From Octopus bimaculoides (taxonomy: Eukaryota), in NCBI RefSeq assembly GCF_001194135.2, contig NC_068990.1, forward strand, positions 14,913,977-14,956,017: a stretch of DNA of 42,041 bases, in the 5' to 3' direction. This document shows positions 1-42,041 of the stretch, one piece after another. How positions within the stretch are numbered: position 1 is the first letter of the stretch; the number at the start of each line of letters is the position of its first letter. The notes under the pieces are model-generated. The model worked only from the letters and a program-made list of their open reading frames with translations. It searched no databases and was not told the DNA's origin. Both the position numbers and the translations under genes were made by a program.

Positions 1-22
1 TATATATATATACACACATATA

Positions 23-55
<33 letters not shown>

Positions 56-144
56 CCTCATCATCATTTAACAAATACAGACACACACGTATAGATTGAT
101 TGATAGATAGATGTGTGTCAGTGTGTCTATGTGTATGTGTGTGT

Positions 145-365
145 TTTTATGTCTGTATTTGTCCATTGCCACCACTTGACAACCGGTGTTGGTGTGTTCA
201 CATCCCTATAACTTAGAGGTTTGGGAAAAGAAACCGATAGAAAAAGTACCAGGCATAAAAAGAATAGAAAGGTATTGGGGTTGATTCATTCAGCTAAAAT
301 TCTTCAAGGCAGTGCCCCAGCATGGTCGCAGTCTAATGACTGAAACAAGCAAAAGGTAAAAAATA
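145..365 (+). mobile_element. 3' half of tRNA-derived SINE family A
   Basis: Reverse complement of the 3' half of the full copy at 6343-6759 (cttgacaacc...cagcatggtcgcagtctaatgactgaaacaag tail). Confidence 0.8.
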
Positions 366-578
366 AAAAATACTAATGCTTGTTTATAAGGTGTTTGTAA
401 GCATTAAAATATTTATATAAAATAATTCCATATCTAGTGAAGATTTGGTTTGTTTTCTTTCCATAATTATTTTTATTTATTTGGTGGATTTAAAAAAAAA
501 TTTTGTCAGGAAACTAATTTTGTCTTATATTCTGTCTCAATATCAAACAGGTTTATTTCTATTTCTTATAATGTTTAG

Positions 579-746
579 ATCCAGGGATTGTGTGGAAACT
601 TCAATCATGATATCAATGATGAATTTTATGAATCTTCTAGTCTGCTTATGGATAAGTATAACTTTGTCTCAGCATATAAAGAGGAACTCTGCCCTGAACC
701 ACAAAGAAAAGACATTGAAACGCATCCATGTTCTGTATTTTCATTT
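579..746 (+). CDS. Exon: C-terminal part of VWD and start of C8 ([16 protein letters not shown]...THPCSVFSF)
   Basis: tttag|ATC acceptor, TTT|gtaagt donor, phase 0-0, GLCGNFN..D.F motif. Confidence 0.93.
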
Positions 747-2854
747 GTAAGTTTCATAAAATCCCTTGTAACTCTATGAAACAAGAAAGAAAAAAATAAT
801 TTTCATATTTTGTTTCATCTGTTGGACACAGAAGTTGTTCTATTATAAGAATTTTTTCTATACTAGAGGGACTTTGGTCCTGCTAGTATAAAAGATGATG
901 GCTACTTTAATGTGCTGGTTCTAGAATCTTTATTGGAAATAAAATATACTTACCTGAAGTTAAACAGCAACAACATTTCTCTTTATATATTCTCTAAACA
1001 ATAAAAAAAAATTTTTATCCTAAAACCACCCTGGTAACGCTTGTCTGTGAAGAGCCCTGCCTCATCAACCTTCTCCCCCACCCACATTTCCTCTCTCAAC
1101 ACCCAAAAAGCACTGGTGATAGTGCCATGCAAAAAACACTAGTGATGGTTTCATTTAAAAAACACTAGTAATGGTGTCATGTAAAAAGCACCCAGTACAC
1201 TCTGTAAAGTGGTTGGCATTAGGAAGGGCATCCAGCTTTTGAAACCAAGCCAAAAGATGATAGTATTAACAGGAAAATATGAGTTTCTTATCTTAAATAA
1301 TATCAAATAGTAATGGTTTTTCCCATTAAATAATACTATTACGAAATATTAATTTTTTACATTAGATAACAATGGTTTCATACATTGGCAGAGTGGTATA
1401 ATTTATTCCATATTCATCAGTGTTACTCTTGGGAAAAATAGGAATGAATTAATGTCTAATTTCCCCTTTCTCTAAACTGCATCAAAGTAGCAAAGAGAGT
1501 AAGAGAAGGAAATGTACTGAGCTACTGGAGCTGTATGCCAAATCAATGGGTAGCATACCGTTGAGGGTGCAGAGGATTTTCAGGCCAGTCCTCTGCAGAG
1601 TATACAACATGCTTGGCATTACAGGAACTTGTGGGTGGAAGAAGGACATCATGTTGGCTGTGGGATCATGAGAGGTTTCCTCAAGGTGGCTGTGGATCAA
1701 GAGGTTCAAACCCTGGAAGGGGCAGTGCTACCAGAGGTACAGTGCTAACTGGACACAAGCTAGGGTTTGATCAACCCTGGCTGAATCACCTGGGTGTGGG
1801 TATCTGATAATGAAAAATTCAAAACACCTAACGACCCCAGGAAACAATGCTGATGATAGGTCCAGGTGCATCATAGGATGATGCTTAAAAAAAGGCTTCA
1901 AATCTATAAAGTTCCAATTATTCTAAATAATTATTATTTCTAACTATTTTCCAATTATAAATTGAATAATAAGAGAAATTATTTTCTTTCAGAATATAAA
2001 ACAAAAAGATGAAAATTGTGCCATATTTGAAAATAGTGAGTTGTTAGGTGCCTGCTATGATGTGGTTCCTTATGAACATTTCTTCCATCTTTGTCAAAAA
2101 GAGATGTGTACCAGTACTCACAACAACAATGCTGCAATGTGTATCGTACTTGAAACCTACCTGAGAGAGTGTGCACTCCATGGGACACATATTAAATTAT
2201 CAAAGGCCATTGCTGAAAAATGTTGTAAGTACACTGTCTTTAATATGGCATAATTATTTTAATGTTAAGGATTTTGTTTTGCTTTATGCATAATTTTGAT
2301 TTTAGTTATCTGCCTGTTTTAAAAGATCAAATTTAAGAAACTATTTATACACATATACATATATGTATAAACATTCATACATGCAGGCATACATACATAC
2401 ATACATACATAGGTTCATACCCGTGATTGTTGGGGCATTGGGATATGTAACGAACTGCCTCAACAAAAACCTGGAAAAATTAGGGTTCTCAAAACCTGAA
2501 AGTAAAAGGCTGATTAGAAGACTACAGATTCGAGCCATCAATGGAACTGTAAAGATATGTAAAACTTTCCAAAAATTTAGCACGTAAATACATATGCATG
2601 CATCTAGACATGAAAATATATACATAAAAACGCATCCATAAAGCAAACATACAAATCTGCACATACACTAACACCAAATACTGCACACACACACATATGC
2701 ACAAATACCTAGATGATGTTGATAAAAGTTCCAATGAAGGAGCCTTGAATCTATGTTAGAGTCCGACTCTTTCTCTATGGACAAGAAATACAGAAATGAA
2801 ACTGATTGATAACATACATACATACATATATACATACATACATACATACATACA

Positions 2855-2885
<31 letters not shown>

Positions 2886-2907
2886 TGTACATGCATGCAT
2901 ACATACA

Positions 2908-2940
<33 letters not shown>

Positions 2941-3438
2941 GCATACACTCAGCTTGCAAGTTTAGGTGTATACCTGTAATTATTGGGTCATTGGGATATG
3001 TAACACACTGCTTAAGTACCAATCTTGAGAAATTAGGCTTCTCAGAACCAGAAAGGTGAAAGATGATTTGAAGATTACAGATCCAAGCCATCACTGGAAC
3101 TGGAAAAATTTATAAAATTTGGCAGAAGTTTATCATTTAAGTAAATATGAGCATGTCTAGACATGCAACTATATGCAGGAAAATCACACATAAAACAAAA
3201 CATACAAATCTGCACATGCACTGACTCCGAATACTGCACATATACACACATACATGCAAAAATACCCTGTTGATGAAATTCTAATGAAGAAGCCTTGGAT
3301 CTAGGTTAGAAACCAGCTCTTTCTCTTTTGGCAAGAACATTCAGAAATAAAACTAAATAATGACATAAATACACATACATTCCTTCAATTCAAAATAAAA
3401 TGAACCTAGGGAAATAAGTTAAATGGGTGGATAGCATG

Positions 3439-3508
<70 letters not shown>

Positions 3509-6500
3509 TGCACATGCACACATGCACACACACACACATGCACATGTACACACGCACACACACACACACATACATACACACACAAGTGGATAAACGAAAG
3601 TGGTACTTAACATATTTGGTAGGAGTTACATATATTATTTAATAACAGTTTGACTCACTTCCATGCAGAGTTTTTTGGGGCTTATTGGACAAACCCATCT
3701 CCAGATATCTCTGATGGGATGAATTCATGCTATGAGCCCACAAAAAAATCATATGGACTGGTGTCAAACTATTATTAAATTCATGAGGTATAGGTTCAAC
3801 ACTTGCCCAATGTTATGTGCAGTGCAATCAGACCTAGAACTATGTAGTTGTGAAGTGAACTTCTTCTCCTGAATATGTGATTATTTATAGCAATAAGTTT
3901 TAGGAATTTAAACAGAAAAAAGGATCATAAACATTTATGCACCCTACTTCTTAGTACAGAGATTTTAGTTTGTCTTTGATGTTAGGATTCTTTATTTCTC
4001 CTTTTATTTTAGAATTATTCTAAAATCTTCTCATTTATTCCAGCTTTTCAATGTCCACATGAGAAAAATAAACAATATACTCTATGTTCATCTTGCAAAG
4101 CAACATGCCATACATTTGAGTCCAAGTCAGATTTATGTGAAGAAGATTGCATCCCAGGTTGTGTATGTACATCAGGCACTTATCTAAACAGTGATGGTAA
4201 ATGTGTACCACTGGAAAGTTGTGACTGTGTTGATGTAACTACTAGTAAAAAGTACCCTGCTGGCTCTGAGTTCTTTAATTCATGTGGAAAATGGTAAGTG
4301 ATAATATTTATTGGTTTTAGGAAAATATTTCTTATGTTGATTAAAACATAGGTATTATAAACTTTTCAATCTCCACAATGTCAAGGTCAGTTACTCTTGT
4401 TTAAATGACATTACTACTAGCATTGCATGCTACATGATGCAAATGCACTCCTACACATCCTCCAATACATACCCCAACTTGTGACTGCCGAAACTCTACC
4501 AACTGCCCACTAACAGGATCCTGCTTATTGAGGGCTGTGGTCTATAAAGTCACCCTATCACCATCCAATGGCATTACAAGACACTGGACACTGCATGGGC
4601 ATAAGAGCCAATGCCTTCAAAAGAAGGTATACGCAGCATATGTGCTCCTTCGGGTGCAGGGATAGGGAAAACTCCACCACCTTGTCCTGTTCTATTGGAT
4701 CAATTCCCTCAACATCAAATGAAATATCATTGACAGAGCCCTTCCATACTCATCTGGAACTTGCAATTTCTGACTTTGCCTCTATGAGAGGCTGCAGTGT
4801 CCATCAACCTGCAGTGTCCATCAACAGGAAGAGTGGACCATCTTATTGTTACTACCAGAGGTTCACTATGTTTATGTATTTCACGCCACTAGCAGCTGAC
4901 AATCCAGATACACCACTCAAGGCCTGGTTCCTCCATACTCAAGGACATTGTACTTAACCCTTGCCAGCATATAGACTATGGCCCCATTCATACTGACAAT
5001 CCAACCTAGCACCACCAGATCTGGTTACTCTTATGGAAAAGCTGTTGCTGCTTTAGTATTACTTCTCCATTAACCTGCGACAATACCCCATTTTGCCATG
5101 TGTAGCAGCAAATGCAACAAACTGATGTTACTGAATATATCATACCAGAGCACCCAGACATAGCAGTGACAACTACCTACCTACATCTTGTCTGTCCATA
5201 TAGGCTTTATAACAAAGAAAATAAATGATGTTGCTTTTATACCAATAATACCACATGACCTGAGATAACCAACAGAGGCCATCTTGAATTTGTCTCCTAT
5301 CTTGGTACTCTATCTCCAGATACCTGAGGAGTTAGGTTCGTTATACAAACCTATAGAATTTTAAGCTGTGTGGAGATGAGTCAAACTGTAATTAAATAAT
5401 ATATGTGTGCATTTATCCACATCACTGCTTGAAAACACGTGTTGGTTTGTTCACGTTACAAGAACTTAGTGGTTAGGCAAAAGTAATCAATAGAATAAAT
5501 ATCAGGTATAAAAGAAGTGCTAGGGTTTATTTGTTTGACTAAACCCTTCAAGACAGTGCCTTAGCATGGCTGCAGTCCGGTGAATAAAACAAGTAAAAGA
5601 GGATAAGAATTTCTAGAAACAGTTTCTAAGCTGCAATATTTATGTATTTTAAAATTCATGATAATTTGTCTTTCACATCTGACCAATAGTATATATTTGT
5701 TTTTAGAAGTTATTTGATTATGAAGACCTATCTTAAAATTTAATATCTTCTGATTTTTTTTCTTTATAAGCAAATGTGTCAATGGTACATTCAAATGTTC
5801 CAAAGAAAAATGCAAAGAAGAAGTTATTTGCCCAAAGAATCAAATATATTATGAAAATGTAACCTGCGTAAAAACTTGTCAAAAATTAACACATCAAGGG
5901 AAATGTACGACTTTACCGCATCAAGGTTGTGCTTGTAAAACTGGAGATGTTGTTGGACCTGATGTGAGTATTATAAATTATAAATTTCGCTTTATAAACT
6001 TTAATCGAAGTATTATATTTATTGGAAAACTCCAATAAACTCTGTCTGACCCATGTTAACATAGAAAAGTGGATGTTAAAATGATGATAATAAAGAAATT
6101 GGTGAGGTTATGAAATTGCCATATTGCAACCATTGTTTCTCTATAATAACAACTGTACCCCTTCTAATTTCATAATTGGTTCTTTTATAATTACTTTATT
6201 GATTTCTCACATCTGTACAAGGACACAAATTTTCACAAGATGTTTATTTCATAATTAATATTGCCATGTCGCCTAATATTAGAATTTGAATTTGCTTGTT
6301 TTATATTCCCAACATTTGTTAATTCCCCTTGTTTGGTAAAAACTCTCTTTACTCTTTTACTTGTTTCAGTCATTTGACTGTGGCCATGCTGGAGCACCAC
6401 CTTTAGTCGAGAAAATCGACTCCAGGACTTATTCTTTGTAAGCCTAATACTTATTCTATCGGTCTCTTTTGCCGAACCGCTAAGTTACAGGGACGTAAAC

Positions 6501-8238
6501 ACACCAGCATTGGTTGTCAAGCGATGTTTGGGGGACAAACATAGACACGCAAACAGATACACACACACACACACACACACATATATACATATATACGACA
6601 GGCTTCTTTCAGTTTCCGTCTACCAAATCCACTCACAAGGCTTTGGTCAGCCCAAGGCAATAGTAGAAGACACTTGCCCAAGGTGCCATGCAGTGGGACT
6701 GAACCTGGAACCATGTGGTTGGTAAGCAAGCTACTTACCACACAGCCACTCCTACGCCTTTATTTTATCCATTTATTTTTGATTTGCCATGTCAGTATAT
6801 GAAGAAGAGTGAAGGTGCATGGCTTAGTGGTTTTGGGGTTTGGGTTCATGATCACAAGGTCGTAAGTTCAATTCCTAGCCTTGAGCAAGACACTTTATTT
6901 CATGTTGCTCCAGTTCACTCAGCTAGCAAAAATGAGTAGTACCTGTATTTCAAAGGGCCAGCCTTATCTCATTCTGTGTCACACTAAATCTCTCTGAGAA
7001 CTATGTTAAGGGTACACATGTCTGTGGAGGGCTCAGCCACATGCATGTTAATTTCACAAGTCAGCTGTTTCGTTGATCAGCTCAACTGAAACCCTTTTCA
7101 TCGTAACCGATAGAGTGCCATATGAAGAAGAGTTTGCAAATGAGAAAATAATCTACTTCAACTGCCTTAGATGATGGATATAAACTGATTTAACTTTCTG
7201 CAGTATATTACTGGTACTTATTTTTAAATCAGTGTAGAAGAATGGAACTTTGGTACCATTATACATTTACAGCAATTATCCACAGTTTCAGTCATTCCAT
7301 GCAATTAGTGATAATGACTATAATAACTATGTTGTGTTTGTTTCTATTGTAGGGTTCTTGTGTGAAACCATCATTATGTCCTTGTCGCTATGACCAATAT
7401 TGGAAGCCATCAGGATCAAGTATAAAAATTGGCTGCAAAAAATTGTATGTTTTCAAAGAAATTCCCTTTTCTTTATATAAATCCTCTACATTATAAATAC
7501 ATGTATTTAGTGACATAAAGAATGCAGTTATATTAGAAATACTCTAATTTCAGCTGCAAATGCTCAGGATAAAGTGCATGTCAGGGACAAAATTAACTTG
7601 TGTGAGGCCCAACTTCACATACAGAATCTAGGAGGATATTTTTTGGGGGAAATGTGTATCTTTTGTATTCAATTATGGTAGTTATAGGATTTAATCCGTC
7701 TATCTATGTTTATTTGTAATTGTATTTTTATTTTTAGGAAACAAATTATAACATTTATGTAATATATAGTGGAACATTGGGTTATGAATTTATTTTGTTC
7801 CTGAAGGCCGTTCATCACCTGAAATGTCCTTAAACTAAAACCATTTCCCCCATAGAACATCCAAGGGAAGACATAATGAATTTGAACAGGGATATATGCA
7901 CTGAGTGAAAACTTGACTGCAACTAATGTTCGCCTGCTGATACTCTCAGTTTGTTGTCAACCATTGCTGCTGGCTTGTATGTTCATTACTTGAGGCACTG
8001 TTTGTCACCCAATATGTTCTATGTTCAATAAAATTCAGTTCTATATTTAAGAGATGAGGAATTATGTACATTATTTACATTATTTACATTTGACGGATAT
8101 TTGTCCTCATCTTGTTTGTTGTTAACACAACGTTTCAGCTGATATACCCTCCAGCCTCCATCAGGTGCCTTTGGGAAATTTTGAACCTGGGTTCTTATTC
8201 CTAAGTTTTTCATTTTTTCGATGTTATTATTATTATTA

Positions 8239-8278
<40 letters not shown>

Positions 8279-8355
8279 GCCCATGGGCATATGACGTAGT
8301 GGTTAAGAGCGTGGGCTACTAACCCAAAAATTCTGAGTTCAATTCCAGGCAGTGA

Positions 8356-8391
<36 letters not shown>

Positions 8392-11300
8392 TAATAATAA
8401 TAATAACAATGCTCAATAAAATTGTTTGTAAACTGTTTTGTTCATGATAAGAGGAATTCACAAACCAACATACTACTGTATATATAAAACATATATGTCT
8501 ATATAACACGTATCTATCTATCCATCAATCTACCTGTCNNNNNNNNNNNNNNNNNNNNNNNNNNNNNNNNNNNNNNNNNNNNNNNNNNNNNNNNNNNNNN
8601 NNNNNNNNNNNNNNNNNNNNNNNNNNNNNNNNNNNNNNNNNNNNNNNNNNNNNNNNNNNNNNNNNNNNNNNNNNNNNNNNNNNNNNNNNNNNNNNNNNNN
8701 NNNNNNNNNNNNNNNNNNNNNNNNNNNNNNNNNNNNNNNNNNNNNNNNNNNNNNNNNNNNNNNNNNNNNNNNNNNNNNNNNNNNNNNNNNNNNNNNNNNN
8801 NNNNNNNNNNNNNNNNNNNNNNNNNNNNNNNNNNNNNNNNNNNNNNNNNNNNNNNNNNNNNNNNNNNNNNNNNNNNNNNNNNNNNNNNNNNNNNNNNNNN
8901 NNNNNNNNNNNNNNNNNNNNNNNNNNNNNNNNNNNNNNNNNNNNNNNNNNNNNNNNNNNNNNNNNNNNNNNNNNNNNNNNNNNNNNNNNNNNNNNNNNNN
9001 NNNNNNNNNNNNNNNNNNNNNNNNNNNNNNNNNNNNNNNNNNNNNNNNNNNNNNNNNNNNNNNNNNNNNNNNNNNNNNNNNNNNNNNNNNNNNNNNNNNN
9101 NNNNNNNNNNNNNNNNNNNNNNNNNNNNNNNNNNNNNNNNNNNNNNNNNNNNNNNNNNNNNNNNNNNNNNNNNNNNNNNNNNNNNTTTGACTGATTAAGC
9201 GATGTAAAGCGTATTTAATCTCCATACCTTCGTTTTATTTGCTTTAACCCTAACCCTAACCCTAACCTTAGGGTTAGGGTTAATTGTTTCAGAATCGTTT
9301 GTTTATGTAGTCGGCACTTAATGTATATCGGCTGAATGGACGTCAGTGATTGGTTGAAATTACAGAAATACGACAACTTTAACATGGAATAATTTATGGA
9401 TTTCTTTTTTTTTTAAGAAGACTAAGAGAAAAAGATGTTTTATATGACACATTCTACCAGTGATCCAAGTTTCAAAGTGTTTCGTTAATGAAAAATGTGG
9501 CCCCCGTTTTAAAAAAGATCCCTCTTTTTTTCTAATTGATAAGTTACAGGCTAAGTCATGCTTAAAATTTCTAAAACGAATTAAATAATACTATATATAA
9601 TTACCACTAACTAGAAATTGTAAAAACTTCGTAATTGATAGAAAAAAGTTAAATCTGGGAATTCTATGCAAATTCTTCCTTGTATTCCTTAATTTTAAAT
9701 CCCAGTTTCTAATCCCACCTTATGTTATGAGGGAATGGTTATTTCCCTTATATTAGTGGCTACGACCAAAGGGCACCACAAGTATTTAGGTTGATATTTT
9801 TAGGATTTGCATCAAAGATATATTATTTACATTTATGTTATTTTTACAGATACTGTAGTGGTGGAATATGGCAAAGTAAGAAAATTAAAGACTGTCCAGG
9901 TATATCCTCATTACTGCCTTTACATCATTGCATCAGTTTTCTCATTATCAAAATCATCACTTATTTGTCTGTTCATTTAGATTGAATCAGAGCTCACTTC
10001 TATCTTTTTGTCAGTATACTAGTTTTCTTATAAACAAGTTCAATCCAAAAGTACAATGCACCTAAGTTAAAGACACATCAAAGATTTAAGTGTGTTTTCA
10101 GTAACCTAGAAATTGATGTAAATCTCCACCTTTATTAACTTTTTCCCTAGTATAGCTGCAGTTTAATGACTGAAACAAGTAAACCAAAAAAAAAAAAAAA
10201 AAACAGGTATTAAATTTTGATTTGTGAGTTCAAAGCTTAATTGTGGTTGAAGGAAGGTTTATTTTTGAAATATGTTCAGAGAAAGAAAACGTGTGCCTAT
10301 TATTTTACAAAACTCTCAGACTAATGATGTAGAAATAGCTAGAATATATGTAGACTTATATTATCAGGAAAAAAATATGTGGAAATCAATACTTTTTGTT
10401 TACAGTTCAGAGAGTGGAGGCGCAATGGCCCAGTGGTTAGGGCAGCAGACTCGCGGTCGTAGGATCGCGGTTTCGATCCCTAGACCGGGCGTTGTGAGTG
10501 CTTATTGAGTGAAAACACCTAAAGCTCCACGAGGCTCCAGCAGGGGACGGTGGTGAACCCTGCTGTACTCTTTCACCACAACTTTCTCTCACTCTTACTT
10601 CCTGTTTCTGTTGTGCCTGTAATTCAAAGGGTCAGCCTTGTCACACTGTCACGCTGAATATCCCCAAGAACTACATTAAGGGTACATGTGCCTGTGGAGT
10701 GCTCAGCCACTTGCACATTAATTTCATGAGCAGGCTGTTCTGTTGATCAGATCAACTGGGACCCTCGACGTCGTAAGCGACAGAGTGCCAACAAACAGTT
10801 CAAATAAAAATATTGCACTTTGTATTTTCCTACATTTTAAACTCTAAAACTTCAAGTCTATGAAAATAGTTATTGATATGTTGATAAACTTTTACTATTA
10901 TCATTCTCTTTTCTTTTTTTTTTCCAGCTGTTTGTTGGGCATCCGGAGATCCTCACTACAAAACATTTGATGGCAAACATTTTTCTTTCATGGGAGACTG
11001 TTCTTATACATTGGCTCAGGCAAAAGATAAAAGCTTTTCTATTACTGTCCGAAATGTAAAATGTGGTTCATTTGGAGTCACTTGTACAAAGGAGGTTTAT
11101 ATTGCAATCCTTGGAAATTTCATTCACTTAGTTATGGGTAAAACTCCTACAATTAATGACGTTCAGATACCAGCATCAGGTTATAAAGGAACTGGACTTG
11201 AAATCAGATATGCTGGTCTATTCTTAATTGTATTCTCAAATCATGGACTAACTGTTTTATGGGACTTTGGTATGTTTTATATTTGTTTCTTATTATATAA

Positions 11301-14300
11301 TACGAATTTAGATATGGTTTGTAATTTTTTCATACCAAAATACAGAACGTAAACTAGATATAAAATATAGAAAATTTCATATTAAAATAGGCTCAAGCAT
11401 GGCTGTATGAGTAAGAAGCTTACTTTGCAACCATGTAATTTCAGGTTCAATCTCACTGCATAGCACCTAGGGTAACTTTCTTCTAGTTCCTATATACTTT
11501 GCTTAGATGGAATAAATACTCTCTGCCCTTCATTTGGTTCATGAACATCCAGCACTGGGATCAGGTCTGGATAAGTATTTGTTACATGGTAACGGTTGAA
11601 AATTAAAATTTTAAAAGAACTCCCAAAATTTGTAAACTCACAAGTTTTTCATTTAAACTGAATTTAAAGTAATACCATATTGATAGGGTACCAATAAATG
11701 CTTTATTATTATTGCTTTCTATAGTTTTGAGCCACAGGCTCAATAAGCCCTCCTCAGGAGCCAGTGCAAAAGTCTGCATGGAGTACAGCTTCTAGGCTAG
11801 TTATAAATATGTCCTTGTCATCTTCTTTGAGGTTACTTAGAAGAGGCTCCTGAAACTTCACCTTGTCTAATTATACTGGTAGAGAAGATCTAATTACTTT
11901 CATGGTACTAATCAATATAACATGCATTTTAAATCCAATCATTCACTTAAATAGATCAATTAAACACTATCACTCTTTTGTTTTACAATGTTTGCAATTC
12001 ACTATCAAAATTATTTGTTACAAAGAATTTCCACATATGCAAATGTACACTTGCAAGCACATGCACGTGTGTATATGTGTGTCTCTGTGTGTGTGCATAT
12101 ATATATATATATATATATANNNNNNNNNNNNNNNNNNNNNNNNNNNNNNNNNNNNNNNNNNNNNNNNNNNNNNNNNNNNNNNNNNNNNNNNNNNNNNNNN
12201 NNNNNNNNNNNNNNNNNNNNNNNNNNNNNNNNNNNNNNNNNNNNNNNNNNNNNNNNNNNNNNNNNNNNNNNNNNNNNNNNNNNNNNNNNNNNNNNNNNNN
12301 NNNNNNNNNNNNNNNNNNNNNNNNNNNNNNNNNNNNNNNNNNNNNNNNNNNNNNNNNNNNNNNNNNNNNNNNNNNNNNNNNNNNNNNNNNNNNNNNNNNN
12401 NNNNNNNNNNNNNNNNNNNNNNNNNNNNNNNNNNNNNNNNNNNNNNNNNNNNNNNNNNNNNNNNNNNNNNNNNNNNNNNNNNNNNNNNNNNNNNNNNNNN
12501 NNNNNNNNNNNNNNNNNNNNNNNNNNNNNNNNNNNNNNNNNNNNNNNNNNNNNNNNNNNNNNNNNNNNNNNNNNNNNNNNNNNNNNNNNNNNNNNNNNNN
12601 NNNNNNNNNNNNNNNNNNNNNNNNNNNNNNNNNNNNNNNNNNNNNNNNNNNNNNNNNNNNNNNNNNNNNNNNNNNNNNNNNNNNNNNNNNNNNNNNNNNN
12701 NNNNNNNNNNNNNNNNNNNNNNNNNNNNNNNNNNNNNNNNNNNNNNNNNNNNNNNNNNNNNNNNNNNNNNNNNNNNNNNNNNNNNNNNNNNNNNNNNNNN
12801 NNNNNNNNNNNNNNNNNNNNNNNNNNNNNNNNNNNNNNNNNNNNNNNNNNNNNNNNNNNNNNNNNNNNNNNNNNNNNNNNNNNNNNNNNNNNNNNNNNNN
12901 NNNNNNNNNNNNNNNNNNNNNNNNNNNNNNNNNGGAAATTTAGATAGTGTCACGTGACAACTTGCTGGGGCAGCCTGCTGGAGCCTAGCAGCAGGTATAA
13001 AAAGGGGAATTTGACAAGGCAGTCAGTCGGACGCTGACACTCGTTGATGTTGCATCAAAGAGGCCAGGGAATAGAAGAAAGAAGACATGCACCCAACACC
13101 AGAGCTGAAGACACCTCCGAAAGGGGGGGCCCCGCCACGTCAAAACGGTAGAGGAGTAGGGGCCGAAACCGGACGTGGTTCCTTCTGATGATGTCTTGAG
13201 CTAACTGGATCCTATAAAGAAGCTGTTGTAGCAGACCACAAAACATAGTTGAAATTCCTCCATCTCTTAAAGTTTCTAAACTCTCAAGCAGCCGTTGACT
13301 TTTTCCACTCAGGGTTTTTCAGCCTAATATTCAACTCGCTGTCATTTATAGCTTTATCTATTTTGAATTCCACCATTACAAATTATTTATCTTCATATCT
13401 TTTGATGTTTCTAAATCCTTACAGCATGAATGACAAGCAATCTTTGCTGGTAAGAACAAAGCTCCTAAAATGGTTGGAGAAAATTTAAAGGTTTGCTTTG
13501 ATATCATGGTAGAATGTCTGTAATGTTTACAGAAGATGTGGGTTCGAGTCCCACAAACAGCATTTGACTTTTCCCACCCAAAGATTTTTTAAACCCAATA
13601 TTCTACACATTATTATTTATAGTTTTATCTACTTAGAGTTCTACTGTTAAAATGATTTATTTAATGTGTTTTGTAAGACATAATGTTTTAAAGAGCTTAC
13701 AAAATAATGTGAAGTACTCTTTTTGTTGACTTAATTCTGAAAGTATAAAAGGGTCTCTCTTTTAGCTCTGATCAAGTGTAGAGGGGTAAGATATTTAACT
13801 ATAAATGCATATCAGTTAATACCCACTGCAATAGTTATGCACTCAAGGTGCATGAGACCAGTACCTTACCTAAAAGATTATTTCAAGCATTGTGCTTTTG
13901 GCCAAGACATCCAATTACACATGTATCAACTAATCTAGATCTTCCTGGGTGGGAAAAGTCAAATGCTGTTTGTGTGACTTGAACCTACATCTTCTGTAAA
14001 CATTACAGACATTCTACCATAATATCAAAGCAACCCTTCAAATTTTCTCCAACCATTTTAGGAGCTTTGTTCTTATCAGCAAGAATTGCTTGTCATTTAT
14101 GTTGTAAGGAAGATATAAATTAGTTGAGAGAGTAACTGTCAATCTAATGGGAGATTTATGCTTCATTTAATGAACCCTAAAGATTGCAGAAACATTTTTC
14201 TAATATCACAATTCATTACTGGAAACTACTAATTTTGCTGATGACAAAAGAATGAAACACATTACTAGGTAACCATAAGAGATCATGATAGGTGCAAAGG

Positions 14301-16051
14301 AAAACCACAAAGGATATTTGAAGTTTTTTTTTGTACAGCAAGTAATGTCTTTATTATAACCACTTACAGATTCTTCCTCCTGGGTATCTTACTACCATTT
14401 ATGTCTTGAATTTAAATATCTAAAATAAAATTTTCAGATTCTGACATTGTTAAGAAAAATGCTTGTATATTTTTTTAATTTATGACATGTTATATTATTT
14501 TACATATTGATCAACTCTGCATTGTTTTATCATCCTTAGCAAAATGTAGAACATTTAATTTGGGCTGAAGAGAAATGTAAAATCATATTGTCAGGATTAA
14601 TATTTGAACGATGTAGAAATGTCCTTCCTTCAACAATTGTTAAAAAATACTATGATGACTGTCTAAATGATGCATGTGGGTGAGTTTAATTTAAATGTTA
14701 CTTTAACAAATCCCTTTCAATTACATTAATTTTTTTCTAAAAGTAAAAACAAACAATTTAAAGAAGTTAATCACCTCACCACCCTCTCTTCTAAAATGAA
14801 AGTAGCCTTGTAGCCCCTTATCAGCAAGAAACCCATCCTGGTCTAAGTCCACTTCCAATACTTTTAATCTCTCATAAAGCCACCTCACTTGGAGTTTGTA
14901 GTCTTGCAAGGTGCATGGTGACTTCATTAGTGCTGCTGGCACATTAAAAGAACCTAGTACATTTCTAAAGTGGTAAGTGGTAGGAAGGGCACCCAACCAT
15001 AGGAACAATATCAATATAGAGAGTAGAACACTATCCTTGGGCCTATCAGATCCTGTCAAGCCATCCAAGTCTAACTCATGCTACCATAGAACAAGGATAT
15101 ATATATGCTCTCCCTGTCTTGGGTTTTAAACACTAAAACTGTTGATGGGAGTAGTAGGAGCACTGATATGACATCCAGCATATCTGGTGGAGCCCATCTT
15201 TCTCAAGATCTAAAATGCAGCCAATTTCTTCAAAGAGAGAAAGATAGATGAAGAGAGGAAATTATTCTAATGCCAGACTGATACTATACATATATAAAAT
15301 AGTTTCTTTAATGCTTTTTTTTAATATGTTATTATTTAAAATTTTATAAAAATGTTTCTTTGTTATTGAGAACCTCACTAGACATTAATTGGATATAGCT
15401 GAAGAATAAAGAAAATTTTCCCACTTTGAAACTTATAATTAAAAAATTCAAAATTGATTTTTAAATTATCTAAAAATTAATTCCAAATCAAATATCAAAT
15501 TATTTACTTTATATAATACATTTACTACATAAAATGTTATTTTAACCATCTTAGCTAAATAATTAATTAATTTTAATGAATTAGTAGTTAATCCCTTAAC
15601 ATTCAGATTACTCTGGCAAATGTAATGCTTATTTATTATATTGTTTTGAATTAATTATGCATTATCTCATAACTGTGAGAAATCAATGATGTGGTTGTCT
15701 ATATTTAGAATGACATTGCAGTGTAGGTGTGAGAGGCTGGATCTGATCAGTTTAAATGTAAAACTGGAAGAATATTTTGGTGTGATATGGTCTGTTGAAA
15801 TATTAAAAGGTTAAAACGTGTGATTTCTTTCCAGTTGTGACAACGGCAGAGGTGGTGATTGTCTATGCACTGCTATTGCAAACTTTGCCACAGAATGTAC
15901 TTTTCTTGGAGTTCCTACAAGATGGCGGACTCAATCACTTTGTCGTAAGTATTGTGTGAAAAATTATTGAAATGTAAAAACAACTTAAATTTTTAATTCC
16001 TTTTTGATGTTAAAAAATAATTTTACTGGAATATGCACACACAAACACATC

Positions 16052-16091
<40 letters not shown>

Positions 16092-16095
16092 ACTA

Positions 16096-16126
<31 letters not shown>

Positions 16127-17839
16127 ATCTATCTATCTATCTATCTATCCATACATACATACATACATACATACATAGGTATGTATGTCTATAATTATAT
16201 GTGTGTGTGTATGTAGGTATGTATATGTATGTATATATATGTAAATATATTTATGTATATATATATATTCATGTACATATATGAATGTGTGTGCACATGC
16301 ATGTGTGCATGTGGGGGGGGGCTTGTCTTTGTCCCTACACTGCTTGACAACTGATCTTGGTTTGTTTACATTCAAGTAATTTAGCAAAAGAGACTGTGGA
16401 AAAAGAACCAGACTTAAAAACTAAGTACTGGGGTTGATTTGTTCAATGAAACTCTTGAAGGTAGTGCCCCAAAATGGCTACACTCCAATGACTGGAACGG
16501 GTAGAAAAAATAAATAAATAAACAAATAAATATTGTTATGTAAGTGTATCTTCTGTTTGTTTCATTTCATTTTTCAGTGTCTGTCTGTCTCTGTCTGTCT
16601 CTGTCTGTCTACCTGATTCTGTCTCTCTCTATCTCTTTCTCTCTCCCCCCCTCTCTCTCTCTCAATTATCAGTTACCCATATGATCTTAAAGAGTATAAT
16701 TCTATATTTCATTATTTTGAAATGATTATTTTATAATCAATATAATATGTAATATAATTTTCATTCTTTTGTAAATCATCTTCTGCAGCAATCCAGTGTG
16801 ATATAGGTTCAGTATATTTTGAATGCGGAAGTGCAAAACCAAAAATGTGCAATGATTTATCAGAAAAAATAAATAAAGAAATTGGTTCAGAATCAGCTCC
16901 CTGTGTTGAAGGTTGTTTTTGTCCACATGGTTATGTAATGGAAGGTAAAAGTTCGTTATGGATTTCATATTTCTAAGAAATAAGATCAACTCTTTCAAAT
17001 TTCATTAAGTAACTAACTGACAAAAATCTTTTAAGTTAGAATGTATAAATTCATATAAACTGTGGCTCCTATACAAATACCAGTTTGTTTAAGCATAGTA
17101 CATTGTCTGTCATGTGGGTTAACAAGGGACTTGTTCAGATCAAGGGACTTTGTTCAGATCATATCTGCTGTTTGAAAAATATATTGTAGTTTCCACTCAA
17201 TGTAAGTACAGCCAGCAATATGCCTGTGAGTTGTTCTGAGAAACATGGGGTGGAAGCACAAAGGATATATCTCCCCTTGGTTCTTGAAGATGGTTCAGAA
17301 GGGAACAAATGTTTGTGATTGGGAATGAATAAATTATAATGACAGTTGCTAGTGTAATGATGATTGCTTCTGATTAGACCTTATAGAGGAAGGTGCCTGA
17401 TGACTCTACCCCAATGACCTTCTCAGGAATACTGGACAAAGAAGATGAATGGAAGGATGCTTTAAGAATATAATTTTACTTACAACTTGAATGTACTTAC
17501 AATTTTGCTTATAATTTTAGAAAATGAATGTATACCTGAATCAGAATGTCCTTGCTATCTTGGAATTGCCAAATATCCATCTGGAACTAAAGTTTCATTA
17601 GATCTGTGTACAGTTTGGTAAGCATACTTGAAAATAATGACATTCACTATATCTTATGATAATTATTGGTTAGATTAAAACTTATTTATTTGAAATCCAT
17701 CACAATAAGCTCTAGGCATTGAAAATTGATTTTATCTTTTGTGATGATTATAGTTACTAGTAACAGCTATCGATTAATAATTTAAAATGGAAACTCTTGA
17801 AAGCAGAGAATTTATAATATAAAAGTAGCTAATATATTT

Positions 17840-17875
<36 letters not shown>

Positions 17876-20800
17876 ATCAAGTAAATGTAAAAATAAGCAA
17901 GTTGGGCAGGTCAAAATACAAAATGTATTCTTTTCTACTCTAGATACAAGGCCTAAAATTTTGTGGGAGGGAGCCAGTCGATTAGATCGATCCCAGTATG
18001 CAACTGGTACTTAATTTATCGACAGATGAAAGGCAAAATCGACCTCGGTGAAATTTGAACTCAGAATGTATAGACACAAAATACCACAAAGTATTTCACC
18101 CAACATGCTAACGTTTCTGCCAGCACACCACCTTAAAAAATACAAAGTATATTAAATACATAGAATACAAAAAATGTACACATAATAGAAATGATATCAA
18201 GAATTAAAGAGGTTGAAGAAAAGTATTACAAATCCAACAGCTGTTTCTGTGGGCTCGGTGGTCCAATATAATGTTTGTAGATAGATTCCATCATTGGATG
18301 AGATGAGCCTCCATCTTCAGAGAAGAGGTTTTGACATTTCAGGTGTTGACAAGAAGTTTAAAGATTCCAAAACTGGGATCATAGAAAATGATTCCCCATT
18401 CAAATAGTCAGCGGCTCCAAATACTGTTAATCTTCTTGATCTCAGATATACTTAGTTCTGGACATCTAGAATATCATTAATATCAATTCTTTCAATGCAA
18501 AAAGGCAAAAGTAGACATAAGAAGATTATAACTTTGTTTCTGTTTCTTTGAATCAAATGTCATTTTCGGAAACATTTTTTCATGATCAAAATTGCTGAAG
18601 CATGAAATAAATTACCTGCATCAGTTGTTAACTGTCAGGACACTGCATTTTTCAAAGCTTCCATGCTTCCCAAAATTCACCAACAGTACATCTAATGCCC
18701 CACTTCCATCTTTTTTTTTAAAGCAACTAAATCACTGTTCACTCCCTGTGTATTATTTTATATACTGTTCATGCACTTTCCACTACTTTATTTAGTGAGC
18801 TGTAATGCACCTGAGCACTGTATACAATAAATTCATTATTATATTATGTATAATATATTATATCATATATAATATTGGGTTGTCTGGAAAGTTTGTGTTG
18901 ATTTATAGTAGCTTACCTTTCAACTTATTTGCCATGAAACCACCTCAATTCTGGGAAGAGGGTATTTTCAAGTTAAAGGAAAAATGGAGACACATTGTGC
19001 AACAAAATGATTCATATTTGGTTGATTAAGAATGTAATGGCAAGTATTTATTGACCTTTTTCTTTCCTTTAAAAATCGGCACGAACTTTCCGGACAATCC
19101 AATATATAACTCTAGTGTGACCTTTTAACTTTTTCATTTGTATTTTGGATAAGCAACAATGATATTGAATTAAACTCTCAATAAAAGAACCCCCAAAAAT
19201 CGCTTGTAACTATATTGAATCTAGTATATTTTGAATGCCATTTCCTTTATATATTACATATATTTCAGTACTTGTTATGGAGGAATCTTGGAATGTAGAA
19301 ATAACACCTGCACTTGCCCTGAAGGACAGTTCCATTGCAGAAATAATGAATGTATTGACTCTAAAAAGATTTGTGATAAACATAATGACTGTCAAGATGG
19401 ATCTGATGAGTCATTGGATATCTGCAATGAAGGTTAGTCATCAGTTTGGATTTAAGAGTGAAAGCATCTTATTGTTCTTACATATTTGGGTGCAGGCATG
19501 GTTGTGTGGTTAAGAAACTTGCTTCCCAACCAAGTAACTTTGAGTTCAGTCTCACTACATGGCAGTTTGGGCAAGTATTTTCTTCTATAGCCCCAAGATG
19601 ACCAAAGCTTTGTAAATGGATTTGGTAAATGGAAACTGAAAGAAACTTGTCATGTGTATATTCATACATACATAATACACACACACACACATACAGACAT
19701 GCATGTGTGTGTGTGTGTGTATTTATATGTATCCTTGTCTGGATATCATTTGATACTTGTAAATGAACATCATCAGACAAGCAAGGTTGTTCATTTCCAA
19801 CATTCTACGAAAAACATGCTTGGCCAAAGGGAAATATTACCTTGCTTGGAAGCAAGTGAAAGTTGGCAACAGGAAAGGTATCCTGTAGTAGAAAATTTGC
19901 TTCAACAAATTCCCTCTGACCCATGTAGGCATGGAAAAGTTGCTGACCAGCGGTTTTGAGGGAAGGGAGGCAATATGATTACATTAATCCCAGAACTTGA
20001 CTGGTACTTTATTTTATTGACCCTGAAAGAATGAAAGGCTAAGCTGACCATGGCAAGATTTGAACTCAGAATGTAGAGATCTAGAAGAAATGTCATTTAA
20101 GCTTTTTGGCTAATGTGCTAATGATTTTGCCAGCTTGCTGCCTTATAACGATAATTAGATTGCTTTAAAATGTCTGTGTGTACAAAAGTGCCTTGATATT
20201 GATTTCAGAATATTCATTGCTTGTTTGAAGTTTAAAAGGAGATTTTAAGTAATAAAACCTGAAATTTGAAAGAGGAAAACAAATGAAAGTTATGATGCTC
20301 ATATATTTCCTGAACACAATAACAATACAAAGAAAACTAGCTAAATTAAATTGCAGTTGGCTTTATTTCATATAAACTATAATTCATTCTTTTGCTCATG
20401 GTGTTATCTTCTGTCTCTCTGGCTCTATAAAAGAAATTATTAATAATAACCCATCAAATTCAACAGATATAGGATCAGATTAAAATAACTATCTGTATGT
20501 CATCCTCAATGCAAATACATCCCAAAAAGCCAAATTAACTACAGTATTCATTCAGAGACACTATCTGTTATGGATGCATGCCTTTTCATTTTGTGTTTGC
20601 ATCAAGTATGATACTCAGGTGACTATTTTAATCTAATACTGCTTCTGTTGCATTAAAAGAGTTTTATTCAGCCAGCCAGCTACTTGCAACATCAGTGATC
20701 TTTCAATCACTGTTTTCCTATATTAGTGGCAACAGATTTTACCTTAGCAAGTGGTTGCCAGTGAGTGCATACTACAGAAAAAACCCAACAAGGCAGAAAT

Positions 20801-21389
20801 CCACATGTAGCAATTTTAACTTCTGCTGCTGGACAATCTTCATTTGCTTCTGATATATTTGTGTTATTTAGTTCAGTATGTCCATCAGAGATATTATTGC
20901 TGGATGAATACCACAAATCATTTGGCATTTCACCATGTTTGCTACTCATTAAGTTTGCTACTCATATGGTTATTAACGACAAATTGTTATCAACTCTGTA
21001 AAAGAAATTGATTGTAATAATTTTGTGATAGAAAGTTGTGTCTTCAGTAAATTTCCATTCAGTTCCTTTCACTTTGCTTATTCTTTTTTTCTTTTGTTTT
21101 TTAGAATCCATTTCAGCAAAAGCACCAAACTATCAGAAGCCTAAAGGTTTGTTTAAAATATCTGTGTTAGTTCTGAAAAATGAAAGCTGTAAAATAATGC
21201 TCAAAAGCTATTTTATTAAATTTGTTCCCTAGTACGCAACTAATACTTAATTTTTCGACCTTGAAAGGATGAAAGGCAAAGTCAACCTCTGTGAAATTTG
21301 AACTTAGAACATAAAGACAGACAAAATACCACTAAGCATTTCGCCCTGCATGCTAACGATTCTGCCAGCTCACTGCTTTTATAATAATG

Positions 21390-21468
<79 letters not shown>

Positions 21469-21472
21469 TAAC

Positions 21473-21522
<50 letters not shown>

Positions 21523-21956
21523 AAAGACCTGGAAATAGAGGTAACTCGAATGTGGAATCTAAAGACAGAAACAATTCTTATTATAGTAGGNNNNNNNNNN
21601 NNNNNNNNNNNNNNNNNNNNNNNNNNNNNNNNNNNNNNNNNNNNNNNNNNNNNNNNNNNNNNNNNNNNNNNNNNNNNNNNNNNNNNNNNNNNNNNNNNNN
21701 NNNNNNNNNNNNNNNNNNNNNNNNNNNNNNNNNNNNNNNNNNNNNNNNNNNNNNNNNNNNNNNNNNNNNNNNNNNNNNNNNNNNNNNNNNNNNNNNNNNN
21801 NNNNNNNNNNNNNNNNNNNNNNNNNNNNNNNNNNNNAAACACTTTCAATACAGTAACCATAAGAGCATCACAGCAAACCACAGCACATACCCAAGGCACA
21901 CAGAGCTGCGCTCGGTAGTGAAGTGAAAGCACGTTATAAAAATAAAACTACTGAAC

Positions 21957-21997
<41 letters not shown>

Positions 21998-24900
21998 ACT
22001 CTCAGAGTGGTTGGCATTAGGAAGGGCATCCAGCTGTAGAAACTCTGCTAAATCAGATTGGAGCCTGGTGTAGCCATCTGGTTCACCAGTCCTCAGTCAA
22101 ATCGTCCAACTCATGCTAGCATGGAAAGCGGACGTTAAACGATGATGAGGATGATGATGAATAACAATAATGATGATGGTTTCAAACTTTGGTACAAAGG
22201 TAGTAATTTTAGGAGGTTGAGGTTATTTGCACATTTTTTGAAATAACTAAGGATTGAAGTTAAAGAAAGTTTCCTTTTCTATATTTAAGAGGATTAATAA
22301 AGTTCATTGATTAGTTAACATTAATCATCTACATGCAACATCTTGCAAGCAGGAAATCAATTCTAACAATGGCGCCCACTGTGTAGCAAGGCAAGTGAGC
22401 GTGCTAGTTAAAGACTTTAGAAGAATTTGGGGACTTTGGACTAAAACTATTCAAAAGTTTCACGCTGACAAAAATTAAATGAAAAATACCTCATCATCAT
22501 CATCATCAACATCAGTGTTGTCATTGCCACTGCTGCCATCGTTGTTGGTGTTATTATTGTTGTCATGATTTAACCCTTTTGATATTAATCCGGCTGTAAC
22601 CAGCTCTGTAGTACAAATGTCTTGTTTCATAAGTTTTGAATTAAAATCTTCCACCAAACCTTAGTTACAATTTATGTTCTTAACACTAGCTTAATGATAA
22701 CTAAGTTATTTTACTAAATTCTTTGTTATATTTAAATTTAATTGAAAGAAACACAGAGCATCTCAAAATAAAAATGGTAATGAAAGGGCTAAATCCATAT
22801 TCCATGCTGGCATGGGTTGGACAGTTTGACAGGGTCTGATGGGCTCAAATACTGCATTGCATTTCAGTATCTGTTTTGGTATAGTTTCTATAGCTGGATA
22901 CCTTTCCTTGTAGTTTTCTGGTCCCTTGTTCTGAAGGTTCTTGGAATCCATACAACTTTGCAGTGTGTGCTGGCTGCTTTATTCATGCCACCAGCACCAG
23001 TGAGATTGCTATGCAGCTTTGAAGACTACGAGCCTCAAGTTGAGAGGGGTAACTTCATGCTAGGACAATAAGGTGTAGAGCGGTCTAAAGTATGAGAGAA
23101 AAGGGCCAGAGTTGGTTTCTTGCTGAAGAGGAGCCAAATGTCTACTCCCATTTTAGAAGAGAGAGAGAGGAGGTGGGGAGCTAGAAATTAGGGACGAGGA
23201 GTCAGAGCGAATCTTCAAGGTACAAGGTGGATAGGAATGAGTAGAGCAGGGGTGTCAGAAGTGAGTGGGAGCAGTTGGAGTATATCTGGTGCAGAACAGT
23301 AATAGGTTTACGATGATATAATAAGTAGGACTGCACTTAGGGTTATGTAGTAAAGTAGAAAAATAAGTATTTGTTTCAAGGGAATGTTCTTTTTGCTGGA
23401 GGCTGTCACATAATGGCATAATGGTAGTGAAAGAGAGAGAGAGAGAGATTGTGCGTGTGTTCTTAAAATGGGAGAATCACTTCTAAGTTTTTTTTTATTA
23501 TTATTTTGTGTTGAAAATTCTTATCAAAAGTGGACAGAGGATACATACATTTCACATGATTTTTTAAAATACCTATGTCTTGAAAAAATTTTGAAAATTG
23601 CATATAATTCAATAAATTTAAAAAATGCAATATCTTTTAATTTATCGAAAATTTAATGCTTAAGATTATGTAGTGAAGTAGAAAACCAGTAAATTTGTTT
23701 TAAGGAAATAGATAATGAAAGATTTCAAAAACATTCTTTATTGTATGTAATTTTTTCAAAACTTTCTTGTAAAATGTTTTGTAAAATGTTGAAATTTTGT
23801 TTTAATTTCAGAAAAACCTGTATGCAAATTCACAAATATTATGAAAGATCCTGATATCCTGCCAACAAGTGCTATTCAAGCTTCAAGTTATAACATCAAT
23901 AATAAAGCAGAAGATATTCGACCTGGTGAACAGTTGTGGTATTCTGCAGATAAAGACAAGTTTCCACACATAACCATTGACATCTCAAATATTAATTCCC
24001 CAATGGAAAAGGTTTCTTTAGCTCGCCCTCACAATATTAAATCATTTGAAGTTCTCTTAATGAATGGAAAAAAAGTACTTAAAACATACAAGGTAACTGT
24101 TTAGTTATAAAATAATACACACACACACACACATTTGGGTACAGGGATGGCTGTCAAAGTAAGTTTGCCTTGAAATTGCATGTTTGTACTGTGTAACCCC
24201 TTGGGTCATACAGTGCAAACCACAGTTTGACCAACAACCTTGTGAGTTTTGGTAGAGAGAAACTGTGCAGAAACTTATATATATATATATATATATAAAG
24301 TGAAGGAATAAAGATATTAAGTCTGGGCAGGTACCTTACAAGTATTCTAATATAATCCAGGTTCCAATTATTTTTAATGTCTTGTATATATATATATGTA
24401 TGTATATATATNNNNNNNNNNNNNNNNNNNNNNNNNNNNNNNNNAAAATAAGCAACAAGGATATCCAAAGTTAATGCAGTACGATCGTTTCATGCTATTC
24501 CATTTAATTAAGCAATGTGAACATTACATCAAATGTAAAATGCAGAGCAATCCTCAGTTGCACAAAGATATAGAAATTTACTGAAATTACATTTCAACAG
24601 AAGGACATATTTTTATAACTACATTTAAACTCTCCAAGTAGAAAGGAAGAATACAAAAAACCATTTTGACTTAGCCAGACCATACAGGCTAGTAAATAAT
24701 TCTAAGCAGATTTTTAACTGTCACTGATTTTATTTGTTTTTTTTTGTTTCTGATTTATGGATCATTTTATCAGACCTAGTGATTCAAACCTTAAGAGGGC
24801 ACTGGCATTTTCTTTGTAGGCAACGGAAAGGGGTAAACTATATAGACAGTAAACATGGATGATATAGTTATAAAATTTCTTATCATCCATGTTTACTGTC

Positions 24901-26903
24901 TATATTGTTTACTCTTTTCCCTACAAAGATAATGCCAGTGTCCTCTTAAGCTTTGAATCACTAGGTCTGATTAATCTTACTCAACAGGGTTCATAGCTCT
25001 AAGATTAGGGAGTCTCTCCAGGTTGAGCCACTACTTTTCTGTATTGAGAAGCGGTATTTCGTCTGTCTTTACGTTGAGTTCAAATTCCACCAAGGTCGGC
25101 TGCCTTTCATCCTTTCAGGATTGATAAATTAAGTACCAGTTATGCACTGGAGTCGATCTAATTAACTGGCCTCCTCCCCAAAATTTTTGGGCCTTATGCC
25201 TAGAGTAGAAAGTATACATTTTGAGTTCAGGCTGACTTCTTTTACTCTTTGCCAGACAGATGAAATAAGCATTTGAGTAGATAGATAAGCATGACTAAAT
25301 GCTTAAAGGTGGCACATTAGCATTCCTACAGGCAGATGATTTAAAAATAAACTGAAAGAATACTGAAATAATGTGAATTACTTTTTAAAATAAAATCTAT
25401 TTCGTTTAATATCTTATAACTTTTAGGCTAACACAAGACAAGGAGTAAATTTATATGACAAAACAGCAACTCATATAAAGGTGAATTTATTTCCGATCGA
25501 TGTCAAACAATGCATTGCTACAGAAGTTTCGATCTTTGCTTGTATGAGTGAAAGTCCAAGTAAGTTAATTCGTTAAGTTATTGCATTAATAGCTAAACTT
25601 CTTTTATTTCTTTAGTAAAGTAATCCACCATTGACATCATAAGTAAATATCATTGCCACTGCTACCACCACAACCCCACCACCACCACCACCACCACTAC
25701 CACCACCACTACCACCACCACCATCTCGATTGTCATCATTGTCATCGTCATCATTATCACCATTATCATAATTGTCATAATTTACACTGTTACTGAAATA
25801 AGTAGGTAAAACTTCATTGTTTCTTCTAAGCCAATTACAGACAGTTTGTTTCATAAATATAAGCTCTCAAATTTAGGAAGATGGTATACTCAATTACATG
25901 AGCTTCAGTACTTCACTGGAACTTTAAGTACTCAGAGAAATGAAACAAGGCTGAGTATGGTGAATTTCAAACACTGAGCATGGAGGGAGACAACTAAATA
26001 CTTTGAGGCATTTTTGCATAATATTCTACAAATTCTCCAAATTTCTAAACTAATTTGTAACCTTCAAAAAAGAATTGAATTTATTAGTAAAATTTCACTG
26101 TATTAATGTTTCTCTCTCTCTCTCTTGTTTGTTTGTTAATAAATGAATGACTGATAAAAGAACAGAAGTTATATAATCACCTTTAGCTTACATCTGTTTT
26201 GGCTATATAGAAACGTGCACATTGAGCTGGGTGCCAGTGGAACATTTAATAGCTTCTTCAAAGCCAGTTATATGAAGTTTTTATTGAGGAAAACATTTGA
26301 ATATATACACACATGTATGATATTATATTATATCATTTGTTTGTATTCATGTGCACAATTATATATTTAAATACTTGACAATAAGATGTCTCACTAGTAC
26401 TTCTTACAAAAGCTGGCTATAGCTTTTTAATCTCTGTTGAAGCCGTCCATGTCACATCTCACAGCTTTTATAGTATTCATAGAGCATTGAACAGCAGTTA
26501 TGATGTTGGCATTTTGATACCTAGTGTGAGTCATTATCATACAGGTAGCACTTTTCCAATATTCCGATAGCTTTCAGTTCTCCATGTCAGCTAATTTTTT
26601 CTCAACAACTTTTAATCTTTATGTTGTTATACACCACTGACTGTCTGCCAATACATGAAGCTCCTCTTGAATAAATATGACATAACAAATCGTCACATTT
26701 AGCCCCCACAGTGTAACCTCGTGGATATCATTGGCTATTTTTTCTTCCTCCGTCTTTCCCTTCTTAGGACTTTCTTTGTTTCCGACGAAGAGCTCCGCTC
26801 GAAACATCAAATTCTCTTTCTTTCCTTTCCTGAGCGTCCAGTAACACAATCTGTATCACGTCCTCACTTTGTTGTTGCTTTTTTGTCTTTTTCCGTTTTT
26901 GAA

Positions 26904-26941
<38 letters not shown>

Positions 26942-27316
26942 TGTACGTATGTATGTATGTGTGTGTGTATACATATACATGCACATACATGTGTATCTCT
27001 GAAAAATTGGAAGCAATGATGATTATATGTGTGTGCGTGTGTGTGTGTGTGTGTGTGTAGGAAGCCTTTGGACCCTGTTTACACTTTAGGAGATTCCTAC
27101 TGAAGTTCTGGAACCCACAAGCTGACCATGTCAACTAAGGATAACCCTTTGTTCAAGTGCTCAATAAGTAACTACATGGTCTTTTCTCTTCCCACTTTGA
27201 AGAGCGGTTTCAGACCACCAGCCATTAGGGTCTGAAGAAACACTGTAATGCTAAGCATTTTAGGGACATGAAACCTAAGGTAACCCCATAGACCAGCCAT
27301 AGCTATCTTTATCTAG

Positions 27317-27353
<37 letters not shown>

Positions 27354-30300
27354 TGTGTGTGTGTGTGTGTGTGTTTGTGTGTGTGCATACATAAATACAT
27401 ATATGCATATATACACACACACATAAATCTATATTTATTCATACATATATCATATTTGCCTTTATATGTAGCATCTAGTATCATCTTAGATTCAATCCAT
27501 GTAAATAAATGTATTCTTTTAAAATCTAAATTAATTAATAATGTTACATTTACTTTCATTTCTTTAATAGTAACCACACCTGAGGTAACCACCATATTAA
27601 CCCCAACTACATTTCTACCAACCAGTTAGTATACTTATTTATTCACTTATTGATTAAATTTTTCACATTAGATATTAAATTTATGATTTTACTATATCTA
27701 ATGACTCTCATTTTGATTTGATATTGCAAAACTCAAAGTAAAAATCTAATTTACTATTTCATATTTTGATTATACTGTTATATACAACTGCATCTCTATT
27801 AATGGCACCCTAACCTGTAACAGAGACAGGAATGATACAATGAGTGAGCCTCTACACAGTCGTTCATCCAACTAGAAATAGCAGCCAACTTCCATTAAAT
27901 CACTCTGCTTTCATGAACTCTTTGTTTGTCCTGTGTATCACATATTACCCTGGCATCTATGTGTCGTATGATGCAAATATCCAATTTTTTGGATATCTGT
28001 ATAAATCACTTAATAAATCACTGTATACCAGAATTCAGTGCAGAATTAAAATTACCATATAATATCTAAGCTGTTATATTGGTTGATATTTGCCCTGGAA
28101 CTCACTATTAGGTTTGTATGTGTTTGAGTTAGACTGAGTGACATTACAAAACAAAAACCAACAAGTAGTAGATATGGTTTTAAAAACTTTCTATTTGTTT
28201 TAAATGGAATCTATAAAGAATATTTTATAATTTTAACTAACGTTTCTGATAAGGCATTTAATTTCTTTTGTAGAATCATGGTGCATATTCAATGATGGCT
28301 TGGCAGAGCATACTTTAGTAAGAAACACAGATATCAATTTGTCAAGCAATGATGAAAACAAAAATGTTATTCGACCAGGAGGAAAAGGTTGGAAACCAGC
28401 AAAAGAAGATAAGAAACCGTTTGTTAGCTTTTTTGTTGGTGATTCTTTGAGGTATGGTGCATCTATACATCTAGGCAAGGCTAAAGATATTAAAAGTTTT
28501 GATGTTATTCTAAGTGGAGGTGAAAATAATAAGAAATATATGGTGAGTTTACAAAACAATGTTTGACTACTTTTTTTAATGCAGTAAAATGAACAGTTAC
28601 ATCATGGTAGAGTTATTCAAGCTGTCAAATAACACACAGAACTGTTCAAGTCACTTTTAACTTATTCCATAAAGTGTCAAAATGTCTCCCACAAATACAA
28701 CCTGGTCCCTGATACAGTTTCACAACTGTTCAAAAGCTTGGTCCCTGTAGGTCTCAGTTTTTGTCTATTTTTATTTCATATAAGACTTAAGGATATATGG
28801 GTTTGCTGTGTTTATGTAAATTTTGACCGCATAACCTTGGGCAATAATCTTTAGTAACTTTCAGTTTCTATTATTTTTATTGTATATATAGCATTGTGAC
28901 CATTCCACTTATTCCTTCATTTCTTCTTTCTTTTCTTGAATGTTAATTTTGAATGTAATTCTTCCATGGTTGAGATTTAAATATTGCACTGTCAAATTTA
29001 TTATCATTCTGTCCTGTAATAGTCTTTACTATCTTATTATCCCTAACTACCTTGTTCCAACTTTATCATAGTGTGGAAGGCATATTCCATTTTCATCAGT
29101 TTTTAGATGAAGAAAGGTATGTAAGCTGAAGTGAAGATAACAAATTTGGCTTTTTAACCAACCTCTCCTTTTCTGAGGATCAAACGCTGGAGTTGGCACA
29201 TTACCTTACCAGCACCTGCAATTCCAGCATTCGATTCAGCCTCCTGCTTCCCATCAGTTATAAAAACAGCTCTGAAATACTTGTCTCAGATCAAAATTAT
29301 TCTAGGTGAATATAACAAACCCATATTTCAAAGTTCAATACCGTGAGGTGGGGCGGAGCGAGAAGAAATCTAAAAACTATCAGGACTGATCTTGAACAAA
29401 CTTTTAAAAAGTTGTAATGGAACTATGCTAGTCACCAGGTCACGGTTATGCAATGAAAATATTTGACATGTCATGAAATAAGTTAAAGGTGAATTTAACA
29501 GATCTGTGTGCACTATTAACCCTTTAGCATTTAAACTGGCCATATCTGGCCCAAATATTCTACCTGTTTTATGTTCAAACTGATTAGATCTGGCCTCCTA
29601 CACCTACCCTACAATGCCATTCTAAAAAAATAAACAATCATATCAAAATCTCAAGGCCACAAGATAATGTGTGATAAATTCAAAGCAATATGAATGAATA
29701 AGAATTACATTTGATAGGGTAATCTGAATGTAAAGGGTTAAATGGCAAGGAGTACTCTTCCACAATGTGATTTGCTTCAGTTTTAATACATGATCTCTGA
29801 TAAAGTCACTTGCTAGACAAGTACAATTCCATAAAATAAATGTTTTAAAACCATGTCGTCTAAATTATATTTTGAAATAATTGTTTGTCAGAAGAAATTA
29901 TATTCTTGATTAAATATTGAGTATATTTACTTCTAAAATATAAATAAAGAAATTAATTGAAATCCTGGATTATGATTATTGCTAACTGTATGTAATATCG
30001 TTGCTAAGATTTGCTGCTAGTAAATTTGGAAAATATGGTTTTGTCATTTGATTATTTACTATGAAATTACTATTTTAAAATAATTGAAGAAACTATGTCA
30101 GCTAGGATAAATTTTGTTACATTAATTTTGTTAAGATGTGTGACCAAATGGTTTGGGTGTTGCACCAGTGACCATAAGACCATGGTTTCAATTATTTTCA
30201 TACTGGGCAATGCATTGTGTTCTTGAGCAAAACACTTCATTTTACATTGTTCTGGTTTGCTCAGCTTTGAATGAGTTCCAACAATTACTCAGAAGTTAAC

Positions 30301-33052
30301 CTTGTGTCAGACTGGCATCTCATTCAAGAAAAAAATTGTCATAATCTTAGTCAATTATACACCATGAGAAGTTGACTAAGCCCTAATTTTATGAGTCCTA
30401 GGGCTCAGGACTGACCTAAATCTAATTCAATAAATTCAATATCATTCATTATCCAGGGCTTCATCACCCGTGAAGGAGAAACTCCTTCCTGGACTCCTTC
30501 CACCACTGTCTGTCTCTGGTCAGTCATGATTATAAGTCCCAGGTAGCAGGTGAGATTATCTCACCATCTTGTCTTCAGTTGTCAGCATCTTGATCTTCTC
30601 CATGTCTTGATGACCATTCCATCACCTACCTTGATTGCTCATCTGTTGACTTTCAGTCATGTGATGTGGCCATGTGATGGTTTAATAATTCAATATGTTT
30701 TATTATTTCTTTTGTTGAAGTCTGATAACCAAACAAGTATGTAATAATGGATACTTCTCAGGTTATACATAAATATAATCGTTCTTTCCTATTTGAATAT
30801 CCAGGCAAACTTAAAAGGAAGTGTAGTTAAAATTCCATTTGGCACCACATCAACAACTGTAAAGATCTCTTTCAAAGGGGTTCCAGGTGATTGTGACATG
30901 GCTGTGACAGTATCTATAAAGGGGTGCTTTGAATCACTAAGTAAGTATTTAAATGTATCTTTTACTTGTTTCGGTCATTAGACTGTGGCCATGCTACAGC
31001 ACTGCTTTGAAGAATTTCAGTCGAATGAATTGACCCCAGTACTTTGAAGTATAGTACTTATTTTATCAGTCTGTTTTGTTGAACTGCTAAGTGACGGAGA
31101 TATAAACACAACAATACCAGTTGTCAAGCAATGGTGGGGGACAAACATAGACACAGAGACACACACACACATATGTCAGGCTTCTTTTGGTTTCTATCTA
31201 CCAAATCCACTCACAAGGCTTTAGTAGGCCCAAGGCTATGGTAGAAGACACTTGCCCAAGGTGCTACACAGTAGTACTGAACCCAGAACCATGTGGTTGG
31301 GAAGCAACCTTCTTACCTCACAGCCACACCTGTACCTGTATATTGCATCTCATCAAATTAATTTGGTCTTCTATATCTAATTCCATAACTAGTATATTTT
31401 GTAGAAGGCGCATGGCTCAGTGGTTAGGGCATCGAGCTTACGATCATGAAGTTGTGAGTTCGAATCCCAGACCGGGCTGAGTGTTGTGTTCTTGAGCAAG
31501 ACACTTTATTTCACATTGCTCCAGTTCACTCAGCAGTAGAAATGAGTTGCAATGTCACAGGTGCCAAGCTGTATCGGCCCCTTTGCCTTTCCCTTGGATA
31601 ACACTGGTGGCGTGGAGAGGGGAGGCCAGTATACATGAGTGACTGCTGGTCTTCCATAAAAAAACAACCTTGCCCGGACTTGTGCTTGGGAGGGTAACTT
31701 TCTAGGTGCAATCCCATGGTCAGTCATGACCGAATGGGGTCTCAGCATACTTTGTAAATTAACAGAATACTATTTTCCTTGTTGGGTTAGCCTTGCGGTT
31801 CTTAAATGGTGCCCCATGAAAACGATTAGAATTGTATTACTGGTCAAGACATTCTTGTAAAACATTTTTGGAAAACAAATAGTCTTGTGGTTTAATGAAC
31901 TGACATGAAACAGCATGTGAATAATGCCGATGTAGTTCACATCATTCCATTTTTTACCTTTCCAGTTTTAGCTTCTACTCTTGTGCCAGCTAAATTAGCT
32001 CAGGTAACAACACAGGCACAAAAGATGTTTAAAAGTTGCTACTTTAATTTTTGACACTATACTTTAAAAATATTTCTACCATTTTTTCCAGTCTTTCTAG
32101 CAAGGAACTAAATTTCTTCTGTAGAATGTTGGTGAATTTAATGGGCCAATCATGCAATTAATAAAATTTTAATTTGAAAAATATTGCATAAATAATGTTG
32201 GTTTCAAGAAGAGGATCATTAATATTAGCTGCTTTACTTAGATGCTTGACGATAAGATAGATTCTGGTTGCTTTTTTTTCATTAAATTATAAAAGCACAG
32301 TGGTAACACATTGAATGCATGTTAGAATCTTATATAAAAATCTTACCAAAAATATATTTTTTCTTACTGTTTCTATGTTGAATATATGAAATTTCATTAA
32401 CTGTTTTGTAAGCTTTAAAATGTCTGATAATATACATAACAAATGTTATTTTGTTGGTATTATATAAAGATCGTAGTAAATGTAATTCGTTTTTATCATT
32501 TTGATTTTAGCTACAACACCACTTCCAACATCAACAGCACAACCAACAACAGCAACAGGTATGATGATTAAAAGACACTTTTTTCAATTTCTTTAATATG
32601 AAAAATCTAAAGAATCTTTCTATGATTTTATGTAAACTTTTATCTAATAATGAATTGAATTTCTTCTGTAGAGTCTTGGTGTGTATTCAATGATGGTTTG
32701 GCAGATCATACTTTAATAAGGAACTGGGACATTAATTTGTCAAGCAATGATGAAAACAAAAATGTTATTCGACCAGGAGGAAAAGGTTGGAAACCAGCAA
32801 AAGAAGATAAGAAACCATTTGTTAGCATTTTTGTTGGTGACTCTTTGAGGTATGGTGCATCTATACGTCTGGGCAAGGCTAAAGATATTAAAAGTTTTGA
32901 TGTTATTCTAAGTGGAGGTGAAAACAATAAGAAATTCAAGGTAAGTTTACTGAAATGATGACCGCCTTTCTTCTCAAAATAATAAAATGTAACTGGTTAT
33001 ATTTTTTCAGACATTTAATTTTAAAGCATATATACATATATATGTATATATA

Positions 33053-33083
<31 letters not shown>

Positions 33084-36000
33084 ATTGAACATGTGAAATA
33101 ATTTACACCTGGTGCTATGGTGTTAGAGCAGATACCTGGTCATACAATAGATATTAATACATGCTTCTTTACTTCTGTTTTCAAAGTTAGATAAAGAAAC
33201 AGAAAATAATATAATGCACATACTTTTGTCAGATTATCCATTAACGCAGTTCATTCTCTTCTACTTGTGTATCCAATACAGGAAAATTTGAAAGACACTG
33301 TTGTTAAAATTCCATTTGGCACCACATCGCCTACCATAAAGATTTACTTCCAAGGTGTCCCAGGTGACTGTGACATGGCTGTAACAATATCTATAAAGGG
33401 GTGCTTTGAATCACGATGTAAGTATATTAATCTGCAAGTAACTCATCTTGACGTTGTTTTCTTTAACTTACCACATAACTAGTACAATTTATCTCTTATT
33501 ATGATACATTTATGTTTGTGTGTATGCATATGTTTATTAGTTATTCAGGGGGCCATAATGAATGGTTCCTATAAGCTTTAACCTTCTTCCCAACCTGGTT
33601 AGACTGATGTAGTTTATGGTCATTTGATCCTCTATTGTTCAACTACAAGGCTGAATTAAGAGCCATAAAGTTCCTAACCATTTAAAAGATTTTGGTGCCC
33701 ACCCCTATATATGTAATTGAAAATATAAACAATAATAAACCATAAAATAATCTTTATAAGGGATTAAAAATAAAAATGGTGAATGTATGTCTTCCAAACT
33801 GTAGTTGTTTTAGTTTCAATGCAGTCACAGATCAAATCACTTGCCTGACAAATTCATCTCCAAAAACCTTACATTAGCATATAGAAACAATGGTATATTA
33901 GAAACGTAAATCATGTTAAACTAATTTTAGACATTTAAAACTCCCTGTAATTCATATCTTGTCAATTTTCATTTTGATTTTAGCTACAACACCTCTTCCA
34001 ACATCAACAGCACAACCAACAACAGCAACAGGTATAATGATTAAAAGACACTTTTTCAATTTCTTTAATATGAAAAATCTAAAGAATCTTTCTAAAATTT
34101 TATACAAAATTTTATCTAATAATGAATTGAATTTCTTCTGTAGAGTCTTGGTGTGTATTCAATGATGGTTTGGCAGATCATACTTTAATAAGGAACTCGG
34201 ATATTGATTTGTCAAGCAATGATGAAAACAAAAATGTTATTCGGCCAGGAGGAAAAGGCTGGAAACCAGCAAAAGAAGATAAGAAACCATTTGTTAGCTT
34301 TTTTGTTGGTGACTCCTTGAGGTATGGTGCATCTGTACGTCTGGGCAAGGCTAAAGATGTTAAAAGTTTTGATGTTATTCTAAGTGGAGGTGAAAACAAT
34401 AAGAAATACATGGTGAGTCTACTGAAATGATGTTTGTCTTTCACAATAATAAAATATAAAATGTTATAAAACTATATGATGTTGGTTATATTATTTTGAA
34501 ATATTTCTTTGTCAACACAGATAACATGCATGGTTAGATATTGAGTATCTTTAGTTTTAAAATATAAATACATAAAATAAAATTCCGCATTGTAACTATT
34601 AATGTTAGATATATATAACATTCAATATTGTTAAATTTAACTTTTAGTAAGCATAAAAAGAGTTTTTTCTTCATTTAATTACTGACTGTAAAATCATTAG
34701 GTAAAAATTACCAAGTAATTATGTGAGAACAAGTTTATTTATTTTATTCTAGTTGTGAGTTAAGATTTCATTGTAATATTCTATAACATGTTTTATTTAT
34801 GTTGTTGAATTCAAAAATGAAGAAAAAAATTATTATTGTTACCGTGACACTTTTTCTCATATTATTCACAAATATAATCATCTTTCTCTGTTTGAATATC
34901 CAGGCAAACTTAAAAGACAGTGTTGTTAAAATCCTATTTGGTACCACATCAACAACTGTAAAGATCTCTTTCAAAGGAGTTCCAGGAGATTGTAACATGG
35001 CTGTAACAGTATCTATAAAGGGATGCTTTGAATCACAATGTAAGTATTTTGAACATATGGGTATCACTTCTCCTTCTGCTTCATTTATGTAGAGTTGCAA
35101 TATAACTTGTAGCAATTTGTGTATCGTTAGTATACAGTACTGGACTACATCATAGCTAGAAAATGAAATGAATAACGAACAAAAATATTCAATAAGGAGG
35201 TTTAAAATGATTGCTAACTTTAAACTACAGTGTTTGCTAGAATACTGCAATGTATCCAAGGAGTTGAAAACATTTTGAATTGTAAAACTGTGAAAAAAGG
35301 AATTGAACAAACCTCTGGTATTAATATTTATAATATAATAAAATGTGAAGTGAAAAAGATAGGGGAAAAATACACCATAAAAGGATTGGAATATCTGCCC
35401 AGCTATCTTACTATATGCTGCCCCTTAAAAATAAAAGTGAAGATGAAAATGCTTTTTGCTTCGCATGCATTTTTCTAGGAAATAGAATTATTAAAGAATG
35501 AATGTTATGCTAGAAAATAAAAAACTGAAGAAACAAATGAATTCAATAATGATAGTAAAATATGAAGTGGACAATAGAGTATTGGCTGGACACTATAAAG
35601 CATATAATGTGATGAAAACAGATTGAATTGTAAAAAGGCGCAATAAACAAGTCATTGATACTTTTCTCATATTAAACACTCATTTAACCAAGTTTGTGGT
35701 ATTATCCATTTCCTAAAAACAGATTTCAACAACTGAAAAATTTCCCAATTTCTTAATCATATGTAATGAATAATGAAAGCTCTGACCAATTCATTTAGGT
35801 TTTTTTGATACACGGAATCCCAAAATAGTATTAATTTTGCAATTTGATTTTTCAATATGGTAGAAATCCAAGATGGCAGCCAAAATACGCAATTTTGTTA
35901 ATGAAATCAGTAGCTTTTGAGGAAATTTCAGAAAACAAAGTAGGATTAACATCTCCACCTAATGTAAATACTCATGGATGTATTATATATGATTCTTTAT

Positions 36001-36688
36001 TTTCATTCTATTAGGGAATAATCAATGTAAATTTATAAAGTGATAATTTCTTAAATTTCATTGTCTTTCATTTCCATTTCAGCCACACCTGTTCCAACAA
36101 CAACACTCCAACCCACAACACAAACAGGTAAACTATTTCTCTTTCATAGAAATATTAGTGTTTTTAGATATTGTAATAATACTCATGGTAATAATGGTCA
36201 TTTTGTTGATTTCATTTTATTTATTGATATTGTTTTCTAGAATCCTGGTGTGTATTCAATGATGGTTTGGAAGATCCCTCATTAATAAGGGCGTGGGACA
36301 TTAAATTATCAAGCAATGATAAAAGTCCAGATGCTATTCGCCCGGGTAGAAATGGTTGGAGACCAGATGAAGGTGATATGAAGCGCACAGTAACAATGTT
36401 TGTTGGTGATGCTTTAAGATATGGTGCATCTATTCATCTATTACGAGCTGTGGGTGTTGCAAAGTTCGATGTTATTCTCAGTGGAGGAGAGAATAATAGA
36501 CTTAAGGTGAGTTTCAGTGAGGTAAATTTACTATAACAATATTATCACATTAAACACTTTATTGAAATAGTTCCATAAGTTTTAGCATTATTATCCAATC
36601 CTACAGAAACGCTGCTCTCAGGGCAGTTTTCTGTTAGAATATGTCATGTTTGCTTGTAGGAAACAGCTGTGATGTGTATTTCTGCCAA

Positions 36689-36741
<53 letters not shown>

Positions 36742-36875
36742 NNNNNNNNNNTGCCATATGATAAATAGACAGGGTATAAAATTTTGTTCAAATATTCTCA
36801 AAGAGAAATTTCGTATTAACTTATATTTAATGAAATTAATTGAATGGAGGCAATAGAAAAGCAATATAAATGAGT

Positions 36876-36950
<75 letters not shown>

Positions 36951-39900
36951 TAGAGAGAGAGAGAGATTGTATCTGTTACAAAGTAGTACAGTGAATGTGT
37001 CAGTGTGTACTGGGAAAGAGAAGCGAAAAGTATTAAATGAAATAACAAAAACAATGATTGTGATTGAAGTTTGTGTGAAAGAGAATAAAGACTGAAGAGG
37101 TGATGTTGAAAAATTTAAGCATCAATATATTACATAAGAGTTTTCTAAACACTTTAGACTTTAATGCTTTCTTTTGCTAAAAGTTACATAATTCCTACTA
37201 AGTAATACACAGATTCTTTACCCCAGTATAAAATATAGAGCCCATTAAAATCGCTTATAACATAAATTATCATAGGAATATGAGATTTAAAGAATACTTT
37301 AAAAATTGTTTGACTATATGCAGAGGTGATTTGTTATATTTTTGCCTTTCTTCCCAAATTACTTGTATAACTACGTATTTGGGGACTGAAATGATCAAAA
37401 GATTGCTTGATATGATTTCCATTGATAACCATAAATAAATGTCTTTGAAAATCTTTGAAATATGCTATATGACAAGCATTTTGTGAAACAAATTATACGT
37501 TTAATTTAGAAGCAATGATAGTTTTATCTAAAGCTGTTTATATCTGCATTACCTGTCTATCCAGAACAATGAAAATAGAAATTTATAAAAATTCCATATT
37601 ATATTAGTCAAGAATCTTACAGTATTCCTTACATGTGCCTCTCTCATCCATAATATCTTTAGGCTTTTAGTCAGTTCATCTAGTGTCATCTAGCAAGTGG
37701 TTTATTAGTATTTCACTTCTAAGTTTACCATGTACTAAAGAAAGCATGTCATCTAGCAAGTGGTTAATTTAACTTTTTATTAGTGTTTCACTTCTGTTTA
37801 CCATGTACTAAAGAAAGCAGTTGGCTTTAAAAAATTACTCAGGCTTTACTGTTTCAGAGAAAAAAAAATGTCCTGCCAAGAACATCACAGATCCAGAGTA
37901 TTCTGACAACTTGGCAATAGTCAATGATCAAATGAAAGATGCCAATATCTCCCAATATGATGTGGAGAAAAAAGCCAGTAAAATTGTTCCACATAACAAT
38001 GCTACTAAGACAAAATACATATATTAGGAAAGTTTGCATTCTATGAATGGAGAAGAAATGTAAAAAAATAGAGAACTACAAATGTATTGTAAGTCATATT
38101 TCTAAATCCAAGATTGGTACAGATATGAGAATTAGTAAAGCACGGCGAGTACTTAAGTTACATTACATTAAACATAGTGAAAATACTACCAATTACTATT
38201 TTTCTCTCTTTGTTTATCTAAAACTTCCTTATCCCTTATTTTCTTCTGTATCCAGAACAATGAAAAGGATGCTATTGTTAAAATTCCATTTGGAACAACA
38301 TCAGACACAGTGAAAATCCATTTTGTTTCTGATTCACCAAAATGCAAAATGATAGTTACAGTATCTTTCAAAGGTTGTTTTGAATCGAGGTGTAAGTATA
38401 AAGCAAAACTGTAGTCAAAAGTATCATGTCATATATATATGAGAATTATTTACAATATGCTGGTGCCACATTAAAAGCATCCATATTGGTGCAATGTAAA
38501 AAGCAGCCATGCTGGTGCCATGTAAGATGCACCATACCCAAGAAGGGCATCCAGCTGTAGAAAACATGCCAAACCAGACATAGAGTTTGGTGCAGCTTGT
38601 CAGCTCCTGTCAAACCATTCAACCTGTATCAGCATGGAAAATGGATGTTAAATGATGATGATGATGACGACGATGACGACGACGACGACAACAATGACAA
38701 TGACGATTTACTTCTCTGTTGGCTGTTTCAATAATTATTACAAAACAATTTAAACAGAACATTATAGTGAATAATTTAATCATCTGCACCATCATCTTCA
38801 AAGTTTCCTTACGCATTAATAATTTTATGATCATAAGATTTGTTAATATGTTCATAAAAAACTTTATAAATACTTAGTAATAACAAAAACTTTTCATTAA
38901 ATAAATTAACAAATATCATGTATAAAAATATTGCATTTGATTGTGAATTAATATTATAAAGGGAAAATTGAATTTATCTTTGTCTTCTGTTATAAAATTT
39001 ACATACATAAAGAATATATTTTCATAATATAGCGTTCAGTTTGTATTTTAAAATGGAAGCAATTAGTAACACACAATTCTTACAAATTTAGCAAATATTA
39101 AATTGCCAAACATCTATTATAACTTCTGTTTCACCTTTTTTTCACATAGCAACAACACCAGTACCAACAACAATACTTCCTACAACCACACCTCTACAAA
39201 CAAGTAAGTGATGAGATTCATTACTTAAAGTCATTAAAAATATTGAAGATGTATATTTGAATGTTAATTTCTAAAGAATATTTTGTGAAATAATTCATGT
39301 AAATTTGTAAATTCAGTATAATGGATGGCATATGAAATTTTGTTTCCTTTCGTTTTTATCTTAGCCACACCTATTCCAACAACGCCACAACCAACAACAC
39401 AAACTGGTAAGAATATTTCCTAAATTTTGAGATATTCCATGAAGACTCATAAAAATACTTATTTAATTAACTGTTTATTTATTATTTTTTTTTACCTTTT
39501 TGCTGATTACAATTCACTCATGGATACTGTTTTCTAGAATCCTGGTGCATATTCAATGATGGTTTGGAAGATGTCTCATTAATACGAGCTTGGGACATTA
39601 AATTATCAAGCAATGATGAGAATCCAGATGCTATTCGCCCAGGTAGAAAAGGCTGGAGACCAGATGAAGGTGATATGAAGCGCACAGTAACTATGTTTGT
39701 TGGTGATGCTTTAAGATATGGTGCATCTATTCATCTATTACGAGCTGTAGGTGTTGCAAAGTTTGATATAATTCTCAGTGGAGGAGAGAATAATAGATTT
39801 AAGGTGAGTTTCAGTTAGGTAAATTTACTATAACAATATTATCAGATTAAACACTTTTCTGAAATCATCATCATCATCATCGTCATCGTTTAATGTCCAA

Positions 39901-41983
39901 TTTCCATGCTGGCATGGGCTGGACGGTTTGACTGAGGACTGAGGTCTGGCAAGCCAAAAGGCTGCACCAGGCTCCAATCTGATCTGCCAACCGCTCCAAG
40001 AGTGTAGCAGGTGCTTTTTATATGCCACCGGCATGAGGATCAGTCAGCCATGCTCGACTGGTGCTTTTTACGTACCACCAGCTCGGAAGCCAGTCAGGCA
40101 GCACTAGCAACAACTACTCTCAAATGGTGCTTTTTCACATGCCACTGGCATGGGAGCCAGTCAGGTGGCACTGGCAATGACCCCGCTTGAATGGTGCTTT
40201 TTATATACCACCAGCACAGGACCAGTCAGGCTACAACTTAAATGAATATCGAAATACTAGTGGAACCTGTGGAACTTCCATGGAACAAAATAATTAAGAG
40301 GAGCTATTTAAGAAAGAAACGATAATTTGCATTTTTATTGCATATATATATATATTATTGTTGCCTGGAGAAGAAATGTAAAAAAATAGAGAACTACAAA
40401 TGTATTGTAAGTCATATTTCTAAATCCAAGATTGGTACAGTCATAAGAATTAGTAAAGAATGGCGACTACTTAAGTGACATTACATTAAACATAGTGAAA
40501 ATACTACCAATTACTATTTTTTTCTCTTTGTTTATCTAAAACTTCCTTATCTCTAATTTTCTTCTGTATCCAGAATAATGAAAAGGATGCTATTGTTAAA
40601 ATTCCATTTGGAACAACATCAGACACAGTGAAAATCCATTTTGTTTCTGATTCACCAAACTGCAAAATGATAGTTACAGTATCTTTCAAAGGTTGTTTTG
40701 AATCAAGGTGTAAGTATAAAGCAAAACTTTTGCAAAAATTTCCTAGTCATGAATCTCACTTTTTTTTACAAAATTTTCTCATCTGTTGGCTTTTTCAATA
40801 ATTAGAAGAAAACAAATTAAATAGAACATTATAGGGAACAATTTAATCCTTCTACATTATCATCCTCAAAGTTTCATTAAGCATTAATGACTTTATAGTT
40901 ATAAGATTCATTATAAATTTACAAATACATACTAATAACAAAAACTTCAGATTGAATAAATTTTTACAAATGTGATATATAAAAATATTATATTTCATTG
41001 TGAATACATATAAAAGTTGCAATGAATATATTCCTCTTGCTTTTATTATAAAATTTTTATCCTTAAGGAATAGATTATCATAATATTGTTTGTATCTTTA
41101 AAAAGAAACAATTGCTGATAAGCAACTCTCAAATTTTGCTAATATTAACTTTCCAGGTATATAGTTGAGATTATTTTTATAACTCGAATGCTGTTCATAT
41201 GTTTTATTTTTCCATTTGACATAACACTTCTTATGCTAACTTCTAGTTTATCCTTTGTTTGCATAGCAACAACACCACTACCCACAACAATACTTCCAAC
41301 AACCACACCTCTGCCAACAAGTAAGTGAAATTTTTCATTACTTCGTCCACTCATTGTTGTTTTTTCTTGCTTGTTCATGTTTGGACTGACTATATATATA
41401 TACATATATATATATATTAAAGTCAATAAAAATACTTCAAGATATATTACATTTGATGGTATATTGACAAACAGTATTTTATCAAACATTTGATGTAAAT
41501 TTATACACTACATTTGATGGATTGTAATTGAAATTTCGTTTTCTTTCATTTTTATTGTAGCCACACCTGTTCCAACAACAACGCTCCAACCCACAACACA
41601 AACAGGTAAACTATTTCTCATCCTGTGATACATCATTTTTGTTGAAATTTGAAATAATAATTATAAAAATAATGGTATTTTCTTGATTGCATTTTATTTA
41701 TTGATATTGTTTTCTAGAATCTTGGTGTGTATTCAATGATGGTTTGGAAGATGCCTCATTCATAAGGGCTTGGGACATTAAATTGTCAAGCAATGATGAA
41801 AATCCTGATGCTATTCGCCCAGGTAGAAAAGGCTGGAAACCTGATGCAAGTGATAACAAGTGCACAGTAACATTGTTTGTTGGTGATGCTTTAAGATATG
41901 GTGCATCTATTCATTTATTAAGAGCTGTAGGTGTTGCAAAGTTTGATGTTATTCTCAGTGGTGGAGAGAATAAGAGATTTAAG
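579..41983 (+). CDS. Interior of a multi-exon gene: VWD/C8/TIL mucin-, SCO-spondin- or hemocytin-like secreted protein with one LDLa and at least 7 F5/8C-like repeats (partial at both ends)
   Basis: 34 exons with AG/GT boundaries and matching phases; VWD motifs ([17 protein letters not shown]), C8/TIL/E cysteine spacing, LDLa DCQDGSDE, repeated 2-exon beta-sandwich-like domains. No orthology test was possible, so no symbol is given. Confidence 0.93.
1090..1255 (+). mobile_element. Fragment of interspersed repeat family B (tandem ggtgccatgtaaaaagcac units then gtggttggcattaggaagggcatccagc)
   Basis: Shares motifs with the copies at 14740, 21995, 38455 and 39865. Confidence 0.7.
1993..2224 (+). 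CDS. Exon: C8 domain ([12 protein letters not shown]...[21 protein letters not shown]...YLRECALHG...KC)
   Basis: ttctttcag| acceptor, T|gtaagt donor, phase 0-1, C8 cysteine pattern. Confidence 0.93.
2411..2812 (+). mobile_element. 5'-truncated RLE-type (R4/Dong-like) non-LTR retrotransposon 3' end, copy 1
   Basis: Encodes [27 protein letters not shown]...[19 protein letters not shown], like the C-terminus of restriction-like endonuclease ORFs; flanked by (TACA)n. Confidence 0.7.
2948..3362 (+). pseudogene. RLE-type retrotransposon 3' end, copy 2 (premature stop)
   Basis: [30 protein letters not shown]; colinear with copy 1 through the 3' UTR. Confidence 0.7.
3638..3779. mobile_element. Small MITE-like hairpin element
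   Basis: 17-nt terminal inverted repeat (tttaataacagtttgac / gtcaaactattattaaa, 1 mismatch) plus imperfect inner arms. Confidence 0.55.
4044..4293 (+). CDS. Exon: 10-Cys TIL domain and start of E module (FQCPHEK...[27 protein letters not shown]...)
   Basis: ttccag| acceptor, TG|gtaagt donor, phase 1-2. Confidence 0.94.
4477..4720 (+). pseudogene. Penelope-like element GIY-YIG endonuclease fragment, frameshifted
   Basis: [27 protein letters not shown], then in another frame [32 protein letters not shown], matching the Penelope C.C..CPL.G.C..VVY / YIG.T..FK.R..H..SF pattern. Confidence 0.72.
5410..5605 (+). mobile_element. 3' half of SINE family A, degenerate
   Basis: Similarity to 145-365 and to the reverse complement of 6343-6550. 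Confidence 0.7.
5771..5963 (+). CDS. Exon: end of E module and most of TIL' ([15 protein letters not shown]...CPKNQIYY...[13 protein letters not shown])
   Basis: ttataag| acceptor, GAT|gtgagt donor, phase 2-0. Confidence 0.93.
6343..6759 (-). mobile_element. Full-length tRNA-derived SINE family A with internal CA/TA microsatellite
   Basis: Minus strand: A-box-like TGGCTGTGTGGT, B-box-like GGTTCAGTCCC, (gtaaaaga)n tail; multiple copies in the window. Confidence 0.88.
6811..7119 (+). mobile_element. tRNA-derived SINE (head X, body Y) with perfect 14-bp TSD
   Basis: ATATGAAGAAGAGT at 6797-6810 and 7120-7133; A-box TGGCTTAGTGG, B-box-like AGTTCAATTCC. Confidence 0.88.
7353..7444 (+). CDS. Exon: end of TIL' and start of E' ([30 protein letters not shown])
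   Basis: ttgtag| acceptor, TT|gtatgt donor, phase 0-2; resembles VWF [20 protein letters not shown]. Confidence 0.9.
8045..8215 (-). mobile_element. Penelope-type terminal repeat fragment containing a minimal hammerhead motif
   Basis: Minus strand CTGATGGA-GGCTG..CAGCT-GAAAC-GTT at 8125-8168; the Penelope link rests on established PLE-hammerhead association. Confidence 0.6.
8125..8168 (-). ncRNA. Minimal type I hammerhead ribozyme motif (one core substitution)
   Basis: GCAC CUGAUGG A GGCUG GAGGGUAUAU CAGCU GAAAC GUU GUGU: stem I GCAC/GUGU, 5-bp stem II, palindromic AACGUU stem III. Confidence 0.65.
8278..8360 (+). mobile_element. Short tRNA-derived element (SINE head or tRNA pseudogene)
   Basis: A-box TGACGTAGTGGT and B-box GAGTTCAATTCC, between (ATT)n and (AAT)n tracts; no clear acceptor stem. 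Confidence 0.65.
8539..9185. other. Assembly gap
   Basis: Run of N. Confidence 1.
9244..9283. repeat. Inverted telomere-like repeats (TAACCC)3..(TTAGGG)2
   Basis: ttaaccctaaccctaaccctaaccttagggttagggttaa. Confidence 0.9.
9850..9899 (+). CDS. Exon: end of E' ([17 protein letters not shown])
   Basis: tttttacag| acceptor, G|gtatat donor, phase 2-1, joins both neighbours in frame. Confidence 0.85.
10410..10794 (+). mobile_element. tRNA-derived SINE (head Z, body Y) with probable 8-bp TSD
   Basis: A-box TGGCCCAGTGG, B-box GTTTCGATCCC; ACAGTTCA at 10402-10409 and 10795-10802; 3' body shared with 6811-7119. Confidence 0.85.
10928..11269 (+). CDS. Exon: N-terminal part of D3-like VWD ([27 protein letters not shown]...GLTVLWDF)
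   Basis: tttccag| acceptor, G|gtatgt donor, phase 1-1, classic VWD start and LxVxWD motif. Confidence 0.96.
11390..11495 (+). mobile_element. Degenerate head of SINE family A
   Basis: catggctgtatgagtaagaagctt...ggttcaatctcactgc resembles the family A 5' end. Confidence 0.55.
12120..12933. other. Assembly gap predicted to hide the missing VWD exon(s)
   Basis: Run of N; the flanking exons have incompatible phases (1 vs 0) and the VWD C-terminal GLCG segment is absent. Confidence 0.9.
12934..13245 (+). repeat. GC-rich, probably transposon-derived fragment with TATAAAA motif
   Basis: GC and CpG content far above the flanks; TATAAAA near 12996; no gene-like motif. Family not identified. Confidence 0.35.
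13416..14110. repeat. Long inverted repeat: arms 13416-13580 and 13946-14110
   Basis: About 165-nt arms that are reverse complements with scattered mismatches; 365-nt spacer; arm contains B-box-like GGGTTCGAGTCCC. Confidence 0.9.
14540..14679 (+). CDS. Exon: C8 domain, first part ([28 protein letters not shown]...[11 protein letters not shown])
   Basis: tccttag| acceptor, GG|gtgagt donor, phase 0-2. Confidence 0.92.
14740..15095 (+). mobile_element. Longer fragment of repeat family B
   Basis: Homologous in reverse to 22793-23420 and in sense to 21995-22160. Confidence 0.65.
15588..15814 (-). mobile_element. piggyBac-type MITE (TTAA ends), opposite orientation to 29516-29741
   Basis: ttaatcccttaacattcagat...tattaaaaggttaa; interior is the reverse complement of the 29516 copy. 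Confidence 0.75.
15835..15944 (+). CDS. Exon: C8 domain, second part ([36 protein letters not shown])
   Basis: tttccag| acceptor, C|gtaagt donor, phase 2-1, WRT..LCP motif. Confidence 0.94.
16000..16320. repeat. Compound microsatellite (CTAT)n/(CTGT)n/(TACA)n/(TG)n
   Basis: Directly visible. Confidence 0.9.
16320..16515 (+). mobile_element. 3' half of SINE family A
   Basis: ctgcttgacaactg...gtgccccaaaatggctacactccaatgactggaac. Confidence 0.7.
16789..16944 (+). CDS. Exon: TIL domain ([24 protein letters not shown]...[15 protein letters not shown])
   Basis: ttctgcag| acceptor, G|gtaaaa donor, phase 1-1, CVEGCFCP motif. Confidence 0.92.
17521..17617 (+). CDS. Exon: end of TIL and start of E module ([32 protein letters not shown])
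   Basis: aattttag| acceptor, TG|gtaagc donor, phase 1-2. Confidence 0.92.
17930..18135 (-). mobile_element. SINE family C with Meta/MESC-like core
   Basis: Minus strand gaggtcgattttgcctttcatc...gataaattaagtaccagt after a tRNA-like head. Confidence 0.72.
18873..19104 (+). mobile_element. Internally deleted mariner element (TA TSD, about 30-bp TIRs, transposase C-terminal remnant)
   Basis: TA-ttgggttgtctggaaagtttgtgttgatt ... aatcggcacgaactttccggacaatccaa-TA; encodes [30 protein letters not shown], like mariner C-termini. Confidence 0.85.
19269..19432 (+). CDS. Exon: end of E module plus LDL-receptor class A repeat ([55 protein letters not shown])
   Basis: tatttcag| acceptor, G|gttagt donor, phase 2-1; six-Cys LDLa with acidic DxxxDCxDGSDE motif. 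Confidence 0.95.
19487..19945 (+). mobile_element. 5' half of SINE family A joined to a family-B-like 3' segment
   Basis: Head ggcatggttgtgtggttaag...ggaaactgaaagaa, CA/TG tract, then aggaaaggtatcc...cccatgtaggcatggaaaagt. Confidence 0.65.
19965..20145 (-). mobile_element. SINE family C copy
   Basis: ctggtactt...tgaaaggctaagctgacc...atttgaactcagaa, similar to 17930-18135. Confidence 0.65.
21105..21146 (+). CDS. Candidate 42-nt linker micro-exon ([14 protein letters not shown])
   Basis: Long polypyrimidine tract ending ttttag, weak donor G|gtttgt, phase 1-1, open frame; not needed to keep the frame. Confidence 0.6.
21230..21379 (-). mobile_element. SINE family C copy
   Basis: gaaaggatgaaaggcaaagtcaacctc...gctaacgattctgccagctc. 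Confidence 0.72.
21381..21520. repeat. (AAT)n microsatellite
   Basis: Directly visible. Confidence 0.97.
21520..21956 (+). mobile_element. 5'-truncated R4/Dong-like RLE retrotransposon inside (AAT)n, interrupted by the gap at 21591-21836
   Basis: [24 protein letters not shown] resembles the [22 protein letters not shown] motif; (AAT)n on both sides. Confidence 0.68.
21591..21836. other. Assembly gap
   Basis: Run of N. Confidence 1.
21995..22160 (+). mobile_element. Repeat family B 3' end with (GAT)n tail
   Basis: gtggttggcattaggaagggcatccagc...catggaaagcggacgttaaacgatgatg. Confidence 0.78.
22570..22792. mobile_element. piggyBac-type MITE, second family
   Basis: TTAA-cccttttgat ... tgaaaggg-CTAA termini. 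Confidence 0.7.
22793..23420 (-). mobile_element. Long fragment of repeat family B
   Basis: tccatgctggcatgggttggacagtttgac at the left end; homologous to 14740-15095. Confidence 0.65.
23812..24092 (+). CDS. Exon A0: N-terminal part of F5/8C-like domain 0 (EKPVCKF...SAIQASS...[23 protein letters not shown]...KTYK)
   Basis: aatttcag| acceptor, AAG|gtaact donor, phase 1-0; I.ASS, IRP..W, P.I.ID pattern resembles discoidin ITASS..ARL..W..PWLQID. Confidence 0.88.
24412..24444. other. Assembly gap
   Basis: Run of N. Confidence 1.
24769..24971. repeat. Near-perfect fold-back hairpin (MITE-like)
   Basis: Arms 24769-24864 and 24881-24971 are reverse complements; 16-nt loop. Confidence 0.92.
25043..25212 (+). 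mobile_element. SINE family C copy (5'-truncated)
   Basis: gagttcaaattccaccaaggtcggctgcctttcatcctttcagg...taagtaccagt. Confidence 0.72.
25427..25559 (+). CDS. Exon B0: C-terminal part of domain 0 (ANTRQGV...[32 protein letters not shown])
   Basis: ttttag| acceptor, A|gtaagt donor, phase 0-1; ending resembles discoidin ARYIRI.P...IALRLEL.GC. Confidence 0.88.
25655..25790. repeat. (CCA)n/(CAT)n compound trinucleotide tract
   Basis: Directly visible. Confidence 0.85.
26620..26900 (+). mobile_element. Probable Penelope-type terminal repeat with a degenerate hammerhead motif at 26779-26812
   Basis: ttt CCGACGA A GAGC TCC GCTC GAAAC ATC aaa; CpG-rich relative to the flanks. Confidence 0.5.
27571..27624 (+). 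CDS. Thr/Pro linker micro-exon, class L1 ([18 protein letters not shown])
   Basis: tttaatag| acceptor, A|gttagt donor, 54 nt, phase 1-1, homologous to the exons at 39150 and 41267. Confidence 0.8.
28274..28542 (+). CDS. Exon A1 of F5/8C-like repeat 1 (alpha type: SWCIFNDGL...[19 protein letters not shown]...KKYM)
   Basis: ttttgtag| acceptor, ATG|gtgagt donor, 269 nt, phase 1-0. Confidence 0.93.
29516..29741 (+). mobile_element. piggyBac-type MITE with TTAA TSD
   Basis: TTAA-ccctttagcatt ... gaatgtaaaggg-TTAA. Confidence 0.82.
30130..30280 (+). mobile_element. Degenerate head-X SINE fragment
   Basis: gttcttgagcaaaacacttcattttacattg matches the head X of the 6811 and 31404 copies. Confidence 0.55.
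30805..30940 (+). CDS. Exon B1 ([45 protein letters not shown])
   Basis: atccag| acceptor, A|gtaagt donor, 136 nt, phase 0-1. Confidence 0.93.
30958..31337 (-). mobile_element. Full-length SINE family A
   Basis: Colinear with 6343-6759 from tail to head; begins 17 nt after the B1 donor. Confidence 0.87.
31404..31743 (+). mobile_element. tRNA-derived SINE (head X, body W) with degenerate 13-bp TSD
   Basis: A-box TGGCTCAGTGG, B-box GAGTTCGAATCC; agtatattttgta at 31391-31403 vs agcatactttgta at 31744-31756. Confidence 0.85.
32511..32558 (+). CDS. Linker micro-exon, class L2 ([16 protein letters not shown])
   Basis: gattttag| acceptor, G|gtatga donor, 48 nt, phase 1-1. Confidence 0.9.
32672..32940 (+). 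CDS. Exon A2 (alpha type)
   Basis: ttctgtag| acceptor, AAG|gtaagt donor, 269 nt, phase 1-0. Confidence 0.94.
33282..33417 (+). CDS. Exon B2 ([45 protein letters not shown])
   Basis: aatacag| acceptor, T|gtaagt donor, 136 nt, phase 0-1. Confidence 0.93.
33984..34031 (+). CDS. Linker micro-exon, class L2 ([16 protein letters not shown])
   Basis: gattttag| acceptor, G|gtataa donor, 48 nt, near-identical to 32511-32558. Confidence 0.9.
34144..34412 (+). CDS. Exon A3 (alpha type)
   Basis: ttctgtag| acceptor, ATG|gtgagt donor, 269 nt, phase 1-0. Confidence 0.94.
34904..35039 (+). CDS. Exon B3 ([45 protein letters not shown])
   Basis: atccag| acceptor, T|gtaagt donor, 136 nt, phase 0-1. Confidence 0.93.
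36083..36127 (+). CDS. Linker micro-exon, class L2 ([15 protein letters not shown])
   Basis: catttcag| acceptor, G|gtaaac donor, 45 nt, phase 1-1. Confidence 0.9.
36241..36506 (+). CDS. Exon A4 (beta type: [14 protein letters not shown]...[22 protein letters not shown]...NNRLK)
   Basis: ttttctag| acceptor, AAG|gtgagt donor, 266 nt, phase 1-0. Confidence 0.94.
36742..36751. other. Assembly gap
   Basis: Run of N within a (TA)n tract. Confidence 1.
36880..36966. repeat. (GA)n microsatellite
   Basis: Directly visible. Confidence 0.95.
37684..37819. repeat. Local tandem duplication (63-nt and 73-nt units)
   Basis: tgtcatctagcaagtgg...ccatgtactaaagaaagca occurs twice in tandem. Confidence 0.85.
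37850..38027 (+). pseudogene. Possible degenerate LINE reverse-transcriptase fragment
   Basis: [20 protein letters not shown] resembles the RTE-type YPA..ITDADYADDLALL motif. Confidence 0.4.
38256..38391 (+). CDS. Exon B4 ([45 protein letters not shown])
   Basis: tatccag| acceptor, T|gtaagt donor, 136 nt, phase 0-1; missed by the ORF track. Confidence 0.93.
38455..38705 (+). mobile_element. Repeat family B with (GAT/GAC)n tail
   Basis: ggtgccacattaaaagca units, gaagggcatccagctgtagaaa, catggaaaatggatgttaaatgatgatg. Confidence 0.75.
39150..39203 (+). CDS. Linker micro-exon, class L1 ([18 protein letters not shown])
   Basis: ttcacatag| acceptor, A|gtaagt donor, 54 nt, phase 1-1. Confidence 0.9.
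39365..39406 (+). CDS. Linker micro-exon, class L2 ([14 protein letters not shown])
   Basis: atcttag| acceptor, G|gtaaga donor, 42 nt, phase 1-1. Confidence 0.9.
39538..39803 (+). CDS. Exon A5 (beta type)
   Basis: ttttctag| acceptor, AAG|gtgagt donor, 266 nt, phase 1-0. Confidence 0.94.
39865..40230 (-). mobile_element. Repeat family B with internal tandem units of about 60 nt
   Basis: (ATC)n tail, tttccatgctggcatggg, repeated ggtgctttttatatgccacc...agccagtcagg. Confidence 0.78.
40574..40709 (+). CDS. Exon B5 ([45 protein letters not shown])
   Basis: tatccag| acceptor, T|gtaagt donor, 136 nt; 3 differences from B4. Confidence 0.93.
41267..41320 (+). CDS. Linker micro-exon, class L1 ([18 protein letters not shown])
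   Basis: ttgcatag| acceptor, A|gtaagt donor, 54 nt, phase 1-1. Confidence 0.9.
41561..41605 (+). CDS. Linker micro-exon, class L2 ([15 protein letters not shown])
   Basis: tattgtag| acceptor, G|gtaaac donor, 45 nt, phase 1-1. Confidence 0.9.
41718..41983 (+). CDS. Exon A6 (beta type; the gene continues beyond the window)
   Basis: ttttctag| acceptor, AAG|gtgagt donor, 266 nt, phase 1-0. Confidence 0.93.
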
Positions 41984-42041
41984 GTGAGTTTCAATGAGTG
42001 AATACACACCTCATTAAAACTGTTTATAACATAAATATTAG

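Follow-up and report, generated by a model that had tools for sequence, protein, structure and literature searches.

An octopus SCO-spondin-like gene with a D3 assembly that has neither linking cysteine: a covalent D3-D3 dimer of the VWF/MUC2 type is probably excluded

Can a D3 assembly still join two chains head-to-head when neither of its linking cysteines is present? In VWF and mucin polymers it is the D3 assemblies that connect chains covalently head-to-head, and the two cysteines that bond between chains have been structurally pinned down only in 2019-2022. The question is raised by an octopus gene of which the window (the whole stretch of 42,041 nucleotides that was analysed) holds an internal part, both gene ends and the C-terminus of the product lying beyond it. 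In VWF the C1097-C1097' and C1142-C1142' bonds are interchain, as the first-pass annotation of this DNA had stated, and C1099 attacks C1091-C1097 (PMC9507011). MUC2 indeed uses the equivalent residues, C1088 and C1130, between chains, its C1082-C1090 bond being intrachain (PMC6739602). We argue that the octopus gene is SCO-spondin-like, that its D3 has neither linking cysteine and that a covalent D3-D3 dimer of the VWF/MUC2 type is probably excluded.

Its modules mark the gene as a SCO-spondin-like (“invertebrate mucin-like”) octopus paralogue with a predicted secreted product, and not as an orthologue of VWF or of a vertebrate mucin. The nine exons of its D'-D3-LDLa stretch have AG/GT borders throughout and share a single, consistent and open reading frame (Table 1). 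Gene model P0001 represents the same gene, is truncated before C8 and adds one further D assembly upstream; the exons and P0001 together give the module order D1-D2-D'(TIL'-E')-D3(VWD-C8-TIL-E)-LDLa, followed by many PTS-linked copies of an orphan three-cysteine domain. The mini-exon that completes E' fits both neighbouring exons in phase and matches an exon of an O. bimaculoides paralogue (L001:7502-7552). D3 has the composition VWD-C8-TIL-E, its second VWD exon being hidden by a run of N; a GLCG-type exon was sought in 11270-14539 and none was found. In the paralogue this exon encodes about 69 amino acids with three cysteines and lies about 1.1 kb after the first VWD exon, which in the window is 52% identical to its counterpart there. 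Several N gaps occur in the genome assembly around the D3 exons. The two + strand exons that encode the end of C8 and the TIL module have canonical splice sites, the TIL reading taking in the last base of the second C8 exon, and the intron between them makes up most of the 15835-16944 span.

Table 1. Exons and other features of the octopus gene, in window positions
Feature	Position	Strand	Basis
Last exon of D2 VWD, with GLCGNFN	579..746	+	100% tblastn match to P0001 residues 282-337; AG/GT borders
C8 of D2, two-Cys type motif (C...C)	1993..2224	+	tblastn to P0001; borders
TIL and start of E of D2	4044..4293	+	ORF; tblastn to P0001 and P0002; true acceptor 4044
End of E of D2, then TIL' (first half of D', without VWD)	5771..5963	+	
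E', part 1	7353..7444	+	
E', part 2, mini-exon skipped by gene model P0001	9850..9899	+	pattern search; AG/GT borders
VWD of D3, first exon, GDPH at 10945-10956	10928..11269	+	100% match to P0001
Run of N, probable place of the missing second VWD3 exon	12120..12933	.	
C8 of D3, first exon	14540..14679	+	
C8 of D3, second exon, GGT at 15854-15856 in place of the first CxCxC Cys	15835..15944	+	
C8-TIL intron, mostly tetranucleotide microsatellites	15945..16788	+	
TIL of D3, canonical first loop, no insertion or extra Cys	16789..16944	+	
E of D3, first exon	17521..17617	+	
End of E of D3 and one LDL-receptor class A module	19269..19432	+	tblastn to SCO-spondin LDLa modules; frame
Array of exon triplets: PTS mini-exon, 91-aa A exon, 46-aa B exon	27500..42041	+	
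Example repeat unit	32511-32558, 32672-32940, 33282-33417		

The first C8 exon of D3 ends ...GAT GCA TGT GG/gtgagt and the second begins cag/T TGT GAC AAC GGC AGA GGT GGT GAT TGT CTA TGC; the CxCxC motif has only two cysteines, as had been read before, a GGT (glycine) codon standing for the third. Against the VWF motif (DTCSCESIGDCACFC, found exactly in PDB chain 7pmv_A, residues 1087-1101) the octopus C8 can be placed without gaps, again as claimed, with this glycine in the column of the first CxCxC cysteine, and both HMMER and MAFFT give the same gap-free placement against the D3 of VWF, MUC2 (CSCDTGGDCECFC) and MUC5AC and against the SCO-spondin D3 of fish, frog and lemming. The first-pass annotation had regarded it as ambiguous which of the three cysteines is lost. 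This ambiguity does not survive the DNA alignment, which favours the Cys1097 equivalent itself: the second C8 exon aligns gap-free with that of the octopus paralogue, the lost cysteine corresponding to a single TGT-to-GGT (T-to-G) change, and the adjoining codons differ as well (GAT to GGT, that is Asp to Gly, and GGA to AGA). A gapped alignment, in which GGDC is kept and “EC” deleted, was rejected as less parsimonious, because the gap-free one needs only single-base changes per codon. On this alignment, the specific event in the octopus D3 is read as loss of the first CxCxC cysteine (Cys1097 of VWF, Cys1088 of MUC2). The module now has the CxC...CxC pattern of D1/D2-type C8 modules, whose cysteines all pair internally, and can be described as a D3 C8 reverted to the D1/D2 cysteine pattern.

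The D3 TIL likewise has no insertion bearing a Cys1142 equivalent, in agreement with the earlier reading: the 10-residue insertion of VWF is absent, the module is of canonical length and its first loop has a single cysteine. The insertion with Cys1142 of VWF or Cys1130 of MUC2 is, however, absent from the TIL of every SCO-spondin relative examined, vertebrate SCO-spondin included. The statement that both linking cysteines are missing is thus confirmed as to the residues, but only the loss from C8 is a specific event, because every one of these relatives lacks the TIL cysteine, and its absence is a family trait. A HMMER local alignment matches the single cysteine of the window loop (YFEC) to Cys1130 of MUC2 by spacing. 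That equivalence was rejected on the Y-x-x-C-G context, the D1/D2/SCO-spondin pattern and a cysteine count (seven) equal to that of the paralogue, and the YFEC residue reads as the canonical structural TIL cysteine.

In our survey of D assemblies, 90 of 95 positional D3 assemblies had CxCxC, versus 6 of 178 other CxC-type assemblies, so that the window departs from a strongly conserved D3 signature; the motif all but identifies an assembly as D3. The closed D1/D2 C8 pattern was present in 170 of the 178 non-D3 assemblies. CxCxC together with a plain TIL was found in 18 surveyed D3 assemblies, each with five motif cysteines, all those looked up by name being SCO-spondin-type; the window D3 stands outside this group, its TIL being plain but its CxCxC reduced to CxC. 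A third class of D3 assemblies, from several invertebrate mucin-like proteins, has an extra cysteine inside the first TIL loop. The second linking cysteine varies with lineage, being supplied by a VWF/mucin-type insertion, by a TIL loop cysteine, or, in SCO-spondin, not at all. The few exceptions to CxCxC include proteins that have lost the same C8 cysteine as the window: one from firefly, but there with an extra cysteine in the TIL loop, and two SCO-spondin-like ones from amphioxus with canonical TIL, of which one is not among the 95. In the latter, from Branchiostoma (P0047, CAH1263783.1 / XP_035694119.1; P0086, C3Z3K1), a third D assembly followed by LDLa likewise has a plain TIL, and with the first CxCxC cysteine replaced (CGCDFGGD[T/S]KCVC) it combines the two features just as the window does. 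The loss is an independent one, in a distant lineage; the replacing residue is Thr or Ser where the window has Gly, and the downstream architecture is different. Complete loss of both linking cysteines has happened at least twice, in octopus and in amphioxus.

The nearest relatives of the window D3 are SCO-spondin D3 assemblies, and invertebrate mucin-like proteins have been placed closest to SCO-spondin (PMC4948705). SCO-spondin (SSPO) of vertebrates and the SCO-spondin-like proteins of molluscs, echinoderms and amphioxus share with the window the D1-D2-D'-D3 order followed by LDLa, the GDPH of VWD3, a plain TIL-3 without a Cys1142-type insertion and the highest identity (38-48% over C8-TIL-E-LDLa). 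They differ in keeping CxCxC (CDxGGDCxCxC), where the window has glycine at the first cysteine. The family is further marked by an N-terminal EMI, a body of many LDLa, thrombospondin type 1 and TIL repeats, and a C-terminal cystine knot. As far as the window reaches, thrombospondin repeats and more LDLa modules do not follow, their place being taken by the array of the orphan domain; beyond 19440, no similarity to full-length SCO-spondin-like proteins was found. With the D3 of VWF, MUC2, MUC5AC and MUC5B the window shares the position after D1-D2-D', the VWD-C8-TIL-E make-up and the length of the C8 loop. These, however, carry the interchain cysteine of C8 (C1097/C1088) as well as that of the TIL insertion (C1142/C1130), of which the window has neither, and their VWD3 is without the GDPH that the window has. 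Gel-forming mucins are marked by long PTS domains, CysD domains and a C-terminal cystine knot; a CysD-like match was sought in the window and none was found, and the PTS segments are short linkers of about 16 amino acids between globular repeats.

The O. bimaculoides “SCO-spondin” paralogue (P0003, contig LGKD02089635.1, our L001) has an identical exon-intron structure across E'-VWD-C8-TIL-E-LDLa, the split DACG/C included, has lost the same TIL disulfide pair relative to vertebrates and contains LDLa by Pfam; a rough NJ tree without bootstrap groups the window with it and an Argonauta protein. Identity between the two is nevertheless only 43-51%, and the paralogue keeps CGCDLGGDCECVC. Its D3 has 31 cysteines, an odd number, and the window D3 has one fewer in C8, with equal counts in the first VWD exon, TIL and E.

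A reading that would remove the anomaly altogether is that the assembly is an ordinary one of D1/D2/D4 type, which as a rule has a plain TIL and four cysteines in C8. The C8 modules of VWF and MUC2 D1 and D2 do have the four-cysteine CxC...CxC pattern and plain first TIL loop of the window, and the VWF segment most like the window C8-TIL-E is D2 (74.9 bits versus 29.0 for D3). In D1/D2-type assemblies, however, the C8 loop is two residues shorter and the position is before D', whereas the window loop has D3 length, a TIL'-E' pair without VWD lies directly upstream, with a full D assembly before it and one more in P0001, and the closest homologues are third assemblies of SCO-spondin-like proteins, then followed by LDLa. 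Upstream sequence had been named beforehand as the place where the D3 assignment might fail; it supports D3 equivalence instead, the D2 and VWD-less TIL'-E' pair (exons 579-9899 together with P0001) making the assembly a positional D3 and ruling out the “not the D3 equivalent” reading, to which we attach practically no credence.

Granted that the assembly is D3, the missing cysteine could still be an artefact or non-functional, whether through a base-call error, a rare allele in the draft assembly or decay of the paralogue. The Cys-to-Gly change does depend on one T-to-G difference in a single draft assembly with several N gaps nearby, and the exon is without a confirming transcript or orthologue: a word-seeded orthologue search with the spliced D'D3-LDLa yielded nothing beyond P0001, which is this gene, and sequences of paralogues or more distant kin, and no contig matched in an exact look-up of P0001. 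This reading is nevertheless quite improbable. The neighbouring codons, too, are unlike those of the paralogue, so that the drift extends over the entire interface motif; every other cysteine of C8, TIL, E and LDLa is retained, the frames of all nine exons are open and their splice sites canonical, and independent losses of this residue in amphioxus and firefly show that the state is viable. Somewhat more weight is due to the idea that the octopus D3 is still joined covalently head-to-head by other cysteines, such as an extra one in the VWD3 exon within the N gap, the Cys1099 equivalent swinging out, or those of N-terminal modules beyond the window, for example EMI. The missing second VWD3 exon could hold an additional cysteine, cysteine usage is plastic in the family, as the class with an extra TIL loop cysteine illustrates, and EMI and other modules are thought to act in SCO-spondin polymerisation (PMC8487547). 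Against this, all sequenced D3 parts match the paralogue in cysteine count save the one lost, and what remains of C8 is the closed pattern of nearly all non-D3 assemblies; we consider such a linkage unlikely.

If, as we favour, the VWF/MUC2-type dimer is excluded, the cysteine set of the octopus D3 would now be even and fully self-pairing, a count that is incomplete with the second VWD3 exon in the N gap. Interchain disulfides of the VWF/MUC2 type would be impossible for two such D3 assemblies, as would the Cys1099-driven exchange that frees Cys1097. N-terminal association would then be non-covalent, or covalent linkage would come from other parts of the protein, candidates being a C-terminal knot outside the window and the third cysteine of the repeats. 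It is reasonable to expect that the octopus protein would form no classical covalent D3-D3 dimer; that it “cannot multimerise head-to-head”, and the “gel” of which the first-pass annotation speaks, are inferences.

The odd cysteine number ascribed earlier to the downstream repeats holds, each unit of the orphan domain having three invariant cysteines. The array is a putative part of the D3 gene, linked to it by strand, order and exon phase only, the phase fitting the donor of the LDLa exon. As to its identity, the repeat gave no Pfam match at E<=1 and no meaningful match in PDB sequence searches with a single sequence or a profile, and an AlphaFold prediction for the A exon by itself had a pLDDT of only 70 and no Foldseek match; a discoidin-like fold was considered and set aside as an unsupported guess. 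Homologous arrays were found by profile search on ENA contigs of sample ERZ21867824, as stretches within arrays. It is conceivable, though doubtful, that a SCO-spondin-type head has been turned into a new secreted polymer in cephalopods, with D3 disulfide concatenation abandoned, a cephalopod-restricted orphan-domain array as body (which in a related genome runs to dozens of units and exceeds 100 kb) and the third invariant cysteine providing cross-links for a side-to-side network.

Taken together, the cysteine loss in the octopus D3 is a variation of modest extent, specific to its lineage and preceded by similar cases among invertebrates, and current understanding is not overturned by it. A natural D3 with the whole fold and without either cysteine may offer a ready-made control for telling which features of the assembly non-covalent docking requires and which covalent locking requires. 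In octopus, the finding draws attention to a large glycoprotein, predicted to be secreted, that would have to assemble in another way than textbook mucins.

That the assembly without the linking cysteines is the D3 equivalent, as the first-pass annotation had assumed, is borne out by the structure of the gene. The window is AT-rich (~32% GC), with microsatellites and five N runs, and carries on its forward strand a multi-exon gene whose exon borders, placed by hand for the relevant part, are all AG/GT and keep a single consistent frame (see table). Identity is 100% between these exons and the UniParc entry that underlies P0001, a database protein of the same gene, and since P0001 adds, upstream, a further C8-TIL-E and the entire VWD of D2, the module order is D1-D2-D'-D3 and the finding lies in the positional D3; the upstream sequence thus agrees with the assignment. 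At the locus (L001; GCA_001194135.2) of P0003, an O. bimaculoides paralogue named SCO-spondin, the exons are arranged alike, down to the split at DACG|C. VWD3 exon 2, which in the paralogue encodes ~69 residues with GLCGNF and three cysteines, was not located in the window, so that the D3 cysteine count is incomplete; this exon most likely sits in the N run at 12120-12933.

Features of the window, with strand and exon borders
Feature	Position	Strand	Borders
D2 VWD end, with GLCGNFN	579-746	+	AG/GT, in frame
D2 C8	1993-2224	+	AG/GT, in frame
D2 TIL and E start	4044-4293	+	AG/GT, in frame
D2 E end and TIL'	5771-5963	+	AG/GT, in frame
E'	7353-7444 and 9850-9899	+	AG/GT, in frame
VWD3 exon 1	10928-11269	+	AG/GT, in frame
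GDPH motif (GGA GAT CCT CAC), VWD3 start	10945-10956	+	
C8-3	14540-14679 and 15835-15944	+	AG/GT, in frame
TIL-3	16789-16944	+	AG/GT, in frame
E-3	17521-17617	+	AG/GT, in frame
E-3 end and single LDLa module	19269-19432	+	AG/GT, in frame
Divergent A-like exon	~23793-24101		
Example repeat unit	32511-32558, 32672-32940, 33282-33417	+	

The P0001 gene model itself omits the 50-nt E' mini-exon (9850-9899), starts the D2 TIL exon at an incorrect internal acceptor (the true one is at 4044) and ends at an assembly gap, so that the D3 C8-TIL portion is present in no protein database entry that we found. The introns hold SINE-like interspersed repeats (6342-6767, 10414-10794 and 30958-31343), 84-94% identical to copies at L001; from these and from the P0001 match we take the DNA to come from O. 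bimaculoides or from a species very near to it. The intron between the C8 and TIL exons of D3 is dense in tetranucleotide microsatellites (16050-16330 and 16570-16660), with (TATC)n, (TGTC)n, (CATA)n and CT-rich runs.

In the cryo-EM structure of VWF tubules the interchain bonds are C1097-C1097' and C1142-C1142', C1097 being first paired with C1091 and released when C1099 attacks the C1091-C1097 bond (PMC9507011); in MUC2 the interchain bonds are made by C1088 and C1130, and C1082 pairs with C1090 within the chain (PMC6739602). The roles that the annotation had ascribed to these residues are therefore correct, and its C8 and TIL readings, with a Gly codon (GGT) at 15854-15856, are reproduced in the spliced exons; the VWF string it quoted is exactly residues 1087-1101 of 7pmv_A. 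In HMMER and MAFFT alignments the window C8 matches the D3 of MUC2 (CSCDTGGDCECFC), MUC5AC, VWF and SCO-spondin without a gap, its Gly standing where CxCxC has its first Cys, and both interchain cysteines are absent from the window D3 in the alignments. When VWF D2 is aligned with D3 in HMMER, a gap of two residues coincides with Asp1096-Cys1097 and one of ten residues with the Cys1142 loop; judged by this alignment, these are the features that separate D3 from D1/D2. The window C8 has a loop of D3-like length from which the cysteine is absent, and its TIL loop is of the D1/D2 type.

Another gapping, as the annotation had noted, would remove a different one of the three motif cysteines. At the DNA level, however, the window and paralogue exons align without gaps and each differing motif codon differs by one base (the key codon from TGT to GGT, the adjacent Asp codon from GAT to GGT), and we therefore prefer the gap-free reading, in which the lost residue would be the Cys1097/Cys1088 equivalent itself. 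Thus, that only two cysteines of CxCxC remain holds, but the supposed ambiguity is disfavoured. A HMMER local alignment matches the single TIL Cys to MUC2 Cys1130 by spacing; we rejected this equivalence because the Y-x-x-C-G context and a Cys count equal to that of the paralogue mark it as the canonical structural cysteine. Both octopus paralogues (TIL exon 16830-16920 here, and P0003) are also without one TIL disulfide pair of vertebrate SCO-spondin, CGxxCxxTC...xxC reading CGSAKPKMC...GSESAPC, which suggests that two cysteines were lost in a coordinated manner.

Among homologues, the best matches bear the names SCO-spondin or SCO-spondin-like (the O. bimaculoides paralogue, Argonauta, bivalves, echinoderms, amphioxus, fish, frog and lemming), and a rough NJ tree without bootstrap groups the window, on a long branch, with the paralogue and Argonauta. 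GDPH, the motif at which FCGBP and MUC2 D4 undergo autocatalytic Asp-Pro cleavage, recurs in most SCO-spondin-type D3 assemblies of our survey and is absent from VWF and mucin D3, and the window shares with the SCO-spondin type both this motif in VWD3 and an LDLa after D3. Tree and names agree with the finding that invertebrate mucin-like proteins are nearest to SCO-spondin (PMC4948705). Since every SCO-spondin-type D3 examined, vertebrates included, has a plain TIL-3, the absence of a Cys1142 equivalent is inherited with the family and not peculiar to this protein. Hence the absence of both cysteines stands, but not its description as a mucin or VWF minus two; the protein should rather be described as a SCO-spondin-like paralogue with an additional loss of the C8 cysteine.

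How rare this loss is was estimated by using the paralogue as query against 1.84 billion cluster representatives and scoring C8/TIL junctions with a small profile; the best 150 proteins by total score, the first-search matches and the window gave 700 junctions. A positional D3 was taken as a CxC-type C8 lying 425-560 residues past the previous one, five fragments or partial models (the window, P0003, P0005, P0007 and P0009) being admitted directly. With its limit to the best 150 and its spacing and regular-expression classes, the survey is heuristic, though its direction is clear. Among 95 positional D3 assemblies, CxCxC is accompanied by the VWF/mucin-type insertion Cys in 47, by a plain TIL in 18 (the name-checked ones being SCO-spondin-type), by an additional Cys within the first loop of TIL in 17 (named examples from sea urchin, Saccoglossus and the annelid Owenia) and by a TIL outside these classes in eight; only four motif cysteines are found in five. 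Other CxC-type assemblies have four cysteines in 170 of 178 cases and five in six, so CxCxC marks the D3 position strongly, and the window is among the 5% that depart from it. Loss of a motif cysteine has precedents among the sequences surveyed. A Branchiostoma SCO-spondin-like protein (P0047) combines loss of the first Cys (Thr in its place) with a plain TIL and a following LDLa, just as the window does for the lost Cys, TIL and LDLa, and its close relative P0086, narrowly outside the spacing filter, has Ser there. A firefly SCO-spondin-like protein (P0130) lacks the first Cys but has a loop Cys in TIL, P0146 has lost the middle Cys and a scorpion hemocytin (P0057) another. In the class with a first-TIL-loop Cys and no long insertion (P0050, P0079, P0085, P0073 and others; e.g. 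CDGCREYDPC), that residue may be an alternative site for the second interchain cysteine.

Past the single LDLa, SCO-spondin-like proteins show no further similarity in the window. From ~27.5 kb (27500-42041) the forward strand carries tandem exon triplets, each a 16-aa Thr/Pro-rich (PTS) linker, a 91-aa A exon and a 46-aa B exon with a pattern that includes ...C.M...KGCFES, in phases compatible with one another and with the LDLa donor. The 151-aa unit, whose domain spans ~137 aa beyond the linker, has three invariant cysteines, in keeping with the odd number that the annotation had ascribed to it. We call the repeat an orphan since the domain has no match in Pfam or PDB sequences, and its partial predicted structure was uninformative and gave no Foldseek match; it is apparently fused to a SCO-spondin-like head. 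Homologous A/B exon arrays with 50-60% identity are carried by DNA of another organism, on contigs ctg61611l, ctg119879l and ctg122297l of one ENA 'metagenome' assembly (sample ERZ21867824; stretches L002, L003, L004, L005 and L006), and one of them extends, on a contig of 255 kb, over at least 58-175 kb.

The 31 cysteines of the paralogue D3 make an odd total, as would be expected were one of them kept for an interchain bond. Compared with it, the window D3 matches in cysteine number over VWD exon 1, TIL and E and is short by one in C8, and would thus have 30 if the absent exon carries the usual three. What is left of the motif, CxC...CxC, follows the closed pattern of D1/D2, where a bond joins Cys 2 of the first pair to Cys 1 of the second, as in C1091-C1099 and C1082-C1090. 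From this pattern and the missing cysteine we infer that the window D3 would fold with all its cysteines paired internally, such that classical D3-D3 disulfides would not form and the exchange reaction would not run. No mode of polymerisation is known to have been demonstrated for SCO-spondin-type heads (PMC8487547).

Taken together, the absence of the two cysteines from the positional D3 is confirmed, and the interpretation placed on it is partly supported: the assembly is the positional D3 and has neither interchain cysteine, and the functional consequence is one that we infer. That the window D3 is without classical head-to-head disulfides or exchange is likely but unproven, given the unrecovered VWD3 exon and a key change of one nucleotide in one draft genome. 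The loss of the C8 cysteine in this octopus SCO-spondin-like protein has precedents in other invertebrates.

Follow-up and report, generated by a model that had tools for sequence, protein, structure and literature searches.

The window, by which we mean the whole 42,041-nucleotide stretch of Octopus bimaculoides DNA analysed here, carries on its plus strand only the last two VWD-C8-TIL assemblies, then one visible LDL-receptor class A (LDLa) exon and, downstream of it, an array of discoidin-like units separated by Thr/Pro linkers. The features upstream of the array are the following:

579-776, + strand: open frame with the end-of-VWD exon (GLCGNFNHD motif) of the D assembly before D3
1966-2250, + strand: open frame with the C8-domain exon of the upstream D assembly
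4013-7493, + strand: TIL and Cys-rich exons (in open frames 4013-4294, 5754-6035 and 7353-7493)
10927-11292, + strand: first VWD exon of D3 (Pfam VWD, 71 bits)
14540-14680 and 15836-15955, + strand: C8 exons of D3 (Pfam C8, 54.5 bits)
16791-16958, + strand: TIL exon of D3 (Pfam TIL, 32.5 bits)
19269-19432, + strand: LDL-receptor class A exon (Pfam Ldl_recept_a, 35 bits)

The upstream VWD, C8, TIL and LDLa exons are all above the Pfam cut-offs. Gene-model fragment P0074, which is 100% identical to window exons and contains 100% of the 579-776 exon sequence, passes the cut-offs for VWD, C8 and TIL. No match to the C-terminal part of the D3 VWD was found within the window; this part probably lies inside the gap at 12120-12933. 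The assembly gap at 21591-21836 could hold further LDLa exons. The donor of the LDLa exon is in phase 1 and fits the acceptor of the first unit of the array (unit 0).

Organization of the array

The array consists of 21 plus-strand exons (7 A exons, 6 B exons and 8 Thr/Pro micro-exons), where one A and one B exon make up a unit:

23812-24092, + strand: unit 0 A exon (281 nt)
25427-25559, + strand: unit 0 B exon (133 nt)
27571-27624, + strand: Thr/Pro linker micro-exon L0
28274-28542, + strand: unit 1 (alpha) A exon (269 nt)
30805-30940, + strand: unit 1 (alpha) B exon (136 nt)
32511-32558, + strand: Thr/Pro linker micro-exon L1
32672-32940, + strand: unit 2 (alpha) A exon (269 nt)
33282-33417, + strand: unit 2 (alpha) B exon (136 nt)
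33984-34031, + strand: Thr/Pro linker micro-exon L2
34144-34412, + strand: unit 3 (alpha) A exon (269 nt)
34904-35039, + strand: unit 3 (alpha) B exon (136 nt)
36083-36127, + strand: Thr/Pro linker micro-exon L3
36241-36506, + strand: unit 4 (beta) A exon (266 nt)
38256-38391, + strand: unit 4 (beta) B exon (136 nt)
39150-39203, + strand: Thr/Pro linker micro-exon L4a
39365-39406, + strand: Thr/Pro linker micro-exon L4b
39538-39803, + strand: unit 5 (beta) A exon (266 nt)
40574-40709, + strand: unit 5 (beta) B exon (136 nt)
41267-41320, + strand: Thr/Pro linker micro-exon L5a
41561-41605, + strand: Thr/Pro linker micro-exon L5b
41718-41983, + strand: unit 6 (beta-like) A exon (266 nt; its B exon lies beyond the window end)

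Every one of the 21 exons has ag/gt borders and, when spliced in silico together with the upstream LDLa exon (22 exons in total), they form a single open frame of 1084 codons. The acceptor of the A exon is in phase 1, the A|B junction in phase 0 and the donor of the B exon in phase 1, which makes units and linkers 1-1 symmetric. The spliced A+B unit is 133-137 amino acids long. The micro-exons, of 42-54 nt and one or two per junction, give Thr/Pro segments of 15-32 amino acids, and the globular units ('beads') form most of the array region. The A and B exon sizes and the end coordinates given in a first-pass annotation of this DNA were reproduced exactly, and the alternation of units with Thr/Pro micro-exon linkers that it described is confirmed by the eight linker exons, all of them in frame. 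We infer the splicing of the array from splice signals, reading frame and homologues. The number of units is at least seven, the window ending inside the array.

Two N gaps within the array fall in phase-0 A-to-B introns, where they adjoin simple repeats, and leave the coding sequence untouched. The gap at 24412-24444 is 320 nt past the A0 donor and 983 nt ahead of the B0 acceptor, and the gap at 36742-36751, directly preceded by an (AT)27 run, is 236 nt past the A4 donor and 1505 nt ahead of the B4 acceptor. Once spliced, units 0 and 4, which span these gaps, can be aligned from end to end with the units that have no gap, so that neither of them lacks any internal sequence. A gap may possibly contain an extra set of B exon, linker and A exon, which would preserve the frame.

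An origin of the units from pseudo-exons or repeat elements is ruled out by the open frame, dN/dS and the cross-phylum homologues (see below). Minus-strand open reading frames of at least 110 amino acids were rejected as genes, as all of them either cross simple repeats or N gaps or are antisense to array exons and introns. No tRNA-like features were found across the window.

Unit classes and duplication

The three classes of units distinguished in the first-pass annotation are recovered by their identities. Between unit 0 and the remaining units identity is 24-31%, the alpha units 1-3 are 87-91% identical among themselves, and the beta units 4 and 5 share 94% identity, with unit 6 grouping with them by its A exon. 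Identity between alpha and beta units is 60-65%. The dN/dS between copies is 0.14-0.29, which shows that purifying selection acts on them. Tandem duplication of segments made up of unit and linker enlarged the array, and in two cases the duplicated stretch extends into introns (32493-33001 versus 33966-34468, 93%; 38048-38432 versus 40366-40750, 95%). The description of alpha and beta as two recently amplified variants was right in that both blocks are local duplications; however, a dS of 0.17-0.36 speaks against a very recent date. Of the 42 fixed alpha/beta differences, 18 lie among the 57 residues in predicted strands and 24 among the 77 outside, without concentration in loops. This equal distribution means that the differences do not point specifically to diverged ligand-binding surfaces.

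Identity of the bead

The units had been called discoidin-like from their sequence, with a HMMER comparison to Pfam F5_F8_type_C and structure prediction named as checks. Pfam hmmscan of five spliced units gave no match to F5_F8_type_C (PF00754) even at E<=10. When PF00754 was run against 25 members of the family, it matched only one of them (E 0.11) without reaching the gathering score, while all six true discoidin domains used as a positive control were matched (best E 2.5e-35). The structure prediction had a different outcome: AlphaFold2, given a 25-sequence family alignment, modelled the unit as a confident beta-sandwich (pLDDT 91.3, pTM 0.86), whose nearest structures in the PDB are of the discoidin type. 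The top Foldseek matches were neuropilin b1, CBM32, the CASPR2 discoidin domain and FVIII C2 (probability 1.00, E ~1e-4, TM 0.57-0.68).

Alignment by hhalign of the family profile with six Pfam-verified F5_F8_type_C domains was end to end and co-linear over 136 columns (probability 72.6%, E 3.2e-5), with both terminal Cys in register with discoidin. The score was 34.7, versus 8.8 for the reversed profile, at most 14.3 for column shuffles (n=30) and at most 20.2 for block shuffles (n=30). The six-sequence discoidin alignment was needed here, because with FVIII C2 alone as the target hhalign did not reach significance (E 0.44). Neither the 6-sequence nor the 25-sequence alignment, used as a profile against PDB sequences, produced a significant match, CBM32 scoring only E 0.095. 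Matches to designed 'Scone' repeat proteins in the PDB profile search were discarded as spurious, since they contained no individually significant stretch. For discoidin homology, the hhalign significance is moderate rather than overwhelming (probability 73%).

The predicted fold and the profile-profile alignment together place the bead, as a highly divergent member, in the discoidin (F5/8 type C, galactose-binding-domain-like) superfamily, and 'discoidin-like' is thus an apt description despite the lack of a Pfam match. Across the 25 family members C3, I20 and C130 are invariant and R33 nearly so, and conservation is mainly at core positions. In the profile-profile alignment, C3 and C130 fall opposite the terminal Cys pair of discoidins and are thus candidates for a domain-closing disulfide; each window unit has a third, non-conserved Cys. 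The canonical discoidin motifs TQG, GN.D and R..R are absent from the family consensus, and ligand binding therefore need not be conserved. The near-invariant Arg33 and a conserved RPG...W segment (including W39) are in a long non-strand segment of the model, which hints at a conserved surface site.

Distribution and paralogues

A word-indexed homologue search with one unit as the query gave no match, which made an exhaustive profile search necessary; the latter recovered 70 homologues from other animals with E<1e-3. The bead with its PTS linkers occurs behind VWD-C8-TIL/LDLa in Patella (XP_055959230), Mytilus (XP_052090877), Liolophura, Lineus (XP_064639835), Tubulanus and Bugula, and the corresponding models from limpet, mussel, chiton, nemerteans and bryozoan are named 'mucin-2-like' or 'SCO-spondin'. 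The cuttlefish locus contains at least 22 A/B exon pairs. The first-pass annotation took the array to be lineage-specific, which does not agree with its presence in other molluscs, nemerteans, a bryozoan and the cuttlefish. Judged by these homologues, the array is not cephalopod-specific and only its alpha and beta blocks are local, and the bead is a distinct family that is conserved in Lophotrochozoa and unseen by Pfam.

Among the protein sequences searched, no annotated protein covers the array of this locus. The O. bimaculoides protein A0A0L8GSU4 has five more similar units and a divergent terminal unit, followed by three TSP1, two TIL, a VWC and a cystine-knot-like end (its isoform A0A0L8GSE0 has six similar units), and is possibly the 3′ part of the window gene. 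Octopus has at least two paralogues, and the NCBI name 'SCO-spondin' has been given to an O. bimaculoides paralogue and to an O. vulgaris fragment. The scaffold of an O. bimaculoides paralogue (L001; LGKD02089635.1) showed no array exons up to the scaffold end, and has only interspersed repeats (up to 94% identity) in common with the window.

Discussion

The above results make it probable that the window is the middle of one large plus-strand gene for a secreted SCO-spondin-like or gel-forming-mucin-like glycoprotein with an array of discoidin-like beads, which would serve multivalent binding. By analogy with VWF and mucins, the D assemblies would polymerise the protein by disulfide bonds, and the C-terminal cystine knot would join in this if A0A0L8GSU4 is the 3′ part of the gene. 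The Thr/Pro spacers are expected to be O-glycosylated and stiff, and the many beads could bind glycans or other surface ligands in a multivalent, individually weak manner, which may provide cross-links or anchorage for a network of mucus or matrix. Multivalent binding of glycans or other ligands, or cross-linking, within a secreted polymer is the likely role of the array.

Such a role could also be played by none of the beads, if they are inert structural spacers forming an extensible or protease-resistant rod, in the manner of Ig-like or SEA modules, with the Thr/Pro glycans and Cys-rich ends carrying the function. The loss of the canonical ligand-site motifs, the conservation of mainly core positions, and the even spread of alpha/beta differences over strands and loops, as expected for neutral drift under fold constraint, are consistent with spacers. 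However, the possible surface site around Arg33 and RPG...W, and a dN/dS that is fairly strict for a mere spacer, argue in the other direction, and we consider it unlikely that the beads are spacers only. Binding by the beads might, on the other hand, serve haemolymph clotting or immunity, if the protein is a lectin of the hemocytin/hemolectin type whose beads agglutinate microbes or cells; the discoidin/CBM32 fold is indeed often a lectin fold. Yet in hemolectin the VWD units are laid out 3+2, and the F5_F8_type_C domains separating the two blocks are recognised by Pfam (PMC4948705), whereas the octopus beads are not. The window shows no further VWD after the D3 assembly, and in the candidate C-terminal model TSP1, TIL and VWC stand in its place. 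We regard this function as very unlikely.

The gene might instead be orthologous to SCO-spondin proper. Glia-like or neuroepithelial cells would then secrete its product into a Reissner-fibre-like matrix, with the array as an elaboration of SCO-spondin's single F5/8C module. SCO-spondin-like genes are expressed in radial-glia-like cells of invertebrates (PMC5543218), but mollusc proteins of this type have been obtained from external mucus, limpet pedal and octopus skin (PMC7333891, PMC11431876). The order VWD-C8-TIL, LDLa and discoidin-like units, followed by TSP1, TIL, VWC and the cystine-knot-like end of A0A0L8GSU4, matches SCO-spondin, as do the NCBI names mentioned above. Vertebrate SCO-spondin, however, has many more LDLa and TSP1 repeats and is not known to carry numerous discoidin beads in a PTS-linked array. 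Moreover, the presence of at least two octopus paralogues makes a single 1:1 SCO-spondin orthology unlikely. Altogether, we find SCO-spondin proper a rather improbable identity for this gene, and favour a mucus or matrix polymer with binding beads.

There is also a wider, and more tentative, proposal, to which we give somewhat less than even credence: the bead may be an undescribed, Lophotrochozoa-wide, two-exon cryptic offshoot of discoidin that is the main repeat of SCO-spondin-like mucus or adhesive polymers of molluscs, nemerteans and bryozoans, playing a CysD-like role via multivalent lectin-like cross-links and reaching dozens of copies in cephalopods. If so, published descriptions missed most of the molecule, for example by presenting the limpet pedal-mucus protein as SCO-spondin minus the C-terminal two thirds. 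Limpet pedal mucus holds a SCO-spondin-like VWD/C8/TIL/LDLa protein expressed in the pedal sole, and the description of this protein (P-vulgata_3) ends at the LDLa region, leaving the array unreported (PMC7333891). Octopus skin mucus contains SCO-spondin proteins (PMC11431876).

The mucus and temporary adhesives of molluscs and other spiralians are studied as biomaterials, and their large polymers are poorly annotated. Domain libraries overlook much of such a gene, and what they overlook is a conserved, selectable discoidin-type module that recurs many times, separated by short spacers with predicted glycosylation. With a profile this module can now be found by searching; it is a concrete candidate for the element that binds or cross-links in these secretions, and it provides a testable link between SCO-spondin-type and mucin-type polymers. 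None of this overturns established knowledge: the combination of VWD with F5/8C domains already counts as typical of lophotrochozoan proteins, the F5_F8 domain being characteristic of their mucin-like proteins (PMC4948705).

Comparison with known systems

Like SCO-spondin, the octopus protein has N-terminal VWD-C8-TIL, then LDLa (one exon), then the discoidin-type module, joined in compatible phase, and its candidate C-terminal part has, as SCO-spondin does, TSP1, TIL, VWC and a cystine-knot-like end; it would likewise be secreted and probably polymerises. The long Thr/Pro-linked array, however, replaces the single or few discoidin modules of SCO-spondin. The first-pass annotation described the array as appended to a mucin-type D assembly. 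The attachment to VWD-C8-TIL, with LDLa in compatible phase, stands, but 'mucin-type' is loose given the short linkers, and the overall architecture is closer to SCO-spondin than to a gel-forming mucin. Of the features of gel-forming mucins (sensu Lang et al.), N-terminal VWD-C8-TIL is present, while for the long central PTS domain(s) the window offers only eight Thr/Pro micro-exons; for the C-terminal cystine knot, the candidate is the cystine-knot-like end of A0A0L8GSU4, the possible 3′ part of the gene.

With insect hemolectin/hemocytin the protein shares VWD-C8-TIL and discoidin-type domains, sometimes with a very small PTS nearby (PMC4948705). In hemolectin, two canonical F5_F8_type_C domains are placed between 3+2 VWD units and there is no array, LDLa or TSP1; the octopus beads are not canonical F5_F8_type_C domains.

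The bead itself shares with F5/8 type C domains (factor V/VIII C1/C2, neuropilin b1/b2, lactadherin, retinoschisin, CASPR2, DDR; CBM32) the predicted distorted beta-sandwich, the motifs C-x3-GM, I-x2-SS, R and W-x-P in the N-terminal half, and a Cys near each end in register with the N-/C-terminal disulfide pair of discoidin. Unlike them, it has its coding sequence divided over two exons by a fixed phase-0 intron, is shorter (133-137 versus about 150-160 amino acids) and occurs in arrays of 7 to >20 copies rather than as one or two.

As in MUC2, MUC5AC and MUC5B, D assemblies for multimerisation are combined with small disulfide-stabilised globular domains alternating with O-glycosylatable Pro/Thr/Ser sequence, as predicted for octopus. 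The proportions are reversed: in octopus the beads dominate, and the PTS segments, at 15-32 amino acids, come nowhere near the length of the PTS domains in true gel-forming mucins. The globular domain also differs, being discoidin-like in octopus and CysD in vertebrate gel-forming mucins, which suggests that invertebrate mucin-like proteins build beads-on-a-string from the discoidin fold where vertebrate mucins use CysD.

Results

Exon anatomy and sequence classes of the array

The window has an AT-rich, eukaryotic composition (G+C ~31%) with five N gaps, and repeated coding blocks are visible in stop-to-stop frames of the + strand. Seven A exons (281 nt once, 269 nt three times and 266 nt three times) and six B exons (133 nt once and 136 nt five times) all have canonical borders, ag before the exon and gt(a/g)ag after it, by which the splice positions are fixed exactly. 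A scan for stop-free, Thr/Pro-rich exons of phase 1-1 returned eight micro-exons, one or two in every interval between units. A acceptors are in phase 1, A-B junctions in phase 0 and B donors in phase 1, so units and linkers alike are 1-1 symmetric. Upstream of the array, the LDLa exon (19269-19432) ends in phase 1, and when spliced to the 21 array exons it gives a single open frame of 1084 codons. The first-pass annotation, made from the sequence alone, had described this array; its boundaries (23812 and 41983) match exactly, and the repeated blocks, exon borders and Thr/Pro linkers between units are confirmed.

Each unit in the window carries a third Cys that is absent from wider-family conservation (for example, GDCDM in 30805-30940 and PKCKM in 38256-38391), and the A exon of unit 6 (41718-41983; DNKCTV) has one additional Cys. 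An unpaired Cys in each bead could form inter-bead or inter-chain disulfides.

Pairwise identities bear out the proposed division into three sequence classes: between unit 0 and the others, identity is 24-31%; alpha units 1-3 are 87-91% identical among themselves; beta units 4 and 5 are 94% identical, and the A exon of unit 6 clusters with them. Alpha and beta units share 60-65% identity. Between copies, pairwise dN/dS of 0.14-0.29 and dS of 0.17-0.36 indicate purifying selection on the exons and duplications that are not very recent, which does not support the description of the alpha and beta variants as recently amplified. Differences fixed between alpha and beta (42 of 134 positions) fall at 18 of 57 positions in predicted strands and 24 of 77 elsewhere, an even spread that gives no specific support for two surface variants with different ligands. 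Intron sequence is still recognisable within the duplicated segments, as expected if each unit was copied in tandem as a segment together with its linker.

The units are strongly divergent discoidin domains

Pfam returned no hit to the units after splicing, with the threshold relaxed to E<=10; neither a single unit used as query in a word-indexed protein search nor a six-unit profile run against PDB sequences gave a match. When 1.84 billion representative proteins were searched exhaustively with a profile, 70 relatives came up at E<1e-3. AlphaFold2 produced an all-beta model from the six-unit alignment (pLDDT 78.5) and, from a 25-sequence family alignment, a model with pLDDT 91.3 and pTM 0.86. 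Against the PDB, Foldseek placed discoidin-type domains at the top for both models (probability 1.00, E ~1e-4, TM 0.57-0.68): neuropilin b1, factor VIII C2, the CASPR2 discoidin, CBM32, chitosan-binding modules and retinoschisin.

The sequence-level link is weak when searched directly, with a PF00754 match in only 1 of 25 family members (E 0.11). The best credible PDB sequence match of the family profile is CBM32 (E 0.095). Designed 'Scone' repeat proteins had a lower E and were rejected as spurious, having no individually significant stretch. We also compared the family, profile to profile, with an alignment of six classical discoidin domains, all recognised by Pfam as F5_F8_type_C (best E 2.5e-35); the factor VIII C2 sequence among them was confirmed against PDB entries. 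The resulting alignment covers 136 columns (probability 72.6%, E 3.2e-5), starts at the N-terminal Cys, ends at the C-terminal one, and pairs the GM, I..SS, R and W.P motifs of the two families. The score was 34.7; the reversed alignment gave 8.8, and neither 30 column shuffles (maximum 14.3) nor 30 block shuffles (maximum 20.2) reached it. C3, I20 and C130 are invariant in the family and R33 is nearly so; the family has lost the canonical TQG, GN.D and R..R motifs, which explains why Pfam misses the domain. We place the unit in the discoidin superfamily as a strongly divergent member, forming a family of its own. The Pfam check suggested in the first-pass annotation gave no F5_F8_type_C match for the units, while the discoidin-like reading itself is supported by the predicted beta-sandwich and the profile-profile comparison. 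That annotation had named a fold unlike a jelly-roll beta-sandwich as grounds against it, and the models gave no such fold.

The array follows a D assembly

Upstream + strand exons exceed the Pfam cut-offs for VWD, C8, TIL and LDLa and align to a Patella vulgata 'mucin-2-like' model of 4007 aa at its residues 1038-1535, which run from the third VWD assembly into LDLa repeats. With the LDLa exon joined to the array in open frame, the D-assembly context proposed for the array stands. A gene-model fragment of 679 aa (P0074, UniParc UPI00069570A3) matches upstream exons at 100% identity and terminates at the gap beginning at 12120.

Gaps and simple repeats in the window
12120-12933, N gap (814 N) between the first D3 VWD exon and the C8 exon (11292-14540)
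21381-21521, (ATA)47, intronic simple repeat
21591-21836, N gap between the LDLa exon and unit 0
24412-24444, N gap in the A0-B0 intron, coding sequence untouched
36742-36751, N gap in the A4-B4 intron, immediately 3' of an (AT)27 run, coding sequence untouched
36876-36966, (AG)45, intronic, reads as Arg/Glu repeats
40048-40231, 67-bp unit x2.8 in tandem, A5-B5 intron

The C-terminal part of the D3 VWD (GLCGNFDG region), ~60-80 aa in the paralogue and in Patella, had no match within the window, 11292-14540 included, and probably lies inside the 814-N gap. One LDLa exon is present in the window, and the relatives in Patella and Lineus have several LDLa modules, placed ahead of the array or inside it; more small exons could lie behind the gap at 21591-21836, across which the LDLa donor and unit 0 acceptor are still phase-compatible. 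Once spliced, units 0 and 4 can be aligned from end to end with the ungapped units. An array gap possibly conceals a whole additional repeat, with which the frame would be preserved.

An (ACC)20 microsatellite directly 3' of exon B0 (25664-25723) would read as poly-Thr, poly-Pro or poly-His depending on frame; it was rejected as a PTS exon, having no splice-compatible borders in the micro-exon scan. An interspersed repeat of ~400 bp has intronic copies at 6342-6767, 10414-10794 and 30958-31343, and weaker ones at, for example, 112-368 and 19499-19670. The O. bimaculoides scaffold LGKD02089635.1 carries many copies, in both orientations, at 75-94% identity to those in the window, and ARAGORN found no tRNA-like part in the repeat.

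The same scaffold encodes a paralogous N-terminal fragment annotated 'SCO-spondin' (P0073), 41% identical to the D3-LDLa region of the window, so octopus has two or more such genes. No annotated protein covering this array was found in the searches run, the closest octopus protein being 53% identical. O. bimaculoides A0A0L8GSU4 begins within an A exon and has five units of a third, 'gamma' class (87-94% identical among themselves, ~60% identical to the alpha and beta classes). A divergent terminal unit comes next, and then three TSP1, two TIL, a VWC and a cystine-knot-like end; its isoform A0A0L8GSE0 has six gamma units. A0A0L8GSU4 may be the 3' continuation of the window gene or of a paralogue of it.

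The domain occurs across Lophotrochozoa

Relatives of the array domain
Lineus longissimus, 'mucin-2-like', 4464 aa, 13 copies
Liolophura sinensis, 'mucin-2-like'
Mytilus californianus, 'mucin-2-like', C-terminal end of TSP1 repeats
Patella vulgata, 'mucin-2-like'
Tubulanus polymorphus, Bugula neritina and O. bimaculoides, uncharacterised proteins
Acanthosepion pharaonis (cuttlefish), unnamed protein

In every named relative the domain alternates with Pro/Thr/Ser linkers, and no Pfam domains were seen in the relatives' arrays. The array was therefore wrongly taken as lineage-specific, since the same domain with linkers is present in other molluscs, Lineus, Tubulanus and Bugula. In Patella and Lineus it lies downstream of VWD-C8-TIL assemblies and LDLa repeats, and in our reading both proteins would start with a Cys-rich, EGF-like region. 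A gap-free cuttlefish locus of 85.8 kb (CAHIKZ030000437.1, 637380-723225) contains no fewer than 22 A/B exon pairs in tandem, all on the one strand and spread over 77 kb, with the intron at the same position as in octopus, and the array runs past the locus at both ends. The 662-aa cuttlefish model CAE1174531.1 skips and mixes exons, and the gene is clearly under-annotated. In the Lineus protein (XP_064639835.1), for example at residues ~1500-1640, the new domain alternates with LDLa modules and a second Cys-to-Cys domain of ~140 aa (CLENAKTIDYLKSDDVLVTASSS...W...ACYE), which is closer to classical discoidin by appearance, yet missed by Pfam.

Discussion

By analogy with the D assemblies and cystine knots of VWF and mucins, the protein would polymerise through disulfides, and its Thr/Pro spacers, judged by composition, would be O-glycosylated and extended. 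Each bead may offer a weak site for glycans or other ligands, as discoidin and CBM32 domains usually do, and an array of such sites could anchor or cross-link mucus or matrix in a multivalent way. A putative binding site would most likely involve the conserved residues Arg33 and Trp39, which lie in a long segment outside the strands. The array might instead be an inert spacer rod.

Other alternatives to multivalent cross-linking are a neural SCO-spondin role and a clotting lectin akin to hemocytin. SCO-spondin proteins have been detected in the mucus of octopus skin (PMC11431876) and of snails (PMC10475054), and limpet pedal mucus contains a SCO-spondin-like protein (three vWFD, C8, TIL, five LDLa) expressed in the pedal sole, which was read as SCO-spondin minus its C-terminal two thirds (Kang et al. 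2020, PMC7333891). The Patella gene model suggests that proteins of the limpet pedal-mucus type may extend into this array. In insect hemolectin, F5_F8 domains sit between the two blocks of a 3+2 VWD layout, and mucin-like proteins of Lophotrochozoa characteristically carry the F5_F8 domain (Lang et al. 2016, PMC4948705). VWD proteins with discoidin domains are already known in Lophotrochozoa, and what is found here is a Pfam-invisible discoidin subfamily in long arrays.

Follow-up and report, generated by a model that had tools for sequence, protein, structure and literature searches.

A tandem array of discoidin-like modules in the genome of Octopus bimaculoides raises a simple question. Each complete module carries three cysteines, two of which take the places of a canonical closing disulfide, and it is the use of the third, odd cysteine that has to be accounted for. 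The DNA analysed here, referred to as the window, is a stretch of 42,041 nucleotides (contig NC_068990.1, positions 14,913,977 to 14,956,017) that holds part of a split octopus gene on the plus strand.

Organization of the gene and its repeat array

As listed in Table 1, exons for VWD-C8-TIL and LDL-receptor class A (LDLa) modules come first, followed by at least seven modules of ~134 amino acids, and the gene continues past the 3' end of the window. Pfam recognized the upstream modules clearly (VWD 1.6e-20, C8 1.4e-09, TIL 1.1e-11, Ldl_recept_a 7.9e-10), and the two VWD, three C8 and three to four TIL exon pieces found between 579 and 17618 make up VWD-C8-TIL assemblies. The same-species gene model P0089 extends further upstream, beyond the window, with another TIL and VWD, and octopus paralogues that are 30-41% identical carry the names 'SCO-spondin' and 'VWFD'. 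SCO-spondin thrombospondin type 1 repeats were not detected in the window, and LDLa is represented by one exon. The Pro/Thr stretches between the modules are short linkers of ~14-32 residues, in contrast to the long Pro/Thr/Ser-rich O-glycosylated domains of mucins. Judged by this domain order, the region is the repeat array of a predicted secreted octopus protein of the gel-forming-mucin/SCO-spondin type. A word-indexed search with three units found the array in no annotated or database protein, cuttlefish P0001 being the sole match. The octopus array is missing from present gene models, and its description is useful for annotation.

Table 1. Features of the window, with positions counted from its first nucleotide.
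Feature	Position	Strand	Remarks
Upstream exons of the same gene: VWD, C8, TIL, TIL, VWD, C8, TIL, LDL-receptor class A	579..19434	+	Pfam; P0089 match ~100%
Unit 1 exon A, class 1	23812..24092	+	N-terminal Cys codon 23823-23825
Assembly gap in A1-B1 intron (1334 nt)	24412..24444		Microsatellite-flanked; no exon interrupted
Unit 1 exon B	25427..25559	+	Third Cys 25511-25513; terminal Cys 25541-25543
Pro/Thr linker mini-exon, Cys-free, phase 1 to 1	27571..27624	+	
Unit 2 exon A, class 2	28274..28542	+	N-terminal Cys 28282
Unit 2 exon B	30805..30940	+	Third Cys 30892-30894 (TGT); terminal Cys 30925-30927
Unit 3 exon A, class 2	32672..32940	+	N-terminal Cys 32680
Unit 3 exon B	33282..33417	+	Third Cys 33369-33371; terminal Cys 33402
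Pro/Thr linker mini-exon	33984..34031	+	
Unit 4 exon A, class 2	34144..34412	+	N-terminal Cys 34152
Unit 4 exon B	34904..35039	+	Third Cys 34991-34993; terminal Cys 35024
Pro/Thr linker mini-exon	36083..36127	+	
Unit 5 exon A, class 3	36241..36506	+	N-terminal Cys 36249; Gly71 = hairpin-tip position, Cys in cuttlefish-type units
Assembly gap in A5-B5 intron (1749 nt)	36742..36751		(TA)n-flanked; no exon interrupted
Unit 5 exon B	38256..38391	+	Third Cys 38343-38345 (TGC; Cys118 of modelled domain); terminal Cys 38376-38378
Pro/Thr linker mini-exon	39150..39203	+	
Pro/Thr linker mini-exon	39365..39406	+	
Unit 6 exon A, class 3	39538..39803	+	N-terminal Cys 39546
Unit 6 exon B	40574..40709	+	Third Cys 40661-40663; terminal Cys 40694
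Pro/Thr linker mini-exon	41267..41320	+	
Pro/Thr linker mini-exon	41561..41605	+	
Unit 7 exon A, class 3	41718..41983	+	Additional Cys 41861-41863 (NKCTVT); exon B beyond window

Each unit is encoded by an exon A and an exon B, and lies between Cys-free Pro/Thr mini-exons. Exon A begins after AG in phase 1 and ends in phase 0 with AAG in front of a GTRAGT donor, and exon B begins in phase 0 after CAG and ends in phase 1 in front of GTAAGT. The window contains exactly seven A and six B exons, in strict alternation on the plus strand, and the range 23812-40709 is bounded by the first nucleotide of exon A1 and the last of exon B6. The reading frame is intact in all 13 repeat exons, the splice sites are canonical AG/GT throughout, and the phases agree. 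The units fall into three sequence classes, with the divergent unit 1 as class 1, units 2-4 as class 2, and units 5-7 as class 3. Both assembly gaps are intronic with (TA)n-type microsatellite on their flanks. An exon hidden in either of them is unlikely, because the splice phases agree on either side, the A-B introns of units 3 and 4, which are ungapped and only 341 and 491 nt long, contain no extra exon, and A5 joined to B5 folds as a complete domain. A candidate linker exon at ~31972-32003, between units 2 and 3, was rejected since its length is not phase-compatible. A tRNA-derived SINE origin of a dispersed intronic repeat was also discarded, as ARAGORN found no tRNA-like genes.

In agreement with the preliminary description, all six complete units contain exactly three Cys codons. 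The N-terminal Cys is found in the context PVC or SWC, the terminal one in FAC or KGC, and the third one in KQC, three times GDC, PKC and PNC (units 1-6). The spacing of 11 residues between the third and the terminal Cys that had been given for every unit applies to units 2-6, but in unit 1 it is 10 residues. Downstream of KGCFES the open frame reads on into an 'RC', which belongs to the intron, as its TGT is cut by the GTAAGT donor.

Fold of the module

AlphaFold2 modelled unit 5 (A5+B5) with a pLDDT of 90.9 and a pTM of 0.87, and unit 1 with values of 77.3 and 0.74, and the models contain eight main strands and one N-terminal strand. The best Foldseek matches were neuropilin b1/b2, factor VIII (FVIII) C2, CBM32, retinoschisin and DDR1/2, with TM scores of 0.55-0.67, and the probability was 1.00 against neuropilin b1, FVIII C2, DDR1/2, CASPR2 and retinoschisin. 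These models show the predicted module to be a compact eight-stranded jelly-roll of the F5/8C discoidin/CBM32 superfamily, and the original assignment as a discoidin-like repeat was therefore sound. Pfam, including PF00754, gave no match at E <= 10 for units 1, 2 and 5, PF00754 gave none at E <= 1 in 10 distant family members, and a PDB sequence search with single units gave none either. The family profile found the CBM32 module 4a42_A with E = 8.5e-4, a borderline sequence similarity. The comparison with FVIII C2 by hhalign, used solely as a register check, was not significant (E 0.41 and 0.092 for the narrow and the broad family alignment), and the register was as expected.

Distribution and conservation of the third cysteine

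The same domain family occurs in mollusc and nemertean "mucin-2-like" proteins and in arrays of other cephalopods, so that a family of compact discoidin/CBM32-fold modules without a Pfam model can now be defined. Profile matches to P0015 and P0063 were set aside as spurious, both being repetitive proteins, of coiled-coil or surface-repeat type, that lack the Cys frame. Cephalopod contigs (Logan/ENA ERR12370320, ERR12370324 and ERZ21867824) are called cuttlefish-like or decapodiform-like here by sequence similarity to Acanthosepion pharaonis. Over the domain instances, the N-terminal Cys is present in 76/77 and the terminal Cys in 47/47. Such near-invariance across the family bears out the proposal that they are the canonical closing pair, and we infer that they form the closing disulfide.

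The third Cys has a different distribution, since it occupies 11/50 instances, all in the cephalopod subfamily. It is absent from all 26 distinct two-Cys relatives among the mollusc and nemertean proteins, and present in every one of the 33 exon-B copies at loci of other cephalopod assemblies (L001, L002, L006, L007 and L008), thus the preliminary description's expectation that orthologous repeats would keep it was borne out. For unit 1, no orthologue of exon B was present in the fetched loci, and the contigs with orthologues of its exon A are shorter than 2 kb. Taken over the sequences compared, these counts show the third Cys as a derived cephalopod feature that arose in coleoid cephalopods and was kept in every copy examined.

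Within the octopus array, the third Cys has persisted over considerable divergence. Between classes 2 and 3 Ks exceeds 1 with a Ka/Ks of ~0.2-0.27 (overall range 0.14-0.27), from which purifying selection on the units is evident, and over this distance the codon of the third Cys differs by class, being TGT in class 2 and TGC in class 3. Unit 1 is only ~24% identical to the other units, and its extra Cys lies within one residue of the same column, a coincidence to which a rough estimate assigns a chance of 3/130 = 0.02.

Position of the third cysteine

The third Cys is located in the loop between the penultimate and the last strands (Cys122 in loop 117-123 of the AlphaFold2 model of unit 1). 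Its segment corresponds to Trp2313-His2315 of FVIII C2, and the loop is the same apex loop (L6) that contains Cys177 in DDR2. The corresponding FVIII C2 loop is functional and exposed (title of PDB 3hnb). Of the 26 distinct two-Cys relatives, 20 have a polar or charged residue at the equivalent position, -11, 15 have Pro at -10, and 25 have a hydrophobic residue at -9. The third Cys shares its side-chain parity with the last-strand residues that face the core (-9, -7, -5 and -3), and it could therefore be half buried at the rim of the barrel. Substitution patterns and jelly-roll topology together indicate that it is probably surface-exposed at the ligand-binding apex. Moreover, additional Cys residues recur at neighbouring apex positions. 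They occur at the hairpin tip, in the loop that precedes the sixth strand (L007), two residues past the third Cys in the motif NCKMC (L006), and where the second main strand begins (unit 7 of the window). This recurrence suggests an accessible and bondable thiol.

The addition at the adjacent hairpin tip occurs in 32/33 exon-A copies of cuttlefish-type genomes. In the family-wide comparison its occupancy is 6/104, exclusively cuttlefish-like. It was found in three decapodiform-like assemblies (L001, L002/L006 and L007), including one unit with an octopus-like 'SWC' start, and one cuttlefish-like unit that does not have it retains the third Cys. By analogy with DDR2 and retinoschisin, the third Cys of the cuttlefish-type units is probably bonded to the hairpin-tip Cys, forming an intradomain loop staple. 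The conserved role of the third Cys need not be intermolecular, because most cuttlefish-type units probably have a partner inside the domain. In octopus, the complete units and their linkers contain no fourth Cys, which supports the view that the third Cys has no partner within the domain. The preliminary description had considered this residue unpaired, a claim that holds for octopus, whereas an intramolecular bond is the probable state in the cuttlefish-type units.

Possible roles of the third cysteine

The explanation that we favour, at a rough probability of 0.4 for the whole of it and thus tentatively, is that the third Cys of octopus is an unpaired apex thiol that cross-links modules in a secreted VWD-type polymer. 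Each octopus module would present one accessible unpaired thiol at its apex, and in an oxidizing, secreted polymer of this type its likeliest use would be disulfide formation or exchange with another module. The partner might belong to the adjacent repeat, to a second chain or to a different matrix protein, and the molecule would then carry many lateral cross-link points along its length, besides the end-to-end links of the VWD type. In the cuttlefish-type relatives, the same thiol would be capped inside the module, in the manner of Cys73-Cys177 in DDR2 and Cys110-Cys142 in retinoschisin. The inter-repeat or intermolecular bonds that the preliminary description had put forward, with 'side-by-side polymerisation' as their outcome, may be formed by the third Cys. 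The further-reaching version, in which exposed reactive apex thiols form disulfides or matrix thiol adducts and create a laterally cross-linked network, most points of which were capped by the decapodiforms, seems to us unlikely.

That the array itself is an artefact, consisting of pseudo-exons, mis-assembled sequence or units with a Cys-bearing exon concealed in a gap, might be suspected from the two assembly gaps within the range and from the absence of the array from annotated proteins. This is very improbable, given the intact frames, splice sites and phases of the 13 repeat exons, the purifying selection, the two-exon structure shared by ungapped units with introns down to 341 nt, the complete fold of A5+B5, and the same architecture in independent cuttlefish-like assemblies. 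A more substantial alternative, somewhat unlikely in our judgement, is that the thiol stays free and does not cross-link at all, being a packing residue at the rim, or half buried, that is conserved for stability, with the cuttlefish tip Cys as a later stabilizing staple. The parity with the inward-facing hydrophobic Met-9, Val-7, Val-5 and Phe/Ile-3 of the last strand fits this, as does the retention of the Cys with or without a partner. However, the two-Cys relatives mostly have Lys, Asp, Gln or Ser at this position with an adjoining Pro, which is the signature of a surface turn; the Cys of unit 1 is shifted by one residue, has the opposite side-chain parity, and is still retained; and the repeated appearance of partner Cys residues in the surrounding apex loops is hard to square with burial.

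The third Cys could also be the leftover half of an ancestral intradomain apex disulfide between hairpin tip and last loop, the partner of which was lost in the octopus lineage. The tip Cys in three decapodiform-like assemblies, and in a unit that starts with 'SWC', would agree with such a history. An unpaired Cys left over in a secreted protein is normally removed, but here it survives in 6/6 octopus units of three classes across Ks > 1 and at Ka/Ks ~0.2, as well as in the one cuttlefish-like unit that has no partner Cys. Where exon-A fragments come from outside the cuttlefish-like group, their tip residue is Tyr, Gly, Asp, Phe or Asn, and the tip Cys occurs in no two-Cys outgroup, so that it looks younger, and we regard loss of a partner as improbable. 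A role as a ligand-site thiol, which would bind a metal or make a covalent or redox-sensitive contact with a glycan- or quinone-bearing partner instead of forming protein-protein disulfides, would suit a loop that in FVIII C2 and DDR2 is part of the end that binds ligand or membrane, and a module whose nearest relatives in sequence and fold include the carbohydrate-binding CBM32. The residue is not surrounded by a conserved His/Asp/Cys constellation, though, and class 2 has Ser or Tyr in place of the His in 'KIHF' of class 3; we consider this role quite improbable.

Known gel-forming mucins polymerize end-to-end, in the VWD or cystine-knot mode. If cross-linking by the apex thiol is correct, it would represent a new mode of building a mucus or matrix network, with many lateral covalent nodes on lectin-fold modules, and the uncapped octopus and capped cuttlefish-type modules could be compared as natural variants in the tuning of material properties.

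Comparison with known systems

The octopus module shares with F5/8C domains such as FVIII C2 and neuropilin b1/b2 the distorted eight-stranded jelly-roll, the N- and C-terminal Cys in the canonical closing positions, and the motifs 'I-x-x-SS' and 'GW-x-P', which are recognizable in the expected register. It is shorter, however (133-137 versus ~155 amino acids), with trimmed apex loops, and its extra Cys in the last loop takes the position of His2315 in FVIII. The CBM32-6 module of a Clostridium perfringens GH89 enzyme (PDB 4a42) is the sole solved protein that the family profile matched at E < 0.001, and it is also among the top structural matches (TM 0.63/0.65, rmsd 3.6) with a similarly compact size, but CBM32 modules are parts of glycoside hydrolases and have no terminal disulfide. 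For the octopus module, binding of sugars is putative, based on fold and the borderline CBM32 similarity.

Within lophotrochozoans, the "mucin-2-like" proteins of Lineus longissimus (XP_064639835.1), Mytilus californianus (XP_052090877.1), Patella vulgata (XP_055959230.1) and Liolophura sinensis (XP_064614628.1) repeat the same Pfam-silent domain between Pro/Thr-rich linkers, and in the Lineus protein it also co-occurs with VWD-C8-TIL and LDLa modules. Their domains differ in having the two terminal Cys only (19/19 complete instances), with the exception that the chiton protein (Liolophura sinensis) ends in a Cys-Cys doublet, and none of these proteins has the apex-loop Cys. SCO-spondin differs from the octopus window by the many thrombospondin type 1 and LDLa repeats that follow its VWD region.

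Retinoschisin is secreted, has the terminal pair Cys63-Cys219 and the apex loop staple Cys110-Cys142, and forms oligomers through intermolecular Cys59-Cys223 disulfides (PMC5978886; Foldseek match 3jd6). These intermolecular Cys residues are at the base of the barrel, just outside it, rather than in an apex loop, and retinoschisin is a single domain whereas the octopus modules form a tandem array. That the discoidin fold can keep an odd Cys is shown by the DS-like domain of DDR1, in which the odd one of three conserved Cys, Cys287, is buried and dispensable (PMC4332414). This precedent speaks against a simple cross-linking reading, whereas the octopus Cys occupies a position that is polar in relatives. 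Compared with the loop-staple domains of DDR2 and retinoschisin, octopus units have a single apex Cys instead of two. In DDR1 and DDR2, the second disulfide, Cys73-Cys177, has one end in the last apex loop (L6), at the bottom of the ligand trench (PMC4332414). The partner Cys of the DDRs comes right after a conserved Trp ('W-C-P') and is not at the hairpin tip, and DDR Cys177 precedes the terminal Cys by 8 residues, compared with 11 for the octopus third Cys, but the Cys73-Cys177 bond of DDR2 is the likely model for the four-Cys units of the cuttlefish type.

A repeat array in a split mucin-type gene

The window has a G+C content of ~32% and few long open reading frames, and its + strand carries a eukaryotic gene that is split into exons. 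Exons upstream of the repeat array encode VWD, C8, TIL and LDL-receptor class A pieces (Pfam), and the nearest named relatives are the Octopus bimaculoides "VWFD domain-containing protein" and "SCO-spondin" (36-41% identity). The database protein P0089 (679 aa) matched the upstream exons at ~100%, which identifies it as a fragmentary gene model from the same species; it reaches further upstream than the window exons and ends at the VWD exon just before the 814-N assembly gap. No 'GLCG...'-type C-terminal exon of the second VWD domain was found before the next C8 exon (window 11268-14540), and this exon probably lies inside the same gap. The array was found in no protein of the searched databases, and appears to be unannotated coding sequence.

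The array consists of seven exon-A and six exon-B copies in strict alternation, all with canonical splice sites, and the range 23812-40709 in the preliminary description begins with the first base of exon A1 and closes with the last of exon B6. One exon A and one exon B form a unit: unit 1 is divergent (class 1), units 2-4 form class 2 and units 5-7 class 3. The two assembly gaps in the array break no exons, and splice phases match across both. Because the A-B introns of units 3 and 4 (341 and 491 nt) are ungapped and contain no further exon, and A5+B5 gives a complete domain when folded (AlphaFold2 model), an exon hidden in either gap is very unlikely. Ka/Ks was 0.14-0.23 within classes and ~0.2-0.27 between classes 2 and 3, the latter with saturated synonymous divergence (Ks > 1), and by their sequence the units look functional. 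Between units 2 and 3 (window 30941-32671), the sole linker-like open segment was rejected as a linker exon because its length does not allow phase 1 to 1 splicing. The segment has the look of a linker exon that has decayed, and the two units may be joined by ~6 residues only. The introns also hold dispersed repeats, in which ARAGORN found no tRNA-like structure and which are probably interspersed mobile-element fragments.

Positions of features in the window and, where indicated, in loci from other cephalopod assemblies
Feature	Position	Remarks
Sole 'GLCG...'-type exon of the window	585	part of first VWD
Intronic repeat pair	2410-2630 / 2963-3183	75% identity
Intronic repeat pair	6563-6766 / 31141-31344	81% identity; translates to 'MAQWLG...VVSSNPRPG'-like peptide
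Similar peptide	~10269-10505	
Second VWD exon	~10930-11268	
Assembly gap	12120-12933	814 N
Repeat array	23812-41983	
Exon A		~89 codons, phase 1 to 0
Exon B		~45 codons, phase 0 to 1
Pro/Thr mini-exons		42-54 nt, one or two after exon B, phase 1 to 1, Cys-free
Assembly gap	24412-24444	A1-B1 intron, within (TA)n-type microsatellite
Linker-like segment, units 2-3	~31972-32003	
Assembly gap	36742-36751	A5-B5 intron, within (TA)n-type microsatellite
Unit 7 exon A	41718-41983	
Unit 7 additional Cys	41861-41863	NKCTVT; Arg of MKRTVT replaced
Five-Cys unit, L007	2126-2395 and 2691-2825	extra Cys early in exon B, NIHCQDS
Fifth Cys, L006	3992-4126	two residues after third Cys, NCKMCVTV

The module has a discoidin-like fold

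Pfam and PDB sequence searches with the units returned no matches, and the same was true for ten distant relatives. The AlphaFold2 model of unit 5 is confident (pLDDT 90.9, pTM 0.87) and that of unit 1 fair (pLDDT 77.3, pTM 0.74), both with the same strand order, and Foldseek ranked neuropilin b1/b2, factor VIII C2, CBM32 modules, retinoschisin, CASPR2 and the DDR1/2 discoidin domains first (TM 0.55-0.67). A profile of the wider family matched the solved CBM32 module 4a42_A (E = 8.5e-4). The repeat is thus "discoidin-like", as proposed previously, by structure but not by sequence libraries, and the module, compact at 133-137 aa, belongs to the F5/8C / CBM32 superfamily but escapes current family models.

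An exhaustive profile search yielded 80 relatives, including the proteins P0005, P0006, P0009, P0019 and P0107, and the module defines a domain family without a Pfam model. The large relatives are "mucin-2-like" proteins of the nemertean Lineus, the mussel Mytilus, the limpet Patella and the chiton Liolophura, in which repeats of the module alternate with Pro/Thr linkers; an uncharacterised protein of the nemertean Tubulanus also holds the repeated module.

A third cysteine specific to cephalopods

Each of the six complete units contains three Cys codons and no more, at the sites named in the preliminary description: an N-terminal, a terminal and, between them, a third Cys (KQC, GDC x3, PKC, PNC), encoded by TGT in class 2 and by TGC in class 3 and unit 1. 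The described spacing of 11 from third to terminal Cys holds for units 2-6 but is 10 in unit 1, and the Cys that follows "KGCFES" in the open frame belongs to the intron, not to the coding sequence. Across the family, the N-terminal Cys is present in 76/77 domain instances and the terminal Cys in 47/47; the third Cys occurs in 11/50, in the close cephalopod subfamily only, and a hairpin-tip Cys, in the column of Gly71 in unit 5, in 6/104, in cuttlefish-like sequences only. Since the 19 complete outgroup instances all carry two Cys and no more, the N-terminal and terminal Cys can be taken as the canonical closing pair, and the third is a character derived in cephalopods.

Repeat copies were counted in five loci from other cephalopod assemblies (L001, L002, L006, L007 and L008). 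The third Cys is conserved in these orthologous repeats (33/33 exon-B copies), and a potential intradomain partner is present in 32/33 exon-A copies. In Acanthosepion pharaonis (L001), the hairpin-tip Cys occurs in all 22 exon-A copies ("K-x-K-C-V-G-K-Y-D") and the third and terminal Cys in all 21 exon-B copies, a pattern repeated in 5 + 5 copies of a second cuttlefish-like assembly (L002). The same assembly has four four-Cys units at L006, one with a fifth Cys, and one unit with Gly at the hairpin tip, as in class 3, in which the third Cys is nonetheless kept. A five-Cys unit, its further Cys in a different apex loop, occurs in a third lineage (L007), and L008 adds one exon B that carries the third Cys. 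Within the cephalopod subfamily, the number of Cys at the apex is evolutionarily labile.

In the octopus window, none of the seven exon-A copies has the hairpin-tip Cys. The third Cys has no partner inside the module or linkers, and is therefore, as suggested before, unpaired within the domain, while being conserved over the long term. The additional Cys of unit 7 shares the apex end with the third Cys and is located where the second main strand begins. Should exon B, beyond the window, keep its usual two Cys, unit 7 would be a four-Cys unit whose candidate partner differs from the cuttlefish one.

Position and possible role of the third cysteine

The hairpin-tip loop and the loop that precedes the last strand adjoin each other at one end of a jelly-roll. 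Cys118 of the unit 5 model lies in loop 114-120, between the penultimate (106-113) and last (121-131) strands, and Cys122 of unit 1 in the equivalent loop 117-123. The cuttlefish-type extra Cys is at the tip of the hairpin built by strands 62-70 and 72-80, the counterpart of the Leu2251/Leu2252 spike region. Counted back from the terminal Cys, the third Cys corresponds to His2315 of factor VIII C2 (sequence verified against PDB chains), where Trp2313-His2315 is a membrane-binding apex loop (title of PDB 3hnb). In DDR2, the equivalents of the hairpin-tip and third-Cys loops, L4 and L6, build the collagen trench together with L1-3, and its floor is the Cys73-Cys177 staple (PMC4332414). Because the two loops adjoin at one end and DDR2 has this staple, an intradomain staple from hairpin-tip to third Cys is likely, by analogy, in cuttlefish-type units. 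As a proxy for exposure, we used the substitution pattern in 26 distinct two-Cys relatives: polar or charged residues occupy the third-Cys position in 20, Pro follows it in 15 and the residue two positions on is hydrophobic in 25, a pattern that is the signature of a surface turn running into a core strand.

The third-Cys loop would be at the ligand-binding apex, with an accessible thiol. In line with the preliminary description, and with a probability of about 0.4, its most plausible use in a secreted polymer of the VWD type would be to form or exchange disulfides with further modules or chains. The main rival, somewhat less probable, is a free thiol buried at the rim that does not cross-link: the third Cys has the same parity as those residues of the last strand that point inwards, and Cys287 of the DDR1 DS-like domain is a documented precedent (PMC4332414). 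It is less likely that the third Cys is the left-over half of a staple that was lost, that it contacts a ligand or metal, or that it is an artefact of assembly or annotation. Of the preliminary description, the observation stands, and its interpretation as inter-repeat or intermolecular cross-linking in a side-by-side polymer is supported only in part. The mucin-type gene of the window encodes a module of F5/8C/CBM32 fold whose apex Cys is specific to its lineage.

In the chiton protein P0006 (Liolophura sinensis XP_064614628.1), every repeat closes in a Cys-Cys doublet (...EVFCCYE); like the octopus module it has three Cys, but its odd Cys adjoins the terminal one, at the barrel base and not the apex. 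That disulfides can oligomerise discoidin-domain proteins is shown by retinoschisin (PMC5978886), in which they form through Cys outside the barrel, whereas the octopus third Cys is located in the loop before the last strand.
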